From an uncultured Actinomycetota bacterium (lineage in GTDB: Bacteria; Actinomycetota; Actinomycetes; JAFAQI01), in the NCBI GenBank assembly GCA_963770565.1, contig CAVYQE010000002.1, positions 656,672 to 720,671 of the forward strand: a DNA stretch of 64,000 nucleotides, given 5' to 3'. The translations under genes were made by a program, and so were the position numbers. Under the pieces are notes generated by a model that was given only the letters and a program-made list of their open reading frames with translations, was not told where the DNA came from and did not search any database. Positions 1 to 64,000 of this stretch are shown in pieces; positions within the stretch are counted from its first letter, which is position 1; each line of letters starts with the position of its first letter.

Positions 1-231
1 AGGCATGGCGATGCAGGCGACGCCTTTTGCGTCGGTGAACAGCTCATAGCCGGCATTCTCGGCGCGTTGCAGATTGCGATAGCGCCCCATGGCCTTGCGA
101 AGCGCGGTGAGCCCGGAGGTCTTGTGTGCGCCGGCCGGGCGGGATGAGCTGTGGGTGTAGGCCACCGCTGCCCCACCGGACAGCAGCAGGGCGGAGACGG
201 TGAGAGCGGCAATTGCGGTGCGACGAATCAT
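1..231 (-). CDS. Secreted hypothetical protein, N-terminal part (runs off the window start)
   Basis: Reverse translation gives MIRRTAIAALTVSALLLSGGAAVAYTHSS..., a signal-peptide-like N-terminus. GGAGGG lies 4 nt upstream of the ATG at 231. ATGA start/stop overlap with the neighbouring gene. Not in the ORF track because it has no stop inside the window. Confidence 0.4.
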   Translation of the reverse strand, partial: MIRRTAIAALTVSALLLSGGAAVAYTHSSSRPAGAHKTSGLTALRKAMGRYRNLQRAENAGYELFTDAKGVACIAMP

Positions 232-479
232 GATCCCTCCTGCACTTCGAGCACCTGATCGGCCACGAGGCCGTGCGCTTCGCGGTGGACCGCCGATGCG
301 GCCGCGGCGTTCGGCGCCTCGACGAGGCAGAAGACGTTGCCTTCGGCCTCGTTCACCCAGTAGCGCAGGTACTTCACGTCGTAGGCGTCCTGCGTCTGCA
401 GGTCGGCCTGATGAGCCTTGGCAACGTCGTCGACAGTGACACCATCGCCAAGTCGGTGAACATCCATGAACAACGGCAC
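228..479 (-). CDS. DUF4242-family small protein
   Basis: Sequence ...PLFMDVHRLGDGVTVDDVAKAHQADL...YLRYWVNEAEGNVFCLVEAPNAAAASAVHREAHGLVADQVLEV matches my recollection of DUF4242. The 5' end of the track ORF is probably over-extended; GTG/ATG start near 479/467. Confidence 0.55.
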   Translation of the reverse strand: MPLFMDVHRLGDGVTVDDVAKAHQADLQTQDAYDVKYLRYWVNEAEGNVFCLVEAPNAAAASAVHREAHGLVADQVLEVQEGS

Positions 480-662
480 GGGTTCTCCTCCGGTCTGATT
501 GGGACCGGGCAAACGTAGGTTCGGGCGGGTGCCGGGCACATCGGCGTCAGATGCCCAGATTTCACCCCCGGATACCTATAAATCGGCGCCGCCGAGCGCG
601 CGGCGATTCCGCCCGGGCCGGGTCCGTCTCGATCGGCAAAACTCTGCACCCCGAAGCGCTGT

Positions 663-3350
663 TTGCTCGCCTACGATCGCCTCGTGATCGGGGCTGGATG
701 CAGCGCCGCTGCAGGCTCCACATCGAGCGGATCGCGAGGCGGCGTCGTGCTGATCGAGCGAGAGGAGCACCTGGTCGCGCTGCGGCATGCCCATGACGAG
801 GTACGCGGTGGCGAGGACGGGCGGCTCATCCTCGTCGCCGGTGAGGCCGGTGCGGGCAAGAGCGCGCTGGTCCGTGCACTCGCCGAAGAACTGGATCCCG
901 GCACTGCGGTCCTTATCGGCCGTTGCGATGCCCTGTTTACGCCGGCGCCGCTCGGGCCGTTTCTCGACATCGTCAGCGAGCTCGGCAGCGAAGTGCAGGA
1001 ACTCGTCGGCGGAGGCGGCCGGCCCCACGAGGTCACATCCGGGTTGCTCGAGGCACTTGCAGCGAGGCCGTCCGTCCTTGTTCTCGAGGACTTGCATTGG
1101 GCCGACGAGGCCAGCCTCGACGTCCTCCGGATGATGGCCCGCCGCCTCGGTGGGACACCGGTTCTTGTCGTGGCCACCTACCGCGAAGACGAGCTCGGCC
1201 CGACCCATCCGCTCCGGCTGATCCTCGGGGACCTGGCCACCCAGCCCGACGTGACCCGCCTCGCGGTAGGCCCACTGTCGCGCGACGGCGTCGCCCAGCT
1301 GGTCGGTGCTCGCGGGTTGGACGTCGACGAGCTGCATCGCCGCACCGGCGGCAACGCGTTCTTTGTGACCGAGGTCATCGATGCCGGCGCCGGGCCGGTC
1401 CCGCTGACCATTCGCGACACCGTCCTGGCCCGGGTAGCTCGCCTCGACGAACCGGCGCGGGCCGTGCTCGACGCGGTCGCCGTCGTACCGCGGGATTGCG
1501 AATACTGGCTGCTGGAGGCGGTCGTACCAGGCCTCCGCGGACTCGACGAATGCCTAGCGGCGGGCATCCTGTCCGACGCGGGCGAGTCGGTCCGGTTCCG
1601 GCACGAGCTCGCCCGAATCACCGTGCACGACGCCGTGCCGCCGGTGCGCCGGCGCGCGTTGCATCAACTCGTGCTCGAAGCGTTGAGTGCGGCGCCGGCG
1701 CCAGATCCGGCCCGGCTGTCACACCACGCGCACGGGGCCGGCGATGCCCGCGCAACGTTGCGGTTCGCCCCGCAGGCGGCCGAGGCCGCGGCTCGGCACG
1801 GGTCGCACCGCGAGGCGGCCAGGCAGTATGCCCGGGCGATCGACGTTGCCGTGGTCGAGGACCCGTCGCTGCTCGGCGATCTGTACGACGGCCGGGCGTA
1901 CTCGTGCTACTTGACCGGGGACTTCCCCAGCGCGGTCGCCGCTCAACGGCAGGCAGTCGAGCACCACCGCGCGGCTGGCGACCGGCGGCGCCAGGGCGAC
2001 GCGGCCCGCGTGCTGTCCCTGCTGGTTCGGTACGAAGGCGACCTCGACGCCGCCTGGCAGATCGGCTTCGAGGCGGTCGAGGTGCTGAAGGGATTGCCCG
2101 CGAGCCGCGAGGCCGCGCTCGCGTATGCCAACCTGTCGCATCTCGCGACCAACGCTGAGGACGCGGACGCCTCGCGATCGTGGGCCAGCAGGGCACTGGA
2201 CGCCGCGGATCGCGCTGATGACGTCGAGGCGCACATCTACGCTGAGCTCAACCTGGCCAGCCTGGAAGCCCTCACGGGTGATCCGGCGGCATCGGGGCAT
2301 CTCGAGGACCTGCTCGCGCGCGCGAAGCAGAACGAGTTGGAAGAGCAGGCCGGGCGCTGTTACGTGAGCCTGGTCTGGTGGTCCTTCCGCGGCCGCCGGT
2401 ATGCCGAGGCCGACCGGTATGTCGAGGCCGGGCTCGCGTTCTGCGACGAGCGGGGTCTCGACTTGTGGCAGGCATATCTACTGGCCTACCAGGCCCGTTC
2501 GGCGCTCGACCGCGGGCGGTGGGATGACGCGGTCGCTTCTGCGACGACAATCCTGATGAACCCGCGGACCTCGCCGGTGCCACGGTCGTCGGCGCTCGCC
2601 GTTGTCGGGCTGGTGCGGGCGCGACGTGGTGAGCCCGACCCTTGGGCGCCGCTCGACGAGGCGTGGGAGTTGGTTCGTGAGTCGGGTGAACTCCAACGAA
2701 TCGAGCCGGTCGCCCTTGCCCGAGCCGAAGCGCTGTGGCTCGCTGGACGGTCTGACGAGATTCATGCCGCGACCGGCCTCGCCCTCGGCCTGGCGGTCGA
2801 CCGCGGTGTTCCGTGGATCGCGGGCGAGTTCATGCTTTGGCGCCGGCGAGCGGACGCAGCGACCGGCGGACCTGACGACCTTGCCGGAGACCTACCGGAG
2901 CCCTTCCGGAGCGAGCTCGACGGCGAGTGGCGGCGGGCGAGCGACCTGTGGCGAGATCTCGATGCGCCGTACGAGGCAGCGCTCGCCCTGGCGTCGTCCA
3001 CTGGCGAAGCCGACCTCCGGCAGGCTCTTGACGAGCTCCGAACGCTCGGCGCCGAGGCCGCGACGGCGATCACGGTGCGGCGGATGCGTGAACTTGGGTT
3101 GCGCGGGCTCCCGCGCGGACCCTACGCGGCAACAAGGAACAACCCTGCCCAGCTCACAGCTCGCGAGATCGAAACCCTAGGGCTCCTCGCGACCGGGCTT
3201 CGCAACCAGGAGATCGCGACGTCGCTGTTCATTTCGCAGCGCACGGTCGACCACCATGTCGCGGCGATCCTGCGCAAGCTCGACGTCCGCAACCGCGAGG
3301 ACGCGATCAAGAAGGCCGCGGACCTCGGCATTCTCGCCGAGGGCGGATAG
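663..3350 (+). CDS. LAL-type transcriptional regulator: N-terminal AAA ATPase with Walker A ([10 protein letters not shown]), C-terminal LuxR HTH
   Basis: 895-aa ORF. P-loop GEAGAGKS near the N-terminus. C-terminal [45 protein letters not shown] is a LuxR/GerE-type HTH. Exact start uncertain (possibly near 740). Confidence 0.85.
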
Positions 3351-3417
3351 TCGCGATCACACCGCGACCAGCCCTCTCGGCCTGAGACCGAGAAGGCTGT
3401 TCGGGAAGTCAGGGTGG

Positions 3418-3445
3418 CCGGGTCCGACCGCGACCGCGGACCCGG
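3418..3445. terminator. GC-rich hairpin between convergent genes (putative bidirectional terminator)
   Basis: CCGGGTCCG (3418-3426), 10-nt loop, CGGACCCGG (3437-3445). Lies between the LuxR stop (3350) and the stop of the minus gene at 3489. No U-tract. Confidence 0.25.
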
Positions 3446-3488
3446 CAACCCTGTTCGCGCTGCGATGTCGTTCAGCGCGGGCTTGCGG

Positions 3489-3779
3489 CTAGGCAGTGGC
3501 AGGGGCGTGTGCCTGCGCGCGACCGCGAAGCCTGGCGGCGAGCTGCGCGACCACAACGCCGACCAACATCGCAGCCACCGCGATCAGCAGAATCGCCCAC
3601 GCACTGACTCCGGCGTTGGAAACGGTATGCACGACCGTCGGCGCTGAGTTGCCCGACGTGATGGCACGTCGAGCGCCCCGCGGCGGGAACGGGACATCCG
3701 CCAGAGCGATCTGGCTGGGCACCACGATCGCAGCGACCAACGTGGTCAGCAGAGCGGCTGCACGAGTGAAGCGAGACAT
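3489..3779 (-). CDS. Small membrane/secreted hypothetical protein
   Basis: MSRFTRAAALLTTLVAAIVVPSQIALA... N-terminal signal-like helix and a C-terminal TM (AWAILLIAVAAMLVGVVVAQLAA). GGAGG lies 7 nt upstream of the ATG at 3779. Upstream part of the track ORF is low-GC3 and probably non-coding. Confidence 0.4.
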   Translation of the reverse strand: MSRFTRAAALLTTLVAAIVVPSQIALADVPFPPRGARRAITSGNSAPTVVHTVSNAGVSAWAILLIAVAAMLVGVVVAQLAARLRGRAQAHAPATA

Positions 3780-3994
3780 TGCGAACCTCCGAGATAAGGG
3801 CAAACTTGCGGGCAGTCGAAAGCTAAGTCGCCCGCCCATGCGCCCACATCGGTGATGGCTACCTACATTTGCCGGGCCCTTACCCAGATCTCCGCCACGG
3901 CGCTAGCGGTCCACCATCGTGGCTCTCGCAGCAACCCACGGGTTGCGGTATGCCCGACACCGCTGCTCAGCAGTCGACCTTCACACCGAATCTG

Positions 3995-4067
3995 CGCGCT
4001 CGGAGGGATTCGAACCCCCAACCTCTTGATCCGTAGTCAAGTGCTCTATCCGTTGAGCTACGAGCGC
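3995..4067 (-). tRNA. tRNA-Arg (anticodon ACG)
   Basis: Reverse complement GCGCTCGTAGCTCAACGGATAGAGCACTTGACTACGGATCAAGAGGTTGGGGGTTCGAATCCCTCCGAGCGCG folds as a cloverleaf: 7-bp acceptor stem, GGTTCGAATCC T-arm, anticodon loop CTACGGA. CCA not encoded. Confidence 0.9.
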
Positions 4068-4415
4068 TGGGTGCCGACGTACCAGCCGCCGGACAACGAG
4101 CCAGGCTACCGGACTGAGTGCCGGTGTGGCCGAGCCTCAGCGCCGCTCGCTTCGGCGCCGGTCGCTGACCCCTGACTGACTCGCCGAACAGATCCGGCCG
4201 GGCGGTGTCGCGACACCCCGCTGATGATCCTCAACCTGCGCTGTAGGTCGCGACCGTGATCGGATCGCCGACCTCCCGGCCACGTAGGGTGGCGAAGAAA
4301 ACCTTTGCAGATCAAGAAAAAACTTGGTGTTGCTCTTTCAACACAACCAAACACCCCCTACTGTCGTCTGACTAGGCGTACGCACTTCCCCCTTCCGTTC
4401 CGACGAAAGCCTGAT

Positions 4416-5531
4416 ATGCCGCGCAACGAGTTCAACTGGACTCCGGCTGGCCGCTCCAAGGGCCGCGACCTCACCCGTCGCGGCCTGCTTGGTGCCGCCG
4501 CCGTGATCACTGGCGCCGGCATCGCCGACTTCCTGCACCGCTCGGCCACGCACAGCCCGGCGAAGGTGGCCGGCAACACCTCGCCGCAGCTCACCACGCA
4601 CACCGTGACCGGCAACGAGCCCCGCGTCGTACCGAGCAAGCTGTCGCGCTCGCACGCGGCGCCGACGCCCACGAGCCACGGCGACCCGCCCGCGCACCAC
4701 GGCCATGGCCACCACGGCGGCACGGTCCCCGACACGCACGGGCGGCCGGGCGAGATCGACCACCTGCGCACGCTCGATCGAGTTCAACTGCCACCGGCGA
4801 AGACCCGGGTGCGCACCAAGCCGGTTTTCTACATCGATGACCTGATCCACGACGCGCCCAAGCACGCGATCGCGCTCACGGTCGATGATGGCCCCGACCC
4901 CGAATACACCCCGAAGGTGCTCCGGCTGCTCGACAAGTACCGGATGCAGGCCTCGTTCTGCGTCGTCGGCGCGCACGCCGAGGCCTACCCCAAGCTGATT
5001 CGAGACATTCACCGGGCCGGTCATGTAATCGTCAACCACACCTTTACCCATGTGCAGCCGTTCAACCGGCAGTCCGAGAGCCGGATCGTCGGCGAGATCA
5101 CCCGGACTCAGCGCACGCTCGAGAAGGTCGCCAAGGTCACGCCGCAGCTGTTCCGCGCCCCGGGTGGCGCCTGGTCGCCGTTCATCTTCAAGGCGGTCGC
5201 GGCGTACGACCTGATCCCGCTCGACTGGGACGTCGACCCGGTCGACTGGTCGCTGCCGGGCACCCGCAAGATCGAGCGCGCCATGCTCCGAGGCCGGCCG
5301 AACGACATCGTGCTCTGCCACGACGGCGGCGGCAACCGCACCGAGACCGTCCGCGCGCTCCGCCACGTCTTGCCCGAGTGGAAGCACCGCGGCTACATCA
5401 CGATTCCGCTCATCGTGCCGTCGAAGGATCTCAACAACCCGCCGCCATCATCACCGCCGCCCACCCAGAGCCCGATCGTCACACCGTCGACGAACCCCTC
5501 CGACACCACCGGCGCCACACCGAGTCCGTAA
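4416..5531 (+). CDS. Secreted polysaccharide deacetylase (NodB homology domain) with Pro/Thr/Ser-rich C-terminal tail
   Basis: Tat-like RRGLLGAAAVITGAG. NodB motifs TVDDGPDP and HxxxH (NHTFTH). The track ORF starts at 4305, but the first 37 codons are AT-rich and non-coding-like; start taken at ATG 4416. Confidence 0.8.
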   Translation: MPRNEFNWTPAGRSKGRDLTRRGLLGAAAVITGAGIADFLHRSATHSPAKVAGNTSPQLTTHTVTGNEPRVVPSKLSRSHAAPTPTSHGDPPAHHGHGHHGGTVPDTHGRPGEIDHLRTLDRVQLPPAKTRVRTKPVFYIDDLIHDAPKHAIALTVDDGPDPEYTPKVLRLLDKYRMQASFCVVGAHAEAYPKLIRDIHRAGHVIVNHTFTHVQPFNRQSESRIVGEITRTQRTLEKVAKVTPQLFRAPGGAWSPFIFKAVAAYDLIPLDWDVDPVDWSLPGTRKIERAMLRGRPNDIVLCHDGGGNRTETVRALRHVLPEWKHRGYITIPLIVPSKDLNNPPPSSPPPTQSPIVTPSTNPSDTTGATPSP

Positions 5532-5541
5532 CCTTCCGCCT

Positions 5542-8145
5542 GTGGCGGCGGACAGCGACTCCGGCTTCAAGCCGCTTCACGACGATGTCCGCCGCCTCGG
5601 TGCTTTGCTCGGCCAGGTCGTCAGCGAGTTCGGCGGGCCCGATCTGTACGACGACGTCGAACGGCTCCGACGCGCGACCCGCGACGTCCGCCGCGACACC
5701 CCCGGCGCGATCGACCCGCAACAGCTCGTCGACGACCTCGACCTGGCCCAGGCCGAGCGGGTGGCCCGCGCCTTCACGGTCTTGTTCCACCTGGTCAACC
5801 TGGCTGAGGAGCGGCACCGGGTCAGGGTCCTGCGCAGCCGCGACCGCATCACCCTCGCGCCGGCCCGCGACTCGCTCGCCGGGGCGGTCGCTGAGCTGAC
5901 CCCGGACGTCTCCGCGGAAGCGCTCTTGGGCGTCGAGGTCCACCCGGTGCTGACCGCGCACCCGACCGAGGCCCGCCGCCGGGCCGTCGTTACCGCGCTG
6001 CACCGGATCGCCGCGGAGCTCGACCGCTTCGACGACCCGCGGCTCGGCGACAGCGAGCGAGCCGACGCCGACCGCCGGGTCCGCGAGGAGATCTCCACCC
6101 TCTGGCGGACCGCCCTGATCCGGTCAACCCGGCTTGACCCGCTCGATGAGGTCCGGGCCACGATGGCGGTCTTCGACGAGACGCTCTTCCGGCTCGCGCC
6201 GAGCCTCTACCGCGCGACCGCGCGGGCGTTGGGTGGCGACGGCACCGCGCCACCGCGCACCCCGGCGTACCTCGTCCTCGGCTCCTGGGTCGGCGGCGAC
6301 CGCGACGGCAACCCGCACGTCACGGCCGAGGTGACCCGCCAGGCGGTCGAGATCCAGGCCGACCACGTCCTGCGGGCGTTGGAGAACGCCGCAGATCGGA
6401 TCGGGCGCAGCCTCAGCCAGGCCGCCGACATGACCCCGCCAAGTCCGGCCCTCGCGGCCGCGCTCGACGACGACGCGAGGGCGCACCCCAAGGCCACCGC
6501 CGGGGTGGCCAGGGCGGCGGGCGGCCAGCCGCACCGGCAGAAGGTGCTGTTCGCCGCGGCCCGGATCCGCGCGACCCGGTTGCGCGACGTCGACCTCGCC
6601 TATCGTTCGCCCGCCGAACTGCTCGACGACCTCAGGCTCGTACAGGCCTCGCTCGACGCCGCGGGCGCGAGCCGCAGCGCGTACGGCGAGCTGCAGAATC
6701 TCACTTGGCAGGTGGAAACGTTCGGGTTCCACCTCGCCGAGCTCGAGATTCGCCAGCACAGTGAGGTGCACGCGGCCGCGCTGCGCGACCTCGACGCGCA
6801 CGGTGGCGAACCGGCCGAGGACATGACCCGCGAGGTGCTCGAGACGCTGCGCGCAATGGCAGCGCTGCAGGAGCGCTGGGGCGAGCGCGCCTGCCACCGT
6901 TACGTCGTCAGCTTCTGCGCCTCCGCCGCCGACATCGAGGCTGTCCCGCGGCTCGCCAGGCACGCGCTCGGGGAGCGCGTCGACCGGCTCGCGCTCACCG
7001 TCGTACCGCTGTTCGAGACCGGCGAGGACCTGCGGCGCTGCACCAGCATCCTCGATGAATGGGTCGCCGCGAACGGCCGGCCCGAGCAGCTGGAGGTGAT
7101 GCTCGGCTACTCCGACTCCGCCAAGGACGTCGGGCCGCTGTCGGCGAACCTCCTGCTGTACGACGCGCAAGCACGGCTCGCCGACTGGGCCCGGCAGCAC
7201 GGCGTCGCGCTCACGCTCTTCCATGGCCGCGGCGGCTCACTTGGGCGCGGCGGTGGGCCGGTCAACCGTGCGATCCTGGCCCAGCCGCCGGGCAGCGTGG
7301 CCGGCCGGTTCAAGGTGACAGAGCAGGGTGAGGTCGTCTTCGCCCGATACGGCAACCCGCGGATCGCCGAGCGCCACCTCGAACAGGTGACGGCCGCGGT
7401 CCTGCTCGCCGACACTCCGGCGGTCAGCGCGGCAATCTCTCGGGCCGCGGTCCGGTTTGCCGACCTCGGGCGGGTGATGGAGGAAGCCAGCCGGCTCGCA
7501 TACCGCGACCTGGTCGAAACCGACGGCTTCGCCGACTTCTTCGCCCGGGTCAGTCCGCTCGAGGAGCTCTCCGATCTTGCGCTTGGCTCGCGTCCGGCCC
7601 GTCGCGGCGGCGGCTCATCGGGCCGGGGTCGCACGCTCGCCGACCTGCGGGCGATCCCGTGGGTGTTCGCCTGGTCGCAGACCCGCTGCAACCTGACCGG
7701 CTGGTACGGCCTCGGCAGCGGGCTCGCGGCCGCTCCTGACGTCGACGAGTTGCAGACGGCGTACCGGGAATGGCCGCTGTTCACCGCGCTGATCGACAAC
7801 GTCGAGATGTCGCTCGCGAAGACCGACCGGGTCGTCGCCGAGCGCTACCTCGCCCTCGGCGACCGGCCCGACCTCACCGCGCGGATCCTCGCCGAGCTCG
7901 ACCGCACGACCGACCTGGTGCTGACCGTGCTCGGCACCGGCCGGCTGCTCGAACGCCGGCACATCTTGGCGGCGGCGGTCGACCTGCGCAACCCGTACGT
8001 CGACGCGCTCTCGCACCTCCAGCTGCGCGCGCTCCGCGCGCTACGCGGCCATGACTACGCCGACGCGGGCGAGGAGGAGCGGCTGCGCAAGCTGCTTCTG
8101 CTCAGCGTCAACGGCGTCGCGGCCGGCCTGCAGAACACCGGCTAA
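5542..8145 (+). CDS. ppc: Phosphoenolpyruvate carboxylase
   Basis: 867 aa with canonical PEPC motifs VLTAHPTE, GYSDSAKDVG, FHGRGGSLGRGGGP and C-terminal ...NTG. Confidence 0.95.
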   Translation: MAADSDSGFKPLHDDVRRLGALLGQVVSEFGGPDLYDDVERLRRATRDVRRDTPGAIDPQQLVDDLDLAQAERVARAFTVLFHLVNLAEERHRVRVLRSRDRITLAPARDSLAGAVAELTPDVSAEALLGVEVHPVLTAHPTEARRRAVVTALHRIAAELDRFDDPRLGDSERADADRRVREEISTLWRTALIRSTRLDPLDEVRATMAVFDETLFRLAPSLYRATARALGGDGTAPPRTPAYLVLGSWVGGDRDGNPHVTAEVTRQAVEIQADHVLRALENAADRIGRSLSQAADMTPPSPALAAALDDDARAHPKATAGVARAAGGQPHRQKVLFAAARIRATRLRDVDLAYRSPAELLDDLRLVQASLDAAGASRSAYGELQNLTWQVETFGFHLAELEIRQHSEVHAAALRDLDAHGGEPAEDMTREVLETLRAMAALQERWGERACHRYVVSFCASAADIEAVPRLARHALGERVDRLALTVVPLFETGEDLRRCTSILDEWVAANGRPEQLEVMLGYSDSAKDVGPLSANLLLYDAQARLADWARQHGVALTLFHGRGGSLGRGGGPVNRAILAQPPGSVAGRFKVTEQGEVVFARYGNPRIAERHLEQVTAAVLLADTPAVSAAISRAAVRFADLGRVMEEASRLAYRDLVETDGFADFFARVSPLEELSDLALGSRPARRGGGSSGRGRTLADLRAIPWVFAWSQTRCNLTGWYGLGSGLAAAPDVDELQTAYREWPLFTALIDNVEMSLAKTDRVVAERYLALGDRPDLTARILAELDRTTDLVLTVLGTGRLLERRHILAAAVDLRNPYVDALSHLQLRALRALRGHDYADAGEEERLRKLLLLSVNGVAAGLQNTG

Positions 8146-8187
8146 GGGCGGCATCCAACCCGACCGGCCCATCGGGCTGGCGCCGTA

Positions 8188-8272
8188 CCAAGCAATGTCA
8201 CATTGCCCCGGGAAACCCGGGGGCAATGTGACACCACCCCCTCAAAGTGCAGGGCAATGTCACATTGCTTGG
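8188..8272. repeat. Family-1 composite palindromic element, copy A
   Basis: CCAAGCAATGTCACATTGCCCCGGGAAACCCGGGGGCAATGTGACACCACCCCCTCAAAGTGCAGGGCAATGTCACATTGCTTGG. Three GCAATGTSACATTGC-like cores; the outer two form a 22-bp terminal inverted repeat. Sits between the convergent 3' ends of ppc and the 8276..9505 gene. Same element at 28291 and 34916. Confidence 0.8.
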
Positions 8273-8275
8273 CTG

Positions 8276-9505
8276 CTAGCAGGCGGGGACGCGGGGCAGG
8301 GCGTCGGGCCGGCGCAGGGTGGCAACGCCATACCGCACCAGCGGGGCCGAGACCTTGTGCCACGAGCTACCGCCGAGGTTTTCGGCGAGCGGCACAAAGG
8401 GGGTCGGGTGCGCCACACCGCACTCACCGTTGCGCGACCACTGACCCACGGCCGCGCCGCCAGCACTCGACACGCTGATCGCGTTCAGCTGCGAGTCATG
8501 GCCCGGCGAGGCCGCGTGCCCGTTTCGCCACTTTCCGCCGCTGTAGACCAGGACGTACGCCGAGCTCACGGTGCCCGTCTTCGCGCTGCTAGTGCCGGCG
8601 AGGTAGGCATGAGAGCCGGATGCCGACAGGGCCGAGGTCTGCGCGTAATAGCCCGGCGAGGCGACCTTGACCCGTGACCACTTCTTGCCGTTCCAGTGCT
8701 CGGTGAACGGCTGGGGGTGCAGGGTCGTCGTGCCCACCGAGATCGATCCGGCCACCCAGGTGTTCTTCGAGGAGGTGGTCGCGATCCGGTTGACCGACGC
8801 GCCGGACGGCAGCGTGAGCTGCATCACCTTGAACTTGTGACCGTTCCAGAACGTGACCACAACGCCCTTGACGTCAGTGCCGAGGATCCACACGTTCTTC
8901 GCGCTCGAGGTGCTGACCGCGCTGTCGTTGAACCCGGTCTGCTTGGTGTCCTTCAGCACAGCCCACTTGTGACCGTTCCAGTGCGCGATCAACGGGGTCG
9001 ACGTTGGCAGCCCGTCACCGACCGCCCAGGCATTCGACGCCGACGAGGCCGACACCGAGAGGAACTGGCCCTGCCCGATCGAGGTCTTCTCCGGCTTGAA
9101 GCCGCCGCCCGTGGAGTGCTCGATCAGGGTCGTGTCCGATGTACCGCCGAAGACGTCGCCGACGATCCAGGCCGAATGCGGCGATCCGGCCGCGACGTCG
9201 AACAGCTGGTCGCTCGTGACAGGGCTCGGCAGCTTCACGGTCACCTTCGACCAGTGCGAGCCGGATCGGCGCAGCGCGTACGGCGTCGACCCCGCGTTGG
9301 TCGACTGCATGCCAAGGGCGAACGCAGTGGTGGAGTGCGGCGCGACCGACACCGCGCTCAGCGATGCGGTCGTTATCTTGGCATTCGAGTGGGCCGCCGG
9401 GTGGCGGGTGGCACCGGACGCCGCGGAGCCGCTAGCGACCGCAGCCACGACGAGGCCTGACGCGATCGAAACGAGGGCAGCCCGACGGGCCAGCGAAGTC
9501 AGCAT
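8276..9505 (-). CDS. Secreted repeat protein (beta-propeller-like)
   Basis: Signal peptide MLTSLARRAALVSIASGLVVAAVASGSAAS. Roughly 45-50 aa periodic repeats with HWNGHKW / FWNGHKF / EHWNGKKW / NAWAVGD / NVWILGTD / NTWVAGS signatures. Family assignment uncertain. Confidence 0.55.
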   Translation of the reverse strand: MLTSLARRAALVSIASGLVVAAVASGSAASGATRHPAAHSNAKITTASLSAVSVAPHSTTAFALGMQSTNAGSTPYALRRSGSHWSKVTVKLPSPVTSDQLFDVAAGSPHSAWIVGDVFGGTSDTTLIEHSTGGGFKPEKTSIGQGQFLSVSASSASNAWAVGDGLPTSTPLIAHWNGHKWAVLKDTKQTGFNDSAVSTSSAKNVWILGTDVKGVVVTFWNGHKFKVMQLTLPSGASVNRIATTSSKNTWVAGSISVGTTTLHPQPFTEHWNGKKWSRVKVASPGYYAQTSALSASGSHAYLAGTSSAKTGTVSSAYVLVYSGGKWRNGHAASPGHDSQLNAISVSSAGGAAVGQWSRNGECGVAHPTPFVPLAENLGGSSWHKVSAPLVRYGVATLRRPDALPRVPAC

Positions 9506-9612
9506 GCGGAGGACCCTAGTGCAACGCTTAGCGGCCCTGCAGGCGATCCGCCAGACCAGCCCGAATCACCACTCCGCACCGACCTCATGCAGCGTGAAAC
9601 GTGCCGCGTGGG

Positions 9613-9635
9613 CCAAGCAATGTCACATTGCTTGG
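9613..9635. repeat. Solo 23-bp perfect palindrome of family 1 (CCAAGCAATGTCACATTGCTTGG)
   Basis: Equals the left and right terminal inverted repeats of the 85-bp family-1 element fused without the internal part. Lies 110 bp upstream of the start of gene 8276..9505 and 21 bp from the island attR-like repeat. Confidence 0.8.
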
Positions 9636-9653
9636 GCGACGGGGTGGGGCGTG

Positions 9654-9712
9654 GCCGAGGCTCCGGGATTTGAACCCGGGATGGGCGCGAACCCAAACCG
9701 CATTAGCAGTGC
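9654..9712 (-). repeat. Duplicated 3' portion of tRNA-Ser(GCU) (attR-like partial tRNA)
   Basis: 9657..9712 is identical over 56 bp to 26632..26687 (59 bp with one mismatch if extended to 9654/26629). The copy covers the anticodon stem through the T-arm and acceptor 3' strand of the tRNA at 26630..26718, in the same orientation. Confidence 0.85.
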
Positions 9713-10528
9713 TCCGTGAAGCTGTCCGTAGGTGGCCGCCGATGACCACCGATGACCGGCCTGGAAAGCGTTGATGCAGGTCAGGGCCTTGCGCCGGCCC
9801 GCGACGCACTTTGGCGGACAATCGCGGACGCCGCAACGTTGTGCGAGAACTGCAACTGAAACTGCAACTGGTGGCAACCGAGACAGTGACCCAGGCGACG
9901 ACGCCGGATGTGCGTCTGACAGCCCTCTCGTGGGTGAGGATCGAACCCATCGAGCAGGCCCAGGCTAAAGAGTGCCCGTGAACCCGCGCGGGCAGGCTCC
10001 TGACCTGCAACTTCACCGCAGAAGGCAGGATTTGAGCGTGGCTTCCTTACCGACCTGAACCGTGGCGAACATTTCCTGGCAGACGCTGATGCCCTGTGCA
10101 TCGAAATCACAATGGAGGTGCGGCGGCTCAGAACGGCACGCCCGCTCGGTGCGCGGTACGTACGCCGGAGGCTGCGGCGGCCAGCCATCGCTGGACGCCG
10201 CGGCGGAGTCCACGAACCCAGAACATGCCCCCGGGCGCTGGTGGGGCGCTCATGCGAGAGACGAGGTCGAGCATCAGAGGCGGCCTTTGTCGAAGCGGTC
10301 GGGGTCCGATGTGCCGGCCGCCTCGCTGACTCAGCGAGGGACCGCGACAGCCCAACAGTGCGAGTCGTTGACCGCGAGGAGCTCGACTCCGAGCAGGCTT
10401 GAACGCCAGACGGCGCTGCTTCCGCTCCCGCTCCGAGGCCGATGCATCCATCAAGTCCAGCAGATGCCGGTCAGATCAGCAACCGGTTGGGACGCCCGCA
10501 GCCGCGTCCTAACCCGCCCGGTCTCGCC

Positions 10529-12736
10529 TTAGTGCGAGAACCGCACCGTCGGCAGCGCGCGGCGTAGCCACCGCGGGCTGTACCAGGCGTTGTGACCTGT
10601 CAGGCGAAGGATCACAGGCAGGATGATCAACCGGATCGACAACGCGTCAAGGAAGACTGCCACCGCCAGGATGACGCCCATCTCCTTGGGTGCGAGCGGG
10701 CCGGACAGCGCGAATGTGAGAAAGACCGCAACCATGACGCCGGCAGCCGCGACGACTACCCGCCCCGAGGTCCGCAACGCGGTGCGCATCGCGTCGTACG
10801 GGTCGCCGGTCGCGTCGTAGTGCTCACGCGCGGCGGACAGCAAGAACAGCGTGTAGTCCATCGCGACGCCCGAGAGCATCGCTCCGAAGAACAGCGGTGC
10901 CCAGGCGTCCACAAACCCCTGCGGCTGGAAGTGAAGCAGCCCGGACAGGTGGCCGTCCTGGAAGATCAGCCGGGCGACACCGAACGCGGCTGCGATCGAG
11001 GCGAGGTTGGTGATCACACCGGCAAACGCGACAAGCGGGCTACCGAGCGCGACGAGCAGTAGCAGGAACCCGAGCAAGATCAGCAGACCGAAAACCAACG
11101 GCGTGCGTGCGCTGAGGACCTTCTGCAGGTCGTGGTTCTCGGCAGCAGCACCGCCGATCAGCGTGCCGGCCGGGAGCTCGGTACGGATCCGGTCGATGGT
11201 CGCTCCGGTCGTCGCGCTGGAAGCGTCTGTGGTTGGGACCGCAAGAAGCATCTCGTACCCGTGACTGGTGCCGCCTGGCATCACAGCAGCGATGCCTCGA
11301 TCGGCGCGAAGCGCACTGGTTGCCTCGCCGACCGACGAGCTCGGCGCCACGATTTGCAGGGTGCCCGGTGCGCCAGGACCGAACGCGCTCACGACCTGTT
11401 CATAGCCGGCGCGTGCCGACTGGTCCGCGGGCACGATCGCGATACTCGGCATCCCGGTGCGCAGGCCCAGCACGGGCCAGGCGAGCATCGCGAGAAGTGC
11501 GACCACAAACGACGCGGCCAGCCAGGGACGGCGGTGCAGCAGACCGCCCCACCGATGGAGCAGATTCTCCAGGCCGCGCGGGAGATGCGGCTCGTGGAAG
11601 TGTCGCCGTTCGAACGCCTTGATCTGCCTTCGCGCCTCGCCGAACGGGAGTGCTCCATTGTTGATCCGCGGGCCGAGTCGGCCGAGCACGGCGGGCAGCA
11701 GCGTCAGCGTCGCGGCAAGTACGGCGACAACGGCGAGCATGATCCCGAGCGCCATACTGCGGAACGCCGGGCTGGGCACGATCAGCACGGTCGACAGCGA
11801 CACGAGGACGGTCAGGCCGCTGAACGCGACCGCCTTGCCAGCGGTTGCCATCGTCTCGCCGACGGCACCAATCGCGTCGTCGCCACCACGGCGGGCCATC
11901 GCGTGACGAAACCGTACGACGATGAACAAGGCGTAGTCGATGCCGAGCGCAAGTGCAAACATCATGGCGAAGTTCAAGGCCCAGATGCTGATCGGTGCCA
12001 CCCTGGTCGCCACTACGAGAGCTCCCGCGGCGCTCAACAGCCCGACGAGGGTCAACATCAGTGGCAGGCCTGCTGCAACGAGGCTGCCGAAGGCAAGCAC
12101 GAGGACGGCCAGCGTGACCGGCCAGGAAAGGATCTCTGAGCGAATCATCGCCGAGTGATTCACCTTGTTGAAGTCCGACCACAACGCGCTGTCACCGGTG
12201 AGCTCCACTGACACCGACGAACTCGACAGCTTCGACAGGGGACCGGTCAGCGCGTCTGCGGCGCGAACCATGTCATTGGCGCCGGCTGCGGCACCGGCTT
12301 GGATCACCCCGGTCCGGCCATCACGTGAGAGGCTTACACCCGCAGTCGGACCGACCACTGTGCTCACTCGAGGGTCGGCGCGCAAGAGTTTCTCGACGCG
12401 GCTCACTGCCGCTTGAGCGGCCGGGTCCGTCGCGATTGGCCGGGTCGAGTCATGAACGACAACCTGCAGTGCAGTGGCGCTCAAACCGGCGAAGTCGCGG
12501 GCGATCACCGCACGAGCCTGGACCGACTGGCTCCCGTTCGCCTGCCACCCGGCTCCCGCTAAGGACGAGTCCACCTTAGGCGCGAACGCGCCGAAGCCAA
12601 CAAGAACGACCAACCAGCCGAGGAGCACGATCCGGAAGTGAGTGGCAGCCCACACGCCCAGCCGGGCCAGCCACGCCGGGCTCGGTGTCGCTGCGGGGCT
12701 CGGCGGGGTCGTCGCGCGCGGGGCGACGGTTGTCAT
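10529..12736 (-). CDS. MMPL-family (RND superfamily) membrane transporter
   Basis: 735 aa. N-terminal TM followed by a large periplasmic loop, twice-repeated six-TM bundles, typical MmpL architecture. Last gene of the cstB-like/cstR-like operon; AAGGAG RBS at 12741-12746. Confidence 0.85.
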   Translation of the reverse strand: MTTVAPRATTPPSPAATPSPAWLARLGVWAATHFRIVLLGWLVVLVGFGAFAPKVDSSLAGAGWQANGSQSVQARAVIARDFAGLSATALQVVVHDSTRPIATDPAAQAAVSRVEKLLRADPRVSTVVGPTAGVSLSRDGRTGVIQAGAAAGANDMVRAADALTGPLSKLSSSSVSVELTGDSALWSDFNKVNHSAMIRSEILSWPVTLAVLVLAFGSLVAAGLPLMLTLVGLLSAAGALVVATRVAPISIWALNFAMMFALALGIDYALFIVVRFRHAMARRGGDDAIGAVGETMATAGKAVAFSGLTVLVSLSTVLIVPSPAFRSMALGIMLAVVAVLAATLTLLPAVLGRLGPRINNGALPFGEARRQIKAFERRHFHEPHLPRGLENLLHRWGGLLHRRPWLAASFVVALLAMLAWPVLGLRTGMPSIAIVPADQSARAGYEQVVSAFGPGAPGTLQIVAPSSSVGEATSALRADRGIAAVMPGGTSHGYEMLLAVPTTDASSATTGATIDRIRTELPAGTLIGGAAAENHDLQKVLSARTPLVFGLLILLGFLLLLVALGSPLVAFAGVITNLASIAAAFGVARLIFQDGHLSGLLHFQPQGFVDAWAPLFFGAMLSGVAMDYTLFLLSAAREHYDATGDPYDAMRTALRTSGRVVVAAAGVMVAVFLTFALSGPLAPKEMGVILAVAVFLDALSIRLIILPVILRLTGHNAWYSPRWLRRALPTVRFSH

Positions 12737-12803
12737 GGTTCTCCTTACATTGCCCGGTAGGGTATCTGTGATCCACTAACGATCAGCTGCGTATTGAGTC
12801 CGA

Positions 12804-13079
12804 TCAGGCCAAGCTGAGAAAGAGCTTCTCCATCTGGTCCGGGCTCAACGGCTCAACCTCACCCGCGGCGGCCGCCGACATGCACTGCCGCATCCCAGAG
12901 GCGAGCAACTTGTAGCCGGCGCGGTCGAACGCCTTGCTCACCGCGGCCATCTGGGTCACGATGTCGGCGCAGTCCCGGCCGTCCTCGAGCATCCGGATCA
13001 CACCGCCGACCTGTCCCTCGATTCGGCGCAGGCGCTTGACGATCTCGTCGGTCGCGCCGTTGTCGAGCTCCATGTGCAT
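12804..13079 (-). CDS. CsoR/CstR/RcnR-family (DUF156) repressor, CstR-like (two Cys, no metal-ligand His)
   Basis: MHMELDNGATDEIVKRLRRIEGQVGGVIRMLEDGRDCADIVTQMAAVSKAFDRAGYKLLASGMRQCMSAAAAGEVE...: conserved RxxGQxxGxxxM, a first Cys in ...DC.DIV.Q..A and a second Cys 29 residues later; no His four residues before the second Cys. GGAAGGA RBS. The upstream part of the track ORF 12804..13367 is not coding. Confidence 0.85.
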   Translation of the reverse strand: MHMELDNGATDEIVKRLRRIEGQVGGVIRMLEDGRDCADIVTQMAAVSKAFDRAGYKLLASGMRQCMSAAAAGEVEPLSPDQMEKLFLSLA

Positions 13080-13107
13080 TTCCTTCCTCAGCGATGTCGA
13101 TCTGACC

Positions 13108-14484
13108 TCACGTCGCGACCAACTGGCACCACGCCGTGTAGCCACCGAGCAGATCCGAGACGTCACGGGCACCGGCGCGCGCAAGGACGCTCGACGCCAC
13201 GATCGAGCGCCAACCAGTCGCGCAGTACACGAGGATAGGTTTGTCGAGGTCGAGTTCCGCGACCCGGCTCGGCAACTCGGCCAGCGGGATCGCGACGGCG
13301 CCGGAGAGCATGCCAGCGGCACGCTCGGTGGGGTTGCGCAGGTCGACAAGTTGAAGCTCGTCGACATTGTCGATGGCGTTCAGCGCCTCGGCGACGGTCA
13401 ACCGGCTCGAACGCGCAGTCTGTGCCGGGTCGGCACCCAGGAGACCGATCGGGTCGGCGACGTAGCCAATGACGTTGTCGTATCCGATCCGGGCGAGCCG
13501 CATCGCGTCACGTTGCTCCGCGCCGGTGGGACTGAGCAAGATCACCCTCGTTTCGGGTGGGAGCACGGACCCCACCGTCTCCGCGAGCCTGCCCTCGCCG
13601 CTCACGTTGACGGATCCGCTGAGATGCCCGGCGGCGTACTCCCCCGGCTCGCGGGTATCGAGCACGACGGCACCGGTCACCCGTTCTGCCTCGACGGTGG
13701 CCAGGTCCAGCGCCGGAACGGTCCGTGCGCCGTCTAGGCGTTCGTGATCCTGCCGGTTGAGCAGGGCGTTGAAGCCGAAATAGCCGGGTGCCGCCGGTTG
13801 GTCGGCGGTGACGATCGCGACGAACTGGTCCTCGGCCATCGGCCGGCATGCGTAGTTGAGAACTCGCTGCTCACCGATGGTCGACTGGCGCTCGGTCGAG
13901 AGGTTCTTGCCGCAGGCTGAGCCCGCACCGTGGGCAGGGAAAACGCGCACGGAATCGGGCAGACCCATGAGCTTGACCTGCACCGACTGGTACAGCCGGC
14001 GGGCGAGCTCGTCGGCGGTCACTCCCACCGAGGCCAGCAAGTCGGGTCTTCCGACATCGCCGATGAACAGCGCGTCGCCGGTGAGGACGCCCCACGGCAC
14101 CTCGTCAACAGCATGTTCGTAGACCAGCACGCTGATTGATTCCGGGGTGTGGCCTGGAGTCGCCATGATCTCGAGCGTCACGTCGCCGAGGTCGATCCGC
14201 TCACCATCGCGAAGGGCGCGGAACGCGAAGTCCGGCGCCGCCTCCTGACCGAAGCCGATCCAGGCACCCGTCGCAGCGGCGAGCTCCAAGTGCCCCGCGA
14301 CGAAGTCGGCGTGGAAATGGGTGTCGATCACCCCGACGATGGTCAGCCCCGCGCTGGCCGCCTCGGCGAGGTAGTCCTCGACGTCCCGACGCGGGTCGAC
14401 GACGACGGCGTGACGAGACGCCTCGTCAGCGATGAGGTACGACGCCTGCGACAGGCACTCGATGTAGTGCTGCGTAAAGATCAC
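13108..14484 (-). CDS. CstB-like persulfide dioxygenase (MBL fold) fused to two rhodanese domains
   Basis: The N-terminus VIFTQHYIECLSQASYLIADE... aligns with the CstB/ETHE1 start. Metal motif THFHADFVAGH. C-terminal rhodanese with active Cys (VYCATGWRS) preceded by an inactive rhodanese-like domain. GTG start at 14484 with GGAGG 5 nt upstream; the alternative is a leaderless ATG at 14505. Confidence 0.85.
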   Translation of the reverse strand: MIFTQHYIECLSQASYLIADEASRHAVVVDPRRDVEDYLAEAASAGLTIVGVIDTHFHADFVAGHLELAAATGAWIGFGQEAAPDFAFRALRDGERIDLGDVTLEIMATPGHTPESISVLVYEHAVDEVPWGVLTGDALFIGDVGRPDLLASVGVTADELARRLYQSVQVKLMGLPDSVRVFPAHGAGSACGKNLSTERQSTIGEQRVLNYACRPMAEDQFVAIVTADQPAAPGYFGFNALLNRQDHERLDGARTVPALDLATVEAERVTGAVVLDTREPGEYAAGHLSGSVNVSGEGRLAETVGSVLPPETRVILLSPTGAEQRDAMRLARIGYDNVIGYVADPIGLLGADPAQTARSSRLTVAEALNAIDNVDELQLVDLRNPTERAAGMLSGAVAIPLAELPSRVAELDLDKPILVYCATGWRSIVASSVLARAGARDVSDLLGGYTAWCQLVAT

Positions 14485-14503
14485 TTCTGCCTCCGCTGCT
14501 ACC

Positions 14504-14520
14504 ATACCCCGTGAGGTATA
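14504..14520. promoter_or_regulatory. CsoR/CstR-type operator op1 (ATACCCCGTGAGGTATA), 20 bp upstream of the cstB-like start
   Basis: TACCC-N4-AGGTA palindrome (right half-site 4/5). Same family as op2-op6. Overlaps the alternative ATG at 14505. Confidence 0.7.
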
Positions 14521-14745
14521 TGTTGTCGACTCGAAGGAGCTTCTTGTGTGCATGCCCACTACGTGCCGTGATTGCGGCAAGACGACCTGGCGCGGCTGTG
14601 GCCAGCACGTCGACGCCGTCATGGCCGGTGTGCAAACGTCCCAACGCTGCACTTGCCCCCGGTCGACCCGCTCATCGCGGTCAGTGCTGACCCGACTGAT
14701 CGGTCGGACCTCCGCGTAGGCGATGGCGGGCCTCGACGGAGTGTG

Positions 14746-15912
14746 CTACTCGAGCTTGAGCAACGCCATCAGCCGTTCGGCAACCTGACCGCCCGCGTCG
14801 ATCGCGACGTCAACCGCATCGCTCACCCGCAGGTCGTCACGCAGCAACGAGCGGACCTCCGCCATTGTCGTGTCAGCGGCCGCGTTGGGGCGGCCGGCGG
14901 CGGACCGCAGCGCCTCGAGACGATCTGCGGCGCGCACCAGGCACGACCGGTCGTACTGCCAACTCTCAGACCACGGGCGGTCAAGCAACATGGTGCGAAT
15001 GACGCCAGCCGAGTGATCCGCGAGCAGGTCGCGCACTAGCACAAGGTTTCCCACGGACTTCGCCATCTTCACGCCGTCGACATTTACCACTCCGACGCGA
15101 AACCATCGGCGCGCGTAGGGTCGCACTCCGGTCAACGCCTCACCGATCGCCGCCTCGAATGCGTGATGGGGGTAGCGCAGGTCGGCACCGCCGGCGTGGA
15201 TGTCGACGCCCAGCCCGAACGTGCTGAGCACCATCGCAGTGCACCCGGCGTGCCAGCCTGGACGGCCCGGACCCCATGGGCTGTCCCATCGCTGGTCGGC
15301 CCCGGTCGAGGCCTGCCACAAAGCAGCGTCCAGCGGCTGCCGCTTCGCCGGGTCGGCCAGGTTGCCGCCGTACTCCGCGGCGAGCGCGAGCGCATCGGCC
15401 TCGGATAGACCTTCGGACTCGGCGATTCCCGTACCGGGCAGGTAGACGCTGCCCTCGCTGACGTAGGCGGCTCCACTCTCAACGAGGGCCGCCGCGAGCG
15501 CCACCACCTGGCTGATGTGGTGACGAGCGCGAGGCTCGTGATGCGGCCGGGAGACCCGCAGCGCTGCCATGTCAGCATCGAAGTGGTACTGCTGCAGGTA
15601 GGCGAAGGTGTCGTTCGGGGTGCCCGCACGGTCGGCCGCAGCGCTGAGCACGTCGTCGATGTCGGTGACGTTCCGGCAGACGATCGGGGTGGTGCGACTG
15701 TCGGCGAGCACGGCCGTGAGGACGTCGACCCAGACGTACGTCGCGGCGTGACCCAGATGCGTGACGTCGTAGGGGGTGATCCCGCAGACGTAGAGGCGCG
15801 CCCGGTCGATCATGGGCAGCGGCGATCCGGCGATCGACATCGGTTCTGGCGGGGCGGCGGTCGGGTAGACGATCTGCACGCCCCCATGATCCTCCGCGCC
15901 GCGGCGGCTCAT
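14746..15912 (-). CDS. MshC-like cysteine ligase (class I aminoacyl-tRNA-synthetase-like, CysRS paralogue lacking an anticodon-binding domain)
   Basis: HIGH-type motif CGITPYDVTHLGHAATYV and KMSKS-type motif KMAKSVGN. 388 aa. Strong local similarity to my recollection of mycobacterial MshC (FGPGRPGWH..., DMAALRV...). Start overlaps the Nudix stop (ATGA coupling). Confidence 0.75.
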   Translation of the reverse strand: MSRRGAEDHGGVQIVYPTAAPPEPMSIAGSPLPMIDRARLYVCGITPYDVTHLGHAATYVWVDVLTAVLADSRTTPIVCRNVTDIDDVLSAAADRAGTPNDTFAYLQQYHFDADMAALRVSRPHHEPRARHHISQVVALAAALVESGAAYVSEGSVYLPGTGIAESEGLSEADALALAAEYGGNLADPAKRQPLDAALWQASTGADQRWDSPWGPGRPGWHAGCTAMVLSTFGLGVDIHAGGADLRYPHHAFEAAIGEALTGVRPYARRWFRVGVVNVDGVKMAKSVGNLVLVRDLLADHSAGVIRTMLLDRPWSESWQYDRSCLVRAADRLEALRSAAGRPNAAADTTMAEVRSLLRDDLRVSDAVDVAIDAGGQVAERLMALLKLE

Positions 15913-16364
15913 CGACCGGTCGACGTACTTGGTACGGCAGTGAGGAGGAACTCGCGCTGCTCATCGTGCATCAGTGGCGGGAGCTCGCGGAACCAGCCGT
16001 AGGCCCGGGCCGCGTCATCCAGCTCGATCGTCCCGGTCCATTCGGTGACCTTGAAAGCGATGCCCACCGGGCTGTCCAGGTTGTTGTTGTAGTGGCTGGG
16101 GTACTCGATGTACCCGAGGAGCTCGGCGCGATCCACCGATATCCCGAGTTCCCCCCTCGCGACCCGGGCGACCGCGTCGGTCAGCGGCTCTCCGAATCGG
16201 ACCGTGCCGCCCGGCAGGTGCCACAAGCCTCGGCAGGGCTCGGCATCGCGTCTGGTGAGGAGAACCCCGCGCTCGGAGACCAGCACGACTTCCACAGTCA
16301 GCCGGGGAACCTTGCGGTAAATCGTCCAGAACTCCCGCTCGGACAGCGGGTGGTCCACGTCCAT
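15909..16364 (-). CDS. NUDIX hydrolase
   Basis: Nudix box GLWHLPGGTVRFGEPLTDAVARVARGELG. About 151 aa from the ATG at 16364; the longer track ORF would place the operator inside the coding sequence. First gene of a two-gene operon with the MshC-like ligase. Confidence 0.7.
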   Translation of the reverse strand: MDVDHPLSEREFWTIYRKVPRLTVEVVLVSERGVLLTRRDAEPCRGLWHLPGGTVRFGEPLTDAVARVARGELGISVDRAELLGYIEYPSHYNNNLDSPVGIAFKVTEWTGTIELDDAARAYGWFRELPPLMHDEQREFLLTAVPSTSTGR

Positions 16365-16415
16365 CTCATCAGTCAACGCTCGTTCGCCCCTCGCGTAATA
16401 GGGTCTTAGGTCTCT

Positions 16416-16431
16416 ATACCCACAGGGGTAT
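16416..16431. promoter_or_regulatory. CsoR/CstR-type operator op2 (ATACCCACAGGGGTAT) in the divergent nudix / sqr intergenic region
   Basis: Perfect TACCC-N4-GGGTA palindrome. 52 bp upstream of Nudix ATG 16364 and 74 bp upstream of SQR ATG 16505. Confidence 0.8.
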
Positions 16432-16504
16432 CCCTGGTAGACCGGGGGCATCGTGAGGAAAGCCTGCCCGTTGGACGGTTGGCTCGTCCGCCAAGGAGCA
16501 CCTG

Positions 16505-17965
16505 ATGGCTCGTGTCGTTGTCCTCGGCGCTGGGATCTCCGGCCACACCGCCGCACTCCACCTTCGCCGGCTCCTCGCTCGGCGCCACGAGGTCGTCGTC
16601 GTCTCACCGAATGCCGACTACAACTGGATCCCTTCAAACATCTGGGTCGGCGTCGGACGGATGGATGTTGACCAGGTCACCTTCCCGCTTGCGCCCGTGT
16701 ACCGGAGAAAAGGTATCGACTTTCGGCAAGCCCGGGCGGTCGAGCTCTGGCCAGAAGGCGACGACTCGAACGCCCAAGGTGCGGTCGAGATCGAGTACAC
16801 CCTTCCCCATCGGTCCGGCGAGCATGAACGACTCGCCTACGACTTCCTGATCAACGCGACCGGCCCCAAGCTGAACTTTGCGGCGACGCCGGGCCTCGGC
16901 CCGGAAGGAGGACACTCCCTGTCCGTTTGTACGGCACAGCATGCATCGGCCACCGCGGCCAAGTTCGCCGAGGTCATCGCGGCGCTTGAACGCGGCGAGA
17001 CCCGGCGCCTCGTGATCGGGGTAGGCCACGGCACGTGCACGTGCGAGGGCGCCGCTTTCGAGTACGCCTTCAACGTCGAGCACGAGCTACGGTCCCGCGG
17101 CCTCCGCGAGCGCGCCGAGGTGACCTACCTCACCAACGAGCACGAACTCGGTGACTTCGGCGTCGGCGGCATGACGTTCGCGCAGCACGGCTTTCTCACG
17201 ACCAGTCAACTGTGGACGGAGTCGCTGTTCATGGAGCGCGACGTCAAGGCGGTCGTCGGCGCACATGTGCAGCGGGTCGAGCCGGGCAAGTTGTTCTACG
17301 AAACCCTCGACGGCGAGGAGGGCGCGCTGGAGTTCGACTTCGCGATGCTGCTGCCGCCCTTCCGCGGCCAGGATCTCAAGGCGTACGACCACAGGGGCGC
17401 CGACATCACGAGCGAGATGTTTGCCCCGAACGGTTTCCTGAAAGTCGACGCTGACTACAGCCCAAAGCCGTACAACGAGTGGAAGGCGGCAGACTGGCCG
17501 AGGACGTACGTGACTCCGAAGTACCCGAACGTGTTCGGTGTGGGGATCGCATTTGCCCCACCGCACCCGATTTCGAAGCCACGAACCTCACCCGGCGGCA
17601 CCGTGATCTCGCCGGCTCCGCCCCGCACCGGAATGCCGTCAGGGCTGATGGGACGTCAGGTGGCACGCAGCATCGCGGACATGATCAACACCGGCGCGAC
17701 GACGCCCACCCACACTGCGTCGATGGCGGACATGGGTGCGGCCTGTGTGGCATCGGCCGGCGCTGGCTTTCGCAAGGGCACGGCGGCCTCCATGACGATG
17801 TACCCAGTCGTCCCGGACACCGACCGGTTCCCCGGCTACGGCCGCAGCCTCACCGATACGACCGGCGAGCTCGGACTAGCCGGGCACTGGATCAAGCACA
17901 TGCTGCACGTGATGTTCATCTACAAGGCCAAGGGCCGTCCAGGCTGGTCCCTGATCCCGGAGTGA
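16505..17965 (+). CDS. sqr: Sulfide:quinone oxidoreductase (FAD-dependent pyridine nucleotide-disulfide oxidoreductase family)
   Basis: N-terminal Rossmann VVVLGAGISGHTAA; conserved SQR Cys region GTCTCEGAAFEYA; 486 aa. AAGGAG RBS. Confidence 0.85.
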   Translation: MARVVVLGAGISGHTAALHLRRLLARRHEVVVVSPNADYNWIPSNIWVGVGRMDVDQVTFPLAPVYRRKGIDFRQARAVELWPEGDDSNAQGAVEIEYTLPHRSGEHERLAYDFLINATGPKLNFAATPGLGPEGGHSLSVCTAQHASATAAKFAEVIAALERGETRRLVIGVGHGTCTCEGAAFEYAFNVEHELRSRGLRERAEVTYLTNEHELGDFGVGGMTFAQHGFLTTSQLWTESLFMERDVKAVVGAHVQRVEPGKLFYETLDGEEGALEFDFAMLLPPFRGQDLKAYDHRGADITSEMFAPNGFLKVDADYSPKPYNEWKAADWPRTYVTPKYPNVFGVGIAFAPPHPISKPRTSPGGTVISPAPPRTGMPSGLMGRQVARSIADMINTGATTPTHTASMADMGAACVASAGAGFRKGTAASMTMYPVVPDTDRFPGYGRSLTDTTGELGLAGHWIKHMLHVMFIYKAKGRPGWSLIPE

Positions 17966-17973
17966 GGAGCCCG

Positions 17974-18192
17974 ATGACCGAGAACAATGCCGCGGCCTCG
18001 TCCGCGCAGCCCACAGCGGGCGGGTCCGCGACGGATCACGTGCGCGCGGTCGGCGAGGTCGCTGACTCCCTGGCGCCGATGCCGACCAGACGGACGATTC
18101 GGATCCGAACGTTCCTGCCCTATCAGGCGTACCGCTTCGGTGTCATCAACCTCAAGATGCTCAAGGTGACCCGTCGCTCCCAGTCAAGGTGA
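17974..18192 (+). CDS. Small hypothetical protein translationally coupled to sqr
   Basis: 72 aa. GAGGAG lies 5 nt upstream of the ATG at 17974, 8 nt after the sqr stop. No recognisable domain. Confidence 0.4.
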   Translation: MTENNAAASSAQPTAGGSATDHVRAVGEVADSLAPMPTRRTIRIRTFLPYQAYRFGVINLKMLKVTRRSQSR

Positions 18193-18270
18193 GCCTGGCG
18201 ACCCCGGGTCTCGACCTAATGTTCGGACATTTCCTTGACCCGAGCGAGTAAATGTCCGTACATTGAGTGA

Positions 18271-19104
18271 ATGAGGCAGGAGTCACACCCACCGGGCCTG
18301 GCCCGAATCGACCGAACCGGGTCGGTGTCGCTGTGGGCGCAGGTCCGCGCTGATCTGGAGCGACGGCTCGCGGTCGATGAGTTCGACGGTGACTTCCCCG
18401 GCGAACTGGAGCTGACCGCGCAATACGCGGTCAGCCGGCACACCATTCGGGAGGCGTTGCGTCACCTGCGCGCGGAAGGCCTCGTCATCAGTGAGCGCGG
18501 ACGCCGCTCTCGCCTCGCCGACCACGCTGAAATCGAGCAACCGCTCGGCGCGCTCTACAGCCTGTTCGCCTCGGTCGAGGCCGCCGGTCTGGAGCAGCGC
18601 AGCGTCGTCCGCGCCCTTGATCTCCGCGCCGACGGAGTCATCGCGCCGCGACTCGACGTCGAGGAGTCCACCCCACTGCTCTATCTGGAACGGCTCCGTC
18701 TGGCCGGCGAGAAGCCGTTCGCGATGGACCGCGTCTGGCTCCCCGCGTCAGTCGCCGAACCGCTGCTCGACGCGGACTTCACCCACACTGCCCTGTACGA
18801 CGAACTCGCCGCGCGCTGCGGATTCCGCCTGACCGGCGGCCGGGAACACATCCGCGCGGTCCTTCCGACCACGGCCGAACGCAGACTGCTCGAACTCGAC
18901 GACACCACCGCACTGTTCGCGATCGAACGCCTTGGTGAACGGGCCGGCCAGCCAATGGAGTGGCGCCACACCCTGGTCCGTGGCGACCGATTCGCCCTCA
19001 CTGCCGACTTCACCGCCCACACCGGCTACCGGCTCGAGCTGTCCGGCCCCGAACGACAGGCTTCCAACCTCGCGACCGCATCGCAAGGACACGCCCATGG
19101 CTGA
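18271..19104 (+). CDS. GntR-family regulator with UTRA effector domain (HutC/FarR subfamily)
   Basis: N-terminal GntR HTH (...ELELTAQYAVSRHTIREALRHLRAEGLVISERGRRSRLA), C-terminal UTRA-like domain. 277 aa. Embedded in the sqr-rhodanese-tauE gene string. Confidence 0.8.
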   Translation: MRQESHPPGLARIDRTGSVSLWAQVRADLERRLAVDEFDGDFPGELELTAQYAVSRHTIREALRHLRAEGLVISERGRRSRLADHAEIEQPLGALYSLFASVEAAGLEQRSVVRALDLRADGVIAPRLDVEESTPLLYLERLRLAGEKPFAMDRVWLPASVAEPLLDADFTHTALYDELAARCGFRLTGGREHIRAVLPTTAERRLLELDDTTALFAIERLGERAGQPMEWRHTLVRGDRFALTADFTAHTGYRLELSGPERQASNLATASQGHAHG

Positions 19105-19450
19105 CCCCTTCGATCCGCAGACTCGGGTCGACGAAGTCAGCCCGGCCGCAGCGCGGGACCTCGCCGATGCCGGTGCCGTGCTCGTCGATGTCCGTGAGCC
19201 GGACGAATGGGCCGCGGGCCACATCGCCGACGCACAGCACATCCCGCTCGGCGACCTCGACCCTGACCTGTTCGTCGGCGGCCCGCTCGTAGTCGCTGTG
19301 TGCCGCTCGGGGCACCGCTCCGGCACCGCGGCGCTGCGATTGCACGACGCGGGAGTCGACGTCCGCAACATGACGGGCGGAATGAAGGCCTGGCAGGCCG
19401 ACGGCCTGCCCGTCACCCGCGACGACGGCACCACCGGCTCAGTCGCGTGA
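19097..19450 (+). CDS. Single-domain rhodanese sulfurtransferase
   Basis: 117 aa with active-site loop CRSGHRS. Overlaps the gntR stop by 8 nt and the tauE start by 4 nt. Confidence 0.8.
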   Translation: MADPFDPQTRVDEVSPAAARDLADAGAVLVDVREPDEWAAGHIADAQHIPLGDLDPDLFVGGPLVVAVCRSGHRSGTAALRLHDAGVDVRNMTGGMKAWQADGLPVTRDDGTTGSVA

Positions 19451-20370
19451 CGCTCGCCTTGGCACTTCTCCTCGGTGCCGTCATCGGGCTCAGCCTGGGG
19501 GCCCTTGGTGGTGGCGGTTCGATCCTCACCGTCCCGGCGCTCGTGTATGCGCTCGGCGAGAAGGCGTCGGCAGCCACGACCGGCAGCCTGATCATTGTCG
19601 GGATCACCGCGCTCGTTGGTTCCTTCGGCCACGCACGAGCGGGCCGGGTGCGCTGGCGCGCCGGGTTCGGTTTCGGTCTCGCCGGGGTCGCCTCGAGCTC
19701 CCTCGGGACAGCGCTCAACCGTCATATCAACCCGGATGTGCTGCTGCTCGCCTTCGCCGGCCTGGTGGTGATCGCAGCGTCAGGTATGTGGCGTCATGCC
19801 GGGGCTGCCATCGCGGTATCTGGTGATCAGCTCGAGCTTCGCGTCGCCGAGCCTGCTTTGGCGGTGGACGGCTCAAACGCTTCGAGGAGCGCAGCGGTCG
19901 AACTACCCGGCGACCGAGGCATCCGTCCCACACCGGCCAGCCAGCCGGAGGGATCGATCGACTTCCCCGGTGGCTCAACCACCCACGATTCCCTGAGAAC
20001 CGTCCTCAAGGTGGTCGCCGCCGGTCTTATCGTCGGCTTTCTCACCGGGTTCTTCGGTGTTGGCGGCGGCTTCGTCATCGTGCCCGCCCTGGCCCTCGTA
20101 CTCGCCTACCCGATGCCTGAGGCGATCGGAACGTCCCTGCTGATCATCGCCATCAACTCAGCAGCCGCCCTCGGCGAACGAGCCGGCCAACATCAGACAG
20201 TTCATTGGCACGTGATCGCGCCGTTTACGGTCGCGGCTGTTGCCGCCAGCCTCGCCGGCAAGCAGGTCGCCGACCGAGTCGACGGACCAAGGCTGACGCG
20301 CGCCTTCGTCATTCTTCTGATCGCGGTCGCGATCTACACCGCGGTCCGCAGCATCGTCGGCCTCAGCTGA
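19447..20370 (+). CDS. TauE/SafE (DUF81) sulfite/sulfur-compound exporter family membrane protein
   Basis: Duplicated 4-TM halves, each with a glycine-rich motif: LGALGGGGSILTVPAL and FFGVGGGFVIVPAL. GTG start overlapping the rhodanese stop. Confidence 0.8.
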   Translation: MTLALALLLGAVIGLSLGALGGGGSILTVPALVYALGEKASAATTGSLIIVGITALVGSFGHARAGRVRWRAGFGFGLAGVASSSLGTALNRHINPDVLLLAFAGLVVIAASGMWRHAGAAIAVSGDQLELRVAEPALAVDGSNASRSAAVELPGDRGIRPTPASQPEGSIDFPGGSTTHDSLRTVLKVVAAGLIVGFLTGFFGVGGGFVIVPALALVLAYPMPEAIGTSLLIIAINSAAALGERAGQHQTVHWHVIAPFTVAAVAASLAGKQVADRVDGPRLTRAFVILLIAVAIYTAVRSIVGLS

Positions 20371-20495
20371 GCAGACGGGAGACACCTGCTGTCACACGAC
20401 ACGACGGGCAAGGGTGGAGACTTCAACTGGGCACTAGCGGGGACTTCCAACTGGCCATAGTTGGGAATAGACGCCGGGCGAGTGCCGTTGAATCC

Positions 20496-20513
20496 TATAC
20501 CCCTAGGGGTATA
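20496..20513. promoter_or_regulatory. CsoR/CstR-type operator op3 (TATACCCCTAGGGGTATA)
   Basis: Perfect 18-bp palindrome of the form TACCC-N4-GGGTA. 17 bp upstream of the GGAGGAG RBS and ATG 20530 of the DUF2892-like gene. Confidence 0.85.
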
Positions 20514-20529
20514 CTGGAGGAGAAACGCC

Positions 20530-20739
20530 ATGGAACTCGTACGCTTTATGCAGACTTCGATAGGAAGAAGCCTTCGGGCCGTGCTCGGGGTGGTCCTGAT
20601 CGCCGTCGGTGTCGTCCTTGGTGGTGCCTGGCTAGCGCTGGCTGGTATCGGTCTCGTTCCCCTTATCGTCGGATCGGCGGGTCTTTGCCTCATCGCCCCT
20701 CTACTCCACGCTCCGATCCGTGGAGCTCAGAGATCATGA
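20530..20739 (+). CDS. Small two-TM membrane protein, DUF2892/YgaP-C-terminal-like
   Basis: 69 aa: MELVRFMQTSIGRSLRAVLGVVLIAVGVVLGGAWLALAGIGLVPLIVGSAGLCLIAPLL; two hydrophobic helices and a Cys near the second. Strong RBS. This family commonly partners rhodaneses. Confidence 0.45.
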   Translation: MELVRFMQTSIGRSLRAVLGVVLIAVGVVLGGAWLALAGIGLVPLIVGSAGLCLIAPLLHAPIRGAQRS

Positions 20740-20794
20740 GTGAGGCGCGCTCCGATTTCGGCAACTCACACATGACAGTTGACGGGACACGAGC

Positions 20795-21400
20795 GTGACC
20801 ACGCTGGACCGGCAAGGGTGGGATGAGCGGTACCGGGACACCGAGCTGGTGTGGGGCTCTGGCCCCAACCGATTTCTCGTGGACCATGTGACGAACCTGA
20901 CGCCAGGGACTGCGCTGGACGTGGCGTGCGGTGAGGGTCGCAACGCCATCTGGCTTGCGCATCAGGGATGGCGGGTGGTCGGGGTCGACTTCTCGTCCGT
21001 TGGTCTTGACAAGGCGCGAGGGCTGGCAGCGGAGACTGGTGTCACGGCGGAGTGGGTGCAGGGTGACCTCACCACATGGGAGCCACCGAAAAGCTATGAC
21101 CTCGTCGTTGTCATGTACCTGCATTTGCCAGGCGCTGTGCGTCACAGTGTCTTTGCGCGGATGGCAAAGTCGGTGGCACCGGGCGGGACCATGCTCGTGG
21201 TAGGTCATGACATGTTGAACCTCACCGAGGGAACCGGCGGTCCACAGAATGCTGCCGTTCTCTACGGGCCTGAGGACGTTGTCGGCGATATCGGCTCGGT
21301 ACTTGCGATCGAGAGAGCGGAGCGTGTTCACCGGCCGGTCTCCGGTTCGGAGGGCGAGGCGATGGCCATCGACGTCCTGGTTCGCGCTCACCGATCCTGA
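20795..21400 (+). CDS. Class I SAM-dependent methyltransferase (TehB/thiopurine-methyltransferase-like)
   Basis: Motif I LDVACGEGRNAIWLA, motif post-I VVGVDFS. 201 aa. Downstream of op3 in the same orientation. Confidence 0.8.
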   Translation: MTTLDRQGWDERYRDTELVWGSGPNRFLVDHVTNLTPGTALDVACGEGRNAIWLAHQGWRVVGVDFSSVGLDKARGLAAETGVTAEWVQGDLTTWEPPKSYDLVVVMYLHLPGAVRHSVFARMAKSVAPGGTMLVVGHDMLNLTEGTGGPQNAAVLYGPEDVVGDIGSVLAIERAERVHRPVSGSEGEAMAIDVLVRAHRS

Positions 21401-21413
21401 ACCTTTACAGGCC

Positions 21414-22127
21414 TTAGGCGGTGGCAGATGGCGCACGGAGCCACCGCAACCATTCGGTGTCGCCCATTAGGTCCAGCCGGCGCCAGAGCACGGGGTTATC
21501 CGTAGCCTGGCTTGCGTGGAGGGCGATGGCGCGATGCTGAATAGAACGGTCGACATGAAGCACGATGTCGACCTCGTCCTCGCTGCAGCCGGCAAAGCAG
21601 GTGCCGAAGGCGGCGTTGAGGGAATCGGCCACCGAGTCCGGGATCGACCAAGCAATCACAGGCAGATCAAGTAACTCGGCCGCACGCAAGGCTGCTTCTG
21701 TCGCCCGTTGATGGTCGCGGTGTCCCGTGATCCCACCGAGATCGAAGACAAGTAGCCCATGAGCACCAACCGCGTTGACATATCCAACGACATCGTCGAC
21801 CAGGATGTCGAGTTCGATGGAGTCGAGACTTCCATCAGCGTGGTCCAGCAGCCGCACATCGCTGACCGTGAGTGCATCGGCGGCGGCGGCAAGCTCGGCG
21901 ACCCGGACGACACGAAGGTCACCTGACGTCCCGTGCAGGGCTGACGCCTCGCCGTGAGTGAAACTGAGCACGGCGGTCGATGTGCCGGCGGCCGTCAAAC
22001 TAGCGATGACAGCGCCCAAGCCGAAGGACTCGTCGTCGGGGTGGGCGCACACAGCAACTACGGACGGCAGCCCCACAGCATCCAGCGTCATATCGCAATC
22101 TGACGCGCTGGGACGCCGCGCGGTCAT
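21414..22127 (-). CDS. LmbE/PIG-L-family N-acetylglucosaminyl deacetylase (MshB/Mca-like)
   Basis: Signature AHPDDE (VCAHPDDESF) and HxDH (GHRDHQ). 237 aa. Start overlaps the thioredoxin stop (ATGA), so co-transcribed with trx. Confidence 0.8.
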   Translation of the reverse strand: MTARRPSASDCDMTLDAVGLPSVVAVCAHPDDESFGLGAVIASLTAAGTSTAVLSFTHGEASALHGTSGDLRVVRVAELAAAADALTVSDVRLLDHADGSLDSIELDILVDDVVGYVNAVGAHGLLVFDLGGITGHRDHQRATEAALRAAELLDLPVIAWSIPDSVADSLNAAFGTCFAGCSEDEVDIVLHVDRSIQHRAIALHASQATDNPVLWRRLDLMGDTEWLRWLRAPSATA

Positions 22128-22492
22128 GACACGACGTTGGACTTGGCGACGAGGCGGTGGATCTCGTCCATGTCGAGGTCACGCACCTTCCCAATGAGCT
22201 CGTCCAGTGCAGCAGCCGGCAGTGCTCCGGGCTCCCTGTAGACGATCACCTCGTCGCGCAAGATCATGAGGGTCGGGATCGACATGATGCCGAACCCAGA
22301 GGCCATCTCTTGCTCGCCCTCAATGTCCACTTTGGCGAACAAGAGATCCGAGTGAGTTTCAGAGGCCTTCTCGAACACGGGGGCGAATGCCCTGCAGGGT
22401 CCGCACCACGACGCCCAGAAGTCCACCAGCACGATCTCATTGCTGGTCACCACCGTGTCGAAATCCCCTTTGGTAACAGTCACCGTGGCCAC
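22124..22492 (-). CDS. trxA: Thioredoxin
   Basis: WCGPC active site (WASWCGPCRAF). 122 aa. GTG start with GGGAAGGG RBS. op4 lies 18 bp upstream. Confidence 0.9.
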   Translation of the reverse strand: MATVTVTKGDFDTVVTSNEIVLVDFWASWCGPCRAFAPVFEKASETHSDLLFAKVDIEGEQEMASGFGIMSIPTLMILRDEVIVYREPGALPAAALDELIGKVRDLDMDEIHRLVAKSNVVS

Positions 22493-22509
22493 TGGCGCCC
22501 TTCCCTGGG

Positions 22510-22525
22510 TACCCCCTGGGGTATA
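22510..22525. promoter_or_regulatory. CsoR/CstR-type operator op4 (TACCCCCTGGGGTATA) upstream of trx-lmbE
   Basis: TACCC-N4-GGGTA palindrome 18 bp upstream of the trx GTG. Confidence 0.8.
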
Positions 22526-22575
22526 GTCTACAAGGACGGCCCGCCTGGTGTCATTCCCCCTCGCACCACAATGAG

Positions 22576-22588
22576 ATACCCGGGGTAT
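22576..22588. promoter_or_regulatory. Weak/atypical operator-like palindrome op5 (ATACCCGGGGTAT)
   Basis: Half-sites present but the spacer is 1 instead of 4. Lies 51 bp from op4 in the same intergenic region. Could be an auxiliary site or coincidence. Confidence 0.25.
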
Positions 22589-22648
22589 GACCGGGGTGGG
22601 GTCGCGTTGGACCGGTCGCTCGGTGGCGCTGATGGCGTCGTCTTGCTG

Positions 22649-23278
22649 CTATTGCGACGGACTAGCCGGATTCGCGGCCACGCCGAGGGTGAACCAGCTC
22701 CACGGTTTCGGTCCGTTGGCGTAGCGCCGCTCGATCCGCTCGATCACAAAGCCGGCATCGCCGACGAGAGCCGGAGCATCACGTGTGAGGTGGCAACCAT
22801 CTCCCAGTCGGCGCTGCCACGGGTCGAGACGGTATTGCCACCGGGCCACCGAGGCGTCGGGAGAGAGTCCGTGTTCGAGGAAATGGAAGCGGCCTCCCGG
22901 CCGGAGCACCCGGCGGAGTTCGGACAGAACCTTGGTGGGGTCGGCGACGGTGCAGAGCGTGAACGTAGAGAGCGCTGCGTCGCAGCTGGCGTCGTCAAGG
23001 GGGATCGCCTGGCCGTCGAGACCGATGTGCTCGACGGGTGTCCTGCCGGCCATGACCCGCTTCGTAGCCAATCTTCGTGCGAGCGCGGCCGGTTCGACTG
23101 CTAACACCTTCTCCACTTCTGGTGGATAGTGCTCGACGTTGAGACCGGAACCGAATCCGATCTCGACGACCCGGCCAGCGAGTCCCTCCGTCACCTCGGC
23201 GCGCCAGCCTCGCAGAGCGCCCGTGCTACATGCCCGGTCTACCAGGCGGGGAAGGACCTGCTCGCGGTAGAAGCTCAC
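22649..23278 (-). CDS. Class I SAM-dependent methyltransferase (UbiE/Methyltransf_11-like)
   Basis: Motif I VVEIGFGSGLN, motif II/III region PGGRFHFLEH. The first ~240 codons of the track ORF 22649..23998 are Arg/His/Pro-rich wrong-frame sequence. No ATG; GTG start assumed at 23278. Confidence 0.65.
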   Translation of the reverse strand: MSFYREQVLPRLVDRACSTGALRGWRAEVTEGLAGRVVEIGFGSGLNVEHYPPEVEKVLAVEPAALARRLATKRVMAGRTPVEHIGLDGQAIPLDDASCDAALSTFTLCTVADPTKVLSELRRVLRPGGRFHFLEHGLSPDASVARWQYRLDPWQRRLGDGCHLTRDAPALVGDAGFVIERIERRYANGPKPWSWFTLGVAANPASPSQ

Positions 23279-23397
23279 GGTCGCGACGCTACCGGTGCCG
23301 CCGGAGGACAACACCGCTGTGAGTGTCCGTGATCGAGGCGGGCGTCGTTTGGAGACTCCCTTGCGGTTGGCGTAGCGCGGATCTGCGCAACAAACCG

Positions 23398-24084
23398 TCA
23401 AGCGACGCGGATTGCCGCCTCGATCTCGACTCGGGCCAGCTCCTTGGTGCAGAAGAACCAGTCCTCGCACTCGATGCCGTCGATCCCGTCGTCCATGCGC
23501 TCCTTGGCGGTGCCGCATGATCCGGCGGTGGGGACGATGACCCGCTCGCCGGGCTGCCAGTCGGCGGGGGTGGCGACTGAGAAATGGTCGGCGGTCTGCA
23601 GCGCCTTGACCACCCGCAACAGTTCGGGGAAATTGCGCCCGATGCTGAGCGGGTAGTAGATGATCGTCCGGATCACGCCCTCGGGGTCGATGACAAACAC
23701 CGCGCGTACCGCCTTGGTGGAGTCCTCGCCGGGCATGATCATCCCGTACTTGCGGGCCACCTCCATCGTGATGTCCTCGATGAGGGGGAAGGTGACCTCG
23801 ACGTTCTTCATGTCGCGGTAGGTGATCTTGTCCTTGATGGTGCGCAGCCAGGCGATGTGGCTGTAGAGGCCGTCGACCGACAAGCCCACGAGGTCGGTGT
23901 TGTAGGCCGCGAACTGCTCTTGCATCGACGCGAAGGTCATGAACTCGCTGGTACAGACCGGCGTGAAGTCGGCTGGGTGCGAGAACAAGATGACCCACTT
24001 GCCGACGTAGTCGGACGGGAAGTTGATCTCCCCTTGTGTCGTCACGGCGGTAAAGGATGGCGCCGGGTCGCCGATGCGCGGCAT
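23398..24084 (-). CDS. 1-Cys peroxiredoxin (Prx6-like, AhpC/TSA family)
   Basis: Peroxidatic Cys motif FTPVCTSEF; MPRIGDPAPSF N-terminus; 228 aa from ATG 24084. The track extension to 24186 has low GC3. Confidence 0.85.
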   Translation of the reverse strand: MPRIGDPAPSFTAVTTQGEINFPSDYVGKWVILFSHPADFTPVCTSEFMTFASMQEQFAAYNTDLVGLSVDGLYSHIAWLRTIKDKITYRDMKNVEVTFPLIEDITMEVARKYGMIMPGEDSTKAVRAVFVIDPEGVIRTIIYYPLSIGRNFPELLRVVKALQTADHFSVATPADWQPGERVIVPTAGSCGTAKERMDDGIDGIECEDWFFCTKELARVEIEAAIRVA

Positions 24085-24185
24085 CGTCGGGACAAGGGCA
24101 GGCGTCTCAATACTGGTCACGGTGCGGCTTCCTCTGTTCAAATCGTCGGTGGCCCCGCAAAAGGGGGATCTACTATGACCAACCA

Positions 24186-24202
24186 ATACCCATGGGGGTA
24201 TA
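24186..24202. promoter_or_regulatory. CsoR/CstR-type operator op6 (ATACCCATGGGGGTATA) upstream of the peroxiredoxin
   Basis: TACCC-N4-GGGTA palindrome about 100 bp upstream of prx ATG 24084. Confidence 0.7.
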
Positions 24203-24990
24203 TTCCGCGTGATCGCCAGTTCCGTGACGCCCGCATCCGCATCTTTGCCCCCTGCTCGTCCAGCGTTCTACGTGGCGCGGCTCCGCGGCTCTCCCCGCGG
24301 GTCAGCACTGGCTGATCCAGGCGCCCGCGGTGGTGTTCGCGGCCCTTCGTCGGGTCGCGCAGCACGATCCGCTGCTGCTGGCCAACGGGGTCAATCTGGC
24401 CGAAGCTGAGGCCGGCTTCGACGGTTTGAACCCAAGCCCACTCTGGGATAGTGCACCTGTGGTCTGGTCAATGCGGTTCGGCGCAGCGACGGCCAGGATC
24501 CCGTCGTTGAGTCGATCTGCTGCATTCGATGGACACGCGCCGACGCTGCGCGACGGCAGGCGCTGTGGCGCCGTCGTGCTTCTCGTCGTGGCACTAGCGC
24601 TCTTCGTCCGTGACGTTCCTGCGCTTACGACCGACAGCGGCGGTGTTCATCCGGCCGTGAGCCATGCGCAGTTCGTCGCACATGGCGCCCTCGGCGTCGA
24701 CGCCGCCACCCTCACACGCAGCCTGGATCGCGGCGGCGCCCGCTCCGCGGAGCCCGCCGTTCAGGCCGATTCGCTCAGAGAACGCCCGGTCGATGCACCT
24801 TGGGCGAAACTGCCCGCGACCCAATGGGTGCCACCGCCTCGATCGTTGCCAACCGCCCGCGCACGCGCGCCCTGAAGCCGGTCTTCCTCCCTTCGTACTT
24901 AGTCACTGCGGCACTGCACGCGCACCTTCGGCCTTGGTAACGGCCAGCGTCCGCGCGGCCGGTGAATCAACTTCGCAGAAAGGACCGGGC

Positions 24991-25800
24991 GTGTCAGCTA
25001 GCAACACCACATCCCCGACGACAGACAGAATCGCACGTAGCGCAGCTATCTCCGAGCCCGAGCGGAGCCCGACCGGTGTCTCGTCCCGCCTCGCCGCCAT
25101 CCGCCGGGCCGCTCCGGAGGCGCTACTCGTTGTGGCCTTGTACATGGCATACACCGCGACCCGAAATCTCCTCCCGTCAGCACGTCGGAGCGCGATCGCG
25201 CGAGGACTGGCCGTGGAAAGGTTCGAGGGTTCGCTGCACCTTGACCCTGAACGCGCGCTCAACCAATTCGTGGCAAATCACGCCGTGTTGGCGAGCACGT
25301 GTGATTACTACTACGCGGTCGCCCACTTCGCGGTGACCCTCGCGGTGATGATGCTTCTATACCGACGAAGTCGGCCGACGGCACGTCGACTGGCAGCGGC
25401 CTGGTACGTCACCAACCTGCTGGCGCTGCTGGGCTTCTGGCTCTACGCGCTGGCGCCACCCAGGCTCCTTCCCGGCCGCGCATACGTCGACACTGTCGTC
25501 GTGTTCCATACCTGGGGGAGCTGGGGGACGGGTGCGGTGGCGTCGGCCTCGAACCAATACGCCGCGATGCCCAGCCTGCACCTCGCCTGGGCGAGTTGGT
25601 GCACGGTCGGAATCTGGCACCTGACCCGACGCCGCTCGGTGCGACTCCTTGGCGTCGCGTATCCCCTGGCGACGCTGTTCGTCGTGCTCGGCACCGCAAA
25701 CCACTATCTGCTCGACGCCTTCGCGGGGGTCGTGGCGATGGCCATCGGGCTTGCGGTGGTGTGGTACGCACAAGAAACGATGGGGGGCTCGATCGGATGA
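24991..25800 (+). CDS. PAP2-superfamily membrane protein (AUR1/IPC-synthase-like phosphatase fold), island paralogue
   Basis: Motifs NQYAAMPSLHLAWA and ANHYLLD. Paralogous to 36671..37588 (NQYAAMPSLHVGWA, ANHYLLDVVAG). GTG start at 24991 with AAAGGA RBS. Confidence 0.65.
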   Translation: MSASNTTSPTTDRIARSAAISEPERSPTGVSSRLAAIRRAAPEALLVVALYMAYTATRNLLPSARRSAIARGLAVERFEGSLHLDPERALNQFVANHAVLASTCDYYYAVAHFAVTLAVMMLLYRRSRPTARRLAAAWYVTNLLALLGFWLYALAPPRLLPGRAYVDTVVVFHTWGSWGTGAVASASNQYAAMPSLHLAWASWCTVGIWHLTRRRSVRLLGVAYPLATLFVVLGTANHYLLDAFAGVVAMAIGLAVVWYAQETMGGSIG

Positions 25801-25806
25801 GAGGGG

Positions 25807-26235
25807 GTGGGCCGCACTGACGATTTGCCAGGTGTGGTCGGGCCAATGCCCCCGACACACAGACACAGAATCCACGGACCTACCGAAGTGACCGCCCCGC
25901 AGGACACGTCCCAACAAGCGATCAAACCGTTGCCCGGGTGGCGTACCGGCGATCTCTCTTTCCGGGCGCTCGCGCTCGGTTACCTCCTGTTGGCGACTGC
26001 TGTGCTAGCTCTGGCCGCATCCGGCTCGTGGGTGGGCATGGCGGGCGCCGGCCTCGTCACCGCAGGCGAGATCGCCCTCGTCATCGTCTGGTCGGGCGCG
26101 CCGAATGCTGGTCAATTTGCCCGCTCCTCGCGACGGCCAGGCTTACCTCGTGGCGCCAAGCGGTCGCACCGAACTACCGGGTCGGGCGCCGATGCACCTG
26201 ACGATCCGACAAGGGGCGGGTCGAGCCCCACCTGA
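25807..26235 (+). CDS. Hypothetical small membrane protein
   Basis: Two predicted TM helices (LALGYLLLATAVLALAASGSWVGMAGAGLVTAGEIALVIVW). Mixed codon bias; weak support. Confidence 0.25.
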   Translation: MGRTDDLPGVVGPMPPTHRHRIHGPTEVTAPQDTSQQAIKPLPGWRTGDLSFRALALGYLLLATAVLALAASGSWVGMAGAGLVTAGEIALVIVWSGAPNAGQFARSSRRPGLPRGAKRSHRTTGSGADAPDDPTRGGSSPT

Positions 26236-26629
26236 GCGAGTCGCGTCGGAATGTCGCGGCCGTCAGCGTAGGTGGCCGGCACGGGCAGCTCGACGGTCAC
26301 GTTGGCGACGCTCTATGACTACGAGGCGCGGCCGGTCGGACGCACCATTGCGCCGGTGGGTCATCTCATTGCCCGGCCGAGGTTGAGCAGAACCGGCAAA
26401 TTGTCGGTCGACGTCTGCTGCCGGGCGCCTCGCCATGCGGTCGCTGCCGTCGCTTGCCCGGTCTAATAGCGTATAGAGGCGGGGCCGATTCATCGAGTGC
26501 CCGGATCGCTCACGAAACCTCGGATGCCGGTTCCGGATCGGTCCGGGCCGATCAGGTGAAGATGATCTGGCCGCCGGCGGCCTGCAAGCGAGTTACATCA
26601 GTGTGTTCAGCGAAAGCGCAGGTCAGCAG

Positions 26630-26718
26630 CGGAGGCTCCGGGATTTGAACCCGGGATGGGCGCGAACCCAAACCGCATTAGCAGTGCGGCGCCATAGACC
26701 GGACTAGGCGAAGCCTCC
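26630..26718 (-). tRNA. tRNA-Ser (anticodon GCU), type II with long variable arm
   Basis: Reverse complement GGAGGCTTCGCCTAGTCCGGTCTATGGCGCCGCACTGCTAATGCGGTTTGGGTTCGCGCCCATCCCGGGTTCAAATCCCGGAGCCTCCG. Anticodon loop CTGCTAA, long variable arm, T-arm CCGGGTTCAAATCCCGG. Its 3' 56 nt are duplicated at 9657..9712. Confidence 0.9.
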
Positions 26719-26748
26719 TCGCGGCGTTTATCGGCCGCGTCGAAGAGG

Positions 26749-28194
26749 TTATCCCAGCGCGGTTTGCTGGTCCCGCGCCAACAACCGCTTGCCGGGCAGG
26801 CCCAGCGGGTTCCACTCGTCGATCCCTCCGTTGTTGGTCACGAACACCACCCCGCCCGCGGGGTCGGCCGTCATGCCCTCGGCCTGGAGCAGGCCGTCGA
26901 GCCGGGCGGTCGGCACCGGATTCCGCGACCGCAGCGCGGCCGGCGAGTAGTACACGAGGTACGGGTCGTAGTGGAACGGGTTGTCGCTGCGCAGTGCGAC
27001 GTACACGCCGTGCGTCGGATCGCCCGTCACAGACCCCACCTCGAGCGGCAACCGGAGGGTCACACTCGGTGGCTCGTCGATCCGCGTCTGGTAGGTCAGC
27101 ACCCGCCCCCGAGCGATCCAGATCCCGTACGACGGGGCGGGTGCCATCAGGGTCAGGCCGGTCAGCCCGAGGTAGACGAACTGGCCGCTCGGCAGCACGC
27201 GCATGGTGCCGCTGCGGCCCGCGACCAGGACCGAGGTCGCACTGAGCGGGATGACGAACCGCGCGCCTGCGACGGTCGACTCGCGGTCCGCACCAAGCAC
27301 GCCGTCGTGCACCGCCACCACACGGTTGACCGTCGGCTCAGTCAGCCAGGCGAAGTCCTTGGTGAAGGCCATGTCGTCGATCGCGACCGGTGGCGACGAG
27401 CGCAATGTGGTGATGGTGCCAACCGGAGTCACGGTCGCGATCGCGGTGTAGTGGAAGTCGGCCTCATTGTGCCAGGCCCAGACCTTGCCGAAGCCATAGC
27501 TGATGTGGTCGTCGGGCTGCGGCACGCGGTCGCGGCTCTGGATCGCGCCGGTCACCGGATTGCGCCCGACGACGTAGGAAATCGAGCCGCTCCTGGTCGC
27601 CCGGCTCTCGATCGTCCAGATGAGGCCGCCGCCGGTCGTCACCCCGCTCGCGAAGTCGATCAACCGCTTCGGGAACACCGCCTCGGTGACCGGCACAGCC
27701 CTGCGGACATGGTGCGGCTTGGGCGTGCGCGTCGACCCCGACCCGGACGAGCCCGCGGTCACCGCGACTGCAATCACCACCACGGCCGCGACCAACCCGG
27801 TCAGCACGCGGCGCTGTCTCACCAGCCGCAGCCGGCGAGCCAGGATCGCCAGCACCTGGTCGGCACCGAGCATCGCCGGCTCGACGACCACGGTCTCGGT
27901 CGCCTCGTCGACGTGTACGCCGGCTACCCCGACCTCCATCAGCTGGAAGTCGAGCGGCTCCTGCGGCTCCCGAGCCCGGTCGTGCATCCGGCAAGCGCGC
28001 GCCAGCGCCCGGCGTACCAAGGGAGCTGGGTCGTCCTTATCGCGGGCAAACCGCCAGCGCGCGGCGACCCGGGTCAATGCCGAGAGCGCAAGCTCCTGCG
28101 CGGTCCTCGAGTCTGCGTCGTCACAGCGCCGCGCCGCGTCCCGGACGAGATCGGGCCAGCGCTCCCGCACATAAGAGGTCAGCCGCTCGTCCAC
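26749..28194 (-). CDS. Membrane-anchored protein: cytoplasmic sigma-70/ECF-like N-terminus, one TM, large extracytoplasmic domain
   Basis: The N-terminus MDERLTSYVRERWPDLVRDAARRCDD...LALSALTRVAARWRF resembles sigma region 2. TM VLTGLVAAVVVIAVAVTAG. About 300-aa extracellular domain. Family-1 element B lies just upstream. Confidence 0.55.
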   Translation of the reverse strand: MDERLTSYVRERWPDLVRDAARRCDDADSRTAQELALSALTRVAARWRFARDKDDPAPLVRRALARACRMHDRAREPQEPLDFQLMEVGVAGVHVDEATETVVVEPAMLGADQVLAILARRLRLVRQRRVLTGLVAAVVVIAVAVTAGSSGSGSTRTPKPHHVRRAVPVTEAVFPKRLIDFASGVTTGGGLIWTIESRATRSGSISYVVGRNPVTGAIQSRDRVPQPDDHISYGFGKVWAWHNEADFHYTAIATVTPVGTITTLRSSPPVAIDDMAFTKDFAWLTEPTVNRVVAVHDGVLGADRESTVAGARFVIPLSATSVLVAGRSGTMRVLPSGQFVYLGLTGLTLMAPAPSYGIWIARGRVLTYQTRIDEPPSVTLRLPLEVGSVTGDPTHGVYVALRSDNPFHYDPYLVYYSPAALRSRNPVPTARLDGLLQAEGMTADPAGGVVFVTNNGGIDEWNPLGLPGKRLLARDQQTALG

Positions 28195-28290
28195 GCTGTC
28201 CCTCCGCTCCGGACCGGCCGCCTACGGATCAATCGTTTTCGGCCCGAAGTCGGTTCATTCGTACAACCCGACCGCGCCCACGGCAACCGC

Positions 28291-28372
28291 CCAAGCAATG
28301 TCACATCGCCCAGCCCTTTGTGGGGGTGATGTCACGTTGCCCCCACGAAGTGCGGGGCAATGTGACATTGCT
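28291..28372. repeat. Family-1 composite palindromic element, copy B (degenerate)
   Basis: CCAAGCAATGTCACATCGCCCAGCCCTTTGTGGGGGTGATGTCACGTTGCCCCCACGAAGTGCGGGGCAATGTGACATTGCTC. Lies between the stop of 28372..30078 and the start of 26749..28194. Confidence 0.75.
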
Positions 28373-30078
28373 CAGAGCGTGGTGACGTCGAGCTCGCCGT
28401 CCGCGTAGGCCTTGCGGAGTACCTTCTTGTCGAACTTCCCGACGCTGGTCTTCGGCACCGTCTCGATGATCGCCCAGCGCTCCGGCAGCCACCACTTCGC
28501 GACCCGGTCCGACAGCCACGCCCGCACCTCGTCCGGGTCGATCGACTGGCCCTCCATCGGCACCACGCACGCAAGCGGCCGCTCCTGCCAACGATCGTCC
28601 GGTACGCCGACCACGGCCGCCTCGAGGATCGCCGGGTGCGCCATCAGTTCGACCTCGAGCTCGACCGAGGAGATCCACTCGCCGCCCGACTTGATCACGT
28701 CCTTCGAGCGGTCGGTCAGCGTGATGTAACCCTGCGGGTCGATCGTCCCGACGTCTCCGGTCCGCAGCCATCCGTCGTCGAACTTCGCCGGGTCGTCGTC
28801 CTTGTAGTACGCGGCCGTGACCCACGGCCCGCGCACCTCCAGCTCGCCGACCGCCTTGCCGTCGCGCGGCATGATCTGGCCGGCGTCGTCCACGATCCGG
28901 CCCTCGACGCCGAACAGGAACCGGCCGGCCTTCGACTGGTAGTCCCACGCCCGCTCACCCGTGAGGCCGGCCGGCGGTTTCGCCACCGACGCGACCGGCG
29001 AGGTCTCGGTCATCCCCCAACCCTGAATGATCGTGATGCCGAACTCCTGCTCGAACGCACTGATCAACGCCCGCGGCACCGCCGAGCCACCGCACAGCAC
29101 GGCCCGCACCGTCGACAGGTCGTGCCCGGGATTCGCGCGCAGGTATTGCAAGATGTCGTTCCAGATCGTCGGCACCGCCGCCGACACCGTCACCTTCTCG
29201 GCCTCGATCAACCCGACCAGCGGCTCGGCCTGCAGGTGCCGGTCCGGCATGATCAGGTCCGCGCCGGCCATCACGGCGGCGTACGGCGTACCCCATGCGT
29301 TCGCGTGGAACATCGGAACGATCGGCATTGTCCGGTCGTCGGCACCGAGGCCGTTGTTGTTGGCGGTGCTGACCGACATCGAGTGCAACCAGCACGACCG
29401 GTGCGAGTAGGCAACCCCCTTCGGGTTGCCGGTCGTTCCGCTGGTGTAACACATCGCGGCGGCCGATCGCTCGTCGATGTCTTCCGGCCAGTCGAACGAG
29501 CTCGAGGCATCAGCCAGCACGGACTCGTACGACAGGACCTGCTTGCCGGTCTCCTTCAGCGCACTGACATCGCCGTCACCCGTGACCAGCACGGTGTGCA
29601 CCGCCGGCATCTCACCGAGCACCTTCGCGAGCAACGGCACGAGTGAGCAGTCGGCGATGATCACCTGGTCATCGGCGTGATTGGCGATGTAGACGACCTG
29701 CTCGGGGAACAACCGGATGTTCAAGGTGTGCAACACCGCGCCCATCGAGGGGATCGCGAGGTACGCCTCGAAGTGCTCGGCGTTGTTCCACATGAACGTC
29801 CCGACCCGCTGGTCGCCATCGATGCCAAGCGACCGCAAGCCGTTCGCCAGCTGGGCCGCGCGAGTCGCCGTCTCGGCGTACGAACGCCGCCTGCGCACCC
29901 CGCCCTCGCCCAGCGTCACGACCTCGCTGTCGCCGAAGACCTCGGCACCGAAGCGCAGGATCGAGCCGGTCGTGAGCGGAAAGTCCTGCATGGTGCTTCG
30001 CACTCGGGCCCCCAAAGGTCGCTGGCTGGACGCTCGCGCGTGAAGTACGCGCACTGACATTGTGCGGTCAGGCGCCAA
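28372..30078 (-). CDS. Long-chain fatty-acid-CoA ligase / acyl-CoA synthetase (AMP-binding family)
   Basis: AMP-binding signature YTSGTTGNPKGV; 568 aa. Confidence 0.9.
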   Translation of the reverse strand: MAPDRTMSVRVLHARASSQRPLGARVRSTMQDFPLTTGSILRFGAEVFGDSEVVTLGEGGVRRRRSYAETATRAAQLANGLRSLGIDGDQRVGTFMWNNAEHFEAYLAIPSMGAVLHTLNIRLFPEQVVYIANHADDQVIIADCSLVPLLAKVLGEMPAVHTVLVTGDGDVSALKETGKQVLSYESVLADASSSFDWPEDIDERSAAAMCYTSGTTGNPKGVAYSHRSCWLHSMSVSTANNNGLGADDRTMPIVPMFHANAWGTPYAAVMAGADLIMPDRHLQAEPLVGLIEAEKVTVSAAVPTIWNDILQYLRANPGHDLSTVRAVLCGGSAVPRALISAFEQEFGITIIQGWGMTETSPVASVAKPPAGLTGERAWDYQSKAGRFLFGVEGRIVDDAGQIMPRDGKAVGELEVRGPWVTAAYYKDDDPAKFDDGWLRTGDVGTIDPQGYITLTDRSKDVIKSGGEWISSVELEVELMAHPAILEAAVVGVPDDRWQERPLACVVPMEGQSIDPDEVRAWLSDRVAKWWLPERWAIIETVPKTSVGKFDKKVLRKAYADGELDVTTL

Positions 30079-30096
30079 GAAGGGCCAGTAGGCGTT

Positions 30097-31734
30097 CTAG
30101 CGAACGGTGAGCTGCAACCGGTGCGAGTGCCCGGCGCCGTGCCGCTGTGTCGCCGCGACCACGATCCGGTAGACGTCGACGGTCTTGAGCGTCGGCCGGA
30201 AGCGGAAGATGTAGCGGCCATGCGGACCGATCCGGGAGGTCGCCCACACGTGCCACGCGCCGTCGAAGAATCCTTCGCGCTCGACCCGCTGCCCGGCCCG
30301 GAACGGCGCCGCCCGGCCGCCGATCGTGACCATGCTGCCCGACCGCACGGTGGTCGCCGAGATCGAGGCTGCGACCGTCGGCCGGACCACGTAGTTCTCG
30401 AACGCCTCGGATCGCGCGACGCCGGATCCGCCCGGGAAGACCGCCTCGAGCTCCGCATTGCGCTTCGGATGCAGGACCGCCGACGCCAGCCCGTTGCGGT
30501 CGGTCCTCAGCTTGCGGACCCGCACCCAGTTGCGGTCGGGCGCCTCGCGCCGGTAGATCAACACCCGCCGGTTGGGCAATGCGGTGTGGGTGTCCGCGCG
30601 TTGCAGGGTCGCCTGCAGTGGAAGCGCCGTACCGAAGGTGGCTGCCGATTTCACCTTTGCGGCGAGCGTGGTCGGGATCGCGGGGGTGACGGGCGCAGTC
30701 GGTGCAGTGGCCGGACTTGTACCCACGCTGTTGGTCGCGGTAACCGTGAAGGTGTAGGCCTGCGTGGTCGAAAGCCCGGTGACGGTCGCCGACATGGTCG
30801 AGCCACCGACCGTCATGACCTGCCCGCCGGGTGACGTTGTCACTTGGTAGCTGGTCACCGGGCTGGTGCCGGCGTCGCCGGGCATCCACGCAACCGTCAC
30901 CGAAGTGCCGTTGACCACGGTGCGCACCGAAAGCGGTGCAGCCGGAGCCGAGGCAACCCAAGGCGTTGCGACCGTTCCGTTCGACAAGGTCGCCCACGGC
31001 AGGCCGCTCGTGCCGACAAACCTCGACTCGTCGACCCGCCCCACAATTCCCTTGATCCGGGCGGACGACGTGTACTGCCAGAGGTCGGAGACCGGGCCCT
31101 TCCGTACGCCGTACTCAGCCATCCACATCGGGTAGCGCGCCAGCGCCGACGGGTCGTTGATGTCGTTGGTCCAGAACGACGGATAGGTATAGAGCATCGG
31201 CGTCCGGCCGGTCAGCGTGCGCATCTCGAGGAGGAAGTCCTGCGCCCACGTCACGAGCTGGCCGGGGTTGAGGCCACCGGTCACCTCGAGGTCGAGCGCC
31301 GGCGGAAGCGTCCCCGCCACGTTCACCGGTCCGATGGTCTGCGCGAAGAAATTCGCCTGCGCTCGTGCGGTAACACCAACCGGAAGGCCGGGCCGCGCGA
31401 AGTGGTACGAGCCGTGCACCAGGCCGGCCGCAGCCGCATCGGCGTAGTCATTGGAGTAGGGCCCGGCGAAGTAGGGATTGACGTACGACGTGCCCTCGGT
31501 GGCCTTGACGATCGCGAACTCCTTGCCCGCCCTCTTCACCTGCTTCCAGTTGATCGGCTGGCCGTGCGGGTGCGCCTTTGTTGGGTGCGGGTGCTGGTAG
31601 GACGCGACGTCCGGGCCGTCGTACACCTTCCCGGCGGACGCTGAGGACATCGAGCCGGTCGCCACCGGAACCGCGACCGCCGCCACGACGGCGGCGGTGG
31701 TGAACACGCGGACGAGGGTGGCGCGACGGTGCAT
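30097..31734 (-). CDS. Secreted GH25 lysozyme (muramidase) with fibronectin type III and C-terminal Ig-like domains
   Basis: Signal peptide MHRRATLVRVFTTAAVVAAVAVPVATGS. GH25 region (DVASYQ..., GKEFAIVKATEGTSYVNPYF..., YPMWMAEYG). FN3 segment TSYQVTTSPGG...YTFTVTATNSVGTSPAT. Confidence 0.8.
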   Translation of the reverse strand: MHRRATLVRVFTTAAVVAAVAVPVATGSMSSASAGKVYDGPDVASYQHPHPTKAHPHGQPINWKQVKRAGKEFAIVKATEGTSYVNPYFAGPYSNDYADAAAAGLVHGSYHFARPGLPVGVTARAQANFFAQTIGPVNVAGTLPPALDLEVTGGLNPGQLVTWAQDFLLEMRTLTGRTPMLYTYPSFWTNDINDPSALARYPMWMAEYGVRKGPVSDLWQYTSSARIKGIVGRVDESRFVGTSGLPWATLSNGTVATPWVASAPAAPLSVRTVVNGTSVTVAWMPGDAGTSPVTSYQVTTSPGGQVMTVGGSTMSATVTGLSTTQAYTFTVTATNSVGTSPATAPTAPVTPAIPTTLAAKVKSAATFGTALPLQATLQRADTHTALPNRRVLIYRREAPDRNWVRVRKLRTDRNGLASAVLHPKRNAELEAVFPGGSGVARSEAFENYVVRPTVAASISATTVRSGSMVTIGGRAAPFRAGQRVEREGFFDGAWHVWATSRIGPHGRYIFRFRPTLKTVDVYRIVVAATQRHGAGHSHRLQLTVR

Positions 31735-31908
31735 CAGGCTTTCTCCGACCGTGGGGACGAGGCGGGAGCATGCGGCTTTGTCACACGCTCTCCTGTTTGT
31801 ACGGCACCCCAGCCACACCACTTAACCGGATGGACCAAGGTCATCTCCAGAACTATTAGGTCTGCAAAACAGTTTGATTGTACGAAGCAATTGTTGTACC
31901 GTGTTCGG

Positions 31909-34895
<2,987 letters not shown>

Positions 34896-34915
34896 ACCCA
34901 GGACCGTAACAAGGA

Positions 34916-35000
34916 CCAAGCAATGTCACATTGCCCCCCACTCCGTGGGGGCAATGTGACACCACCCCAGGAAAGACCGGGGCAATGTGACATTGCTTGG
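34916..35000. repeat. Family-1 composite palindromic element, copy C
   Basis: CCAAGCAATGTCACATTGCCCCCCACTCCGTGGGGGCAATGTGACACCACCCCAGGAAAGACCGGGGCAATGTGACATTGCTTGG. Its 22-bp termini are exact reverse complements of each other. Lies between the ptsI stop (35006) and the hydrolase start (34895). Confidence 0.85.
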
Positions 35001-35005
35001 CAGGG

Positions 35006-36667
35006 TCAGACGGCGGGGTCGAGAGCGGCTCGGACCCTGGCTCGCGCCTCGGACGGCCCGTCGGCCGAGACCGCGGCGGCCGCGAAGCCGACGCAGTCGT
35101 CGTAGCTGTGCCGGGCCAGCGTCATCCGCACGTCCGCGAGCGCCCGCGGCGTCATCGACAACGCCGCCGCGCCAAGCCCGACCAGCACCAGCGCCAGCAG
35201 CGGATCGCTCGGTGCCTCACCACACACCGTCACCGGTCGGCCCGCCATCGCGCCGGCGCGGAGCACGGTCGCGACCAGGTCGAGGAAGGCCGGCTGCCAC
35301 GGGTCGAGCAGGTCGGAGAGCTCGCTGTCGGCCCGATCCGTCGCGAAGGTGTACTGCGCGAGGTCGTTGCTTCCGATCGAGACGAAGTCGACCACCCGCA
35401 GCAGATCGCCGGCCCGAAGCGCCGCGGCCGGCACCTCGACCATCACCCCCGTCGTCGTGACGCCGGCCTCGTGCGCCTGCGCGGCGAACCACGCCGCCTC
35501 CGCCGCGGTCGCGACCATCGGCGCCATGACCCGCACCTGCGCCGCGGACCCGCGCGCGGCACTCGCGATCGCGGTCAGCTGGTCTGTGAGCAGCTCGGGG
35601 TGCCGGCGCGCGACCCGCAGCCCGCGGACCCCGAGCGCCGGGTTCGACTGCTCCCCCAACCGCACGTACGACGCCGGCTTGTCGGCCCCGATGTCGAGCG
35701 TCCGGACCGTGACCTGCCGTGCCGGGAAGGCGTCGAACACCTCCCGGTATGCCGCTGACTGCTCGGCCACGCTCGGCGGTTCGATCCGGTCGAGGAAGGC
35801 GAACTCGGTGCGGAACACCCCGACCCCTTCGGCGCCCGCCTCGATCGCGTCAGCGACGTCGAGGCTGCTGCCGACCGCGGCCATCAGCTGCACGGGGCGG
35901 CCGTCGCGGGTGCGCCCGGGACCGCGACTGGTCGCGACCGATCCGGCCGGGGCCGACTCGGCCCCGCGGTTCGCCGCGCCGAGGGCGGCCTGGTCCGGGT
36001 CGGCAGTCACCTGGCCCGCGGAACCGTCCACGAGCACCCGCTGCCCACTGCGCAGCGAGGCCACCCCCGGACAGCCGACCACCGCCGGGATGCCCAGCGA
36101 CTTGGCCAGCACGGCGGTGTGGCTGGTCGGCCCGCCGCGCTCGGTGACGATCGCGAGCACCTGCTGCGGGTCGAGGCCGGCGGTCACCGCCGGCGACAGG
36201 TCGCGCGCCACCAGCACGTACGGCGAACCGGTGTCCGGGATGCCGGGCGGCGGCTCACCCAACAAGCGGGCGACGACGCGGTCGCGGATGTCGTCGAGCT
36301 CCACCCGGTCCGGCACCGCGCGCATCGGGTCCGCCGCGCGCATGTCCCGGTAGGCGCTGAAGCCCTCCCAAGCGGCTCGGGGCGCCGCCCGGCCGGAGCT
36401 GACGAGCTGGGTCACCAGGGACGCGAGCGAGGGGTCGCGCGAGATCCTGGCCTGCCGGACGAGGACCGCGCCGGAGGCGCCGGCCCGCTGCGCGAGCGCC
36501 TCGAGCTCACCGCCGACCGCGTCGAGCGCGTCAGCGGCCCGGTCGGCCTCCACGTCGATGTCGATCGGCGCCCCGTCCCGCGGCGGGAGCACCGGGCCGT
36601 GCACGCGCGCGACCGGTCCGGCCGCGACGCCCGCGCTGACGCCGATGCCGGAGTAGGTGGACGGCAA
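35006..36667 (-). CDS. ptsI: Phosphoenolpyruvate-protein phosphotransferase (PTS enzyme I)
   Basis: PEP-utilising enzyme signature ...VSIGSNDLAQYTFA...; 553 aa. Confidence 0.85.
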   Translation of the reverse strand: MPSTYSGIGVSAGVAAGPVARVHGPVLPPRDGAPIDIDVEADRAADALDAVGGELEALAQRAGASGAVLVRQARISRDPSLASLVTQLVSSGRAAPRAAWEGFSAYRDMRAADPMRAVPDRVELDDIRDRVVARLLGEPPPGIPDTGSPYVLVARDLSPAVTAGLDPQQVLAIVTERGGPTSHTAVLAKSLGIPAVVGCPGVASLRSGQRVLVDGSAGQVTADPDQAALGAANRGAESAPAGSVATSRGPGRTRDGRPVQLMAAVGSSLDVADAIEAGAEGVGVFRTEFAFLDRIEPPSVAEQSAAYREVFDAFPARQVTVRTLDIGADKPASYVRLGEQSNPALGVRGLRVARRHPELLTDQLTAIASAARGSAAQVRVMAPMVATAAEAAWFAAQAHEAGVTTTGVMVEVPAAALRAGDLLRVVDFVSIGSNDLAQYTFATDRADSELSDLLDPWQPAFLDLVATVLRAGAMAGRPVTVCGEAPSDPLLALVLVGLGAAALSMTPRALADVRMTLARHSYDDCVGFAAAAVSADGPSEARARVRAALDPAV

Positions 36668-36670
36668 GGG

Positions 36671-37588
36671 TCAGCCCGGCGCAGCGGGTGGCGGAGGCGC
36701 CGGACCCACCTTCAACAACCGACGCGACCACCAGCCGATGTGACTGAACAGGCGGGCGAGGATCACACCGACACCCACGACGGCGAACCCAGCGACGACG
36801 TCCAGCAGGTAGTGGTTCGCGGTGGCGATCACATCGACCGAGAGCACGAACGGGTATGCCACGCCGAGATAGCGGGTGATCCGGTGCTTGCCGAACCGCA
36901 GGAGCTGCCAGCCCGACCAGACCGCCCAGCCGACGTGCAGCGAGGGCATCGCGGCGTACTGATTGGTGTCCTTGCCGAAGCCGCGCGGCGCGCTCGCCGC
37001 CTTCCCCCACCAGCCGTAATGGGAGTAGCGCGCCATCGTGTCGATGAACCCCGGCAGGAGCCGGGGCGGCGCGATCGGCAGCAGGCTGAAGCCGACCAGG
37101 CCCACGATCGTCGTGAACATCAGGACGGTGCGCGCGCTGGTGTAAGCGGGACCGTGCCGCCGCCACAGCCAGATCAGGACCAGCGGCGTCACGAGGTAGT
37201 GCAAGGTCGCGTACATGTAGTCCGCCGGCACCGCCAGCAGGACATGCGGCGAGACCGCGTGGTTGAGCCAGTGCTCGGGCGCGATCTTGAGCCGTTGCTC
37301 GAACCGGAGCAGCTGGGCGCCGTGCGAAACCGCACCGACGTGGTCGCCCTCGACGAAATACCGCGTGACGTCGTAGAGCGAATAGACCGCGCCGATCAGC
37401 ACGATCTCGTGGAAGCCGCGAATCGCCATCCAGGCCCTGCGGTGAGCCTGCAGATTGTCGATCCAGCCGCCGAGCCGGCTCCGGGTGTGCTCTGCGGTGG
37501 CGGCGCTGGTGACGAAGTCGAGGCGCTGCTCAGTCACAGAGCTCTCCCCTCGCCGCTTGCCACGCCGCCGTATGAGCCAGTTTGTCAC
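36671..37588 (-). CDS. PAP2-superfamily membrane protein, chromosomal paralogue of 24991..25800
   Basis: NQYAAMPSLHVGWAVW and ATANHYLLDVVAG; 305 aa; Pro-rich C-terminus. Confidence 0.7.
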   Translation of the reverse strand: MTNWLIRRRGKRRGESSVTEQRLDFVTSAATAEHTRSRLGGWIDNLQAHRRAWMAIRGFHEIVLIGAVYSLYDVTRYFVEGDHVGAVSHGAQLLRFEQRLKIAPEHWLNHAVSPHVLLAVPADYMYATLHYLVTPLVLIWLWRRHGPAYTSARTVLMFTTIVGLVGFSLLPIAPPRLLPGFIDTMARYSHYGWWGKAASAPRGFGKDTNQYAAMPSLHVGWAVWSGWQLLRFGKHRITRYLGVAYPFVLSVDVIATANHYLLDVVAGFAVVGVGVILARLFSHIGWWSRRLLKVGPAPPPPAAPG

Positions 37589-37701
37589 GCTGAACGGAGT
37601 CTTCCCCAGGTAGCGTCAGCCGACCCCTGTGCTATTCCACGCGACCCTAGACCGCGCTCCGGGGAGGCTGTCCAGCGGAAATTCTGGATCGGTTGCCGAC
37701 T

Positions 37702-38015
37702 TCAGCCGGTCTTGGCGGATTTGGCGGACGAGGCCGGGCTCGTACCGACGGAGTTGGTCGCGGTTACCGACAGGTAATAAGTCGAATGGCGCTTCAGGCC
37801 GGCCACCGTCACCGTCAGCTTGGACGGTTTGACGTGCTGCGTCTTCACCTTCTCCAGCGTGCACTTCTTGTGGTGAGGCTTGCAGCGGGACACCGTCAGC
37901 AGATAGCTCGTGATCGTCGCGTCGCCGGCGCCGACCCCGAGACCGGACCGAGGCACGACAGCCCGGCGATCGCAAGGATCGCGATCACGCTGCTGCCGGG
38001 CCAAGGCCGGCGCAT
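37702..38015 (-). pseudogene. Frameshifted small secreted FN3-domain gene
   Basis: ATG at 38015 opens a signal peptide MRRPWPGSSVIAILAIAGLSCLGPVSG that terminates after 44 codons. An FN3 segment (...TVTVAGLKRHSTYYLSVTATNSVGTSPAS...) continues in the +1 frame to 37702. The FN3 is similar to that of the GH25 lysozyme. Confidence 0.35.
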
Positions 38016-38018
38016 CGG

Positions 38019-39455
38019 CTAGCTCTTGACCTTGAGCGAGTGCCCCGATGAGTAGCCGAACATCACGTAGCCGGCGTGGTCGTCGGCCATCGCGCGGTAT
38101 TTGAACGTGCCGACCGCGCTTCCCTTGATCGTGAAGGAGAACGCGCCGCTGGATGACTCCTTGGTCGAGGCGACGTTGTACCAGCGGCCCTTCCGCTCGA
38201 CCTGCAGCCAGACCTTGCGGCCCTTCGCGGCCTTGCTGACCTTGCCCTTGCCGGTGACCTTGTGGCCCTTCTTGATGCTCGACTTCGACAACGAGAACGA
38301 CACGCTCTGGGGGGCAAGCACCGGGTATCCACGGGCGTCGGTCGAGCCGCCCGCCCCGACGCCGAATACGAGCCCACTGCCGTTCGCGTCGAGACCGGCG
38401 TTGAAGGTCGTGTCCTTGATCGCGTTGCCCAGGTCGGTCGGGTGGGTCCAGTGCGTGCCCTTCGTCGTGGAGACCTCGAGCAGGTGGTAGATCGGAGCGA
38501 CAAACTCGGATTCGAAGAACAGGTGGGTGACGCCCGAGGAGTCACGATCGATCGTCGCCCACAGGCCGAGCGTGCTGCCTTTGTAGCCCGGCACGGTGTG
38601 CGCCGAGCCGAAGCTCGAGCCGTTGAAGAAGCGAAGCAGGATGTGGTTCTTCCCCTTGGTCTGGATGGTCAAGAGCGCTTTGCCGGACATCCCGAGCAGC
38701 TCCTCGTGCGGGAAACTCGCGACCGACGAGTACGACGACGGCGAGTTGAAGTCCATGCCCGACGGTGCGTACTGGACCTTCGTCGTGTCGTCCGAACCGA
38801 GGATGTCGTCTGCGACGAGCAACCCGCTCTGGTAGGTGCCGAGCGCCTCGGTTGTCGGCTCGGTTGCCTCGACCGTCGCCGGGCCGGCCGACGGGGAGCT
38901 CGCGTTGTCGGGGATGCTCTCGATCTCGGTCCCGAACGTCGGCGAGGCGCCGACGAAGACGATGTTGCCTCCGATTCGGACCGCGGCATTGACATCGATC
39001 GCGCTGACCTTCACACCCGGTCCGAACGCATGTCCGCCATCGGTCGAGGTGTACAGGACATCGCCGTTCGGGTCGGCGTCGCAGCAGGCAGCCTGAAGGA
39101 CGACGACGGTGTCCGAGGACAACGCGAAGACCTGCGTGACGTCGAAGATGTCATTCGTGCCGACTGGAGCGAGCTTCACATCGCTCGTGCAGGAGTGGCC
39201 ACCTCGGGCGAGCACGCACACCCTCGCCGCGCCCTGGTGATTCTTGGTCGCGACGCCGTAGGCCACGACAAGGTCGCCGTTAGCGAGGATGGCGACGTTG
39301 CCGGCCGTCTCCGACGAGCCGATCTTGAACGGCTTCAGCTCAGGCTGCGGCTCGCCCTTGATCCCCTTGGCGTGGGCCGAGGCCGCGCCGGACATCAGCG
39401 GTACGACGCAGAGCACGCCGGCGGCGAGAGCGATGAGGGGTCGTCGTGTGCGCAT
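38019..39455 (-). CDS. Secreted protein with C-terminal Ig-like domain; possibly a longer membrane-anchored HTH-XRE protein (start 39749)
   Basis: Signal peptide MRTRRPLIALAAGVLCVVPLMSGAASAHA with AAGGGAG RBS at ATG 39455. The same frame stays open upstream and encodes an XRE-type HTH (LRAFRDRLGVGQAQLAHQVLGSFATVKRWEAGRHR). C-terminal ~90 aa resemble the C-termini of 30097..31734 and 41560..42834. Confidence 0.55.
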   Translation of the reverse strand: MRTRRPLIALAAGVLCVVPLMSGAASAHAKGIKGEPQPELKPFKIGSSETAGNVAILANGDLVVAYGVATKNHQGAARVCVLARGGHSCTSDVKLAPVGTNDIFDVTQVFALSSDTVVVLQAACCDADPNGDVLYTSTDGGHAFGPGVKVSAIDVNAAVRIGGNIVFVGASPTFGTEIESIPDNASSPSAGPATVEATEPTTEALGTYQSGLLVADDILGSDDTTKVQYAPSGMDFNSPSSYSSVASFPHEELLGMSGKALLTIQTKGKNHILLRFFNGSSFGSAHTVPGYKGSTLGLWATIDRDSSGVTHLFFESEFVAPIYHLLEVSTTKGTHWTHPTDLGNAIKDTTFNAGLDANGSGLVFGVGAGGSTDARGYPVLAPQSVSFSLSKSSIKKGHKVTGKGKVSKAAKGRKVWLQVERKGRWYNVASTKESSSGAFSFTIKGSAVGTFKYRAMADDHAGYVMFGYSSGHSLKVKS

Positions 39456-39802
39456 CTTGGGACTCCCTTTGTGTGCGGCCGTGAGGCCGGCCGCCGATCT
39501 GCGGTGCCGGCCGGCTTCCCACCGCTTGACGGTGGCGAAGGAGCCCAGCACCTGGTGGGCGAGCTGTGCCTGGCCGACCCCAAGGCGATCACGGAACGCC
39601 CGAAGCCGGTTGGCCTGCTCGCTGTGGAGCGGTTCAACGGCATGCAGCCGCCGCGGCACCGTGGCTCCTGTCTCGACCCGCGGACACATCTGCGCCGAGC
39701 CGCACCCCCGGATTGTTATAGCACCCCGGACCGGGGTGGCGCCGCGCAACCGTCGCGCCCGTCGGGCCGTCGGGCCGTCACGTCGGGATTAGCCTCTGGC
39801 GC

Positions 39803-40741
39803 ATGACCTTACGGATATTCACCGAGCCTCAGCAGGGGGCGTCGTACGACCAACTCCTTGCCGTTGCGACGACGGCGGAGGAGTGCGACTTCGGCGCGTT
39901 CTTCCGCTCGGACCACGTGCTCAAGATGGGTTCAGTCACCGGACTACCGGGCGCCACGGACGCATGGATCACCCTCGCCGGCCTGGCCCGCGACACCGCC
40001 TCGATCCGGCTCGGAACTCTGGTCACGCCGGTGACCTTCCGCCAACTCGGGATGTTCGTGGTCGCCGCGGCTCAGGTCGACCAGATGAGCGGCGGCCGGG
40101 TCGAGGTCGGCCTCGGCGCCGGTTGGTACGACGCGGAACACCGCGCCTTCGGCATACCGTTCCCGCCGATCGGAGCGCGCTACGACCTGCTCGAGGACCA
40201 GCTGACGATCCTGCACGGCGCGTGGACCGCGCCGGCCGGGACCACCTTCGACCACGAGGGCTTCACCTGCGGAGTGTCGATCAACCCCGACACGGTCCGG
40301 CCGGCGCAGCGCCCCCATCCGCCGATCGTGCTCGGCGGCCGCGGCCAGCAGCGCTCGGCCCGGCTCGCGGTCGCCTACGCCGACGAATACAACACTGCGT
40401 TCGTTCCGGTGGAGACGATGCGCGAGGTCCACGACCGGGTTCGTCAGGCTTGCGATGCGTCCGGGCGCGATCCCGACTCGCTCGTGTATTCGGTCGGGCA
40501 GGTCTTGTGCTGCGGCGAGGACGAAGCCGAGATCAAGCGGCGGGCGAAGGCGATCGGCCGCGACGTCGCCGAGCTCCGCGAGAACGGCCTCGCCGGCACA
40601 CCGGCTGAGGTCCTCGACAAGATCGGCACGTTCGCCGATGCCGGCGCCGAGCGCTTCTACCTTCAGGTGCTCGACCTGAGCGACCTCGACCACCTGCGGC
40701 TGGTCGCCGAGCAGGTCATGCCACACGCGCCGGGCCGCTGA
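39803..40741 (+). CDS. LLM-class F420-dependent oxidoreductase (luciferase-like monooxygenase family)
   Basis: Typical TIGR03560-like N-terminus MTLRIFTEPQQGASYDQLLAVA...FFRSDHVL...; 312 aa. Confidence 0.85.
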   Translation: MTLRIFTEPQQGASYDQLLAVATTAEECDFGAFFRSDHVLKMGSVTGLPGATDAWITLAGLARDTASIRLGTLVTPVTFRQLGMFVVAAAQVDQMSGGRVEVGLGAGWYDAEHRAFGIPFPPIGARYDLLEDQLTILHGAWTAPAGTTFDHEGFTCGVSINPDTVRPAQRPHPPIVLGGRGQQRSARLAVAYADEYNTAFVPVETMREVHDRVRQACDASGRDPDSLVYSVGQVLCCGEDEAEIKRRAKAIGRDVAELRENGLAGTPAEVLDKIGTFADAGAERFYLQVLDLSDLDHLRLVAEQVMPHAPGR

Positions 40742-40748
40742 GCCTCGC

Positions 40749-41489
40749 TCAGCTGAAGAGTTCGCCGAGCGGGCAGGTCGGCACCGCGATCCAGCCTTCG
40801 GTCGCGGCCGCGACCGCCTGCTCCGGATCCGGCGTCGTGACCCGGCCGAGCGCAGCGGCCCGCGCGATGAACGCGCACAGGACCGCGTCCAGCGCGTCGT
40901 CGGAGCGGCTGCATAGCGCTGCCTCCGCTGCGCCGAGCCGAAGGCCGGGTGCCGCGCCGAGTAAGTCTCGGATCAGCTCGTCGCGGGTGGCCGCGCTGCC
41001 GGCCCCTTTGTAGCGCGGCCGGTAGAGCCCCCATTGTCGCAACGCAGCGGCCGGGTAGGACTCGACCACCAGGCCGGAGCCTGCTCGGTCGACCGGGCAG
41101 CCGGCGTCGGCGAGCGCTGAGAGGAGGCCGGCGGCGCGCATCGCGGCGTGACCGATCAGGTCGGCCGAGACGCTGAGTGGTCTGATCCCGAACTGAGCGA
41201 TCACGGCGAGGTCGGTCGTGCGGTAGGCGAGCCGGCGACGAGCGGCCAAGTCGGTCGGCGGGATCGGCTGGCCGGCGCGATGGGCGTTCAGGAACTCGAC
41301 GAACGGCTCCGGCCAGCCGAGTGGGCAGTCGATCCCTACCTTCTCGGCGTCGCCGAGTGCCGCGACGATTTGCTCGTCGGTCTGCCCGACCACGAGCCGC
41401 TCGACCTCAGCCGAGCCGTCGCGCCAGGTGATCGCGGCAAGCGCCGTACGACGCGGCTCGGCCGCGAGGTCAACGCCGACCGTTCGCAC
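40749..41489 (-). CDS. DUF429-family protein (RNase H-like fold)
   Basis: MRTVGVDLAAEP...GIDCPLGWP... matches the DUF429 pattern; 246 aa. Confidence 0.65.
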   Translation of the reverse strand: MRTVGVDLAAEPRRTALAAITWRDGSAEVERLVVGQTDEQIVAALGDAEKVGIDCPLGWPEPFVEFLNAHRAGQPIPPTDLAARRRLAYRTTDLAVIAQFGIRPLSVSADLIGHAAMRAAGLLSALADAGCPVDRAGSGLVVESYPAAALRQWGLYRPRYKGAGSAATRDELIRDLLGAAPGLRLGAAEAALCSRSDDALDAVLCAFIARAAALGRVTTPDPEQAVAAATEGWIAVPTCPLGELFS

Positions 41490-41559
41490 CGCGCCATCGT
41501 CGCAGCGCCCGGGCGCTTACGGGTTCGGGCCGGACCGGAACGTCAGGCTCAAGCGTCAC

Positions 41560-42834
41560 TCAGCAGGCGAAGGTCTTCGTGGCCTGGCCGGCGAGGTGGG
41601 TCGGGTCGCCCGGATAGCGCGCGACGATCCGGCACTTGCCGGCCGACTGGCGCCTGAAGGTGGCCGACAGCTTGCTGCTGTGGCTCAGGACCTTGTGCAG
41701 CGCGGAGACCTTGCGGAACTTGCCACCCCGCTTACGCAGCAGCGTCACCACCGCGTGCCGGCCGGCCCGGCTCGGCTTGACGGTCGCCGAGACGGTCAGA
41801 CTGGCCGCGGTCTTCGTCACGTTCGCGGACACAGCGGTGCCCAGGACCTTGTGCGTGATCGGTGGGCTCAGTCCGCCACTGCCGTCGACGACCTGCAAGG
41901 TCACGGTGTAGGTCCGCACCCGCGACGGCGATGCGGGATAGACGTGCTTCACCTTCGGGGTCATCGTGGTTGCGGTCTTGCCATCGCCGAACGTCCACTT
42001 CCACTTCGCGATCTGCCCGCCCGGACTTGCCGCCGACGACCCCGATCCGTTGAAGCTCGCGGTCGATCCGGACAGCGACTGGCTGAACTTCGCCGTCGGT
42101 GGGAACAACGCGAGGTTGAGCGACACCGTGGCCGACTCGGAAACCGCCTTGGGCTCACCGGGCAGGACGTCGTCGACCTCGGTCGAGTATTCGACCGCGA
42201 GCTCGATCTCGTCGTCGGCGGGCAGAGTGAACGACTCCGCCCAGCCCTGCGAATGCGGCTTGGTCGGCGTGCACTCACCACTGAACACGTGGAAGTGCCG
42301 GTGGATGGTCGAGCCGATGAGGTCGACCGTCACCGATGCGCACGAGTCGTTGGGGTCGGTGTTGGTCGCCTGGATGAAACCACTGAAAAACACCGGCACG
42401 GGCACCGTGGTCGTGAGGTCGACGCTGAACGAGCCGTCGGAGTCTGCGTCCGGCACCGCCGGGCCGTTCCCGGTCGCGGTCGCGTGCGAGGTCGACGTAC
42501 CGTCCATCGCGATGTCGTTGATCGGGCTGATCGGGAACGGCGGCTGACCAGAGGTCTCGAGGCTGGACGCCTGGCTGATGAACGCCTGCGCCGTCCCCTC
42601 TTGCGCCGAGGAGGCCTTAGGCGCACGGTGCGTCCCGAAGGTCAGGAAGTTGTCACCGGATACGTCGTCCTGCGCCTGATGGTTGTCGTCGGCGAACTGG
42701 AAGTAGTCGAGATCGGCTGAGTCACTCTCGACCTGCACCGGCGGGTCCGGCGCCGCCATCGCCGGGATGGCCGAGAGCGCGGGCAGGCACAACCCCGCCG
42801 CAAGCAGAATCGCGATCCTTCGACGTCCGCGCAT
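41560..42834 (-). CDS. Secreted PKD-domain protein
   Basis: Signal peptide MRGRRRIAILLAAGLCLPALSAIPAMA. PKD motif WKWTFGDGKTATTMTPKVKHVYPASPSRVRTYTVTLQVVDGSG. C-terminal Ig-like domain shared with other secreted proteins in the window. Confidence 0.75.
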   Translation of the reverse strand: MRGRRRIAILLAAGLCLPALSAIPAMAAPDPPVQVESDSADLDYFQFADDNHQAQDDVSGDNFLTFGTHRAPKASSAQEGTAQAFISQASSLETSGQPPFPISPINDIAMDGTSTSHATATGNGPAVPDADSDGSFSVDLTTTVPVPVFFSGFIQATNTDPNDSCASVTVDLIGSTIHRHFHVFSGECTPTKPHSQGWAESFTLPADDEIELAVEYSTEVDDVLPGEPKAVSESATVSLNLALFPPTAKFSQSLSGSTASFNGSGSSAASPGGQIAKWKWTFGDGKTATTMTPKVKHVYPASPSRVRTYTVTLQVVDGSGGLSPPITHKVLGTAVSANVTKTAASLTVSATVKPSRAGRHAVVTLLRKRGGKFRKVSALHKVLSHSSKLSATFRRQSAGKCRIVARYPGDPTHLAGQATKTFAC

Positions 42835-42936
42835 ACCGGCCCCTCACCTAGGACCGAGCCCCCCGGCTCGCTGCGGGCAGGATAACCGCGCGGGGACCAA
42901 GACGCACTACGTTCACTCAGATCACCCGGTGCCCGA

Positions 42937-42997
42937 GTTGATCATGGCGATCCGAGCGGTCTGGCTAACGAAACGCGCGCTTTTCGCCATGATCAAC
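42937..42997. repeat. Family-2 palindromic element, copy D1 (61 bp)
   Basis: GTTGATCATGGCGATCCGAGC...GCGCTTTTCGCCATGATCAAC: 13-bp terminal inverted repeats GTTGATCATGGCG / CGCCATGATCAAC. Lies about 100 bp upstream of the PKD-protein start. Second copy at 45820..45880. Confidence 0.75.
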
Positions 42998-43007
42998 TCG
43001 TCGTGGG

Positions 43008-43388
43008 CTAGCGGCCTTCGAGCCAGCCGCCGAACGACATCACCGACCAGCCTCCGACCGGTGTCTGCGGCGTCAGCGGCTCGGGCGGGGTCATCGGCGT
43101 CTCAGGCGTCATCGGGGTGATCGGCCGGACCGGCGGCGTCGGGGTCACCGGGATCGCGGTGCCTTCCGGCTTCTGATCCGACCCCCACGCGACCACGCAG
43201 CCCTGCCGGTCCAGACAGGTGGTTCCGTCGACCGGGCCGCACCAGCGATCGCCTTCGACCGACCAGGCGTTGCCGTCCACGACGTAGGCCACCCAGTGCA
43301 TCGTCGGATCCCAGATGTCGGCCGTGGTCGGGTCGTACCAACCCACGAGATTCGCGCCAGCGTCGTACAACGCCCTCATGGCCTGCAC
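43008..43388 (-). CDS. Hypothetical protein with Pro/Thr-rich C-terminus
   Basis: Good GC3 bias but no recognisable domain and no signal peptide. MRALYDAGANLVGWYDPTTADIWDP... Confidence 0.3.
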   Translation of the reverse strand: MQAMRALYDAGANLVGWYDPTTADIWDPTMHWVAYVVDGNAWSVEGDRWCGPVDGTTCLDRQGCVVAWGSDQKPEGTAIPVTPTPPVRPITPMTPETPMTPPEPLTPQTPVGGWSVMSFGGWLEGR

Positions 43389-43401
43389 CCTAGACGACGC
43401 G

Positions 43402-44496
43402 TTACCCGGCGCTTCCGGACTTGAGGTACGGCGTTAAGTCGAGTCCGCCGGCGGCGAGGATGTGACCGTTCGCGACGTCTTGGCACCCCCGGGCGCGATA
43501 CCAGAGATCGACGTCCGGCCCGGCGGGGTAGTGGAAGGCCACGATATCGATCGAGCCGTCGTCCATCGGGCAATAGAACACGGCGCCATCGATGTGCCCG
43601 AGCCGGATCTGCAATGCCTGCCGCGACAGTCGCGCCGCGCTGCCGGTCGACAGGACGATGCGTCGGGCCAGGCTCAACCGCGCCTTCGCGTTGAGTCCGC
43701 CGTACTCGCAGATCACAGCCGAGCTCGGGCGGGCCGACGGGAGCAGCGCCTGGTCGAGCCCTGGGCCCGGGTTGGTGACCCCGACGTCGCCCTGGTCGCT
43801 GCGCGGGCATCCGCCGGACACTGTGACCCGCAGTCTCGGGCCGGTCGCGATGTCGCGCACTGGTCGCGGGTCGATCCAGTTGCCCTCGCCATCAGCTCGG
43901 ATGATCGTTCCGCCTCGGACCGTCGCGAGACCGACGTCGAGCTGCAACTCCTGGGCGTATGAGCGGTCGGGCTCGTTCCAAGCCATTCCCTCAGTGGTGA
44001 TGCCGCCGGTCACCGTTCCGCCACTCGACGTACCGCTCTGTTCGAGACCGGCCGGCGGGTGCGCCTTGAGATAGGCGAATACGGTCGCCATCGGCATCGT
44101 CGTCCGCCAGAAGCGATGCCGGTCGACCAACGACGACCCCTGTGGGATGCCCACCGCGGGTCCCGCCAACTGCCGTTGCGGGCCCTTGATCGGCGTGATG
44201 CCGGACGGCAACCGCGCGAGGCGGAGCAACCGGGCCGCCTCCTTGCGGGTCGCCGCCCGGTTCTGCGCGGCGGTCGCCGTCGAGATCGGTTGAGTCGAGG
44301 CCTCGGCGCTGGCGGAGGGGCCGGTCGACGATCCGGGCGGCACACCCTCAGCGCCCGACGACCCGGCCGTGCACCCCACGCAGGCCAAGACGGTCGCCGC
44401 AGCGGCCACGCCGAGACTCAGCCTCACAGCACTTGGACGCGGCGGAGCATCACTCGGTTCCCACTGGCGGGCCTTTCTCAGTATCGGCCGGTGCAC
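43402..44496 (-). CDS. Secreted/lipoprotein-like hypothetical protein
   Basis: N-terminal hydrophobic segment LGVAAAATVLACVGCTAGSSG followed by a Ser/Thr/Ala-rich linker; 364 aa. Confidence 0.5.
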   Translation of the reverse strand: MHRPILRKARQWEPSDAPPRPSAVRLSLGVAAAATVLACVGCTAGSSGAEGVPPGSSTGPSASAEASTQPISTATAAQNRAATRKEAARLLRLARLPSGITPIKGPQRQLAGPAVGIPQGSSLVDRHRFWRTTMPMATVFAYLKAHPPAGLEQSGTSSGGTVTGGITTEGMAWNEPDRSYAQELQLDVGLATVRGGTIIRADGEGNWIDPRPVRDIATGPRLRVTVSGGCPRSDQGDVGVTNPGPGLDQALLPSARPSSAVICEYGGLNAKARLSLARRIVLSTGSAARLSRQALQIRLGHIDGAVFYCPMDDGSIDIVAFHYPAGPDVDLWYRARGCQDVANGHILAAGGLDLTPYLKSGSAG

Positions 44497-44501
44497 GAGT
44501 C

Positions 44502-45680
44502 TTACGGCGTTGCGCCGGCCGCCGTGGCGATCACGCCGACCAGTCCGGCAGCGATAAGTGTGAGCACGAGGTTGCGTCGCAACGGGATCAGCGCGACCGC
44601 CGCCGCCGCGAGCACGCCGTATTGCCAGGGCTGGGTCAGGGCGCGCGCGAGTGGCACCGCCGAGCCGAGGATGGCACCGATCGCGGCGGGTCCGGCGCCT
44701 TCGAGGAAGGCGCGGGCACGCTTGTCGTTACGAACCCGGCCGAAGCGGTCGGCGCCGAGCAGGACGAAGCCGAACGACGGCGCGAAGGCGACGAGGGCAG
44801 CAAGGAGTCCGCCGCCGCCGACGGCTGCGGCGTACCCGACCACGGCAACGGTCTGCACCACCGGGCCGGGAGTGATCTGGCCGAGCGCGACGGCGTTGAG
44901 AAACTGCCCGCCGCTCATCCAGTGGTAGTGGCTCACCGCGTCGGCCTGCATCAGCGGGATGATCACGAAGCCGCCGCCGTACGACAGCGCACCGACTTTG
45001 AACGCCACCCAGCACAGGCTGAGCAAGGCTCCGCTCCCGACCGCGCCGGCAACAAACGGCAACGGCGCGATCGCGAGGGTGCGCGCCGACGGTGAGACGG
45101 CCCGCCGCGCGACGATCTCGATGAGACCGCACGCAAGAAGCACGACGACCAGCCAGGGACCGACCGTCGCGGCCGCGACGCCGCCGGCGACGAGGTAGCC
45201 GATCCAGCGAACCCGGTGACTGCGCCGGGCCCAGCTGGACGGGATCAAACCGGTGCCCGCCTGTACGGCGACGGCCGCAACCGCTGCCCCGGTTCCGGCG
45301 CCGGCCCCGAGAACCCAGCGAGGTGGCGAGCCGGACAGGAACAGCGCGCCAAGGGCGAGGATCACCACCAGCCCCGGGACGATGAACGCGGCACCGCCGA
45401 CAAGTGCGCCCACTCGCCCGCGCAGCCGCCACGCGCAGTAGATCGCGAGCTGGGTCGAGGCCGGTCCCGGCAACAGGTTGCAGGTTGCAATCGCGTCCTC
45501 GAAATCCGCGGCGTCGATCCAGCCTCGTCGGTCGACACAGAGCTGTCTCAGCAGCTTGATGTGAGTGGGCGGCCCGCCGAACCCGATGCACCCGATCCGG
45601 CCCCACTCGCGAGCGACCGTGAGCAGTGCCGGCGCGGCAGCAGTCCCGCCATCGACGAGCTCGCGTTCACTCACCGGCAC
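44502..45680 (-). CDS. chrA: Chromate ion transporter (CHR family)
   Basis: Duplicated CHR halves with GFGGP..H and FKVGALSYGGGFVIIPLM motifs. The track start (45716) would overlap tRNA-Ser(UGA) by 25 nt; start moved to an in-frame GTG near 45674-45680. Confidence 0.8.
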   Translation of the reverse strand: MPVSERELVDGGTAAAPALLTVAREWGRIGCIGFGGPPTHIKLLRQLCVDRRGWIDAADFEDAIATCNLLPGPASTQLAIYCAWRLRGRVGALVGGAAFIVPGLVVILALGALFLSGSPPRWVLGAGAGTGAAVAAVAVQAGTGLIPSSWARRSHRVRWIGYLVAGGVAAATVGPWLVVVLLACGLIEIVARRAVSPSARTLAIAPLPFVAGAVGSGALLSLCWVAFKVGALSYGGGFVIIPLMQADAVSHYHWMSGGQFLNAVALGQITPGPVVQTVAVVGYAAAVGGGGLLAALVAFAPSFGFVLLGADRFGRVRNDKRARAFLEGAGPAAIGAILGSAVPLARALTQPWQYGVLAAAAVALIPLRRNLVLTLIAAGLVGVIATAAGATP

Positions 45681-45691
45681 CGTCGCATTTG

Positions 45692-45780
45692 CGGAGGGCG
45701 TGGGATTCGAACCCACGATGACGCTTCCGCGCCATAGCGGTTTTCAAGACCGCCGCCATCGGCCACTAGGCGAGCCCTCC
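45692..45780 (-). tRNA. tRNA-Ser (anticodon UGA), type II
   Basis: Reverse complement GGAGGGCTCGCCTAGTGGCCGATGGCGGCGGTCTTGAAAACCGCTATGGCGCGGAAGCGTCATCGTGGGTTCGAATCCCACGCCCTCCG. Anticodon loop CTTGAAA, long variable arm. Confidence 0.85.
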
Positions 45781-45819
45781 GAGTCGTGAGGCTACGGGAT
45801 CGAGCTCAGGTCCACCCGG

Positions 45820-45880
45820 GTTGATCATGGCGATCCGAGCCGATTTTGGATCGGAGACCGCGCTCTTCGCCATGATCAAC
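45820..45880. repeat. Family-2 palindromic element, copy D2 (61 bp)
   Basis: GTTGATCATGGCGATCCGAGCCGATTTTGGATCGGAGACCGCGCTCTTCGCCATGATCAAC. Same termini and length as D1 with a different centre (internal CCGAT/ATCGG sub-palindrome). Lies 40 bp upstream of the tRNA-Ser(UGA) 5' end and abuts the corA stop. Confidence 0.75.
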
Positions 45881-46883
45881 GTGTCCCGATGTCTCCCTCT
45901 GGTGGCTGCCGACGAAACCACGCGAGCAAAATCACGCACGGAACGACGAGACCACCGAATCCGAGAACGGCGAACTCCCGCACGCTGTCCATGTGGCCGA
46001 CCAGCCACCCGAAGTTCTGCCCGAAGAAGCCGGTGACGAACGTCAGTGGCAGGAACACGGTGGCGATCTTCGTGAGCTGCTCCATGGACGCGTTCTGCCG
46101 GACGCTGACCCGGGTCTGCTCGACCGAGACCACGGCGATGTTCGCTTCGAGGATCGTGGTCAGCAGGTCGCGCTGCGCAGCGACCTCCTCGTTGATCAGC
46201 AGCAGGTGGTCATGGACGTCGCGGAAGTACGGCACCAGCTCGGTCTCGCGAACGGCGCGCTCATTGATCGAAAGCACGGCGAGCAGCGGGTGCACTGCCC
46301 GGTAGAAGTCGGTCACCTCGCGGCGCAGGAAGTAGATCCGCTCGGTGGGAGCGACGGTGCCTGAGAAGACGGTGGCCTCGACCTGCTCGATGTCGCGTTC
46401 CAGCTCGGCAACGACGGGCGCGTAGCCGTCGACGATCTGATCGAGGATGGCCCACAGCGCGGAGTAGGGCCCGACCTCGAGCAGTTCGGGGCGTTGTTCG
46501 AGTCGTTGCCGTGCATCTCGCAACTCGGACGCGACTCCCTGGCGGACGGTGATCACGAAGCTGGGGCCGATGAACACGCTGATCTCGCCGAAGTCGACTT
46601 CCTCGCGCTCATCGTCGTAACGTGCCGTGCGCAGGATTACCAGATGCACACCGCCGTCGTACGGCTCAACCTTCGGCCGTAGATGCAGCGACTGCGCGTC
46701 CTCGACCGCGAGTTCGTGCAGGCCGAAGCTCTCGCTCACCAACGCAAGCTCGTCGGCGGAGGGCTCGAACAGGCCTAGCCAGACGAACCCTCCGTCGCGA
46801 CACCGCTGGGCCGCCTCTTCGAGGGACATCGGCGGGCTCTCTTGGCGACGCCCGTCACGGTAGTGAGCACAGTCGATGATCAT
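45876..46883 (-). CDS. corA: CorA-family magnesium/cobalt transporter
   Basis: Two C-terminal TM helices with a GxN-type loop (FFGQNFGW); soluble N-terminal domain; 335 aa. Confidence 0.8.
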   Translation of the reverse strand: MIIDCAHYRDGRRQESPPMSLEEAAQRCRDGGFVWLGLFEPSADELALVSESFGLHELAVEDAQSLHLRPKVEPYDGGVHLVILRTARYDDEREEVDFGEISVFIGPSFVITVRQGVASELRDARQRLEQRPELLEVGPYSALWAILDQIVDGYAPVVAELERDIEQVEATVFSGTVAPTERIYFLRREVTDFYRAVHPLLAVLSINERAVRETELVPYFRDVHDHLLLINEEVAAQRDLLTTILEANIAVVSVEQTRVSVRQNASMEQLTKIATVFLPLTFVTGFFGQNFGWLVGHMDSVREFAVLGFGGLVVPCVILLAWFRRQPPEGDIGTR

Positions 46884-47113
46884 GGCAAACCGCCCCGGTG
46901 TAGCAGCGTGGATCCGTCCCGCTGATCGTCCCCCATGAGCGGCCCGGCTCCTAGCTCGGGAATCGGTCGCCCGTCAGGGTCGAGTCAGGGCGCCGGCGTA
47001 GCCCTGGACGGGCACCGAGAACAAGTTCACTCGGTTTCTGACTACCCATCAGAAAGATTGGGCAGTACGTTCCCATGAGAACAGGTTCTCGTTTTCGAGA
47101 CGACGGAGGATCT

Positions 47114-47590
47114 ATGCGGATCAGCAAGTTCATGGCGGTCGGCGCCGCCGGATGCGCCATCACGGCCGCGCTCACGATTCCTGCTGCCGCCGGCCCCGCC
47201 CATCACGCCGCCAAGCCGGCCGCGGCCACGCCGGCCAGGACGAAGCAGTTCCCCTCCACGCTGACCCCCCACACGGTCAAGCCGGGCACACACATGGTGC
47301 TCAAGGGCCACGGCGCGAAGAAGAGCACGTCCTACAGCTGCGTCTTCGTCGTGATCAAGGGCTCCGACTACGCGATCGGTCCGATCAAGAACATCAAGTC
47401 GACGAAGTCCGGCAAGGTCACCTGCAAGCTGACGTTCCAGCCCTACAAGGCGTCTGACTTCGCCAACGGCAAGACCCACCACTGCCCGTTGACCGCGAAG
47501 GACAAGAAGGCGCACTGGAGGTGCGGGGTCGCGGTCTCGACGATCGACAAGTCATCCGCGACGATCCAGTACTTCACGGCCAAGAAGTAA
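47114..47590 (+). CDS. Small secreted Lys-rich hypothetical protein
   Basis: Signal peptide MRISKFMAVGAAGCAITAALTIPAAAG. GGAGGA RBS. 158 aa, four Cys, unusually Lys-rich for this genome. Confidence 0.5.
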   Translation: MRISKFMAVGAAGCAITAALTIPAAAGPAHHAAKPAAATPARTKQFPSTLTPHTVKPGTHMVLKGHGAKKSTSYSCVFVVIKGSDYAIGPIKNIKSTKSGKVTCKLTFQPYKASDFANGKTHHCPLTAKDKKAHWRCGVAVSTIDKSSATIQYFTAKK

Positions 47591-47611
47591 GGACCGGCGA
47601 TCCCGCCTCGA

Positions 47612-48154
47612 TCACCCCGATCGAGGCGGGATCCAATCTTCGGCCAGCAAACCCATGACGAGCTCGTCCACGAACGCGCCACTGACCCAGGCCGAGGCCC
47701 TCAGCGTGCCTTCCGGCACGAAACCTGAGTTGCGCGCGGCTGCGATCATCGCCGCATTGTCGGCAAGTGTGTCGACCTGCAACCGGTGCAGCCCGCGAAC
47801 CACGAACCCGTAGTGGCACATCACCGCGACGACGTCGGCGCCGTATCCCTTACCGCGGCAGGCCGACAGCAATGACACCCCGACGTGCGCACAGCGATTG
47901 AAGGTGTCGATCCCCCAGAGCAACGCGTCACCGGCGATCTCGTCGTCGGCCAGCGTCACGACCGTGAAGGTCGCGGTGTCGCCCGGCCGGGACTCCACGG
48001 CGTACGGCGACGCACCTGAGTCCACCGAGATCGGCCGCCAGGGCCGCGAGTCGGCGCGAGACCTGGTCACCACGTCGTCATAGAGGGCGGCATGCAGGAT
48101 CGGGACGTCGGACGTTTGGCGGGCCCGCAGCCCGACCAGCTCTCCGTGCAACAT
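47612..48154 (-). CDS. GNAT-family N-acetyltransferase
   Basis: Acetyl-CoA binding region ...HVGVSLLSACRGKGYGADVVAVMCHYGF...; about 180 aa. The first ~290 codons of the track ORF 47612..49021 are wrong-frame. Confidence 0.75.
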   Translation of the reverse strand: MLHGELVGLRARQTSDVPILHAALYDDVVTRSRADSRPWRPISVDSGASPYAVESRPGDTATFTVVTLADDEIAGDALLWGIDTFNRCAHVGVSLLSACRGKGYGADVVAVMCHYGFVVRGLHRLQVDTLADNAAMIAAARNSGFVPEGTLRASAWVSGAFVDELVMGLLAEDWIPPRSG

Positions 48155-48193
48155 CGCTGTCGCTCCTGCCCTCGGGTGTGATGAGAATGCGGC

Positions 48194-50224
48194 GTGCATC
48201 TTCCCACTCGAAGGATCCTCGCCGCCCTCGCGCTCGCCACCGCGGCCACCGTCGCCGCGGCGCCGGCCGGTGCCGCCCATCCCAGTACGGCGGCAAAACC
48301 CGCGCCCACGACGCTCACGGTCGGCTCGCTGTCGGTGCATCGGTGCAAGCTCGCGCTCGGTGTCCGCCTGACCTACTGCGGGTCGCTGAAGGTGCCACTC
48401 GACTACAACTCGGCCAAGGACGGCCTGATCACGGTCGGCTTCGGCTGGATCCCGGCCGCGAATCCCGGCACCGGCGAGATGCCGCGCACGATCGTCGCCG
48501 AGGAAGGCGGCCCGGGCTACCCGTCGACCGGCACCGCGCCTGACTACGTCGCGATGATCGGCAACAAGCTGCTCGACCACAACAACCTGCTGCTCGTCGA
48601 TGAGCGCGGCACCGGCCGCTCCACCCCGATCGACTGCAAGGCGATGGAGCACCTTTACATCGTCACGACCACGCCCGCGTTCCTGCACACCGTTCACCAG
48701 TGCGGCGAGTCGCTCAACCACCGGTTCCCGCGCGCCGGCGGTGGGTTCGTCCACGCATCCGACCTGTTCACGACCGCGAACGGCGCGCGCGACTTGGTCG
48801 AGGTGCTGAAGGCGCTCAAGACCGGTCCGGTCGACCTGTACGGCGACTCCTACGGGACCTACTTCGCCCAGTCGTTCCTGTCCCGCTTCCCGACCATGTT
48901 GCGGTCGGTCACCCTCGACTCGGCGTACGAAGCGCGCGACCTGAGTCCCTGGTATCACTCGACCCTGACGACCGCGCGGCGCGCGTTCGACATTGCGTGC
49001 AACCGCAGCGCGGCCTGCCACAGCGCCGCACCGGGCAAGTCATGGAAGCGGATCGCGAAGCTGGCAAGGCTCCTGCGCGCCCACCCCTTCAGCGGCACGG
49101 CACCCGGGGTGGACGCAACCGACGTACCGGTCACGATGACCATCACGTCGCTGGTCAACATCGTCAACGACGCCGGGTATGACTTCGACCCCTACCGCCA
49201 GCTCGACGCAGCGGTCCGTGCCTACCTCGACCACCGCGACGGCACGCCGCTGCTGCGGCTCTACGCGCAGGACATCGGGTACGACTACAGCGACTACAAC
49301 GCGACCGCGACCTACTACTCCGACGGCCAGTACTTCGCGGTCGGCTGCTCGGACTATCCGCAGCTGTTCGACATGCGCGCGACGCCCACCACGCGCAAGG
49401 CGCAGTTTGCAAAGGCTGAGAGCCACTATCCGGCGCATGCCTTCGCGCCGTTCACGGTGAAGGAGTGGGTCGCGGTCAACCCGTTCACCGAGACCTACCA
49501 CGCCTGCACGGCCTGGCCGAAGACGATCCATCGCGCCGACCCGCCGGTGCCGGCCCACGTCTCGATGGACGCGACCCACGTGCCGGTGCTCATCCTCAAC
49601 GGAGCGCTCGACTCGCTGACGCCGGCTGCCGGCGGCGCCCACATCCACCGCCAGATCGGCTCGGCGTCACGATCGATCGTGACCGCCAACACCGTTCACC
49701 TGGTCGCGCTCGATGATCGCTACGGCTGCGGCGCAAGCCTGTATCGCCGGTTCATCACCGCGCCGAGCACCCTGCACTCACTCAACGCCGCCTGTGCCAA
49801 ACAGGTGCCGGCAGTTCAAACGGTCGGCAACTTCCCGCTCACCGTCGCGGCAGCTGCGCCGGCCCACGGCCCGGGTGCTCGACTGATGCGGCAACGCGCC
49901 GCGGTTGCGCTCGAGGCGGCCGGCGACGCGGCGATTCGGTGGAACTACGTCGACGGAAACCGCGACGTGGGGCTTCGGGGCGGGAAGATCCGCTACCACG
50001 CCGCGCCCGGTACGTCGTACACGGCGGTGCTGGATCAGGTTCGCTGGACGGAGGACTCGACCGTGTCGGGTCACGTGACGTTCTCACCCAACGCGCTGTC
50101 TGCGAAGGGGACGGTCATCATCACCGGACCCAGCGGTGAACCGCTGCGCTGCCGTCTGCAATGGCACGGCTCCACCGCAACCCTCATCGTCGGTGGCCGC
50201 ATCCTGCACGCACCATCGCCCTAG
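48194..50224 (+). CDS. Secreted alpha/beta hydrolase, tripeptidyl-aminopeptidase (S33) family
   Basis: Signal peptide MHLPTRRILAALALATAATVAAAPAGA. Oxyanion GGPGYPS; nucleophile elbow LYGDSYGTYFA; 676 aa. Confidence 0.8.
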   Translation: MHLPTRRILAALALATAATVAAAPAGAAHPSTAAKPAPTTLTVGSLSVHRCKLALGVRLTYCGSLKVPLDYNSAKDGLITVGFGWIPAANPGTGEMPRTIVAEEGGPGYPSTGTAPDYVAMIGNKLLDHNNLLLVDERGTGRSTPIDCKAMEHLYIVTTTPAFLHTVHQCGESLNHRFPRAGGGFVHASDLFTTANGARDLVEVLKALKTGPVDLYGDSYGTYFAQSFLSRFPTMLRSVTLDSAYEARDLSPWYHSTLTTARRAFDIACNRSAACHSAAPGKSWKRIAKLARLLRAHPFSGTAPGVDATDVPVTMTITSLVNIVNDAGYDFDPYRQLDAAVRAYLDHRDGTPLLRLYAQDIGYDYSDYNATATYYSDGQYFAVGCSDYPQLFDMRATPTTRKAQFAKAESHYPAHAFAPFTVKEWVAVNPFTETYHACTAWPKTIHRADPPVPAHVSMDATHVPVLILNGALDSLTPAAGGAHIHRQIGSASRSIVTANTVHLVALDDRYGCGASLYRRFITAPSTLHSLNAACAKQVPAVQTVGNFPLTVAAAAPAHGPGARLMRQRAAVALEAAGDAAIRWNYVDGNRDVGLRGGKIRYHAAPGTSYTAVLDQVRWTEDSTVSGHVTFSPNALSAKGTVIITGPSGEPLRCRLQWHGSTATLIVGGRILHAPSP

Positions 50225-50361
50225 GAGACTGCTGAACAACGCCGTCCGTCGCGAGCGACGATCCGATCCGGGCGGCGCGCAGCAGGACAGCGCGTTGTTC
50301 GGCAGCCTCCTAGCGCTCAGCCTGCTACGACGCCGCAACGTGGCCGAATCGTGACCGCAAC

Positions 50362-51408
50362 GTGCTGTCGCAAGCCTGCGTCGACGTTAGTTTCAGGCAA
50401 CCGGATTCGTCGGAGGGTGTCGCGATCAGCCGCAGGCATCTCGTAGTCGTCGCTGGTATGGCGGCGGCCGTACTCTCGGCATGTGGTGGCTCCGGTTCCG
50501 CTGCTGTCTCACCGCAGCCCAGCGCCGCAACCCCGAGTGCCAGCAGCACGTCGAGCCCGGCTTCGGCCAGCCGGTACATCGAGGCGACCGTTCACATCGG
50601 CGCTCAGCCGTGCGCGGTGGAAGGTGGCTACGGCTCGATCTGGGTGAGCGTCTACGGCGCGAACAGAGAACTGCGGATCGACCCCGCCACTCACAAGCTG
50701 CTAGCAAGTTTTCATACCGGCAAGGCGCCGTGCGGCATCGCAGTGGGTGCCGGCTCGGTCTGGGTGGAGAACTACCTAGGAAACTCGGTGACCCGGATCG
50801 ACCCGCGCACGAACAAGGTGTCAGCGACGATCCGAACCGGGATTGCGCCATACGACGTGACCTATCTGGCCGGCGCCGCGTGGGTGACGAACTACTCCGA
50901 TGACACGGTCACCCGCATCGATGCAGCCAGCAACCGGACCACCACCATCAGGGTCGGATCACAACCGACCGGAATCGCTCCAGCCGGCGGCGCAGTGTGG
51001 GTGACCAACAAGACGGACGGCACAATCTCGCGCATCACGCCGAGCACCTTGACGGTGCGAACGACGAAACTCGGTGAATCACCGAGTTGGACCGCCTGGG
51101 GCGGAGGTCGGCTGTGGGTGTCAGACGCCGGTTCGATCGATCAGGTCGACCTCGCCACCGGCAGGTTGTCCCACCAGACCGCGCTCGGCGGTCAGGCCAA
51201 TGACGGAGACATTTCGGACGGCCACGTGTGGGTGAGCGACTCGTCCGGAACCTTGCATGAGGTGGACGCAGCCACTGGCAAGGTGCAGGGGTCGTGGCCA
51301 CTCGGCCTGAACAACCCGTTCGTCCTCGCGGCTTACGCCGGCCGCTTATGGGTGGTCGACTTCAAGGGCACCGACCTCGAAGAGATCGACCCGGCCGGAT
51401 TGACCTGA
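50362..51408 (+). CDS. YVTN-family beta-propeller repeat lipoprotein
   Basis: Lipobox-like LSAC. Seven or eight ~40-aa repeats with the pattern G..P.GIA..G..VWV.N...(T/S)V(T/S)RID. Confidence 0.75.
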   Translation: MLSQACVDVSFRQPDSSEGVAISRRHLVVVAGMAAAVLSACGGSGSAAVSPQPSAATPSASSTSSPASASRYIEATVHIGAQPCAVEGGYGSIWVSVYGANRELRIDPATHKLLASFHTGKAPCGIAVGAGSVWVENYLGNSVTRIDPRTNKVSATIRTGIAPYDVTYLAGAAWVTNYSDDTVTRIDAASNRTTTIRVGSQPTGIAPAGGAVWVTNKTDGTISRITPSTLTVRTTKLGESPSWTAWGGGRLWVSDAGSIDQVDLATGRLSHQTALGGQANDGDISDGHVWVSDSSGTLHEVDAATGKVQGSWPLGLNNPFVLAAYAGRLWVVDFKGTDLEEIDPAGLT

Positions 51409-51675
51409 CCAGGACAACCACCACGGTCGGTGGCAACACCCTGCATGCGCCCGCGCCCTAATCGGGCAGCGAGGGCGATGCAGGGCGGGCCAGCAACGCA
51501 GAGTTGTTATCGGCTGCTACGGCGCGTACGCCGGTAGCAACGGACGACCGCGTTGTCGCGGTCGCGCTTGGCCTGCTCGCGCAACTCATGCGTGCGTGCG
51601 GCAGCTGCCGCTGCCATCACACTTGCGTGCATCGTCTGTCACCTCCTTCACGTTTCTCGTCGGGCATCTCTAGTC

Positions 51676-52449
51676 CTACCGAACACCTACGACAGCCGCG
51701 TCGGTGTAGCCGCGCCACACCAGTCCGGCCTCGACGAACCCGGCTTCTCGCAGTGCCGCGACATGCCACGCCGAGGACATCGTCGACTCGGTGTGTCCCG
51801 AACCGCCGCGGTCGGCGAATCGGGCGTCACGTGCGGCCACGGCATCGGCCAACGCCGGCTCGGTGCGCAACCGTACCCACCAGCCGTCCCAGTCGGTCGC
51901 CCCCGGCACCAATTGGGCCTGCTCCTGCCGCTTCTCAGTCAACGCTGAAAGGGCTCCGGATAATCCGGTCAGACCCTCGTCCGGCATATGGTCGGCGTTG
52001 GCGAAGATCCCGCCCTGGCGAAGCACCGAGGCGGCCTCGGCATACACCCCGGCCACCCGCTCCGGCGTCAGCCAGTGGAGCGCGGTCGCGGTAAGCACCG
52101 CGTCGAACTCCGCGTCGTCGCCGAGCGCCTGCCGCCAGTCCCGGGAGGCGAGATCAGCGGTCAGGACCTGCGCCCGCTCGTCGCCCTCAAAGGTGCCCGC
52201 GGCGATCGCCAACAGGGCAGCATCGACGTCGAGGACGACCGAAGTCGCCTTCGGGAACCGGTCCAGCGCCCGGATCGTGATCGAACCGGTGCCGCCGGCC
52301 AGGTCGAGGATCCGCGGCTCATTGCCCACGGTCGCCTCGACCGCGTCGAGGATGGCGGCGAACCGCTCCTCGCGGTCGGGAAGATAGGTCATCTGCTGGC
52401 TGTCCCACTCCTGCTGGAGGGCGTTCCAGTCCACGTTTGACCTCCTCAT
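51676..52449 (-). CDS. Class I SAM-dependent methyltransferase
   Basis: Motif I ILDLAGGTGSITIRAL; 257 aa. Confidence 0.8.
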   Translation of the reverse strand: MRRSNVDWNALQQEWDSQQMTYLPDREERFAAILDAVEATVGNEPRILDLAGGTGSITIRALDRFPKATSVVLDVDAALLAIAAGTFEGDERAQVLTADLASRDWRQALGDDAEFDAVLTATALHWLTPERVAGVYAEAASVLRQGGIFANADHMPDEGLTGLSGALSALTEKRQEQAQLVPGATDWDGWWVRLRTEPALADAVAARDARFADRGGSGHTESTMSSAWHVAALREAGFVEAGLVWRGYTDAAVVGVR

Positions 52450-52533
52450 ACAGTCATCTTCGGCACGAAGTCCGGTAATAGTTAGCGTTCCTTGTTAGCA
52501 CTTACTCTACCTGAGTGTGAGTAATATGTACAC

Positions 52534-53055
52534 ATGGACTTTGGTCATTACGCCGAACGAGCGGCCGACCTGGCGAATGCCGACCTCAGCACGGTCGAGA
52601 CCCTGCAGTCCTACCTGGACGACCGGGACTGGCTCAGCCAGCGCGTGACCGACGCCGATCTGCGTCCGCTGCGCCGGTTCACCAGCGAGCTCAGCGTCGT
52701 GATCGACGACTCGGCCGCGGGCGACGAGGTCGCCGTGGTCGACCATCTGAACGCCCTGCTCGAGCAGCACCCAGTGCGGCCCCGGATCTCCGGGCACGAC
52801 TCCGAGGACTGGCACCTACACGTGAACGACCGCAACGACGCGGTCGCGGCGATCCTGATCGGCGAGGCGCTGCTCGGGATGACCCTGGCGGTCACCGAGG
52901 TGGGCGCCGACCGGTTCGGCCGTTGCGCCGATCCGACCTGCCGTGGCGCGTTCTTCGACGGCACGGCCAACCACTCCAAGCGCTTCTGCTCCTCGCGCTG
53001 CGCCACCCGCACCAACGTCGCGGCCTACCGGTCGCGGCGGGCCCCGTCGGCTTGA
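52534..53055 (+). CDS. ABATE-domain protein with C-terminal CGNR zinc finger
   Basis: CGNR motif FGRCADPTCRGAFFDGTANHSKRFCSSRC; 173 aa. Confidence 0.8.
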   Translation: MDFGHYAERAADLANADLSTVETLQSYLDDRDWLSQRVTDADLRPLRRFTSELSVVIDDSAAGDEVAVVDHLNALLEQHPVRPRISGHDSEDWHLHVNDRNDAVAAILIGEALLGMTLAVTEVGADRFGRCADPTCRGAFFDGTANHSKRFCSSRCATRTNVAAYRSRRAPSA

Positions 53056-53140
53056 CCGGACCGGCCGGCAGCTCGCCGGGCAAGTCGGGAATGTACGGCG
53101 TCCGAACCGTGTCGTTGCAAGGTGAAACGATAGGGAGGAC

Positions 53141-56100
53141 GTGACCGTTCAACCCGCTCTCCCCGCAACCGCAGACGGCGACCGCAGCGCCGGCTGGCTG
53201 CGGCTGATCTGGAGCTTCGTCGGGCCGGCCAAGCGGCTGCTGCTGGTCAGCTTCGGCGCGGCGCTGCTCACCACCGCGATCATCACCGCGACGCCCCTAG
53301 TGTCCGCCATCATTGTCGACCGCGGTCTCGACCCGCACCACAAGAGCGTGACCGGCTGGCTGGCGGTTCTGTTCGCGCTCGGCGTGCTGCGGTTCTTCGC
53401 GACCCGGGCCCGGCGCTGGCGGGCCGGCCGGGTCAGCTACGACGTACAGTTCCGGCTCCGCACCCGGCTCTACGAGCACCTGGTCGCGCTCGACCCGAGC
53501 GCGCTCGACCGGCTGCGGACCGGGCAGATGGTGTCGCGGGCGAGCGCCGACCTGACCCTCGTCCAGCAGTTCCTGGCATGGGGGCCGCAGGTCGTGGCCA
53601 ACGCGCTACAGCTGGTCGCCAGCATCGTCGCGATGCTCTTCCTGTCCTGGCCGATCGGCCTGGTCGCGCTCGTCACGGTGCCGCTGACCACCTTCATCGG
53701 GATGAAGTCGCGGGCCGGTGTCTTCGCCGCCAGCTGGGACGCCCAGCAGCGCGAGGCCGAGCTCACCAACGGCGTCGAGGAGGCGGTCACCGGTGTCCGG
53801 GTGGTCAAGGGCTTCGGCCAGGAAGCCGCCGAGACCCAGCGGGTCATGGGCGCGGTCCGAAGCATGTACGCCGGCCGGATGCGGGCCGCCCGCCAGCGCG
53901 CGTCGTTCACCTCGACCCTGCAGAGTGTGCCCGCGCTCGGTCAGTTCGGGGTGCTGCTGATCGGCGGCTATCTCGCCCTGCACCACCGGCTCTCGCTCGG
54001 TGACTTCCTGGCCTGTACGACCTACCTCGTCCAGCTCGCCGCACCGGCCCGGATGATCGGCGCGGTCATGGCGCTCGGGCAGCAGGCCCGCGCCGCCGTC
54101 GAGCGGCTGGTCTCGGTGCTCGACACCTCCGCCACGCTGACCGAGTCGCCGACCGCCCGTTCCTTGCCGGCTGGACCGGGTGCGGTCAGCTTCGGCGACG
54201 TGTCGTTCCGCTACTCGGCGGACGGGCCGCTCGTCCTCGACGGTCTCGACTTCGAGCTCGCTCCGGGCGAGGTGGTCGCTGTGGTCGGGCCGTCTGGCTC
54301 GGGCAAGTCGAGCCTGGCCATGTTGCTCCCTCGCTTCTACGACGCGACTGCGGGAGCGGTGCGCATCGACGGCCTCGACGTCCGCGACGTGACCTTCGAC
54401 TCCTTGCGCTCCCGGGTCGGGATGGCGTTCGAGGAGGCATTCCTCTTCTCCGACACGATCCGGGCCAACATCGCCTACGGCAGACCGGACGCCACCGAGG
54501 CCGATGTGCTCGCCGCGGCCGCGGCCGCACAAGCAGCGGAGTTCATCACCGAGCTTCCGGACGGGTACGACACGATCGTCGGCGAGCGCGGGCTGACCCT
54601 TTCCGGCGGCCAGCGGCAGCGGATCGCGCTGGCCCGGCTGCTGCTCGCCGACCCGGAGATCGCCATCCTCGACGACGCGACGAGTGCGGTCGATGCGGCG
54701 GTCGAGGCCGACATCCACGCCGAGCTCCGCCGGTGGAACACCGACCGCACGATCTTGCTGATCGCACACCGCGAGTCGACCGCTCGGCTCGCCGACCGCG
54801 TGGTCCTGCTCGAAGCCGGCCGGATCACGGCGAGTGGCACCCACGACGAGCTGATCGCCGCCAGCCCGCGCTATCGCGAGCTGCTCGAAGCCGCTCCGGT
54901 CAGCAGCCCGCTGCTCAGCCCGGTCACCAGCCGGGCCGACACCCCGCGTCGGCGCGGCGTACAGGCATCTGCCCCGCGCGGCGGACGTCCCGGAGCGGTC
55001 GGCCGGTTCGGTGCGACCTCGGGCGCGGCGAACCGCTGGATCGGACTGATGGCGCCGAGCGCCAACCTGCAGGCCCAGCTCGACGCTTTGCCGCCAACCG
55101 TCGACGAGCTTCCGGACGGGCTGATCGAGGAGGCGGCTGAGGACCAGGCGCCCCTGACCCTGCGACGACTGCTTCATCGCCAGCGAGTAGTCCTCGCCGT
55201 CAGCCTCGCCCTGGTCGTCGCCGACGCGCTCGCGACCCTGGCCCAACCGGAGCTGATCCGGCTCGGCGTCGACAACGGCGTCGCGCGCAACTCGCTGCAC
55301 GCGCTCTTGTTGGTGTCGTTGGGCTTCGCGGTGGTGTCGCTGTTCGACTGGTGGGTGATGTGGGCCGGCGCGATCACCACCGGCCAGGGCAGTGAGCGGC
55401 TGCTCGCGGCGCTTCGGGTCCGGGTCTTCGCCCAGCTGCAGCGGCTCGGGATGGACTTCTACGAGTCCGAGCTGACCGGCCGGATCCTGACCCGGGTCAC
55501 CAGCGACGTCGACACCCTGTCGAGCCTGGTGCAGAACGGCCTGCTCAACGCGGTCGTATCGATGGCAACCCTGGTCGGGATCGCCGTCCTTCTGCTGGCC
55601 ACCGACCTGCGGCTCGGGCTGGCCGCGATGTCGGTCCTGCCGGTGATGGTGGTCCTGACGATCTGGTACCAGAAGCGCTCGACCGTCGCCTACGACCGGC
55701 AACGGGACACGATCGCGACCGTCAACGCGTCGTTCGCAGAGTCCCTCGCCGGCGTCCGGGTCACTCAGGTGCACAACCGTGAGCGCGTCGACATCGCCAA
55801 CTACACCGAGCTCGGCCAGGCGAACTGTGACGCGGGCCTGCGCGCCCTTTCGATCCAGATCTGGTACGTCGCATCGACCGAGCTCATGCAGCAGTTCGCG
55901 ACCGCGCTGGTGCTGACGTTGGGGATCGGGCGGCTGCGCAACGATCCGGGTTTCGCCGGCGTACTGATCGCGTTCGTGCTCTACCTCACGCTGTTCTTCG
56001 CGCCGATCCAGCAGCTCTCGCAGGTCTTCGACTCCTACCAGCAGGCCAGGGCGGGGATGCGAAAGCTCCGGACCCTGCTCAACGAGCCGATCGCGACCCC

Positions 56101-56878
56101 GACCGCTGCCGAGCCGGTCGACGTCGGTGACCTCGACGGCGAGCTGCGGTTCGAGAACGTGCACTACCGCTATCGCCGGGCCAGCACCGAGGCGCTGCGC
56201 GGCGTCGACCTCGTGATCCCGGCCGGCGAGCGGGTTGCGCTCGTCGGCCGCACCGGCGCCGGCAAGAGCACGCTGATGAAGCTCGCCGCGCGCTTCCACG
56301 ACCCGACCGAAGGGCGGGTGCTGGTCGACGGCCACGACCTGCGTGACCTCGACCCGACGGCGTACCGGCAGCAGCTGGGCTACGTGCCGCAGGAGCCGTT
56401 CCTCTTCACCGGGACGATCCGCGACAACGTCGGCTACGGCCGGCCGGACGCGACCGATGCCGAGGTCGAGCAGGTCTGCCGCGAGGTCGGGCTCGCGACC
56501 TGGGTCGACACGCTGCCCGACCGCTACGACACCGAGCTCACCGAGCGCGGCCGCTCGTTGTCGGCCGGCCAGCGCCAACTGGTCTGCCTGGCCCGCGCGT
56601 TGCTCGTCGACCCGGCGATCCTGCTGCTCGACGAGGCAACCGCGACCCTCGACCTGTCCGCAGAGGCGGTCGTCACCCGCGCCATCGATGTAGTGGCCCG
56701 GGGCCGTACGACGATGGTGATCGCGCACCGGTTGCAGACCGCGCGGACCGCGGATCGGATCCTCGTGGTGGACGCCGGACTGGTCGTCGAGGACGGCACT
56801 CACGACGAGCTGATCGCGGCTGGCGGCTTCTACGGCAGAATGTGGAACGCCTTCACCGCCGCGTCGCGCGTGGCCTGA
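53141..56878 (+). CDS. Fused ABC exporter (TMD-NBD-TMD-NBD in one 1245-aa polypeptide)
   Basis: Two Walker A motifs (GPSGSGKSS, GRTGAGKST), two ABC signatures (LSGGQRQR, LSAGQRQL) and two six-helix TMDs joined by a Pro/Arg/Ala-rich linker. Confidence 0.9.
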   Translation: MTVQPALPATADGDRSAGWLRLIWSFVGPAKRLLLVSFGAALLTTAIITATPLVSAIIVDRGLDPHHKSVTGWLAVLFALGVLRFFATRARRWRAGRVSYDVQFRLRTRLYEHLVALDPSALDRLRTGQMVSRASADLTLVQQFLAWGPQVVANALQLVASIVAMLFLSWPIGLVALVTVPLTTFIGMKSRAGVFAASWDAQQREAELTNGVEEAVTGVRVVKGFGQEAAETQRVMGAVRSMYAGRMRAARQRASFTSTLQSVPALGQFGVLLIGGYLALHHRLSLGDFLACTTYLVQLAAPARMIGAVMALGQQARAAVERLVSVLDTSATLTESPTARSLPAGPGAVSFGDVSFRYSADGPLVLDGLDFELAPGEVVAVVGPSGSGKSSLAMLLPRFYDATAGAVRIDGLDVRDVTFDSLRSRVGMAFEEAFLFSDTIRANIAYGRPDATEADVLAAAAAAQAAEFITELPDGYDTIVGERGLTLSGGQRQRIALARLLLADPEIAILDDATSAVDAAVEADIHAELRRWNTDRTILLIAHRESTARLADRVVLLEAGRITASGTHDELIAASPRYRELLEAAPVSSPLLSPVTSRADTPRRRGVQASAPRGGRPGAVGRFGATSGAANRWIGLMAPSANLQAQLDALPPTVDELPDGLIEEAAEDQAPLTLRRLLHRQRVVLAVSLALVVADALATLAQPELIRLGVDNGVARNSLHALLLVSLGFAVVSLFDWWVMWAGAITTGQGSERLLAALRVRVFAQLQRLGMDFYESELTGRILTRVTSDVDTLSSLVQNGLLNAVVSMATLVGIAVLLLATDLRLGLAAMSVLPVMVVLTIWYQKRSTVAYDRQRDTIATVNASFAESLAGVRVTQVHNRERVDIANYTELGQANCDAGLRALSIQIWYVASTELMQQFATALVLTLGIGRLRNDPGFAGVLIAFVLYLTLFFAPIQQLSQVFDSYQQARAGMRKLRTLLNEPIATPTAAEPVDVGDLDGELRFENVHYRYRRASTEALRGVDLVIPAGERVALVGRTGAGKSTLMKLAARFHDPTEGRVLVDGHDLRDLDPTAYRQQLGYVPQEPFLFTGTIRDNVGYGRPDATDAEVEQVCREVGLATWVDTLPDRYDTELTERGRSLSAGQRQLVCLARALLVDPAILLLDEATATLDLSAEAVVTRAIDVVARGRTTMVIAHRLQTARTADRILVVDAGLVVEDGTHDELIAAGGFYGRMWNAFTAASRVA

Positions 56879-56917
56879 GGGATCGCCGTTGCATCTTCCG
56901 TCCTGGAAAGGCAGACC

Positions 56918-57859
56918 ATGCCGCTCGACCCGCAGATCGCCGGAATCCTCGCCCTGCTCGAGCAGATGGGCGCGCCATCGGTAGCGAGCGGCACGCCGGA
57001 GCAGGCCCGCGCGCTCTTCCGGGCCTCGACGGTCGGCTTGCGCGACCCCGCGTCGAACGCGGTCGTTCGCTCGGTCGAGGACTCCACCATCCCTGGGCCG
57101 GTCGGCGACATCCCGATTCGGACCTACCGCCCCGAGGTCGACGGTCCGACCCCGACGATCGCCTTCTTCCACGGCGGCGGGTTCGTGATCGGCGACATCG
57201 AGACCCACGACGACCAGGCCCGTTTGCTCTGCCGCGATGTCGGCATCGTCGTGGTCAGTGTCGACTACCGACTGGCGCCGGAGAACAAGTTCCCGGCCGG
57301 GTTTGAGGACTGCCTGGCCGCGACGCGTTGGGTGAGTGACCACGTCGGTGAGCTCGGCGGCGACCCCGCCCGGATCGTGGTGGGCGGCGACAGCGCGGGC
57401 GGCAACCTCGCGGCCGCGGTTGCGCTCGCGGTCAGGGACACCGGCCCACGGCTGGCCGCCCAGTTCCTGATCTATCCCGGCGTGGACTTCGTCGAGGACG
57501 CCGACTATCCGTCGCGGGTGGAGAACGCCGAGGGTTACTACCTGACCGCGGAGGAGATGACGTGGTTCGGCAACCACTACATCGACCCGTCAACCGACCT
57601 CAACGACCCGCGTGCCTCGCCGATCCGCGCCGCCGACTTGTCCGGGGTCGCGCCCGCAGTGATCGGTACGGCGGAGTACGACCCGCTTCGCGACGAGGGC
57701 GAGGCCTACGCCAAAGCGCTCGCCGATGCCGGCGTCGACGTCAGGTTGCAGCGCTACGACGGCATGATCCACGGCTTCTACGGCCTCGGCGTACACAGCG
57801 CGGCCGCAGCTGCCGCGGTCACAGACCTGAACCGCACCCTGCGTGACCTCCTGAGCTAA
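56918..57859 (+). CDS. Alpha/beta hydrolase, hormone-sensitive-lipase-like esterase/lipase
   Basis: HGGGF oxyanion motif and GDSAGGNLA nucleophile elbow; 313 aa. Confidence 0.85.
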   Translation: MPLDPQIAGILALLEQMGAPSVASGTPEQARALFRASTVGLRDPASNAVVRSVEDSTIPGPVGDIPIRTYRPEVDGPTPTIAFFHGGGFVIGDIETHDDQARLLCRDVGIVVVSVDYRLAPENKFPAGFEDCLAATRWVSDHVGELGGDPARIVVGGDSAGGNLAAAVALAVRDTGPRLAAQFLIYPGVDFVEDADYPSRVENAEGYYLTAEEMTWFGNHYIDPSTDLNDPRASPIRAADLSGVAPAVIGTAEYDPLRDEGEAYAKALADAGVDVRLQRYDGMIHGFYGLGVHSAAAAAAVTDLNRTLRDLLS

Positions 57860-57861
57860 CC

Positions 57862-58947
57862 GTGGACACTGAGCAACCTTTTGGCGATCACGCCGAGCGA
57901 GCCGCTCGCACCTTCGGTGCCGCAGCCGACCACTACACGCTGGCGACGCTGGGGTTCTGGGACCGGTTCGGGTCCGCGACCGTGTCGCGGCTGCCGCTGG
58001 CCCCAGGGATGGCCGTGCTCGATCTCTGCTGCGGCGCCGGAGCATCGGCAATACCCGCTGCGCATGCAGTGGGACCAGGAGGGCGGGTGCTCGGTGTCGA
58101 TCTCGCGGCGCCGCTCCTGGATCTCGCCCAGGCCAGAGCCGCTCGCGAAGGGCTGTCCAATCTCGAGTTCCGGTGTGGCGATGCCACCCGGACCGGACTG
58201 CCGGACGGCAGCTTCGATGCCGTGGTGTGCGTCTTCGGCGTGTTCTTCGCGCCGGACATGACGGGGTTCGTCCAGCAGATGTGGCGGCTGGTGCGGCCCG
58301 GCGGCGTTCTCGCGGTCACCACCTGGGGTCCTGGCTTGTTCGAGCCCGCCAACAGCTGCTTCTGGAGTTGCGTCGGTGCGCTCGAGCCCAGGTTGTACAA
58401 GACGTTCAACCCGTGGGACCAGATCACCACCCCTGCGGCGCTGGCCGACCTGCTCGCTCGAGCCGGCGTGCCCACACCTGCCGTAACGGCCGAAGCGGGC
58501 CGCCACGAGTTGGATCACCCGGACCACTTCTGGGACATCGTGCTCGGGTCCGGCTTCCGGGCCACCGTCGATGCCCTCAGCGCGGATCAGCGCGACCAGG
58601 TCCGGGCGAACCTGCTCGCCGAGCTTCGTTCACGTGAGGTCACTGTCGTACGAACCGATGTCGTCTTCGGCACCGCCACCCGCTCACCACGCCGGAACGC
58701 ACCCTCCGCGGCCCCCGCAAGGCCGGTCGGTGAAGCTAAGCGCTACATCGCGCTGCGCCGGCGCAGCTTGTCCAGGCGCACCCGCATCGCGTCCAGCGGG
58801 CGCTTCGCCCAGGCGTACTCGGTCGCGAGGACGGCAAGACCGCCGACGATCACCAGCAGCCCAGGACCGGGCAGCACCAGCATCGCGGCGCCGACGAGCA
58901 GCAGCGAGACGCCGACCACGGTAATAGCAGTACGACGAAGGACCTGA
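57862..58947 (+). CDS. Class I SAM-dependent methyltransferase with an aberrant Arg/Ala-rich C-terminal extension
   Basis: Motif I LDLCCGAGASAIPAA. No stop until 58947, so the ORF overlaps the convergent TerC gene by 205 nt. The tail is low-complexity and may reflect a lost stop or frameshift. Confidence 0.65.
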   Translation: MDTEQPFGDHAERAARTFGAAADHYTLATLGFWDRFGSATVSRLPLAPGMAVLDLCCGAGASAIPAAHAVGPGGRVLGVDLAAPLLDLAQARAAREGLSNLEFRCGDATRTGLPDGSFDAVVCVFGVFFAPDMTGFVQQMWRLVRPGGVLAVTTWGPGLFEPANSCFWSCVGALEPRLYKTFNPWDQITTPAALADLLARAGVPTPAVTAEAGRHELDHPDHFWDIVLGSGFRATVDALSADQRDQVRANLLAELRSREVTVVRTDVVFGTATRSPRRNAPSAAPARPVGEAKRYIALRRRSLSRRTRIASSGRFAQAYSVARTARPPTITSSPGPGSTSIAAPTSSSETPTTVIAVRRRT

Positions 58948-59738
58948 CGCATCGTGATTCCTCTCTCGTCGATCAGCGACGCGCCGATCGAGCCAGCCAG
59001 GCAGGCCGCGACCGCGGCCGGCGAGACCCACGACGGAACGTGGGTGAAGTGCTCCACGGCAAGGTCGGCGCCGATCGCGACGAGCAGAATGCCGATCCCG
59101 GCCCGCAGGTAGCGGAACCGCGCCATCGCGCCGGCGAGGACGACGTACAGCGATCGCAGGCCGAGCACCGCGAAGACGTTGGCCGCGATGATCGGGAACG
59201 GTCTCGTCGTGATCGCGAACGCGGCCAGGATCGAGTCGGCGGCGAACGCGAGGTCGACGATGACGATCGTGAGCAGGGTCGCGGCCAGAACGTTTCGGCG
59301 CAGCCGCTCCGGCATCCACCGTGACGGCCCGGTCGTGCCGGGCTCCCTCTCCGCTCGCATCATCTGCACGCCGCTCGCGACCAGTACGACGGCGAACCCG
59401 AGCAGCACCGCGTGGACCGCGCCCACCAGCGCAAGGCCTGCGGTGATGAAGACGATCCGCAGCACCAACGCGCCGAGCAGCCCGCCGGTCAGTGCCTTTC
59501 GTTCGGCCCGGATCGGCAACGCCGCGGCGCCGAGAACCGCGGCGAACATCGCCACGTTGTCGAGCGACAGCGCCTTCTCGAGCGCGAGGACCGAGAGGTA
59601 GGAGGTCGCGTCCGATCCGCCGCTGACCGCCCAGACGACCGGCGCGAAGGCCAGCCCGAGCAGCGTCCAGCCGAGGGAGGCCGCGAGTGCCCTGCGGGTA
59701 GTGGGTGGCAAGAGGACCGTTTCCCTCCGGTGCTGCAC
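58743..59738 (-). CDS. terC: TerC-family integral membrane protein
   Basis: TerC motifs ...LSLDNVAMFAAVL... and repeated TM helices; 331 aa. Confidence 0.8.
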   Translation of the reverse strand: MQHRRETVLLPPTTRRALAASLGWTLLGLAFAPVVWAVSGGSDATSYLSVLALEKALSLDNVAMFAAVLGAAALPIRAERKALTGGLLGALVLRIVFITAGLALVGAVHAVLLGFAVVLVASGVQMMRAEREPGTTGPSRWMPERLRRNVLAATLLTIVIVDLAFAADSILAAFAITTRPFPIIAANVFAVLGLRSLYVVLAGAMARFRYLRAGIGILLVAIGADLAVEHFTHVPSWVSPAAVAACLAGSIGASLIDERGITMRQVLRRTAITVVGVSLLLVGAAMLVLPGPGLLVIVGGLAVLATEYAWAKRPLDAMRVRLDKLRRRSAM

Positions 59739-59915
59739 CAGGCAGCTTCCGAAGGTCTCTTCCGCTCAGCCGAACTGAGCCGGTACGCCGGGCCCGGACA
59801 CCGAGCCGTACTGACGACGCAACCGCGGAGGAATACTCCCCTTCACGCTCGAGGCTAGCCGGCTCACCTGAGTGTCACCTGTGTGCGCCTTCAGCTCTGC
59901 GGCCGGCTCGCGCAA

Positions 59916-59971
59916 CCCCACCGATGGGCCATCGGTGGGGCTATTGCCCCACCAATGGGCCATGCGTGTGG
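59916..59971. promoter_or_regulatory. Tandem 25-bp palindromes (CCCCACCGATGGGCCATCGGTGGGG, then a degenerate copy) upstream of terC
   Basis: First copy is a perfect inverted repeat (12-bp arms) at 59916..59940. Second copy CCCCACCAATGGGCCATGCGTGTGG at 59947..59971. Lies about 180 bp upstream of the terC start and just after the phosphotransferase stop. Confidence 0.35.
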
Positions 59972-60002
59972 CACCGATGTCGGCCAGTTCTCGGTGGGAC
60001 GC

Positions 60003-60995
60003 TCACCCGGCAAGGAACCCGCGGGCGCGGTCGGCGATGTGCTCGGCGAGGTCCTCGAGCGGGTCGAGCCGCTCGACGGCGGTCGCCCAGGCCACCCGAC
60101 CATGGGCCGCCGACCAGCAGTCGAGCGTCAACGGGCGGGCCCTGATCGCGTCGGGCAATCGTTCGAGCTCGGCGGGCGTGAGGTCGACATGCCGCCGGTA
60201 GTACTCCAGGACCGCATCGACGAGCGCGAGGTTATGGGCACCGGCGGCGTAGAGCAGGAAACCAATAGACCACAGTCGCGGTCCGCGCCCGGAACCGACC
60301 CAGTCGACGATGGTCAGGCCACCCTCGGGAGATCGGATCGCGTTGACGGGAACGAAGTCCGGATGGACGAAACCGTACGGAAGGTCGCCGTAGTCGTCCA
60401 AGGCCCGAAGCTCGTCGCCGAGCGTCTGCCGGGCAGCAGGGTCGCCGTCGGCGTTCTCGACCATCGACAACGCGGCCGCGATCTCGTCGCGAACGGTGCC
60501 CTGCGGGACGAGGTGGTGCCAGCCGCCGCCCGGCGGCATCGTCGTGGCTGCGCGCGCGTTCAACGCCCCGAGCAGGCCGCCCAACCCGGCGAACACCCGC
60601 CGAGTCGGTGGTGCGTGCGCACCCGGCACGAACTCGGTGACCAGGACCGGGTGATCGTCGAAGACGCTGACCGGCTCATCGTGGGCAAGGCGTTCCGCCG
60701 GGAACGGAGTGGCCGCTAGCCGGCGGAGCGTCTCGGCCGTGCTCGACACAGCCTCGACCGCTTCCGGCGGGAATCGCCGCGCAACCCATGACGGGCCATC
60801 GACCCGGAACACCTCGTGATCAAGCTCGACGAGACGCTCGACGGGTACGCCGTACCGATCGGCGAGATGAGCCGCCAACCCGTCCACGCTGAAAGTGTCG
60901 CAGTCGGCAGGCGGAACAATCGGTCGTGTACCTCGGAAGGTCAGCTCTGCCGATCCGAACCTGGATGACCGGAACCCTGGCCTACCGTCACACAT
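60003..60995 (-). CDS. Aminoglycoside-phosphotransferase-fold kinase (APH/choline-kinase family)
   Basis: Brenner motif region HPDFVPVNAI and DWVGSG; about 330 aa from ATG 60995. The upstream 150 codons of the track ORF are low-complexity. Confidence 0.7.
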   Translation of the reverse strand: MCDGRPGFRSSRFGSAELTFRGTRPIVPPADCDTFSVDGLAAHLADRYGVPVERLVELDHEVFRVDGPSWVARRFPPEAVEAVSSTAETLRRLAATPFPAERLAHDEPVSVFDDHPVLVTEFVPGAHAPPTRRVFAGLGGLLGALNARAATTMPPGGGWHHLVPQGTVRDEIAAALSMVENADGDPAARQTLGDELRALDDYGDLPYGFVHPDFVPVNAIRSPEGGLTIVDWVGSGRGPRLWSIGFLLYAAGAHNLALVDAVLEYYRRHVDLTPAELERLPDAIRARPLTLDCWSAAHGRVAWATAVERLDPLEDLAEHIADRARGFLAG

Positions 60996-61076
60996 TCTGG
61001 GACCACGACGTGGCCGGCTTGCGCGACCGTCAGTGACCCAATCACGGTGGTGGCTGAGCCGCCGTAGGCTTCGCTC

Positions 61077-61538
61077 GTGTTCGCGTTCCCGGCGTTCGGA
61101 GCCTTCTTCGTCTTCTTCGGGCTGATCTGGCTCGCGGGAGTCGGTGGGTTCATCCTCGGCATCTGCGCGCTGATCAGTGTCGGGCGCACCCCGACCGAAT
61201 GGTTCGGGCCGTGGTGGGACAACACCAAGCAGATCTGGATGATCGGGATCGCGGTCGGCTTCGTCATACCGTTCGGCACCTTGGTCGCCGGCTACCTGTG
61301 GTTCCACTCCGGCCGGGCCCCGCTGCGGGCGGGCTACGGCGTCGCGGCTCGGCCGTTCTGGGCCGGCCCGCCGAGGCCGGTGCCCCCACCACCGCCACCG
61401 GGGTGGCCCGGCTACAACCCGGGGCCGTACGCCCAACCGCCGCAGCAACCGCCGCCGCCGGCGCCGGCCCAGTCTCCGGGCCCGCCCCAGCCGCCGGCAC
61501 CACCCGACCCGATCGCCCCCACCCCACCTCCGGTCTGA
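61077..61538 (+). CDS. Membrane protein with proline-rich C-terminal tail
   Basis: Four predicted TM helices, then PPRPVPPPPPPGWPGYNPGPYAQPPQQPPPPAPA...; 153 aa. Confidence 0.5.
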   Translation: MFAFPAFGAFFVFFGLIWLAGVGGFILGICALISVGRTPTEWFGPWWDNTKQIWMIGIAVGFVIPFGTLVAGYLWFHSGRAPLRAGYGVAARPFWAGPPRPVPPPPPPGWPGYNPGPYAQPPQQPPPPAPAQSPGPPQPPAPPDPIAPTPPPV

Positions 61539-61572
61539 AGCCGGGTCGTCTCAGAGCGACGCGGTCGCTACG

Positions 61573-62562
61573 GTGGCCAGCATGTACGCCGTCGAGTGTC
61601 AGGGACACGGCGACGTCGACGTCCTGCGCTGGGAGGCCGTCGACGACCCGAGCCCCGCTCCCGGCGAGGTGCTGGTCGACGTCGTCGCGAGCGCGGTCAA
61701 CCGGGCCGACCTGTCGCAGCGGATGGGCTTCTACCCGCCACCGACCGGGATCACCGAGGTGCTCGGGCTCGAGTGCAGCGGCCGGGTCAGCGCGCTCGGC
61801 AACGGCGTCATCGGATGGTCATTGGGTGACGAGGTCTGCGCGCTGCTGGCGGGCGGCGGACAGGCGGAGAAGGCGGTCGCGCCGGCCGGGCAGTGCATGC
61901 CGCTTCCAGCCGGCGTCGACCTGGCGACCGCCGGTGCGCTGCCCGAGGTCGCCTGCACGGTCTGGTCGAACCTGGTCCTGATCGCCGAACTCCGCGCCGG
62001 CGAGGTGCTGCTCGTCCACGGCGGCGCCAGCGGCATCGGCACGTTCGCGATCCAGGTCGGCAAGGCGCTCGGCGCCACCGTGATCGTCACTGCCGGCAGC
62101 CCTGAGAAGCTCGAGCGTTGCCGGGCGCTCGGTGCCGACCGCGCGATCAACTACCACGACGAGGACTTCGTCGCGGCGGTCCAGGACGAGACCGCCGGCC
62201 ATGGCGCCGATGTCGTGCTCGACATCATGGGAGCGGCCTACCTCGAGCGAAACCTGAAGGTGCTCGCGTCGGGCGGCCGGCTGGTCTGCATCGGCATGCA
62301 GGGCGGCACCCGGGCCGAGCTCGACCTCGGCGCCCTGATGCGCAAGCGCGGCACGGTCCACGCCACCTCGCTGCGCACCCGCCCGTTGGCCGAGAAGGCC
62401 TCGATCTGCCGAGCGGTGGTCGAGGGCCTGTGGCCGCTGATCGCCGACGGGCAGGTGGTGCCCGTCATCGGCGCGTCGTACCCGATGGATCGGATCGCTG
62501 AGGCGCACACCCTGGTCGCCGAAAGCGGACATATCGGAAAAGTACTGCTGACCGTCCCATGA
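61573..62562 (+). CDS. NAD(P)H:quinone oxidoreductase, zinc-type alcohol dehydrogenase superfamily (Qor-like)
   Basis: GroES-like N-terminus; Rossmann LVHGGASGIGTFAIQ; 329 aa. Confidence 0.85.
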   Translation: MASMYAVECQGHGDVDVLRWEAVDDPSPAPGEVLVDVVASAVNRADLSQRMGFYPPPTGITEVLGLECSGRVSALGNGVIGWSLGDEVCALLAGGGQAEKAVAPAGQCMPLPAGVDLATAGALPEVACTVWSNLVLIAELRAGEVLLVHGGASGIGTFAIQVGKALGATVIVTAGSPEKLERCRALGADRAINYHDEDFVAAVQDETAGHGADVVLDIMGAAYLERNLKVLASGGRLVCIGMQGGTRAELDLGALMRKRGTVHATSLRTRPLAEKASICRAVVEGLWPLIADGQVVPVIGASYPMDRIAEAHTLVAESGHIGKVLLTVP

Positions 62563-63107
62563 ATGAGGACCAACCATCGGACGAGGTGGTCCGTCTTAGC
62601 AGCGTGGATGTTGCGGTGCTCGGTGCCTGGGAGGCTGCGGAAGTGGATGCGGCGCAGCCTGCTGACGCCCTGTTCCGCCTCCACTACGCCCCGCTCGCCG
62701 GCTGGTGCCGACGGATGGTCGGCGACGAGGAGGCCGCCCATGACATCGCGGCCGAGGCATTCGTCCGCCTCCTCGGCCGTTGGACGACCGTTACCGACCC
62801 GCGCGCCTATCTCTATACGACCGCGCTGAACCTGGTCCGCGACCGCTGGCGCCGCAGTGAGCGGGAGCGAGTGGCGCTGCGCAAGACCGTCATGACGATG
62901 ACGACGGCTGCCGCGCCCGCGCCCGAGTTGCGGATGGTGGTCGCGAGCCTGCCGAAGCGGCTACAGCAGGTCGTGGTGCTTCACTACTTCGCCGACATGT
63001 CCGTTGACGCGGTCGCGCACGCCCTCGGGGTCGCGCCGGGCACCGTCAAGCGCGACCTGTACGACGCTCGCGCCAAGCTCCACGTCCTGCTGGAGGGGAC
63101 GCAGTGA
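62559..63107 (+). CDS. ECF-subfamily RNA polymerase sigma factor
   Basis: Region 2 (LFRLHYAPLAGWCRRMVGDEEAAHDIAAEAFVRL) and region 4 HTH (LPKRLQQVVVLHYFADMSVDAVAHALGVAPGTVKRDLYDARAKL); 182 aa. Confidence 0.85.
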   Translation: MNEDQPSDEVVRLSSVDVAVLGAWEAAEVDAAQPADALFRLHYAPLAGWCRRMVGDEEAAHDIAAEAFVRLLGRWTTVTDPRAYLYTTALNLVRDRWRRSERERVALRKTVMTMTTAAAPAPELRMVVASLPKRLQQVVVLHYFADMSVDAVAHALGVAPGTVKRDLYDARAKLHVLLEGTQ

Positions 63108-64000
63108 GCACGCCCCGCGACGAGTTCGACATCGACGCGCTGCTGAGGCAGGCGACCGAGCGCCTCGCGCCGCCCGATGGCAGCTGGGAGTTGATCAGCC
63201 GTCGGGCCCGGCGCCGTAAGTGGGCGAAGGCCAGCGTCGCCGTCACGGCCGGCGTGATCGTGCTGGCGGGCGCCGTGCCTGCGGTCATTGCGGTGCGCCA
63301 CAACGGCGGGGAGCAGAGCGTCGCCATCGGCAAGAGCCCGACCCCGCCGACCCAACAGCGCCACCATCACGCGAGCACCCAGCCGGTGCCGACCGTCAGC
63401 ACACCGTCGACGTCGCCAAGCGCGACTGCTCCGACCTCGCTCGCCGGCTTCGTCCCGGACTCGTTGACCTTCGTCTCAAAGACGGACGGATATCTTTGGG
63501 GCACGCTGCCCGGGTCGCACGCCGGCGTCGTCGCGCACACTGAGGACGGCGGCCAAACCTGGACCGGCATGCAGGCCCCGCCCGTAATGGACTCCGCAAG
63601 CGCCGACGGCATCGCCGGCGACGATCAGATCCGGTTCGGCAACGGCGAGGTCGGCTTCGTCTACGGCGCCGTCTACTACGTCACGACCGATGGCGGGCAG
63701 AGTTGGCACCAGTACGCCGCGCCCGGCTACATCGACGACCTCGAGACGGTCCACCAGCAGGTATGGGCCCTGGTAAGGCCGTCTCAACTGTCGCGGACTG
63801 TGGAGTTGTACTCAGCGACGACGGCAGACCCGACCCTTCGGCGGGTCACCTCGGTCACGCTTGCGCCCAGCACGCCGGGCGCTGACTCGATCGCGATCAA
63901 TGGCGGACTCGGCACCGAGGTCAGCGTCAGCGTCATCGCCGGCAAGTCGTCGTTCTGGTTCTCGCCCAACGGCGCCACCTGGAAACGGCGCACGGATCCT
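63104..64000 (+). CDS. Putative anti-sigma factor partner: cytoplasmic N-terminus, one TM, extracellular BNR/Asp-box-like domain; runs off the window end
   Basis: GTG at 63104 overlaps the sigma stop. TM ASVAVTAGVIVLAGAVPAVIAV. Extracellular repeats TEDGGQTWTG and TTDGGQSWHQ (S/T-x-D-G-G-x-T/S-W). Not in the track because it has no stop. Confidence 0.5.
   Translation, partial: MSTPRDEFDIDALLRQATERLAPPDGSWELISRRARRRKWAKASVAVTAGVIVLAGAVPAVIAVRHNGGEQSVAIGKSPTPPTQQRHHHASTQPVPTVSTPSTSPSATAPTSLAGFVPDSLTFVSKTDGYLWGTLPGSHAGVVAHTEDGGQTWTGMQAPPVMDSASADGIAGDDQIRFGNGEVGFVYGAVYYVTTDGGQSWHQYAAPGYIDDLETVHQQVWALVRPSQLSRTVELYSATTADPTLRRVTSVTLAPSTPGADSIAINGGLGTEVSVSVIAGKSSFWFSPNGATWKRRTDP

Follow-up and report, generated by a model that had tools for sequence, protein, structure and literature searches.

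The window, the stretch of 64,000 nt that was analysed as a whole, contains a perfect palindrome of 23 bp that stands alone beside an interrupted tRNA-Ser(GCT) (hereafter the solo). In our best reading, the solo would be a singlet of a REP/REPIN-like family of hairpin-forming extragenic repeats (family 1) from an uncultured Frankiaceae lineage. The sequence comparisons suggest that it is probably a deletion remnant of an older family-1 element, similar to a REP singlet, in the old trailer of tRNA-Ser(GCT). The replicated form of the family would be an 85-bp nested palindrome with three cores at a 31-bp period. Slippage or recombination between the cores would remove whole periods, from 85 to 54 and then to 23 bp, and the 23-bp end product would keep both outer tails around one core, as found at 9613-9635. 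The positions of the features are given in Table 1.

Table 1. Positions of the solo, the full family-1 copies and the neighbouring features in the window.
Feature	Position	Strand	Remark
Family-1 copy A, full, 85 bp	8188..8272	.	between PEP carboxylase stop (8145) and stop of gene 8276-9505
409-aa gene	8276..9505	-	signal-peptide-like N-terminus, HWNGxKW repeats; bracketed by copy A and the solo, not mobile with them
Solo 23-bp palindrome	9613..9635	.	single family-1 core with both outer tails
tRNA-Ser(GCT) 3' remnant with encoded CCA	9652..9712	-	one arm of the island direct repeat; aligned to the relative's intact tRNA
Island, 16.9-kb insertion in tRNA-Ser(GCT)	9713..26628	.	absent from the relative's collinear contig L063
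tRNA-Ser(GCT), intact	26629..26718	-	other arm of the direct repeat
Family-1 copy B, full	28291..28375	.	adjoins stop of AMP-binding enzyme gene (28372-30078, minus strand)
Family-1 copy C, full	34916..35000	.	between ptsI-like gene stop (35006) and alpha/beta-hydrolase gene start

The palindrome and its repeat family

The solo reads CCAAGCAATGTCACATTGCTTGG in the window. It is a perfect 11+1+11 palindrome, whose reverse complement differs at the central base only, and is composed of one family-1 core (GCAATGTCACATTGC) and both outer tails, CCAA and TTGG. A hairpin with a 10-bp stem and a 3-nt loop is predicted for it (–12.6 kcal/mol as RNA and –9.3 as DNA). In the 64 kb, only one perfect palindrome is longer than the solo: CCCCACCGATGGGCCATCGGTGGGG at 59916-59940 has 25 bp with 12-nt arms and is unrelated to family 1. 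With up to three mismatches, the solo pattern also matched both ends of copy A and one end of copy C, and 0.00 matches were expected from 100 shuffles. The 15-nt core GCAATGTSACATTGC was found at 7 sites in the window against 0.08 expected, both strands being counted. The sequence-only reading had derived the perfect 23-bp palindrome from family-1 termini. The matches to the ends of the 85-bp elements bear this out, and the solo belongs to family 1.

The three full copies of the window (85 bp each) were recovered by a repeat search. They form long hairpins on both strands with fold z-scores of –5 to –9. An alignment of 28 full copies was free of gaps, and in all of them the cores begin at columns 5, 36, and 67, which establishes three palindromic cores exactly 31 bp apart. 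In copy A they start at 8192, 8223 (a degenerate core, GCAATGTGACACCAC), and 8254. The centre of the core, ATGTSACAT, is invariant across the three cores, whereas the two 16-nt spacers vary from copy to copy. In the RNAalifold consensus, core 1 and spacer 1 pair with core 2, and the changes in the spacers are compensatory, for example CCCCGCAC/GTGGGGG, CCCCGGG/CCCGGGG, CCTGG/CCAGG, and GCGTGTGGC/GCCACGC. The outer tails CCAA and TTGG are part of 22-nt terminal inverted ends (CCAAGCAATGTSACATTGCCCC) that pair with each other, and the whole element is an imperfect palindrome centred on core 2. Because it is nearly palindromic, some copies cannot be oriented, and an analysis of orientation bias was therefore dropped.

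The cores of the full element act as direct and inverted repeats together, and the direct repeats 62 bp apart are identical at 14 of 15 positions. Therefore, slippage or recombination between the cores could drop whole 31-bp periods. The solo consists of tail, one core, and tail, and corresponds to the full element without 62 bp, a length of exactly two periods of 31 bp. It had previously been described as the left terminal repeat joined to the right one with an interior of about 40 bp missing. The outer termini are indeed joined around one core, but only the outer 11 nt of each remain rather than the whole 22-nt repeats, and the missing interior amounts to 62 bp. A second repeat family also occurs in the window, at 42932-43002 and 45815-45885. 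Its two copies of 71 nt are 77% identical and have 17-nt inverted ends (CGAGTTGATCATGGCGA...TCGCCATGATCAACTCG), and one of them lies about 35 nt from tRNA-Ser(TGA) at 45691-45780.

A genome collection of 596 Gb was scanned with the exact 19-mer CCAAGCAATGTSACATTGC, and 53 stretches were obtained. Uncultured Frankiaceae or "Mycobacteriales" MAGs account for 46 of them, more than 30 of which come from one MAG (CAYNDD01). The other seven are from unrelated taxa, and about nine chance matches are expected in 596 Gb by an arithmetic estimate. Single-core sites number about 5-6 against 26 full copies in one MAG, counts that are biased because the loci were gathered by an exact 19-mer. Perfect solos with both tails recur in L009 and L030 (both CAYNDD01) and in L021 (DATAVE01), and near-solos were found in L022 and L050. 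A 54-nt form with one period missing is present in L053, and in L016 one spacer has been copied onto the other. Other MAGs contain this palindromic unit in doublets of 75 nt, in clusters of several units, and in a 52-nt tandem array. The solo had also been proposed as a minimal ancestral unit; structurally it is such a minimal unit, as the doublets and arrays indicate, but ancestry at the solo site is not shown by them.

The tandem array belongs to a Frankiales MAG (L013, JAICXJ01), where a variant unit (TAGCAATGCCACATTGC plus flank) is repeated four-fold with a length of 52 nt at 1360-1579. A five-unit cluster follows at 2271-2405, and array and cluster flank a TetR-like ORF. Some of the L013 units have GTAG or CTAG at their start, and in one case the unit overlaps a stop codon. 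The array was also considered as CRISPR-like. This was rejected because the "spacers" are repeated too, which makes it a plain tandem duplication.

By crude gene calls, family-1 elements mostly lie directly 3' of stop codons (16 between convergent, 21 between tandem, and 4 between divergent genes). No target-site duplication was recognised at 28 full copies and 4 solos: the duplication length was 0 in 22 of the 32, the longest flanking duplication, of 3 nt, was seen a single time, and the result stayed the same when the element boundary was moved by as much as 4 nt. Motif scans of the window and all loci (about 430 kb) found no HUH/Y1-transposase or RAYT signature. The ORFs between nearby units encode an esterase, a methyltransferase, and TetR-like and DUF-like proteins, with no transposases among them. 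The covariance models of Rfam 15 gave only tRNAs above the gathering threshold, and the best sub-threshold match was a plant miRNA model (E = 0.28). A plasmid collection contained no family-1 match. One isolated 19-mer on a viral contig (L066) lies in an AT-rich context and was judged to be a chance match. A literature search for the core sequence returned only an unrelated primer match, and no paper on such repeats in Frankia or Actinobacteria was found.

Orthologous sites and the origin of the solo

The end of the solo lies 16 nt from the encoded CCA of the tRNA-Ser remnant (9652-9654) and 18 nt from a 59-nt direct repeat, in which 9654-9712 corresponds to 26629-26687 with 98% identity. The closeness of the solo to the island had been noticed from the sequence and given as 21 bp from the junction. 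The proximity holds, with the distances just given, and island-specific DNA begins at 9713. On contig L063 of a relative, the intact tRNA-Ser(GCT) lies directly beside the 409-aa gene with nothing between. Since this contig is collinear with the window, has an intact tRNA, and lacks the island, 9713-26628 is an insertion. The tRNA-Ser, the solo, and the 409-aa gene share a strand, and before the insertion the solo stood 16 nt past the CCA of the tRNA. A family-1 element may thus once have occupied the tRNA-Ser(GCT) trailer at this place, upstream of the 409-aa gene, and would have collapsed to one unit. Later, or independently, the island would have moved the intact tRNA-Ser(GCT) 17 kb away.

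The island encodes an MMPL protein, a rhodanese/metallo-beta-lactamase protein, a class-I Cys-type ligase (CysS/MshC-like), NUDIX and GntR/UTRA proteins, a TauE sulfite exporter, a PIG-L deacetylase (MshB-like), a methyltransferase, and a PAP2 protein. No integrase was present among its ORFs of at least 200 aa. The intact tRNA-Ser(GCT) no longer encodes CCA, which the remnant does.

The closest relative with a comparable spacer is represented by L040 and L063-65, which are one species and differ from the window by 24% at 4-fold sites. Copies A and B are kept there as full 85-bp elements, each identical at 82 of 85 positions (copy B at 1860-1944 of L063), whereas the solo is absent. At its site, L040 and L063 read CCAAGCA followed directly by GCGGCGG. 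This is a clean 16-bp indel, in which 7 of the 23 nt are kept and 16 bp are missing, and the solo is therefore not conserved. The 7 nt that the relative has kept speak for a partial deletion there of an element present in the ancestor. The chance of CCAAGCA at a given position is about 1e-4 by an arithmetic estimate, and 7 background copies of the 7-mer exist in the 64 kb.

Other features of the same site count against the deletion reading. The indel begins exactly at the element boundary and is without flanking microhomology, so an insertion explains it equally well. The solo is perfect at 23 of 23 positions in a spacer that is only about 60% identical to that of the relative; a recent origin fits this as well as maintenance does. 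Therefore, the solo may instead be a lineage-specific gain, a possible but doubtful origin. A single unit would have been inserted beside a pre-existing CCAAGCA/TGCTTGG, or a template switch primed by microhomology would have copied it there from another family-1 element, and the relative would represent the empty site. This fits an indel of exactly 16 bp that abuts a common 7-mer and whose other edge is the element boundary, as well as a perfect consensus copy within a fast-diverging spacer. Family-1 sites are also gained or lost between MAGs: a unit cluster in L019 faces an empty orthologous site in L022, and the related genomes of L070 and L071 have no element in 14-21 kb. However, we know of no mechanism by which 16 nt of a repeat could be added with homology at just one side. 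Motif scans of the window and the loci found no transposase, and 7 nt of the element in the "empty" site are unexpected from an ordinary insertion. Besides, copies A and B are nearly unchanged over the same divergence, so that a perfect copy need not be young.

The loss of a single period was caught at the site of copy A. A 2000-nt sequence (L072, ENA ERZ27245407) is 90% identical to the window, and its copy A measures 54 bp, with a clean 31-nt gap. Since both the window and the more distant L063 have 85 bp, the loss of one period in L072 is derived, and it took place at an orthologous site. In L072 a divergently oriented gene takes the place of everything upstream of about –45, counted from the ATG of the 409-aa gene. 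For this reason L072 says nothing about the ancestry of the solo, and the replacement would make the tRNA-Ser side of the locus a rearrangement hot spot. In L072 the 409-aa gene is split into two ORFs of 273 and 131 aa.

No element of 85 or 54 bp was found at the solo site in the relatives compared. Likewise, when all loci were compared with one another, no orthologous sites paired a solo with a full element. The precursor is therefore a putative one. A comparison of full and solo forms at orthologous loci had been suggested as a check; it gave no longer form at the solo site, but it did give a 54-bp against an 85-bp form at the copy-A site. The deletion between cores is the most economical origin in view of the contraction from 85 to 54 bp, the second 54-nt form, the recurrent perfect 23-mers, and the nearly identical direct repeats 62 bp apart in a hairpin-prone structure. 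Among the three options first offered for the solo (excision footprint, ancestral unit, and operator), a footprint of the deletion type is the best supported, by the loss of 31-bp periods in L072 and L053 and by the fact that 85 minus twice 31 gives 23. It does not look like a transposase footprint, but rather like host recombination between cores. We infer a longer copy as the source of this solo, which today would form a modest hairpin and nothing more.

Conservation, function and mobility

Conservation of the family-1 copies appears strong but very uneven. Copies A and B differ from the relative at 3 of 85 positions against 24% at 4-fold sites. In their copy-specific spacers, 1 of 64 positions differs from the sister species against about 15 expected (binomial P about 5e-7, an arithmetic estimate). 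On the other hand, copy C differs from L067 at 11 of 85 positions against 18-22% at 4-fold sites, which is near neutral. The distance of L067 to the window is similar to or closer than that of the sister species, yet copy C is less conserved than copies A and B. The right end of copy C (34994-35010, against about 570-580 in L067) carries a 7-nt indel, CTTGGTC, between CTTG direct repeats, apparently a small slippage event at the element terminus.

Three-core elements occupy the copy-C site in L067 (489-573), L068 (2903-2987), and L069 (about 2899-2981) as well. In the four lineages, three ATGTSACAT motifs stand at exactly 31-nt spacing. The arms differ by lineage yet compensate each other (GCA/TGC, GCG/CGC, and CGT/ACG; GCGATGTSACATCGC in L068 and CGTATGTGACATACG in L069). 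At the copy-C loci examined, ATGTSACAT was not found outside the elements. This pattern may reflect concerted evolution of the family within each genome, or else the same site may have received insertions repeatedly.

The compensating arms at fixed spacing, together with the conservation of copies A and B even in the spacers peculiar to each copy, are the reason to keep one further explanation in consideration. The ATGTSACAT hairpin modules could be maintained by the host and recognised by a protein, for instance a transposase that has been domesticated or a factor that binds hairpins, and the solo would then be the smallest working unit. We regard this as improbable, since copy C is near neutral, the solo is not conserved, and some related genomes are without the family.

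That the solo acts as a functional hairpin is likewise rather unlikely. It would either serve the tRNA-Ser trailer as a terminator or a processing signal, or insulate the 409-aa gene from transcription that reaches it from upstream and today would come from the island. Its place after the tRNA CCA on the strand shared by tRNA and gene, the stable predicted 10-bp stem, the preference of the family for sites just 3' of stop codons, and the conservation of the orthologous copies A and B far above that of 4-fold sites would suit such a role. However, the transcribed strand reads CCCACGCGG after the stem and lacks the T/U run that follows the G+C-rich stem-loop of an intrinsic terminator, and a terminator scan of 8000-10000 was empty at the solo and at copy A. 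A promoter and terminator scan around the solo also returned nothing. The fold of the 77-nt trailer is no better than that of shuffles (z = –1.2). Furthermore, the palindrome is absent from the relative in which tRNA-Ser and gene are intact, and from L072.

The 409-aa gene is flanked by family-1 sequence on both sides, as had been pointed out from the sequence: copy A lies 3 nt past its stop codon and faces the PEP carboxylase stop, and the solo is found 107 nt upstream of its start codon, ATG. The latter position of a perfect palindrome would fit an operator on which a dimeric transcription factor regulates the gene, and the ATGT-N-ACAT centre presumably resembles the half-sites of some winged-helix regulators. 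Nevertheless, an operator is very unlikely. The palindrome is missing in both relatives, by the 16-bp indel in the closest one and also in L072, whereas a promoter-proximal block of about 60 nt upstream of the gene is conserved, and the solo lies outside it. This sequence is found mostly at the 3' ends of genes and where two genes converge, and the solo is a family terminus rather than a unique site. The earlier proposal of a single operator thus finds no support.

Copy A and the solo might also delimit a composite mobile unit with the 409-aa gene as its cargo. For this, family-1 sequence on both sides can be cited, and also the fact that the gene is a sharply bounded block of divergence, with an identity to the sister species of 0.63-0.77 (about 0.69) against about 0.90 in the flanking PEP carboxylase gene and tRNA. 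This explanation is extremely unlikely. The gene and the PEP carboxylase gene remain a pair in L060 and L061/62, whose proteins are 57-63% identical to those of the window; 18-30 nt separate the two stop codons there, and family-1 sequence is absent. At the tRNA-Ser side of the gene, the L060 spacer, which would be an outgroup for the 16-bp indel, cannot be aligned with the window. Moreover, copy A persists without the solo in L040/L063, target-site duplications are absent, and the promoter block inside the supposed unit is conserved while the gene body is not. The proposal that 8188..9635 behaves as a presence/absence unit is refuted by the element-free gene pair and by the relative that keeps copy A alone.

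The 409-aa gene itself differs from the sister species by 0.53 at 4-fold sites against 0.24 in its neighbours, and its identity to L072 is about 0.92 throughout. The alleles of window, sister species, and outgroup are about 70-72% identical pairwise, which is not clock-like. The pattern of divergence suggests allelic replacement or very fast evolution. A metagenome scan with the 409-aa protein returned only paralogs of 27-29% identity.

Comparison with known repeat systems

In the definition of Di Nocera et al. (2013, PMC3733652), REP sequences are extragenic palindromic units of 20-40 bp that occur in high copy number and carry a conserved GTAG or CGTC tetranucleotide tag at one of their ends. 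The family-1 unit has 23 bp and is spread over the 46 Frankiaceae/Mycobacteriales stretches, mostly beside stop codons. However, the solo and the 28 full copies end with CCAA/TTGG, neither GTAG nor CGTC occurs in columns 1-4 and 82-85, and GTAG is only sporadic in variant units of another MAG (L019). In REPINs, inverted units and their spacer form one hairpin, and this is the predominant form, as the full element is here; the third, internal core of family 1 is extra. In a REPIN-RAYT system the repeats also flank a cognate single-copy RAYT gene, which encodes an HUH/Y1 transposase. REP singlets can arise by deletion between the two REPs of a REPIN, which leaves one palindrome (Bertels & Rainey 2011, PMC3116915).

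Family 1 shares with the REP singlets and REPINs of Pseudomonas and Enterobacteria, which are mobilised by RAYTs, short extragenic palindromic units and a replicated form in which an inverted pair or cluster makes one long hairpin. The lack of target-site duplication, the persistence at orthologous sites, the tandem arrays that include flanks (L013), and a minority of singlets, which are read as remnants (PMC3116915), are also common to both. On the other hand, the family-1 unit is perfectly palindromic around an AT-rich centre, ATGTSACAT, and has no GTAG/CGTC tag, three units rather than two stand at a strict 31-bp period, and the host is an actinobacterium. A further difference is that motif scans recognised no RAYT or Y1-transposase gene in the 430 kb or so of sequence that they covered.

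The BIMEs of E. coli are mosaics of palindromic units in alternating orientation with linkers of fixed length, and they lie in intergenic regions at 3' ends, as family 1 does. The sequences are unrelated, and the linkers of family 1 are copy-specific and self-complementary instead of being taken from a small set of conserved motifs. To our knowledge, family 1 has no protein partner such as IHF or gyrase, in which it also differs from BIMEs. MITEs with long terminal inverted repeats, such as the Correia elements of Neisseria, resemble family 1 in a size of about 85 bp, 22-nt terminal inverted repeats, many copies, and an intergenic hairpin, and like them family 1 could be co-transcribed with neighbouring genes. 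In contrast to MITEs, which derive from DDE insertion sequences and whose copies are each flanked by a target-site duplication, it has no such duplication and no known parent insertion sequence, and internal copies of the terminal motif are atypical of MITEs.

In the "nearly precise excision" of Tn10 and Tn5, a recA-independent deletion between short direct repeats inside the inverted repeats leaves a small palindromic remnant. By the mechanism proposed for the solo, likewise, direct repeats within an inverted structure that forms a hairpin would recombine and leave a short palindrome of the two outer ends. The scale is 85 bp here against 9 kb for Tn10/Tn5, and the evidence for the process is comparative here.

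With the comparisons above, a candidate regulatory site and a candidate mobile cassette are removed from this locus, and the palindrome would be the predictable collapse product of a tandem-phased hairpin repeat. The solo in itself matters little. Family 1 is filed under extragenic hairpin repeats with singlet remnants, a known kind, and not as a member of any named family. It is apparently an undescribed actinobacterial example of REP/REPIN-like repeats, without the GTAG tag or a visible RAYT. The family may be of modest interest for the study of such repeats, for its strict three-core architecture with a 31-bp period and for the unit loss from 85 to 54 bp caught at an orthologous site.

Follow-up and report, generated by a model that had tools for sequence, protein, structure and literature searches.

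The locus described here raises the question of how some 17 kb of genes came to lie between an intact tRNA-Ser(GCU) gene and a displaced copy of its 3' part in the chromosome of an uncultured Mycobacteriales-like actinobacterium. The window that was analysed is the whole stretch of 64 kb containing this locus and comes from a metagenome-assembled genome. Our reading, which we consider likely, is that segment 9713–26628 is a horizontally acquired island integrated at tRNA-Ser(GCU), namely a defective, CIME-like remnant of an AICE-type element that is now fixed and non-autonomous.

The tRNA gene was called by ARAGORN (anticodon gct) and aligned with its counterparts in relatives; the Rfam tRNA model matches it over its full length (26630–26718, 54.7 bits) and leaves the partial copy uncalled. 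The two cores (9654–9712 and 26629–26687) form a 59-nt direct repeat with 98% identity (58/59), the longest direct repeat in a search of 8000–28500. Their lone mismatch lies at 9656/26631, so that 9657–9712 and 26632–26687 are exactly identical (56 nt). The first-pass annotation had described an intact tRNA-Ser(GCU) with an identical copy of 56 bp (59 bp with one mismatch) in direct orientation and 3' of the tRNA; ARAGORN, Rfam and the repeat search agree with this description, and 16,975 bp separate the tRNA from the partial copy on its 3' side. The repeat starts 3 nt into the 5' strand of the anticodon stem (GCACTGCTAATGCGG) and ends with the discriminator base and one C. A 20-nt piece of it occurs twice in the window versus 0.01 occurrences expected by chance, a third match having three mismatches, and a chance origin of the repeat is excluded. 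The mismatch at 9656 would break the G1–C72 pair. In the alignments, the genome-encoded CCA of the relatives' tRNA-Ser(GCU) is replaced by C-TG in the intact tRNA of the window, and the original downstream flank, including the encoded CCA, is found leftward of the attR core. The attL core was presumably supplied by the element. Feature coordinates are summarized in Table 1.

Table 1. Features of the island and its boundaries, in window coordinates
Feature	Position	Strand	Basis or remark
B' flank	9500..9653		Homologous to what immediately follows the tRNA gene in the sister taxon
attR core	9654..9712	-	Displaced original tRNA 3' part
Island proper	9713..26628		16,916 bp; inserted length including one core 16,975 bp
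P arm of former attP	9713..9875	-	Homology to other P arms; motif searches
MMPL transporter	10529-12736	-	Pfam/NCBIfam
CsoR/CstR-like repressor	12804-13079	-	Trns_repr_metal, 2.7e-23
PDO-rhodanese	13108-14484	-	Lactamase_B + Rhodanese (Pfam/NCBIfam); operon 10529..14484
CsoR-type operator	14504-14519		Of the PDO-rhodanese/CsoR/MMPL operon; motif search and start codons
MshC-like cysteine ligase	14746-15912	-	Pfam/NCBIfam
NUDIX	15909 to ~16364	-	Pfam/NCBIfam
CsoR-type operator	16416-16431		Between the divergent NUDIX/MshC-like and SQR-like genes
SQR-like flavoprotein	16505-17965	+	Pyr_redox_2; divergent from the NUDIX/MshC-like pair
GntR/UTRA regulator	18271-19104	+	Pfam
TauE/SafE sulfite exporter (predicted)	19300-20370	+	Pfam
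CsoR-type operator	20497-20512		Before the YgaP-like gene
YgaP-like transmembrane protein	20530-20739	+
SAM methyltransferase	20795-21400	+
PIG-L family deacetylase	21414-22127	-	Pfam/NCBIfam
Thioredoxin	22124-22492	-	Pfam/NCBIfam
CsoR-type operator	22509-22524		One mismatch; of the thioredoxin/PIG-L operon
Methyltransferase domain ORF	22649 to ~23400	-	Downstream of the peroxiredoxin
1-Cys-type peroxiredoxin	23398 to ~24084	-	Pfam/NCBIfam
CsoR-type operator	24186-24201		Of the peroxiredoxin operon
PAP2_3 phosphatase-family membrane protein	from 24664	+	Pfam; homologues cover 60% of the ORF
Conserved small ORF	25807-26235	+	Homologue in L189
P' arm remnant, 42 nt (TGCTGACCTGCGCTTTCGCTGAACACACTGATGTAACTCGCT)	26587..26628	-	Homologous to P' arms of L160, L095, L175
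attL core	26629-26687	-	3' 59 nt of the intact tRNA; tRNA 5' part chromosomal
tRNA-Ser(GCU), intact	26629..26718	-	ARAGORN (gct); alignments with relatives

Unoccupied sites were found in two relatives. In a sister taxon (loci L003–L012), the ppc and AMP-ligase proteins of which are 95 and 96% identical to those of the window, the order is hyp483, tRNA-Ser(GCU), a 315-aa gene and ppc; a more distant relative (L097) has hyp506, tRNA-Ser(GCU), ppc, a deacetylase and tRNA-Arg. Neither carries an insert at the tRNA, and the direct joining of tRNA-Ser(GCU) to the ppc-side flank, proposed earlier as the mark of an empty site, is thus present in both. In a three-way alignment the attB of the relative corresponds to the attL of the window on the left and to the flank of its attR on the right, and the junctions display the classic B-O-P'/P-O-B' pattern. 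The composition of the island also sets it apart in the comparison with the rest of the window that the first-pass annotation had proposed. GC3 is 0.786 in the island versus 0.879 in core genes (p=2.5e-5), and the tetranucleotide distance is 0.155, beyond the whole range of control chunks of the same size (0.076–0.108); the GC content likewise differs from that of the host chromosome. A host palindromic repeat is present in seven copies outside the island and in none inside, and has inserted in the B' flank at ~9610–9635.

No integrase, excisionase, replication or transfer gene was found in the island or in the 64-kb window. Pfam and NCBIfam models gave no recombinase, Rep or Tra domain in any of the substantial island ORFs, and Pfam revealed no integrase among the other large ORFs of the window. 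Six-frame Pfam searches of both ends (25750–26640 and 9700–10560, E<=5) for integrase remnants yielded chance matches only, as did tblastn of AICE Int, RepSA and Tra (with RepSA from L157) against the whole window (best E 0.14). The gene beside tRNA-Ser(UGA) is a chromate transporter according to Pfam. The proteins of a pSAM2-type AICE (integrase/excisionase, RepSA and an FtsK/SpoIIIE-type transfer protein) are all missing from the island. A CIME would be flanked by attL and attR of an integrative conjugative element and lack its recombination and conjugation modules; the island has intact cores, an intact P arm and no mobility genes, but its P' arm is cut before the arm motif. The earlier description of the segment as a tyrosine-integrase island thus holds for the site-specific insertion, which is borne out by the repeat, the empty sites and the composition, but not for a complete island of this type, as there is no integrase and the tRNA-proximal arm is truncated. 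A search for extra internal cores or arms, which would mark a composite island, found none.

The two arms differ in their state of preservation. The P arm contains a 22-nt motif, AACTGCAACTGAAACTGCAACT (9848–9869), and a window-specific tandem of two copies of CCGATGACC (9739–9757). It matches the P arms of L095/L112, L174, L175 and L176 at 59–74% over ~220–245 nt. A 25-mer and several conserved blocks of it recur in L095, where another island occupies the same tRNA; comparison with plasmid and phage records gave a match confined to the tRNA part. On the tRNA side, a blastn alignment of L160 with the window (90% over 142 nt) ends at 26587, and in a MAFFT alignment the P' homology stops just before the position of the arm motif in L160, L095 and L175. 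The motif, which the other members of the family keep within ~60–85 nt of the tRNA, is missing from the P' arm of the window. The arm subfamily of the window comprises the window itself, L095/L112/L174, L175, L176 and L160; tblastn and inspection of ORFs in L160, L174 and L175 revealed no integrase.

A search with the 22-mer matched 91 metagenome stretches, in 17 of which the motif and arm are accompanied by a fragment of tRNA-Ser(GCU) and in 16 by a fragment of tRNA-Lys(CUU). Ten further show an intact tRNA-Ser(GCU) followed by 60 nt and the motif; a full or largely intact reverse-oriented integrase gene then follows in six, and remnants or nothing in four. In pSAM2-type AICEs of soil metagenomes the motif is located between tRNA-Ser(GCU) and the integrase gene; L157, for example, encodes a Phage_integrase domain (2e-25), RepSA of pSAM2 (9e-100) and FtsK_SpoIIIE (2e-13). 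The P arm of the window matches the arms beside such Int-RepSA-FtsK elements at tRNA-Ser(GCU) in both motif and spacing. A series of stages of decay is seen elsewhere, with the integrase reduced to 52 codons (L109, L188) or ~15 codons (L115) or absent (L160). Four matches of the motif in viral contigs were low-GC simple repeats, all unrelated. The motif-marked att sites target tRNA-Ser(GCU), tRNA-Lys(CUU) and tRNA-Ser(GGA). The motif AGTTGCAGTTTCAGTTGCAGTT was not found in the AICE literature searched; as a conserved marker of att sites in a widespread family of integrative elements of actinobacteria, it can be used to find these elements and their integrase-less derivatives in metagenomes, the latter being missed by integrase-based searches.

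The favoured reading starts from direct observations: the repeat, the empty sites, the homology of the arms, the absence of mobility genes, the composition and the distribution of operators. A tyrosine integrase would have recombined the attP of the element, which held 59 nt of tRNA sequence reaching from the anticodon stem to the 3' end, with the 3' half of the chromosomal tRNA-Ser(GCU), and the crossover most likely took place in the anticodon loop, a position that we infer. The tRNA would thereby have been rebuilt from its own 5' part and the 3' part of the element (attL), with the original 3' part displaced by 17 kb (attR). Deletion of the integrase end, probably after integration, would have left 42 nt of the P' arm and removed the motif and the mobility genes. 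Because the P' arm keeps only these 42 nt of homology, without the motif, the island is assigned to the defective, CIME-like remnants of AICE type. Since no integrase-bearing member of its own arm subfamily was found, the link to AICEs runs through the motif and architecture common to a sister subfamily and not through a direct ancestor. It has been documented that AICEs decay, that their remnants lie between direct repeats and that they accrete at tRNA genes (PMC2440964, PMC9513070). Against the assignment stands the size of the cargo: 17 kb without any backbone gene is large for an AICE, which typically spans 9–24 kb including the backbone (PMC2440964). The other integrase-less units in the arm subfamily of the window suggest something more systematic than random decay.

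An artefact, in which the repeat reflects chance, duplication or a chimeric assembly, has to be considered for a metagenome-assembled genome, as assemblies can be mis-joined at tRNA repeats; its probability is negligible. Both flanking genes are present, with identical sequence, in independent Logan unitigs of run ERR11594399, one of which ends inside the repeat, where a two-copy repeat at k=31 predicts a break, and other loci have homologues of the P arm in the position it occupies here, beside the partial copy. Alternatively, the block could be ancestral and both relatives could have lost it; recombination between the 59-nt repeats would yield exactly the empty site that is seen. We regard this as highly improbable, since two independent precise losses would be needed (in the sister taxon and in L097) and since the block has a foreign composition, lacks the host intergenic repeat and is flanked by arms homologous to the att arms of mobile elements. 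That the island is complete and autonomous, with a tyrosine integrase of its own, would fit the typical arrangement of tRNA, direct repeat and accessory content. This is extremely unlikely given that no recombinase was detected in the substantial ORFs of the island or the window, in the 0.85-kb six-frame ends or by tblastn with AICE integrase, unless one of the ORFs without an assigned family encodes a novel class of recombinase.

A non-autonomous island that is still mobile we judge unlikely. Such a CIME or satellite would be moved by an AICE integrase and excisionase acting in trans on attL and attR, the helper genes residing at another place in the genome or on an element that integrates later in tandem, and the integrase would be missing by design or its loss tolerated. 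The cores are 58/59 identical and the P arm and its motif are intact; L095 has three cores with at least two integrase-less units between them, and its internal P-O-P' junctions amount to complete attP-like sites; L160 and L175 have no integrase yet retain intact arm motifs; and AICE remnants have been proposed to undergo cis-mobilization once they have accreted (PMC9513070). On the other side, the P' arm of the window is devoid of the motif that every other family member keeps, and no helper integrase is present within 64 kb. A broader proposal, which we consider improbable, is that tRNA-Ser(GCU) of uncultured Mycobacteriales-like actinobacteria is a gene-capture locus, where integrase-less units accumulate in tandem and are excised, reshuffled or exported by an AICE integrase in trans. 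Each unit would be bounded by complete AICE-type junctions (P arm, core and P' arm), with the island of the window as one unit and L095 as an array of at least two; if true, the locus would be integron-like, but with tRNA-derived cores and multi-gene cassettes. A LuxR gene of L095 was rejected as an orthologue of the LuxR gene of the window (27% identity).

The defective remnant that we favour resembles the defective AICEs and remnants of Streptomyces and other actinomycetes (PMC2440964; PMC9513070), which likewise target the 3' half of a tRNA with a direct repeat of ~45–60 nt, have lost backbone genes and left cargo between the repeats, and accrete as units at one tRNA (here in L095); the att arms of the island are related to those of pSAM2-type elements with Int, RepSA and FtsK-like Tra. 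The described DAICEs, however, retain a minimum of traB or some of the backbone, whereas the island has 17 kb of cargo and no backbone at all, and its host is an uncultured Mycobacteriales-like lineage. The CIMEs of ICESt-type elements of Streptococcus (PMC5704250; listed in PMC6323972) are also att-flanked without integrase and conjugation genes; they are believed to be deletion derivatives of an integrative conjugative element and to be movable if a cognate element integrates next to them (PMC5704250). The island differs in integrase family, host phylum and target, and one of its arms is truncated. With classical tRNA-linked islands it has in common an intact tRNA, a distal 3' partial copy, foreign composition and accessory cargo, but in those islands a P4-like integrase adjoins the tRNA, whereas here the integrase is absent and the arms point to the AICE type. 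As an instance of decay in an integrative element the island is clear but ordinary, and it does not overturn current understanding, in which the decay of AICEs and their accretion at tRNA genes are already known. With its empty sites and both junctions, it offers a clean case of how a whole stress regulon reached a soil actinobacterium.

The cargo is likely to be a coherent regulon for the detoxification of reactive sulfur (sulfide and persulfide) under a CsoR/CstR-like repressor, the biochemical roles being predicted from sequence. A PDO-rhodanese fusion, an SQR-like flavoprotein and TauE are encoded together; among these the SQR is the weakest assignment, as its SQR_III match is weak and, at 48.7 bits, falls far short of the NCBIfam cut-off. 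The repressor has cysteines in GRDCAD and MRQCMS and a glycine, not histidine, four residues before the second cysteine; two cysteines without the Cu-ligand histidine denote the persulfide-sensor type, to which the repressor may belong. Five CsoR-type operators (ATACC-N6-GGTAT) occur in the window versus 0.24 expected; they are confined to the island, where each precedes an operon. The earlier proposal of a single regulator is largely supported by this distribution, but the island also encodes another regulator, which belongs to the GntR family. The operator is the one described for ScCsoR (PMC7533328). The cargo, with its CsoR-family repressor, PDO-rhodanese fusion, SQR-like flavoprotein and TauE, resembles the cst operon of Staphylococcus aureus (CstR; tauE, cstA, cstB, sqr; PMC5480029) and the Streptomyces coelicolor circuit (CsoR-like/PDO/rhodanese/TauE; PMC7533328). 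The regulon of the island is much larger, with five operator-bearing promoters on an integrated island, and additionally includes MMPL, the MshC-like ligase, PIG-L deacetylase, NUDIX, two methyltransferases, thioredoxin, peroxiredoxin and PAP2. A five-operon sulfide/persulfide regulon under one CsoR-like repressor would thus have entered through an AICE-type att system and then been fixed by loss of the integrase end.

A scan of genome contigs with the SQR-like protein identified 80 loci across Actinomycetota (63–83% identity), none of which adjoins tRNA-Ser(GCU) or represents the same element. The closest relative of the cargo is L189 (73–78% nucleotide identity), where the genes are rearranged and lie away from any tRNA; operon 10529..14484 has a collinear homologue there. 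The true start of the PAP2_3 ORF is probably internal, near 24960. Three ORFs (10062–10532, 24330–24875 and 25807–26235) have no assigned family, and two of the three have homologues in the cargo cluster of L189.

Besides two other tRNA genes in the window, ARAGORN called tRNA-Ser(gct), to which the Rfam tRNA model gave a full-length match (26630-26718, 54.7 bits). The first-pass annotation had described a direct repeat of its 3' part, and this was confirmed by a repeat search that agreed with the raw sequence. The repeat measures 59 nt with a lone mismatch (9656/26631) and is the longest direct repeat within 8000-28500; its partial copy, on the 3' side of the tRNA gene, received no call from the Rfam model. 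Read in the direction of the tRNA, the repeat starts in the anticodon stem (GCACTGCTAATGCGG), three nucleotides into the 5' strand of that stem, and ends one C past the discriminator base; the chance expectation for a 20-nt piece of it is 0.01. Since the mismatch would disrupt the G1-C72 pair, the simplest explanation is a mutation that arose later in the functionless partial copy.

Positions of the island, its att sites and associated features (window coordinates unless a locus is named)
Feature	Position	Description
tRNA-Ser(gct)	26629-26718	minus strand, ARAGORN
Direct repeat	9654-9712 and 26629-26687	partial copy and tRNA core
Island	9713-26628	between the two cores
P arm	9713-9875	island-side arm beside the partial copy
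Arm motif	9848-9869	conserved 22-mer in the P arm
P' arm	26587-26628	arm beside the tRNA
tRNA-adjacent gene	26749-28194	481 aa, no Pfam domain
Host palindromic repeat	8188-8272, 9610-9635, 28291-28372, 34916-35000	paired or solo units
Predicted operator	14504	PDO, CsoR-like repressor, MMPL
Predicted operator	16416	divergent NUDIX + MshC-like ligase / SQR-like protein
Predicted operator	20497	YgaP-like peptide, methyltransferase
Predicted operator	22509	thioredoxin, PIG-L deacetylase
Predicted operator	24186	peroxiredoxin
L095 array	L095 4013-14755, continued in L112 and L174	tRNA, 4.7-kb unit, diverged core, 5.9-kb unit, core identical to the first

The protein encoded next to the tRNA has few relatives, the nearest of which is 82% identical and belongs to a sister taxon (ppc 95% and AMP-ligase 96% identical to those of the window). 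The contigs of this relative, from nine assemblies, show one gene order throughout (AMP-ligase, 483-aa protein, tRNA-Ser(GCU), a 315-aa gene homologous to window 8276-9505, ppc, polysaccharide deacetylase and tRNA-Arg(ACG)), with no insert between tRNA-Ser(GCU) and the ppc side. The arrangement is likewise empty in the more distant locus L097, whose counterpart of the 481-aa window protein is 51% identical to it. In a three-way alignment, the relative's site matches the tRNA side of the window as far as the tRNA end and, beyond it, the sequence to the left of the partial copy (…CTCCGCCACG…GGATCGCCTGCAGGGC…TAGGGTCCTCCGCATGCTGAC). The junctions follow the B-O-P' / P-O-B' scheme typical of site-specific integration, and the inserted DNA amounts to 16,975 bp (the 16,916-bp island and one core). 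The unoccupied site that the first-pass annotation proposed to look for is thus present in both the sister taxon and L097, where the tRNA is joined straight to the ppc side; the finding is real and its reading as a site-specific integration is correct. The terminal CCA is genome-encoded in the tRNA of these relatives. The rebuilt window tRNA ends …CTCCG-C-TG (26626-26632) and the CCA persists beside the partial copy (9650-9656); integration has swapped the encoded CCA for C-TG, and the rebuilt tRNA must depend on a CCA-adding enzyme. The contigs of two sister-taxon assemblies, L008 and L011, break at tRNA-Ser(GCU), that of L008 exactly after ...CTCCGC, the final base of the att core. These breaks fit strain-level presence or absence of the insert at the tRNA; tRNA-gene repeats could also cause them.

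A comparison of composition, also suggested earlier, sets the island apart from the rest of the window as foreign. Mean GC3 is 0.786 in 14 island genes versus 0.879 in 26 other genes (Mann-Whitney p=2.5e-5), overall GC is 66.1% inside and 69.1% outside, and the tetranucleotide distance between island and remainder is 0.155, whereas sixteen control chunks of equal size give 0.076-0.108. A palindromic repeat of the host with the core GCAATGTCACATTGC, resembling a REP/MITE-type element or a regulator site, has seven copies in the window, all of them intergenic and outside the island and none within it. Three of its occurrences are paired units of ~82 nt with cores 62 nt apart; a solo copy, 25 nt away from the partial copy of the tRNA, has no counterpart in the homologous flank of the sister taxon.

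The element derives from an integrative element of the AICE type (actinomycete integrative and conjugative element, as in pSAM2); it is defective, lacks an integrase and carries a reactive-sulfur regulon. Pfam and NCBIfam searches of all substantial island ORFs found no integrase, excisionase, replication or transfer protein, and the rest of the 64-kb window likewise yielded none. Six-frame translations of 0.85 kb at each island end gave nothing at E<=5, and tblastn searches of the window with an AICE integrase, RepSA and an FtsK-like protein returned chance matches only (best E 0.14). The island contains no additional cores or arms.

A third relative, the Mycobacteriales MAG locus L095, holds a separate insert at tRNA-Ser(GCU). 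There the tRNA 3' part recurs in diverged form 4.75 kb downstream, and metagenome pieces extending the contig contain a third core, identical to the first copy, a further 5.9 kb on. Its internal junctions have a P arm-core-P' arm structure, and no integrase was found in the 18 kb covered. The sequence preceding its second copy is homologous to the P arm of the window; both contain the 25-mer CCAGTTGCAGTTTCAGTTGCAGTTC at ~135 nt from the core, as well as more conserved blocks. Scanning metagenome contigs for the 22-mer arm motif gave 91 stretches. In 17 of these the motif is followed by an arm of 110-135 nt and a tRNA-Ser(GCU) 3' fragment, which is the window's arrangement, and 16 have the same arrangement with a tRNA-Lys(CUU) fragment; an intact tRNA-Ser(GCU) is followed after ~60 nt by the motif in ten, and tRNA-Ser(GGA) variants account for two or three. 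The others are high-GC stretches (27) and low-GC simple repeats (18). In six of the ten intact-tRNA loci (L103, L111, L129, L148, L157 and L173), the motif adjoins the stop codon of a tyrosine integrase gene that lies in reverse orientation and is complete or largely preserved. L157 encodes, after its integrase (Phage_integrase, 2e-25), RepSA ('replication initiator protein, pSAM2', 9e-100) and then an FtsK/SpoIIIE protein (2e-13); together the three constitute the AICE backbone (PMC2440964). The occurrence of the motif both at P-side fragments and at integrase-bearing intact-tRNA loci places it on both attP arms in a family of AICE-type elements, where it is probably an arm-type integrase-binding site; the CAGTTGCAGTT repeats of the att system are a candidate binding site for the N-terminal domain of the L157-type integrase. 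The motif also precedes tRNA-Lys(CUU) 3' fragments or flanks tRNA-Ser(GGA) (L098, L113, L121, L123, L127, L164, L170, L171, L180, L183 and others; L118, L165, L166), so that several tRNA targets share one arm design. The tRNA-Ser(GGA) flanked by the motif adjoins a 37%-identical integrase. A tandem CCGATGACC(A)CCGATGACC in the window P arm (9739-9757, 27 nt from the core) is missing from the family's other P arms.

Of the other four intact-tRNA loci, L109 and L188 retain the final 52 codons of the integrase gene, L115 ~15 codons and L160 none. These loci form a graded series of integrase loss at attL of the integrase-bearing subfamily, with the window at its far end. L188 is a 2-kb islet bounded by two cores. 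The integrase-less unit beside tRNA-Ser(GCU) in L160 (1362-2640) encodes a small helix-turn-helix protein that looks excisionase-like on inspection of its sequence and a putative DNA methyltransferase in which an SPPY motif can be read. AICE decay, remnants flanked by direct repeats and the build-up of several elements at one tRNA are known from Streptomyces, for which cis-mobilization of such remnants has been suggested (PMC9513070), and tandem AICEs and remnants are also on record (PMC2440964). The features that most merit further work are the conserved arm motif and the arrays without an integrase. The main uncertainty is whether a helper integrase can still move the island, as in a cis-mobilizable element (CIME). 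Integrase-less units with intact arms recur in the same subfamily, and the P arm of the window is retained intact, but its P' arm is truncated: homology to L160, L095 and L175 covers 42 nt only and stops just short of the motif position in these loci. We therefore regard such movement as improbable.

The cargo encodes two regulators, a CsoR-family repressor (91 aa, two Cys, Cu-ligand position without His) and one of the GntR/UTRA type. Its membrane proteins are an MMPL transporter, TauE, a YgaP-like peptide and a PAP2_3 protein. The remaining products are a persulfide-dioxygenase-like protein of metallo-beta-lactamase fold with a fused rhodanese, an MshC-like cysteine ligase (score under the equivalog cut-off), an SQR-like flavoprotein, a PIG-L deacetylase, NUDIX, thioredoxin, peroxiredoxin and two methyltransferases. 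By gene content, the cargo matches known sulfide/persulfide circuits, both that of S. aureus (CstR with tauE-cstA-cstB-sqr; PMC5480029) and that of S. coelicolor (CsoR-like/PDO/rhodanese/TauE), whose operator is ATACC-N6-GGTAT (PMC7533328). This pattern occurs five times in the window versus 0.24 expected, a count reached in 0/100 shuffles, and all five predicted operators lie inside the island, each directly upstream of an operon. The earlier remark that the content stands under a single regulator is thus largely right, qualified by the presence of the GntR regulator. In MAGs of Acidimicrobiaceae and other actinobacteria, parts of the gene set accompany the SQR-like gene, and L189 carries a rearranged version (73-78% nucleotide identity) in a non-tRNA context; no near-identical donor of the cargo was found. 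In L022 (10001-13303), an SQR-like relative lies on the 3' side of tRNA-Ser(UGA) (11672-11761, minus strand), with an AICE integrase homologue (~40% identity) just past this tRNA. The MshC-like ligase and NUDIX (14746-16364) and the PIG-L deacetylase (21414-22127) co-occur with the SQR-like gene in several MAGs of Acidimicrobiaceae (L056, L069 and L074; 48-62% identity), a hint that sulfide oxidation may have its own low-molecular-weight-thiol branch.

Follow-up and report, generated by a model that had tools for sequence, protein, structure and literature searches.

Three adjacent genes on the minus strand of the 64,000-nt stretch of DNA analysed here (the window), from an uncultured soil actinobacterium, encode, in order, a persulfide dioxygenase (PDO)-rhodanese fusion (pdo-rhd), a two-Cys CsoR-family repressor (cstR) and an MMPL-family transporter (mmpL), and probably form an autoregulated operon for sulfide/persulfide (RSS) detoxification. 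The core of the operon is not new, because a two-Cys persulfide sensor, a PDO-rhodanese and the same operator have already been characterised in S. coelicolor (ScCsoR/ScPDO; PMC7533328). What goes beyond this core is a predicted multi-operator regulon, a conserved cstR-mmpL pair and a putative tRNA-flanked island.

Organisation of the operon

All of the features were found where the preliminary description had placed them, and the profiles Trns_repr_metal, Lactamase_B, Rhodanese and MMPL, which it had suggested as a check, were all matched.

14501 to 14529, minus strand: predicted sigma-70-like promoter (-35 TCGACA, 17-nt spacer, -10 TATGGT); a consensus match, not a mapped TSS
14504 to 14519: op1, CsoR/CstR-type operator ATACC-N6-GGTAT, ATACCCCGTGAGGTAT; motif match, shuffles
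13108 to 14484, minus strand: CstB-like (type III) persulfide dioxygenase-rhodanese, 458 aa, GTG start; Pfam, full-length alignment, independent gene call
12804 to 13079, minus strand: CstR-like two-Cys CsoR-family repressor; PF02583, alignments
12750 to 12765: degenerate operator with two mismatches, ATACCCTACCGGGCAA (minus strand), in the spacer that follows cstR, 13 nt before the ATG of mmpL
10529 to 12736, minus strand: MMPL-family (RND, MmpL3-like core) transporter, 735 aa; PF03176

Two starts had been considered for pdo-rhd, a GTG at 14484, preceded by GGAGG and 20 nt downstream of op1, and a leaderless ATG at 14505. The GTG is taken as the start because op1 sits inside the only predicted sigma-70-like promoter, and independent gene calls in a public assembly with the same DNA (L081) also give a protein of 458 aa. 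The ATG falls inside op1 and within the predicted -10 hexamer TATGGT, and was rejected for the latter reason. For the repressor, the ATG at 13073 (89 aa) is a likelier start than that at 13079 (91 aa); it is the one called in L081, and a database protein of 89 aa (P0001) is 100% identical. The cstR-mmpL spacer is 67 nt long, as in L081, and the MMPL gene has AAGGAG as its ribosome-binding site.

The PDO protein matches Lactamase_B (9.9e-08) and, in two stretches, Rhodanese (1.8e-27). The domain order is an MBL-fold PDO, a pseudo-rhodanese whose loop contains no Cys (ILLSPTGAEQRD), and a rhodanese whose loop, YCATGWRS, contains the active-site Cys. The protein can be aligned over its whole length with 3tp9 (5.6e-85) and with 3r2u (6e-58), which we take to be S. 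aureus CstB, and keeps the motifs THFHADF, TPGHTPES, GDxxFxGDVGRPD and GAGSACGK. The CstB architecture proposed earlier for this gene is thus borne out.

The repressor and its operators

The repressor matches Trns_repr_metal (PF02583, 4.5e-24) and has its two Cys in the motifs ...GRDCADIVTQ... and ...SGMRQCMSA.... This pattern had been described as CstR-like rather than CsoR-like. Alignment with CsoR structures (phmmer and MAFFT) confirms the ligand positions and upholds that reading: there is no Cys-His-Cys triad, and the signature is x-C-x-C, with Gly in place of the third-ligand His four residues before the second Cys. The equivalent residue is His in the CsoR of Geobacillus (4m1p) and S. 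lividans (4adz), and Asn in the CstR-type structure 7mq1, which shares the RDCADIVTQ motif. The MMPL loci discussed below encode 37 further CsoR-family proteins (matches of at least 75 residues); in every one of them, as in the window protein, this position is Gly or Ser and never His, and both Cys are invariant.

The best NCBIfam match is RicR, at 55.8 bits (cut-off 175), the FrmR model gives 34 bits (cut-off 133), and the protein falls under the curated cut-offs for RicR, FrmR and RcnR. By score, the best PDB match is a Geobacillus CsoR. JGI labels proteins of this type 'FrmR family'; the FrmR mechanism requires Pro at position 2, while the N-terminus here is MELD.... ScCsoR itself belongs to SSN cluster 3, which comprises 3,175 actinomycete candidate persulfide sensors with the x-C-x-C motif (Fakhoury et al., PMC8643695).

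On the minus strand op1 reads ATACCTCACGGGGTAT (14519-14504) and covers part of the spacer and the -10 region of the predicted promoter, in agreement with the overlap of operator and promoter noted earlier. This promoter is the sole promoter-like match upstream of the operon (2 matches in 6.4 kb, 0.5 expected). There are four perfect ATACC-N6-GGTAT sites in the window, compared with 0 per shuffle in 100 dinucleotide-preserving shuffles, and a fifth operator has one mismatch. ScCsoR binds the same 16-bp motif in EMSA, and the motif is common to the operators of copper-sensing CsoR and RicR (PMC7533328), so that these sites could also be bound by another CsoR-family protein whose gene lies beyond the window. 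The degenerate site at 12750-12765 is not significant when taken alone (10 sites with at most two mismatches, 4.95 expected); it is homologous in position and sequence to sites before MMPL orthologues in loci L079 (ATACCCTACCGGGTAT), L068 (ATACCCTACCGGGCAT) and L011 (ATACCCTACCCGGTAC). Given its two mismatches, control of the window mmpL may depend solely on co-transcription from op1.

The proposed surrounding regulon

The remaining operators are found in the 10 kb beyond the operon, within a region bracketed by a tRNA gene and a partial copy of it.

9654 to 9712, minus strand: 59-nt copy of the 3' part of tRNA-Ser(GCU), 58/59 identical, att-like repeat; repeat search and alignment
14746 to 16364, minus strand: Nudix hydrolase (16364-15909) and MshC/CysS-like ligase (15912-14746)
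16416 to 16431: second perfect operator, between the divergently oriented genes for Nudix (ATG about 16364, minus) and SQR (ATG 16505, plus)
16505 to 20370, plus strand: co-directional string from SQR to TauE
16505 to 17965, plus strand: SQR, matching 3hyv (1e-37)
17974 to 18192, plus strand: 72-aa ORF
18271 to 19104, plus strand: GntR/UTRA regulator
19097 to 19450, plus strand: rhodanese
19447 to 20370, plus strand: TauE sulfite exporter
20497 to 20512: third perfect operator, ahead of the genes for a YgaP-like transmembrane protein (20530-20739) and a methyltransferase (region 20497 to 21400, plus)
20795 to 21400, plus strand: TPMT/TehB-like methyltransferase
22509 to 22524: operator with one mismatch, 17 nt upstream of thioredoxin (region 21414 to 22524, minus)
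22492 to 22124, minus strand: thioredoxin, followed by a PIG-L family deacetylase (22127-21414)
24186 to 24201: fourth perfect operator, upstream of peroxiredoxin (region 22649 to 24201, minus)
about 24084/24120 to 23398, minus strand: 1-Cys-type peroxiredoxin
about 23278 to 22649, minus strand: type-11 methyltransferase
26629 to 26718, minus strand: intact tRNA-Ser(GCU) gene, with the other repeat copy at 26629-26687 (3' 59 nt)

All five operators directly precede sulfur or thiol-redox genes and none precedes a copper gene; no gene behind them is of the CopA, CopZ, multicopper oxidase or metallothionein type. Judged from sequence, the cstR repressor most likely controls four further promoters within 10 kb, with SQR-rhodanese-TauE, Nudix/MshC-like, YgaP-TM/methyltransferase, thioredoxin/PIG-L and peroxiredoxin/methyltransferase as proposed targets. 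The three Cys of SQR align with those of 3hyv. The stop codon of the Nudix gene overlaps the start of the ligase gene; both genes are on the strand of the operon, immediately before the op1 promoter, and no terminator-like site was found in the interval 14746-14529. With the MshC model the ligase reaches 271.5 bits (cut-off 485), and with CysS 252 bits (cut-off 340). The tRNA-Ser gene and the 59-nt copy of its 3' end bracket the regulon, which suggests that it lies as a whole on an integrated island of about 17 kb.

Conservation of the cstR-mmpL pair

The third gene had been described as an MMPL-type transporter, and its product does match MMPL (PF03176, 3.8e-63) in two stretches. Residues 32-727 align with MmpL3 (8qkk, 7e-48), with the Asp-Tyr pairs of MmpL3 kept in TM4 (IDY) and TM10 (MDY); the MmpL3 model gives 184.8 bits against a cut-off of 1400.

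Across 80 related loci containing MMPL orthologues, the conserved pair is cstR-mmpL and not pdo-mmpL. A CsoR-family gene is present within 800 bp in 20 of the 29 closest orthologues. Of the perfect operators, which often form tandem pairs, 21 of 34 in group A (loci whose MMPL has at least 69% identity to that of the window; 0.64 expected) and 14 of 20 in group B (55-60% identity; 0.39 expected) are within 250 bp upstream of MMPL, or 35 of 54 together, where about 1 is expected. Approached from the repressor side, cstR-mmpL is found in 3 of 7 sampled relatives, one of which has the order cstR-mmpL-rhd-tauE-pdoRhd. The arrangement varies (divergent, tandem, or with cstR downstream of mmpL), and the pair is found in Jatrophihabitans and Frankia-like MAGs, Dermacoccaceae genera, Actinacidiphila and Acidimicrobiales. 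Jatrophihabitans fulvus, Flexivirga caeni and Actinacidiphila rubida are cultured bacteria that carry mmpL. Recurrent neighbours of MMPL are DUF302, YgaP-TM, SQR, Trx, OsmC, DsrE2, DsrC, TauE and PDO, and SQR or PDO recur even without CstR. The more distant orthologues of Solirubrobacterales and Gaiellales (55-58% identity) mostly lack CstR and operators, and adjoin an ArsR-type regulator. In about one third of the orthologue loci, none of the three genes to either side is recognisably a sulfur gene.

As far as sequence can indicate, repressors of this type have MMPL as a recurrent, direct target that has been conserved in evolution across Actinomycetota, and no description of MMPL as such a target was found in the searchable literature. 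The preliminary description was right that MMPL is absent from described cst circuits, and the pair, being widely conserved with its own operators, is not an oddity of one operon.

Proposed mechanism and alternatives

On the basis of the gene identities, residue patterns, operator positions and conserved linkage described above, we hypothesise that a tetramer of the reduced, dithiol CsoR-family repressor (89-aa subunit) binds op1 and blocks RNA polymerase at the TCGACA-17-TATGGT promoter; since op1 covers part of the spacer and the -10 region, repression would occur by promoter occlusion. Sulfane sulfur, as persulfide or polysulfide, would be the inducer, modifying or cross-linking the two conserved Cys, and the modified repressor would then leave the DNA and allow transcription. 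The CstB-like enzyme would yield sulfite or thiosulfate by oxidising the persulfide of a low-molecular-weight thiol, presumably mycothiol. Working in parallel with this route, the MMPL would be a proton-driven exporter, removing from the membrane or the cytoplasm a sulfur species of hydrophobic or amphipathic character; candidate cargoes are zero-valent sulfur, polysulfide, and organic or thiol-linked polysulfides. The sulfur-modified lipid or thiol suggested earlier is a speculative candidate. The RND/MMPL substrates known so far are lipids, siderophores and drugs, and we know of no sulfur-species exporter in the family.

It is highly improbable that the repressor is a copper sensor of the CsoR/RicR type and the operon, MMPL included, a copper-stress response. 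Neither this protein nor any of the 37 others has the His that supplies the third Cu(I) ligand (Gly here, Gly or Ser in the others), the five operators precede genes for PDO, SQR, rhodanese, TauE, Trx and Prx and no copper-type gene, and the characterised two-Cys actinobacterial homologue answers polysulfide (PMC7533328). In favour of this reading, CsoR and RicR share the operator motif (PMC7533328), RicR and a Geobacillus CsoR are the best NCBIfam and PDB matches, and an indirect link between MmpL6 and copper has been reported in M. bovis (PMC9048740); the RicR score, however, is well under its cut-off. The peroxiredoxin in the regulon and OsmC in related loci would also fit a general sensor of thiol oxidation or electrophiles (peroxide, disulfide stress, quinones, aldehydes), with the MMPL exporting oxidised lipids or toxic electrophiles, as would the thioredoxin, the AhpD-like CMD proteins in related loci and the JGI name. 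Such a sensor is nevertheless unlikely, as the neighbourhoods are dominated by the sulfide/sulfane-specific SQR, PDO-rhodanese, free rhodanese, TauE, DsrE2 and DsrC, and both the FrmR score and the N-terminus speak against the FrmR type. Thioredoxin suits RSS as well, since thioredoxin-like proteins are reported to reduce protein persulfides (PMC6196236).

The MMPL might instead be a mere passenger, brought beside cstR by island assembly and exporting an unrelated envelope lipid or drug. The degenerate operator before the window mmpL, the third of loci without a sulfur gene and the lipids and siderophores known as MMPL substrates would agree with this. It is nonetheless quite improbable, given that the pair is kept across rearrangements and in several lineages, that perfect operators are concentrated right upstream of mmpL, and that SQR/PDO neighbours recur even where CstR is missing.

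Comparison with known systems

In S. coelicolor, ScCsoR (Cys37, Cys66) binds ATACCn6GGTAT and is released by polysulfide (Lu et al. 2020, PMC7533328), its targets being PDO-Rhd, TauE and rhodanese (PMC7533328). The proposed regulon resembles this circuit in its two-Cys CsoR-family repressor, autoregulation and actinobacterial host, in the ATACC-N6-GGTAT form overlapping a promoter, and in its targets, among them TauE, a free rhodanese and a PDO-rhodanese fusion. The S. coelicolor circuit consists of four genes, without MMPL, SQR, Trx, Prx, PIG-L or MshC-like members, and has two sites at the pdo promoter where there is a single op1 here; unlike in that circuit, cstR here lies inside the operon, between pdo and mmpL.

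The cst operon of S. aureus contains CstR together with CstA, CstB, SQR and TauE. Shared features are the three-domain architecture of CstB (the end-to-end alignment with 3r2u), SQR and TauE within the regulon, and an x-C-x-C CsoR-family persulfide sensor (for CstR and CstB, as cited in PMC8643695 and PMC12934615). S. aureus CstR falls in SSN cluster 4 and the actinomycete proteins in cluster 3 (PMC8643695). The thiol is bacillithiol or CoA in S. aureus and probably mycothiol here, the CstA-type multidomain sulfurtransferase is absent here, and the cst operon has no MMPL.

The Cu(I)-sensing CsoR/RicR proteins of M. tuberculosis, S. lividans and Geobacillus agree with the window repressor in fold, tetrameric repressor family, operator consensus and the positions of both Cys. 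They differ in the His ligand, here Gly, in the Tyr before Cys1 (RYC or VYC, here RDC), and in that no copper efflux or chaperone gene lies behind any operator here.

Among RND transporters, MmpL3 and the other MMPL proteins make up the HAE2 family. The window MMPL resembles MmpL3 in its 12-TM core over residues 32-727, two periplasmic loops and Asp-Tyr proton-relay pairs of TM4 and TM10. It differs in its length of 735 aa without a C-terminal cytoplasmic domain, and in its setting under a CstR-type repressor, among sulfur rather than lipid-synthesis genes; no MmpS partner was seen.

The SUL module of an Arthrobacter plasmid (PMC6305408) is likewise actinobacterial and mobile, and has a CsoR-family regulator, a sulfur dioxygenase, two rhodaneses, TauE and DUF302. 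Its transporter is MFS rather than MMPL, and it is carried on a plasmid, not flanked by a tRNA gene.

Organisation of the operon

The operon consists of three genes on the minus strand, preceded by one predicted promoter and one predicted operator, op1. The public assembly of this DNA carries the same three gene calls: a persulfide dioxygenase (PDO) of 458 aa, a repressor of 89 aa, and an MMPL transporter starting 67 nt downstream. The families proposed for the three products in the preliminary description were all recovered by profile searches.

Features of the operon, in order of transcription
14529–14501, minus strand: promoter TCGACA-17-TATGGT, the sole sigma-70-like prediction upstream of the operon
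14519–14504, minus strand: op1, ATACCTCACGGGGTAT, of the form ATACC-N6-GGTAT, spanning the promoter spacer and overlapping the -10
14484–13108, minus strand: pdo-rhd, 458 aa, with Pfam Lactamase_B and two Rhodanese stretches
13079 or 13073 to 12804, minus strand: cstR, PF02583 (4.5e-24, 85 bits against a cut-off of 22.8)
12736–10529, minus strand: mmpL, 735 aa, Pfam MMPL (3.8e-63) in two stretches

The placing of op1 over the spacer and -10 of the predicted promoter is a classic occlusion geometry. Transcription from this promoter would be predicted to begin near 14495, giving a leader of 10–12 nt. An Rfam search of the window returned three tRNAs only, and placed neither a riboswitch nor an sRNA in the operon.

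Two starts had been considered for pdo-rhd, a GTG at 14484 and a leaderless ATG at 14505. The protein read from the GTG, which follows a GGAGG by 5–6 nt, begins MIFTQHYIE and matches MFFKQFYDK of CstB from residue 1; an independent gene call uses the same start, which is therefore retained. The ATG belongs to the predicted -10 hexamer TATGGT and therefore cannot be a leaderless start, and it is also ruled out by the CstB alignment and the independent gene call.

The PDO-rhodanese protein

Two MBL-rhodanese proteins of known structure match the first gene product from end to end: 3tp9 (5.6e-85) and 3r2u (6e-58), the latter over residues 1–449. We take 3r2u to be S. aureus CstB. In this alignment the N-terminal MBL-fold PDO domain keeps the metal-site motifs THFHADF, TPGHTPES and GDxxFxGDVGRPD. 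The GAGSACGK sequence pairs with GAGSPCGK of 3r2u, so that a cysteine beside the active site, presumably Cys201 of CstB, is kept. The loop of the middle rhodanese (ILLSPTGAEQRD) has no cysteine, while that of the C-terminal rhodanese, YCATGWRS, has one. The CstB architecture proposed earlier for this gene is thus borne out by Pfam and by the 3r2u alignment, and by architecture and motifs the predicted protein is a CstB or type III persulfide dioxygenase-rhodanese fusion.

The repressor and its sensing site

The repressor was described as having two cysteines and lacking the histidine ligand of CsoR, and alignment by both phmmer and MAFFT agrees with this x-C-x-C signature. The first cysteine lies in GRDCADIVTQ, nearly identical to DRDCADIVTQ of the CstR-type structure 7mq1. 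The second lies in SGMRQC(MS), and the residue four before it is glycine, at a position occupied by histidine in Geobacillus CsoR (4m1p) and S. lividans CsoR (4adz) and by asparagine in 7mq1. Proper alignment therefore gives no Cys-His-Cys triad. The same pattern, with both cysteines and with Gly or Ser at the histidine position, is found in all 37 other CsoR-family proteins encoded at the related MMPL loci discussed below; histidine occurs in none of them. An identical repressor of 89 aa (100% identity) is on record on an 895-kb contig.

Scores against the curated models of neighbouring branches fall below their cut-offs: 55.8 bits against 175 for RicR, 34.2 against 133 for FrmR and 23.1 against 138 for RcnR. 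The protein thus lies outside the FrmR and RcnR branches, and it differs from Cu(I)-sensing CsoR/RicR in having neither the triad nor CopA/CopZ-type genes behind the five operators of the window. It shares with CstR-type proteins the PF02583 fold, x-C-x-C without histidine, and an operator of the S. coelicolor ScCsoR type overlapping promoters of genes for sulfide/sulfane detoxification. ScCsoR and Rv1766 fall in cluster 3 of a sequence similarity network, which comprises 3,175 candidate persulfide sensors from actinomycetes, for the most part uncharacterised, with the x-C-x-C pattern (Fakhoury et al., 2021; PMC8643695). We infer from motif, operator, taxonomy and neighbourhood that the repressor is of this actinomycete CstR (cluster 3) type. 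A search of the accessible literature returned no functional study of Rv1766.

The MMPL transporter

The third gene encodes an MMPL-type RND transporter, as originally stated. Its doubled MMPL domain forms a 12-TM core which pairs with MmpL3 across residues 32–727 (7e-48), and the Asp-Tyr pairs of the proton relay are kept in TM4 (IDY) and TM10 (MDY). It differs from MmpL3, the trehalose monomycolate exporter, in having no C-terminal cytoplasmic domain, and ends directly after TM12; at 184.8 bits against a cut-off of 1400 it is outside the MmpL3 equivalog. The exact sequence has no record in the assembly index.

The predicted regulon in the window

Four perfect operators are present in the window, at 14504 (op1), 16416, 20497 and 24186, compared to none in 100 shuffles. 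A fifth, at 22509, has a single mismatch. All five lie within 10 kb and stand ahead of sulfur or thiol-redox genes.

Operators other than op1
16416–16431, between divergent units: perfect; on the minus strand a Nudix hydrolase and an MshC/CysS-like ligase, on the plus strand SQR, a 72-aa ORF, a GntR/UTRA regulator, rhodanese and TauE
20497–20512, plus strand: perfect; upstream of a YgaP-like transmembrane protein, then a TPMT/TehB-like methyltransferase
22509–22524: one mismatch, 17 nt ahead of the thioredoxin start codon; a PIG-L deacetylase gene comes next
24186–24201, minus strand: perfect; upstream of a 1-Cys peroxiredoxin, then a methyltransferase

There is only one CsoR-family gene in the window, and no copper gene behind the five operators: the genes there are PDO, MMPL, SQR, rhodanese, TauE, Nudix, MshC-like, the YgaP-like protein, methyltransferases, thioredoxin, PIG-L and peroxiredoxin. 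This gene content argues that the predicted regulon responds to persulfide or other reactive sulfur species (RSS) rather than to copper. Together with the missing histidine ligand, it favours the CstR-like reading over a copper CsoR, as the preliminary description had proposed.

The SQR (16505–17965) has three cysteines that align with 3hyv. It is 486 aa long, about 55 residues more than the type I enzymes in its alignments. SQR-like proteins, forming one blastp cluster, are encoded at 32 of the 80 related MMPL loci; in about 11 of these they are 61–75% identical to the window protein, across the full 486 aa in ten of them. Between SQR and rhodanese-TauE (17974–19104) lie the 72-aa ORF, which has no family match, and the GntR/UTRA regulator; overlapping stop and start codons join the GntR, rhodanese and TauE genes.

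On the minus strand at 14746–16364, the Nudix hydrolase and the ligase follow a predicted CstR-type operator. The ligase is divergent (271 bits with the MshC model, whose cut-off is 485). The PIG-L deacetylase (21414–22127, minus strand), likewise behind a predicted CstR-type operator, is also divergent and scores far under the MshB, Mca and BshB cut-offs. The Nudix, MshC-like and PIG-L genes may belong to a thiol-cofactor or thiol-conjugate pathway induced by sulfur stress. PIG-L is found again beside peroxiredoxin and thioredoxin in locus L085, and an MshC-like gene in L075. DUF302, OsmC, DsrE2, DsrC and an ArsR-type regulator, all of which occur at related loci, are absent from the window.

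A candidate tRNA-linked island

The regulon is bracketed by an att-like direct repeat.

Copies of the repeat
9654–9712 and 26629–26687, same orientation: 59 nt, 58/59 identical

The repeat corresponds to the 3' part of a tRNA-Ser(GCU) gene (26629–26718). The approximately 17 kb between the copies hold exactly mmpL through to the peroxiredoxin operon, together with all of the operators, and have a GC content of about 0.63–0.68 compared to 0.69–0.73 in the flanks. The repeat and the lower GC are the signature of a tRNA-integrated element. However, no integrase or recombinase was recognisable in 9713–10528 or 24.3–26.6 kb by Pfam/NCBIfam or visual check; the only tRNA beside MMPL in 39 related loci is an unrelated tRNA-Val; and exact-pattern scans of metagenome contigs for an empty site or the tRNA-Ser gave zero matches of any kind. 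An island is for these reasons plausible but unproven. Its flanks carry the genes for PEP carboxylase and for a 409-aa protein at one end, and a SigE-like gene beyond the tRNA-Ser at the other. Since these 39 mmpL loci have no adjoining tRNA-Ser, the bracket is specific to this genome. A five-operator regulon enclosed in this way, with a tRNA on one side and a copy of its 3' part on the other, suggests that RSS-defence regulons may be mobile as complete units.

From the end of the repeat to the stop codon of mmpL (9713–10528), a segment of about 800 bp shows no convincing ORF, family match, Rfam match or integrase remnant. A palindrome of 19–23 nt (CCAAGCAATGTCACATTGCTTGG) occurs three times nearby, at 8188–8208, 8250–8273 and 9612–9635. 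The copies flank a gene for a 409-aa protein with no family match (8276–9505), and the third is about 20 nt from the att-like repeat.

Linkage of cstR, operators and mmpL across Actinomycetota

Orthologues of the MMPL transporter were collected using one genome per species, which gave 80 loci with 55–75% identity. These span Jatrophihabitans, Frankiaceae, Mycobacteriales MAGs, Flexivirga, Luteipulveratus, Actinacidiphila, Acidimicrobiales, Solirubrobacterales and Gaiellales. The proteins of the window, which is high-GC DNA (about 0.63–0.73), have their closest relatives among Jatrophihabitans, Frankiales and Mycobacteriales soil MAGs.

Within 800 bp of mmpL, a CsoR-family gene is found in 20 of the 29 closest loci (those with 69% identity or more). 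In these it is either divergent or, as in the window, ahead of mmpL on the same strand; the Actinacidiphila gene is just downstream of mmpL. The usual neighbours of mmpL in the 80 loci are cstR and operators. A PDO gene is nearby in a mere handful, which rules out pdo-mmpL as a conserved unit.

The operators are concentrated ahead of mmpL. The 24 usable close loci contain 34 perfect operators, of which 21 are within 250 bp upstream of mmpL, where uniform placement predicts 0.64; of the 20 in 52 more distant loci, 14 are so placed, against 0.39 expected on the same assumption. They often form tandem pairs 22–55 bp apart, resembling the two sites of the promoter of ScPDO, the S. coelicolor PDO-rhodanese. 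Where cstR lies ahead of mmpL on the same strand, a strong operator is located upstream of cstR and a weakened copy remains in the spacer. The site is ATACCCTACCCGGTAC in L011, 17 bp upstream of mmpL, and ATACCCTACCGGGCAA in the window, 13 bp upstream; L079 has a perfect one (ATACCCTACCGGGTAT). The window site (12750–12765) has two mismatches and is not significant alone, and it is credible only because of its positional homology with the other loci.

Approaching the linkage from the repressor side, seven relatives with 66–80% identity were sampled. In three of these mmpL is directly downstream of cstR, as cstR-mmpL-DUF302 (two cases) or cstR-mmpL-rhd-tauE-pdoRhd (one). The other four, one each, are SQR-DsrC-DsrE2-cstR; cstR-Trx-OsmC; cstR-DUF302; and cstR with a divergent OsmC, after which come a ModE-like gene and an ABC transporter encoded by three genes.

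DUF302 is immediately downstream of mmpL in 13 of 30 close-group loci, and within three genes in 16 of 30 (on a crude ORF map), and is a candidate accessory protein for this MMPL clade. An mmpL-DUF302 cassette, often followed by a YgaP-like transmembrane protein, is seen in L006, L008, L009, L021, L024, L083 and L085. Other recurring neighbours of mmpL are the YgaP-like protein, SQR-like proteins, thioredoxin, OsmC, DsrE2, DsrC-like, rhodanese, TauE and PDO.

In the distant Thermoleophilia group, the Solirubrobacterales and Gaiellales loci (L030–L074), mmpL is preceded by an ArsR-type regulator in place of CstR (for example at 1763–2125 in L048 and 5572–5928 in L044). An invariant C-x3-C (LCEQVCG) lies in the last helix of this regulator, which lacks the N-terminal cysteine. 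Its best PDB match is SrnR, and the persulfide sensors BigR and SqrR, to which it may or may not be related, reach only 30–37 bits, the BigR query being an approximate fragment of little weight. In this group the transporter may be under a second, unrelated thiol-based sensor.

Possible function of the transporter

On the basis of these observations, we hypothesise that sulfane sulfur would modify the dithiol pair of the repressor, which would then leave the DNA; that the PDO-rhodanese would oxidise a mycothiol-type persulfide; and that the MMPL would export something made or accumulated during RSS stress. MMPL-type RND pumps carry hydrophobic or amphipathic cargo, and TauE already handles sulfite, for which reasons a sulfur species is favoured. 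We tentatively propose, as an idea that may well prove wrong, that members of this MMPL subfamily are induced by RSS and devoted to the export of zero-valent sulfur, polysulfide, or an organic or thiol-linked polysulfide. Such an exporter may have the recurrent DUF302 and YgaP-like transmembrane proteins as working partners.

Other explanations need to be considered. The exported compound could alternatively be a mercapturic-acid-type thiol conjugate. The PIG-L and MshC-like genes of the regulon resemble the mycothiol Mca/MshC cycle, but both have scores far under the equivalog cut-offs. The cargo could also be an envelope lipid required under sulfide stress. As a further alternative, the MMPL could be a passenger of unrelated function, a reading to be set beside the recurrence of cstR and operators next to mmpL.

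The disposal of sulfane sulfur is currently explained by oxidation through SQR, PDO and rhodanese, followed by export of sulfite or thiosulfate via TauE-type carriers. If the MMPL, as a proton-driven exporter, is a conserved direct target of the persulfide sensor, this would point to an unrecognised efflux step. The exporter occurs without an adjacent PDO in many genomes, and if the sulfur-species proposal is true, there would be sulfane-sulfur efflux in Actinomycetota beside or in place of persulfide dioxygenase, and this would be the first sulfur-species substrate of an RND/MMPL transporter. To our knowledge, the small MMPL transporters of non-mycobacterial actinomycetes are very numerous and their substrates mostly unknown; the proposal would provide a first physiological handle on them. 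The cstR-mmpL pair is present in cultured strains of Jatrophihabitans (J. fulvus, J. endophyticus), Flexivirga (F. caeni), Luteipulveratus (L. flavus) and Actinacidiphila (A. rubida), and the idea is therefore directly testable.

Comparison with known systems

A search of the accessible literature retrieved no report that connects MMPL to persulfide or to CstR. PMC6305408 uses both sets of terms, in unrelated mentions; a paper on a Wbl protein and NO sensing also does so, and appears unrelated.

The two-cysteine ScCsoR of S. coelicolor binds ATACCn6GGTAT at the PDO-rhodanese/TauE operon, at its own gene and at a rhodanese gene, and is released by polysulfide in a manner that needs both cysteines (Lu et al., 2020; PMC7533328). 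With this precedent and that of Fakhoury et al. (2021), the combination of sensor and PDO is a further member of a kind described before in actinobacteria. The transporter of the comparable Arthrobacter plasmid SUL module (PMC6305408) is of the MFS type, whereas that of the window is an MMPL. The new element, as judged from predicted sites and gene order, is the MMPL itself, as a conserved member of a CstR-type regulon under its own predicted operators.
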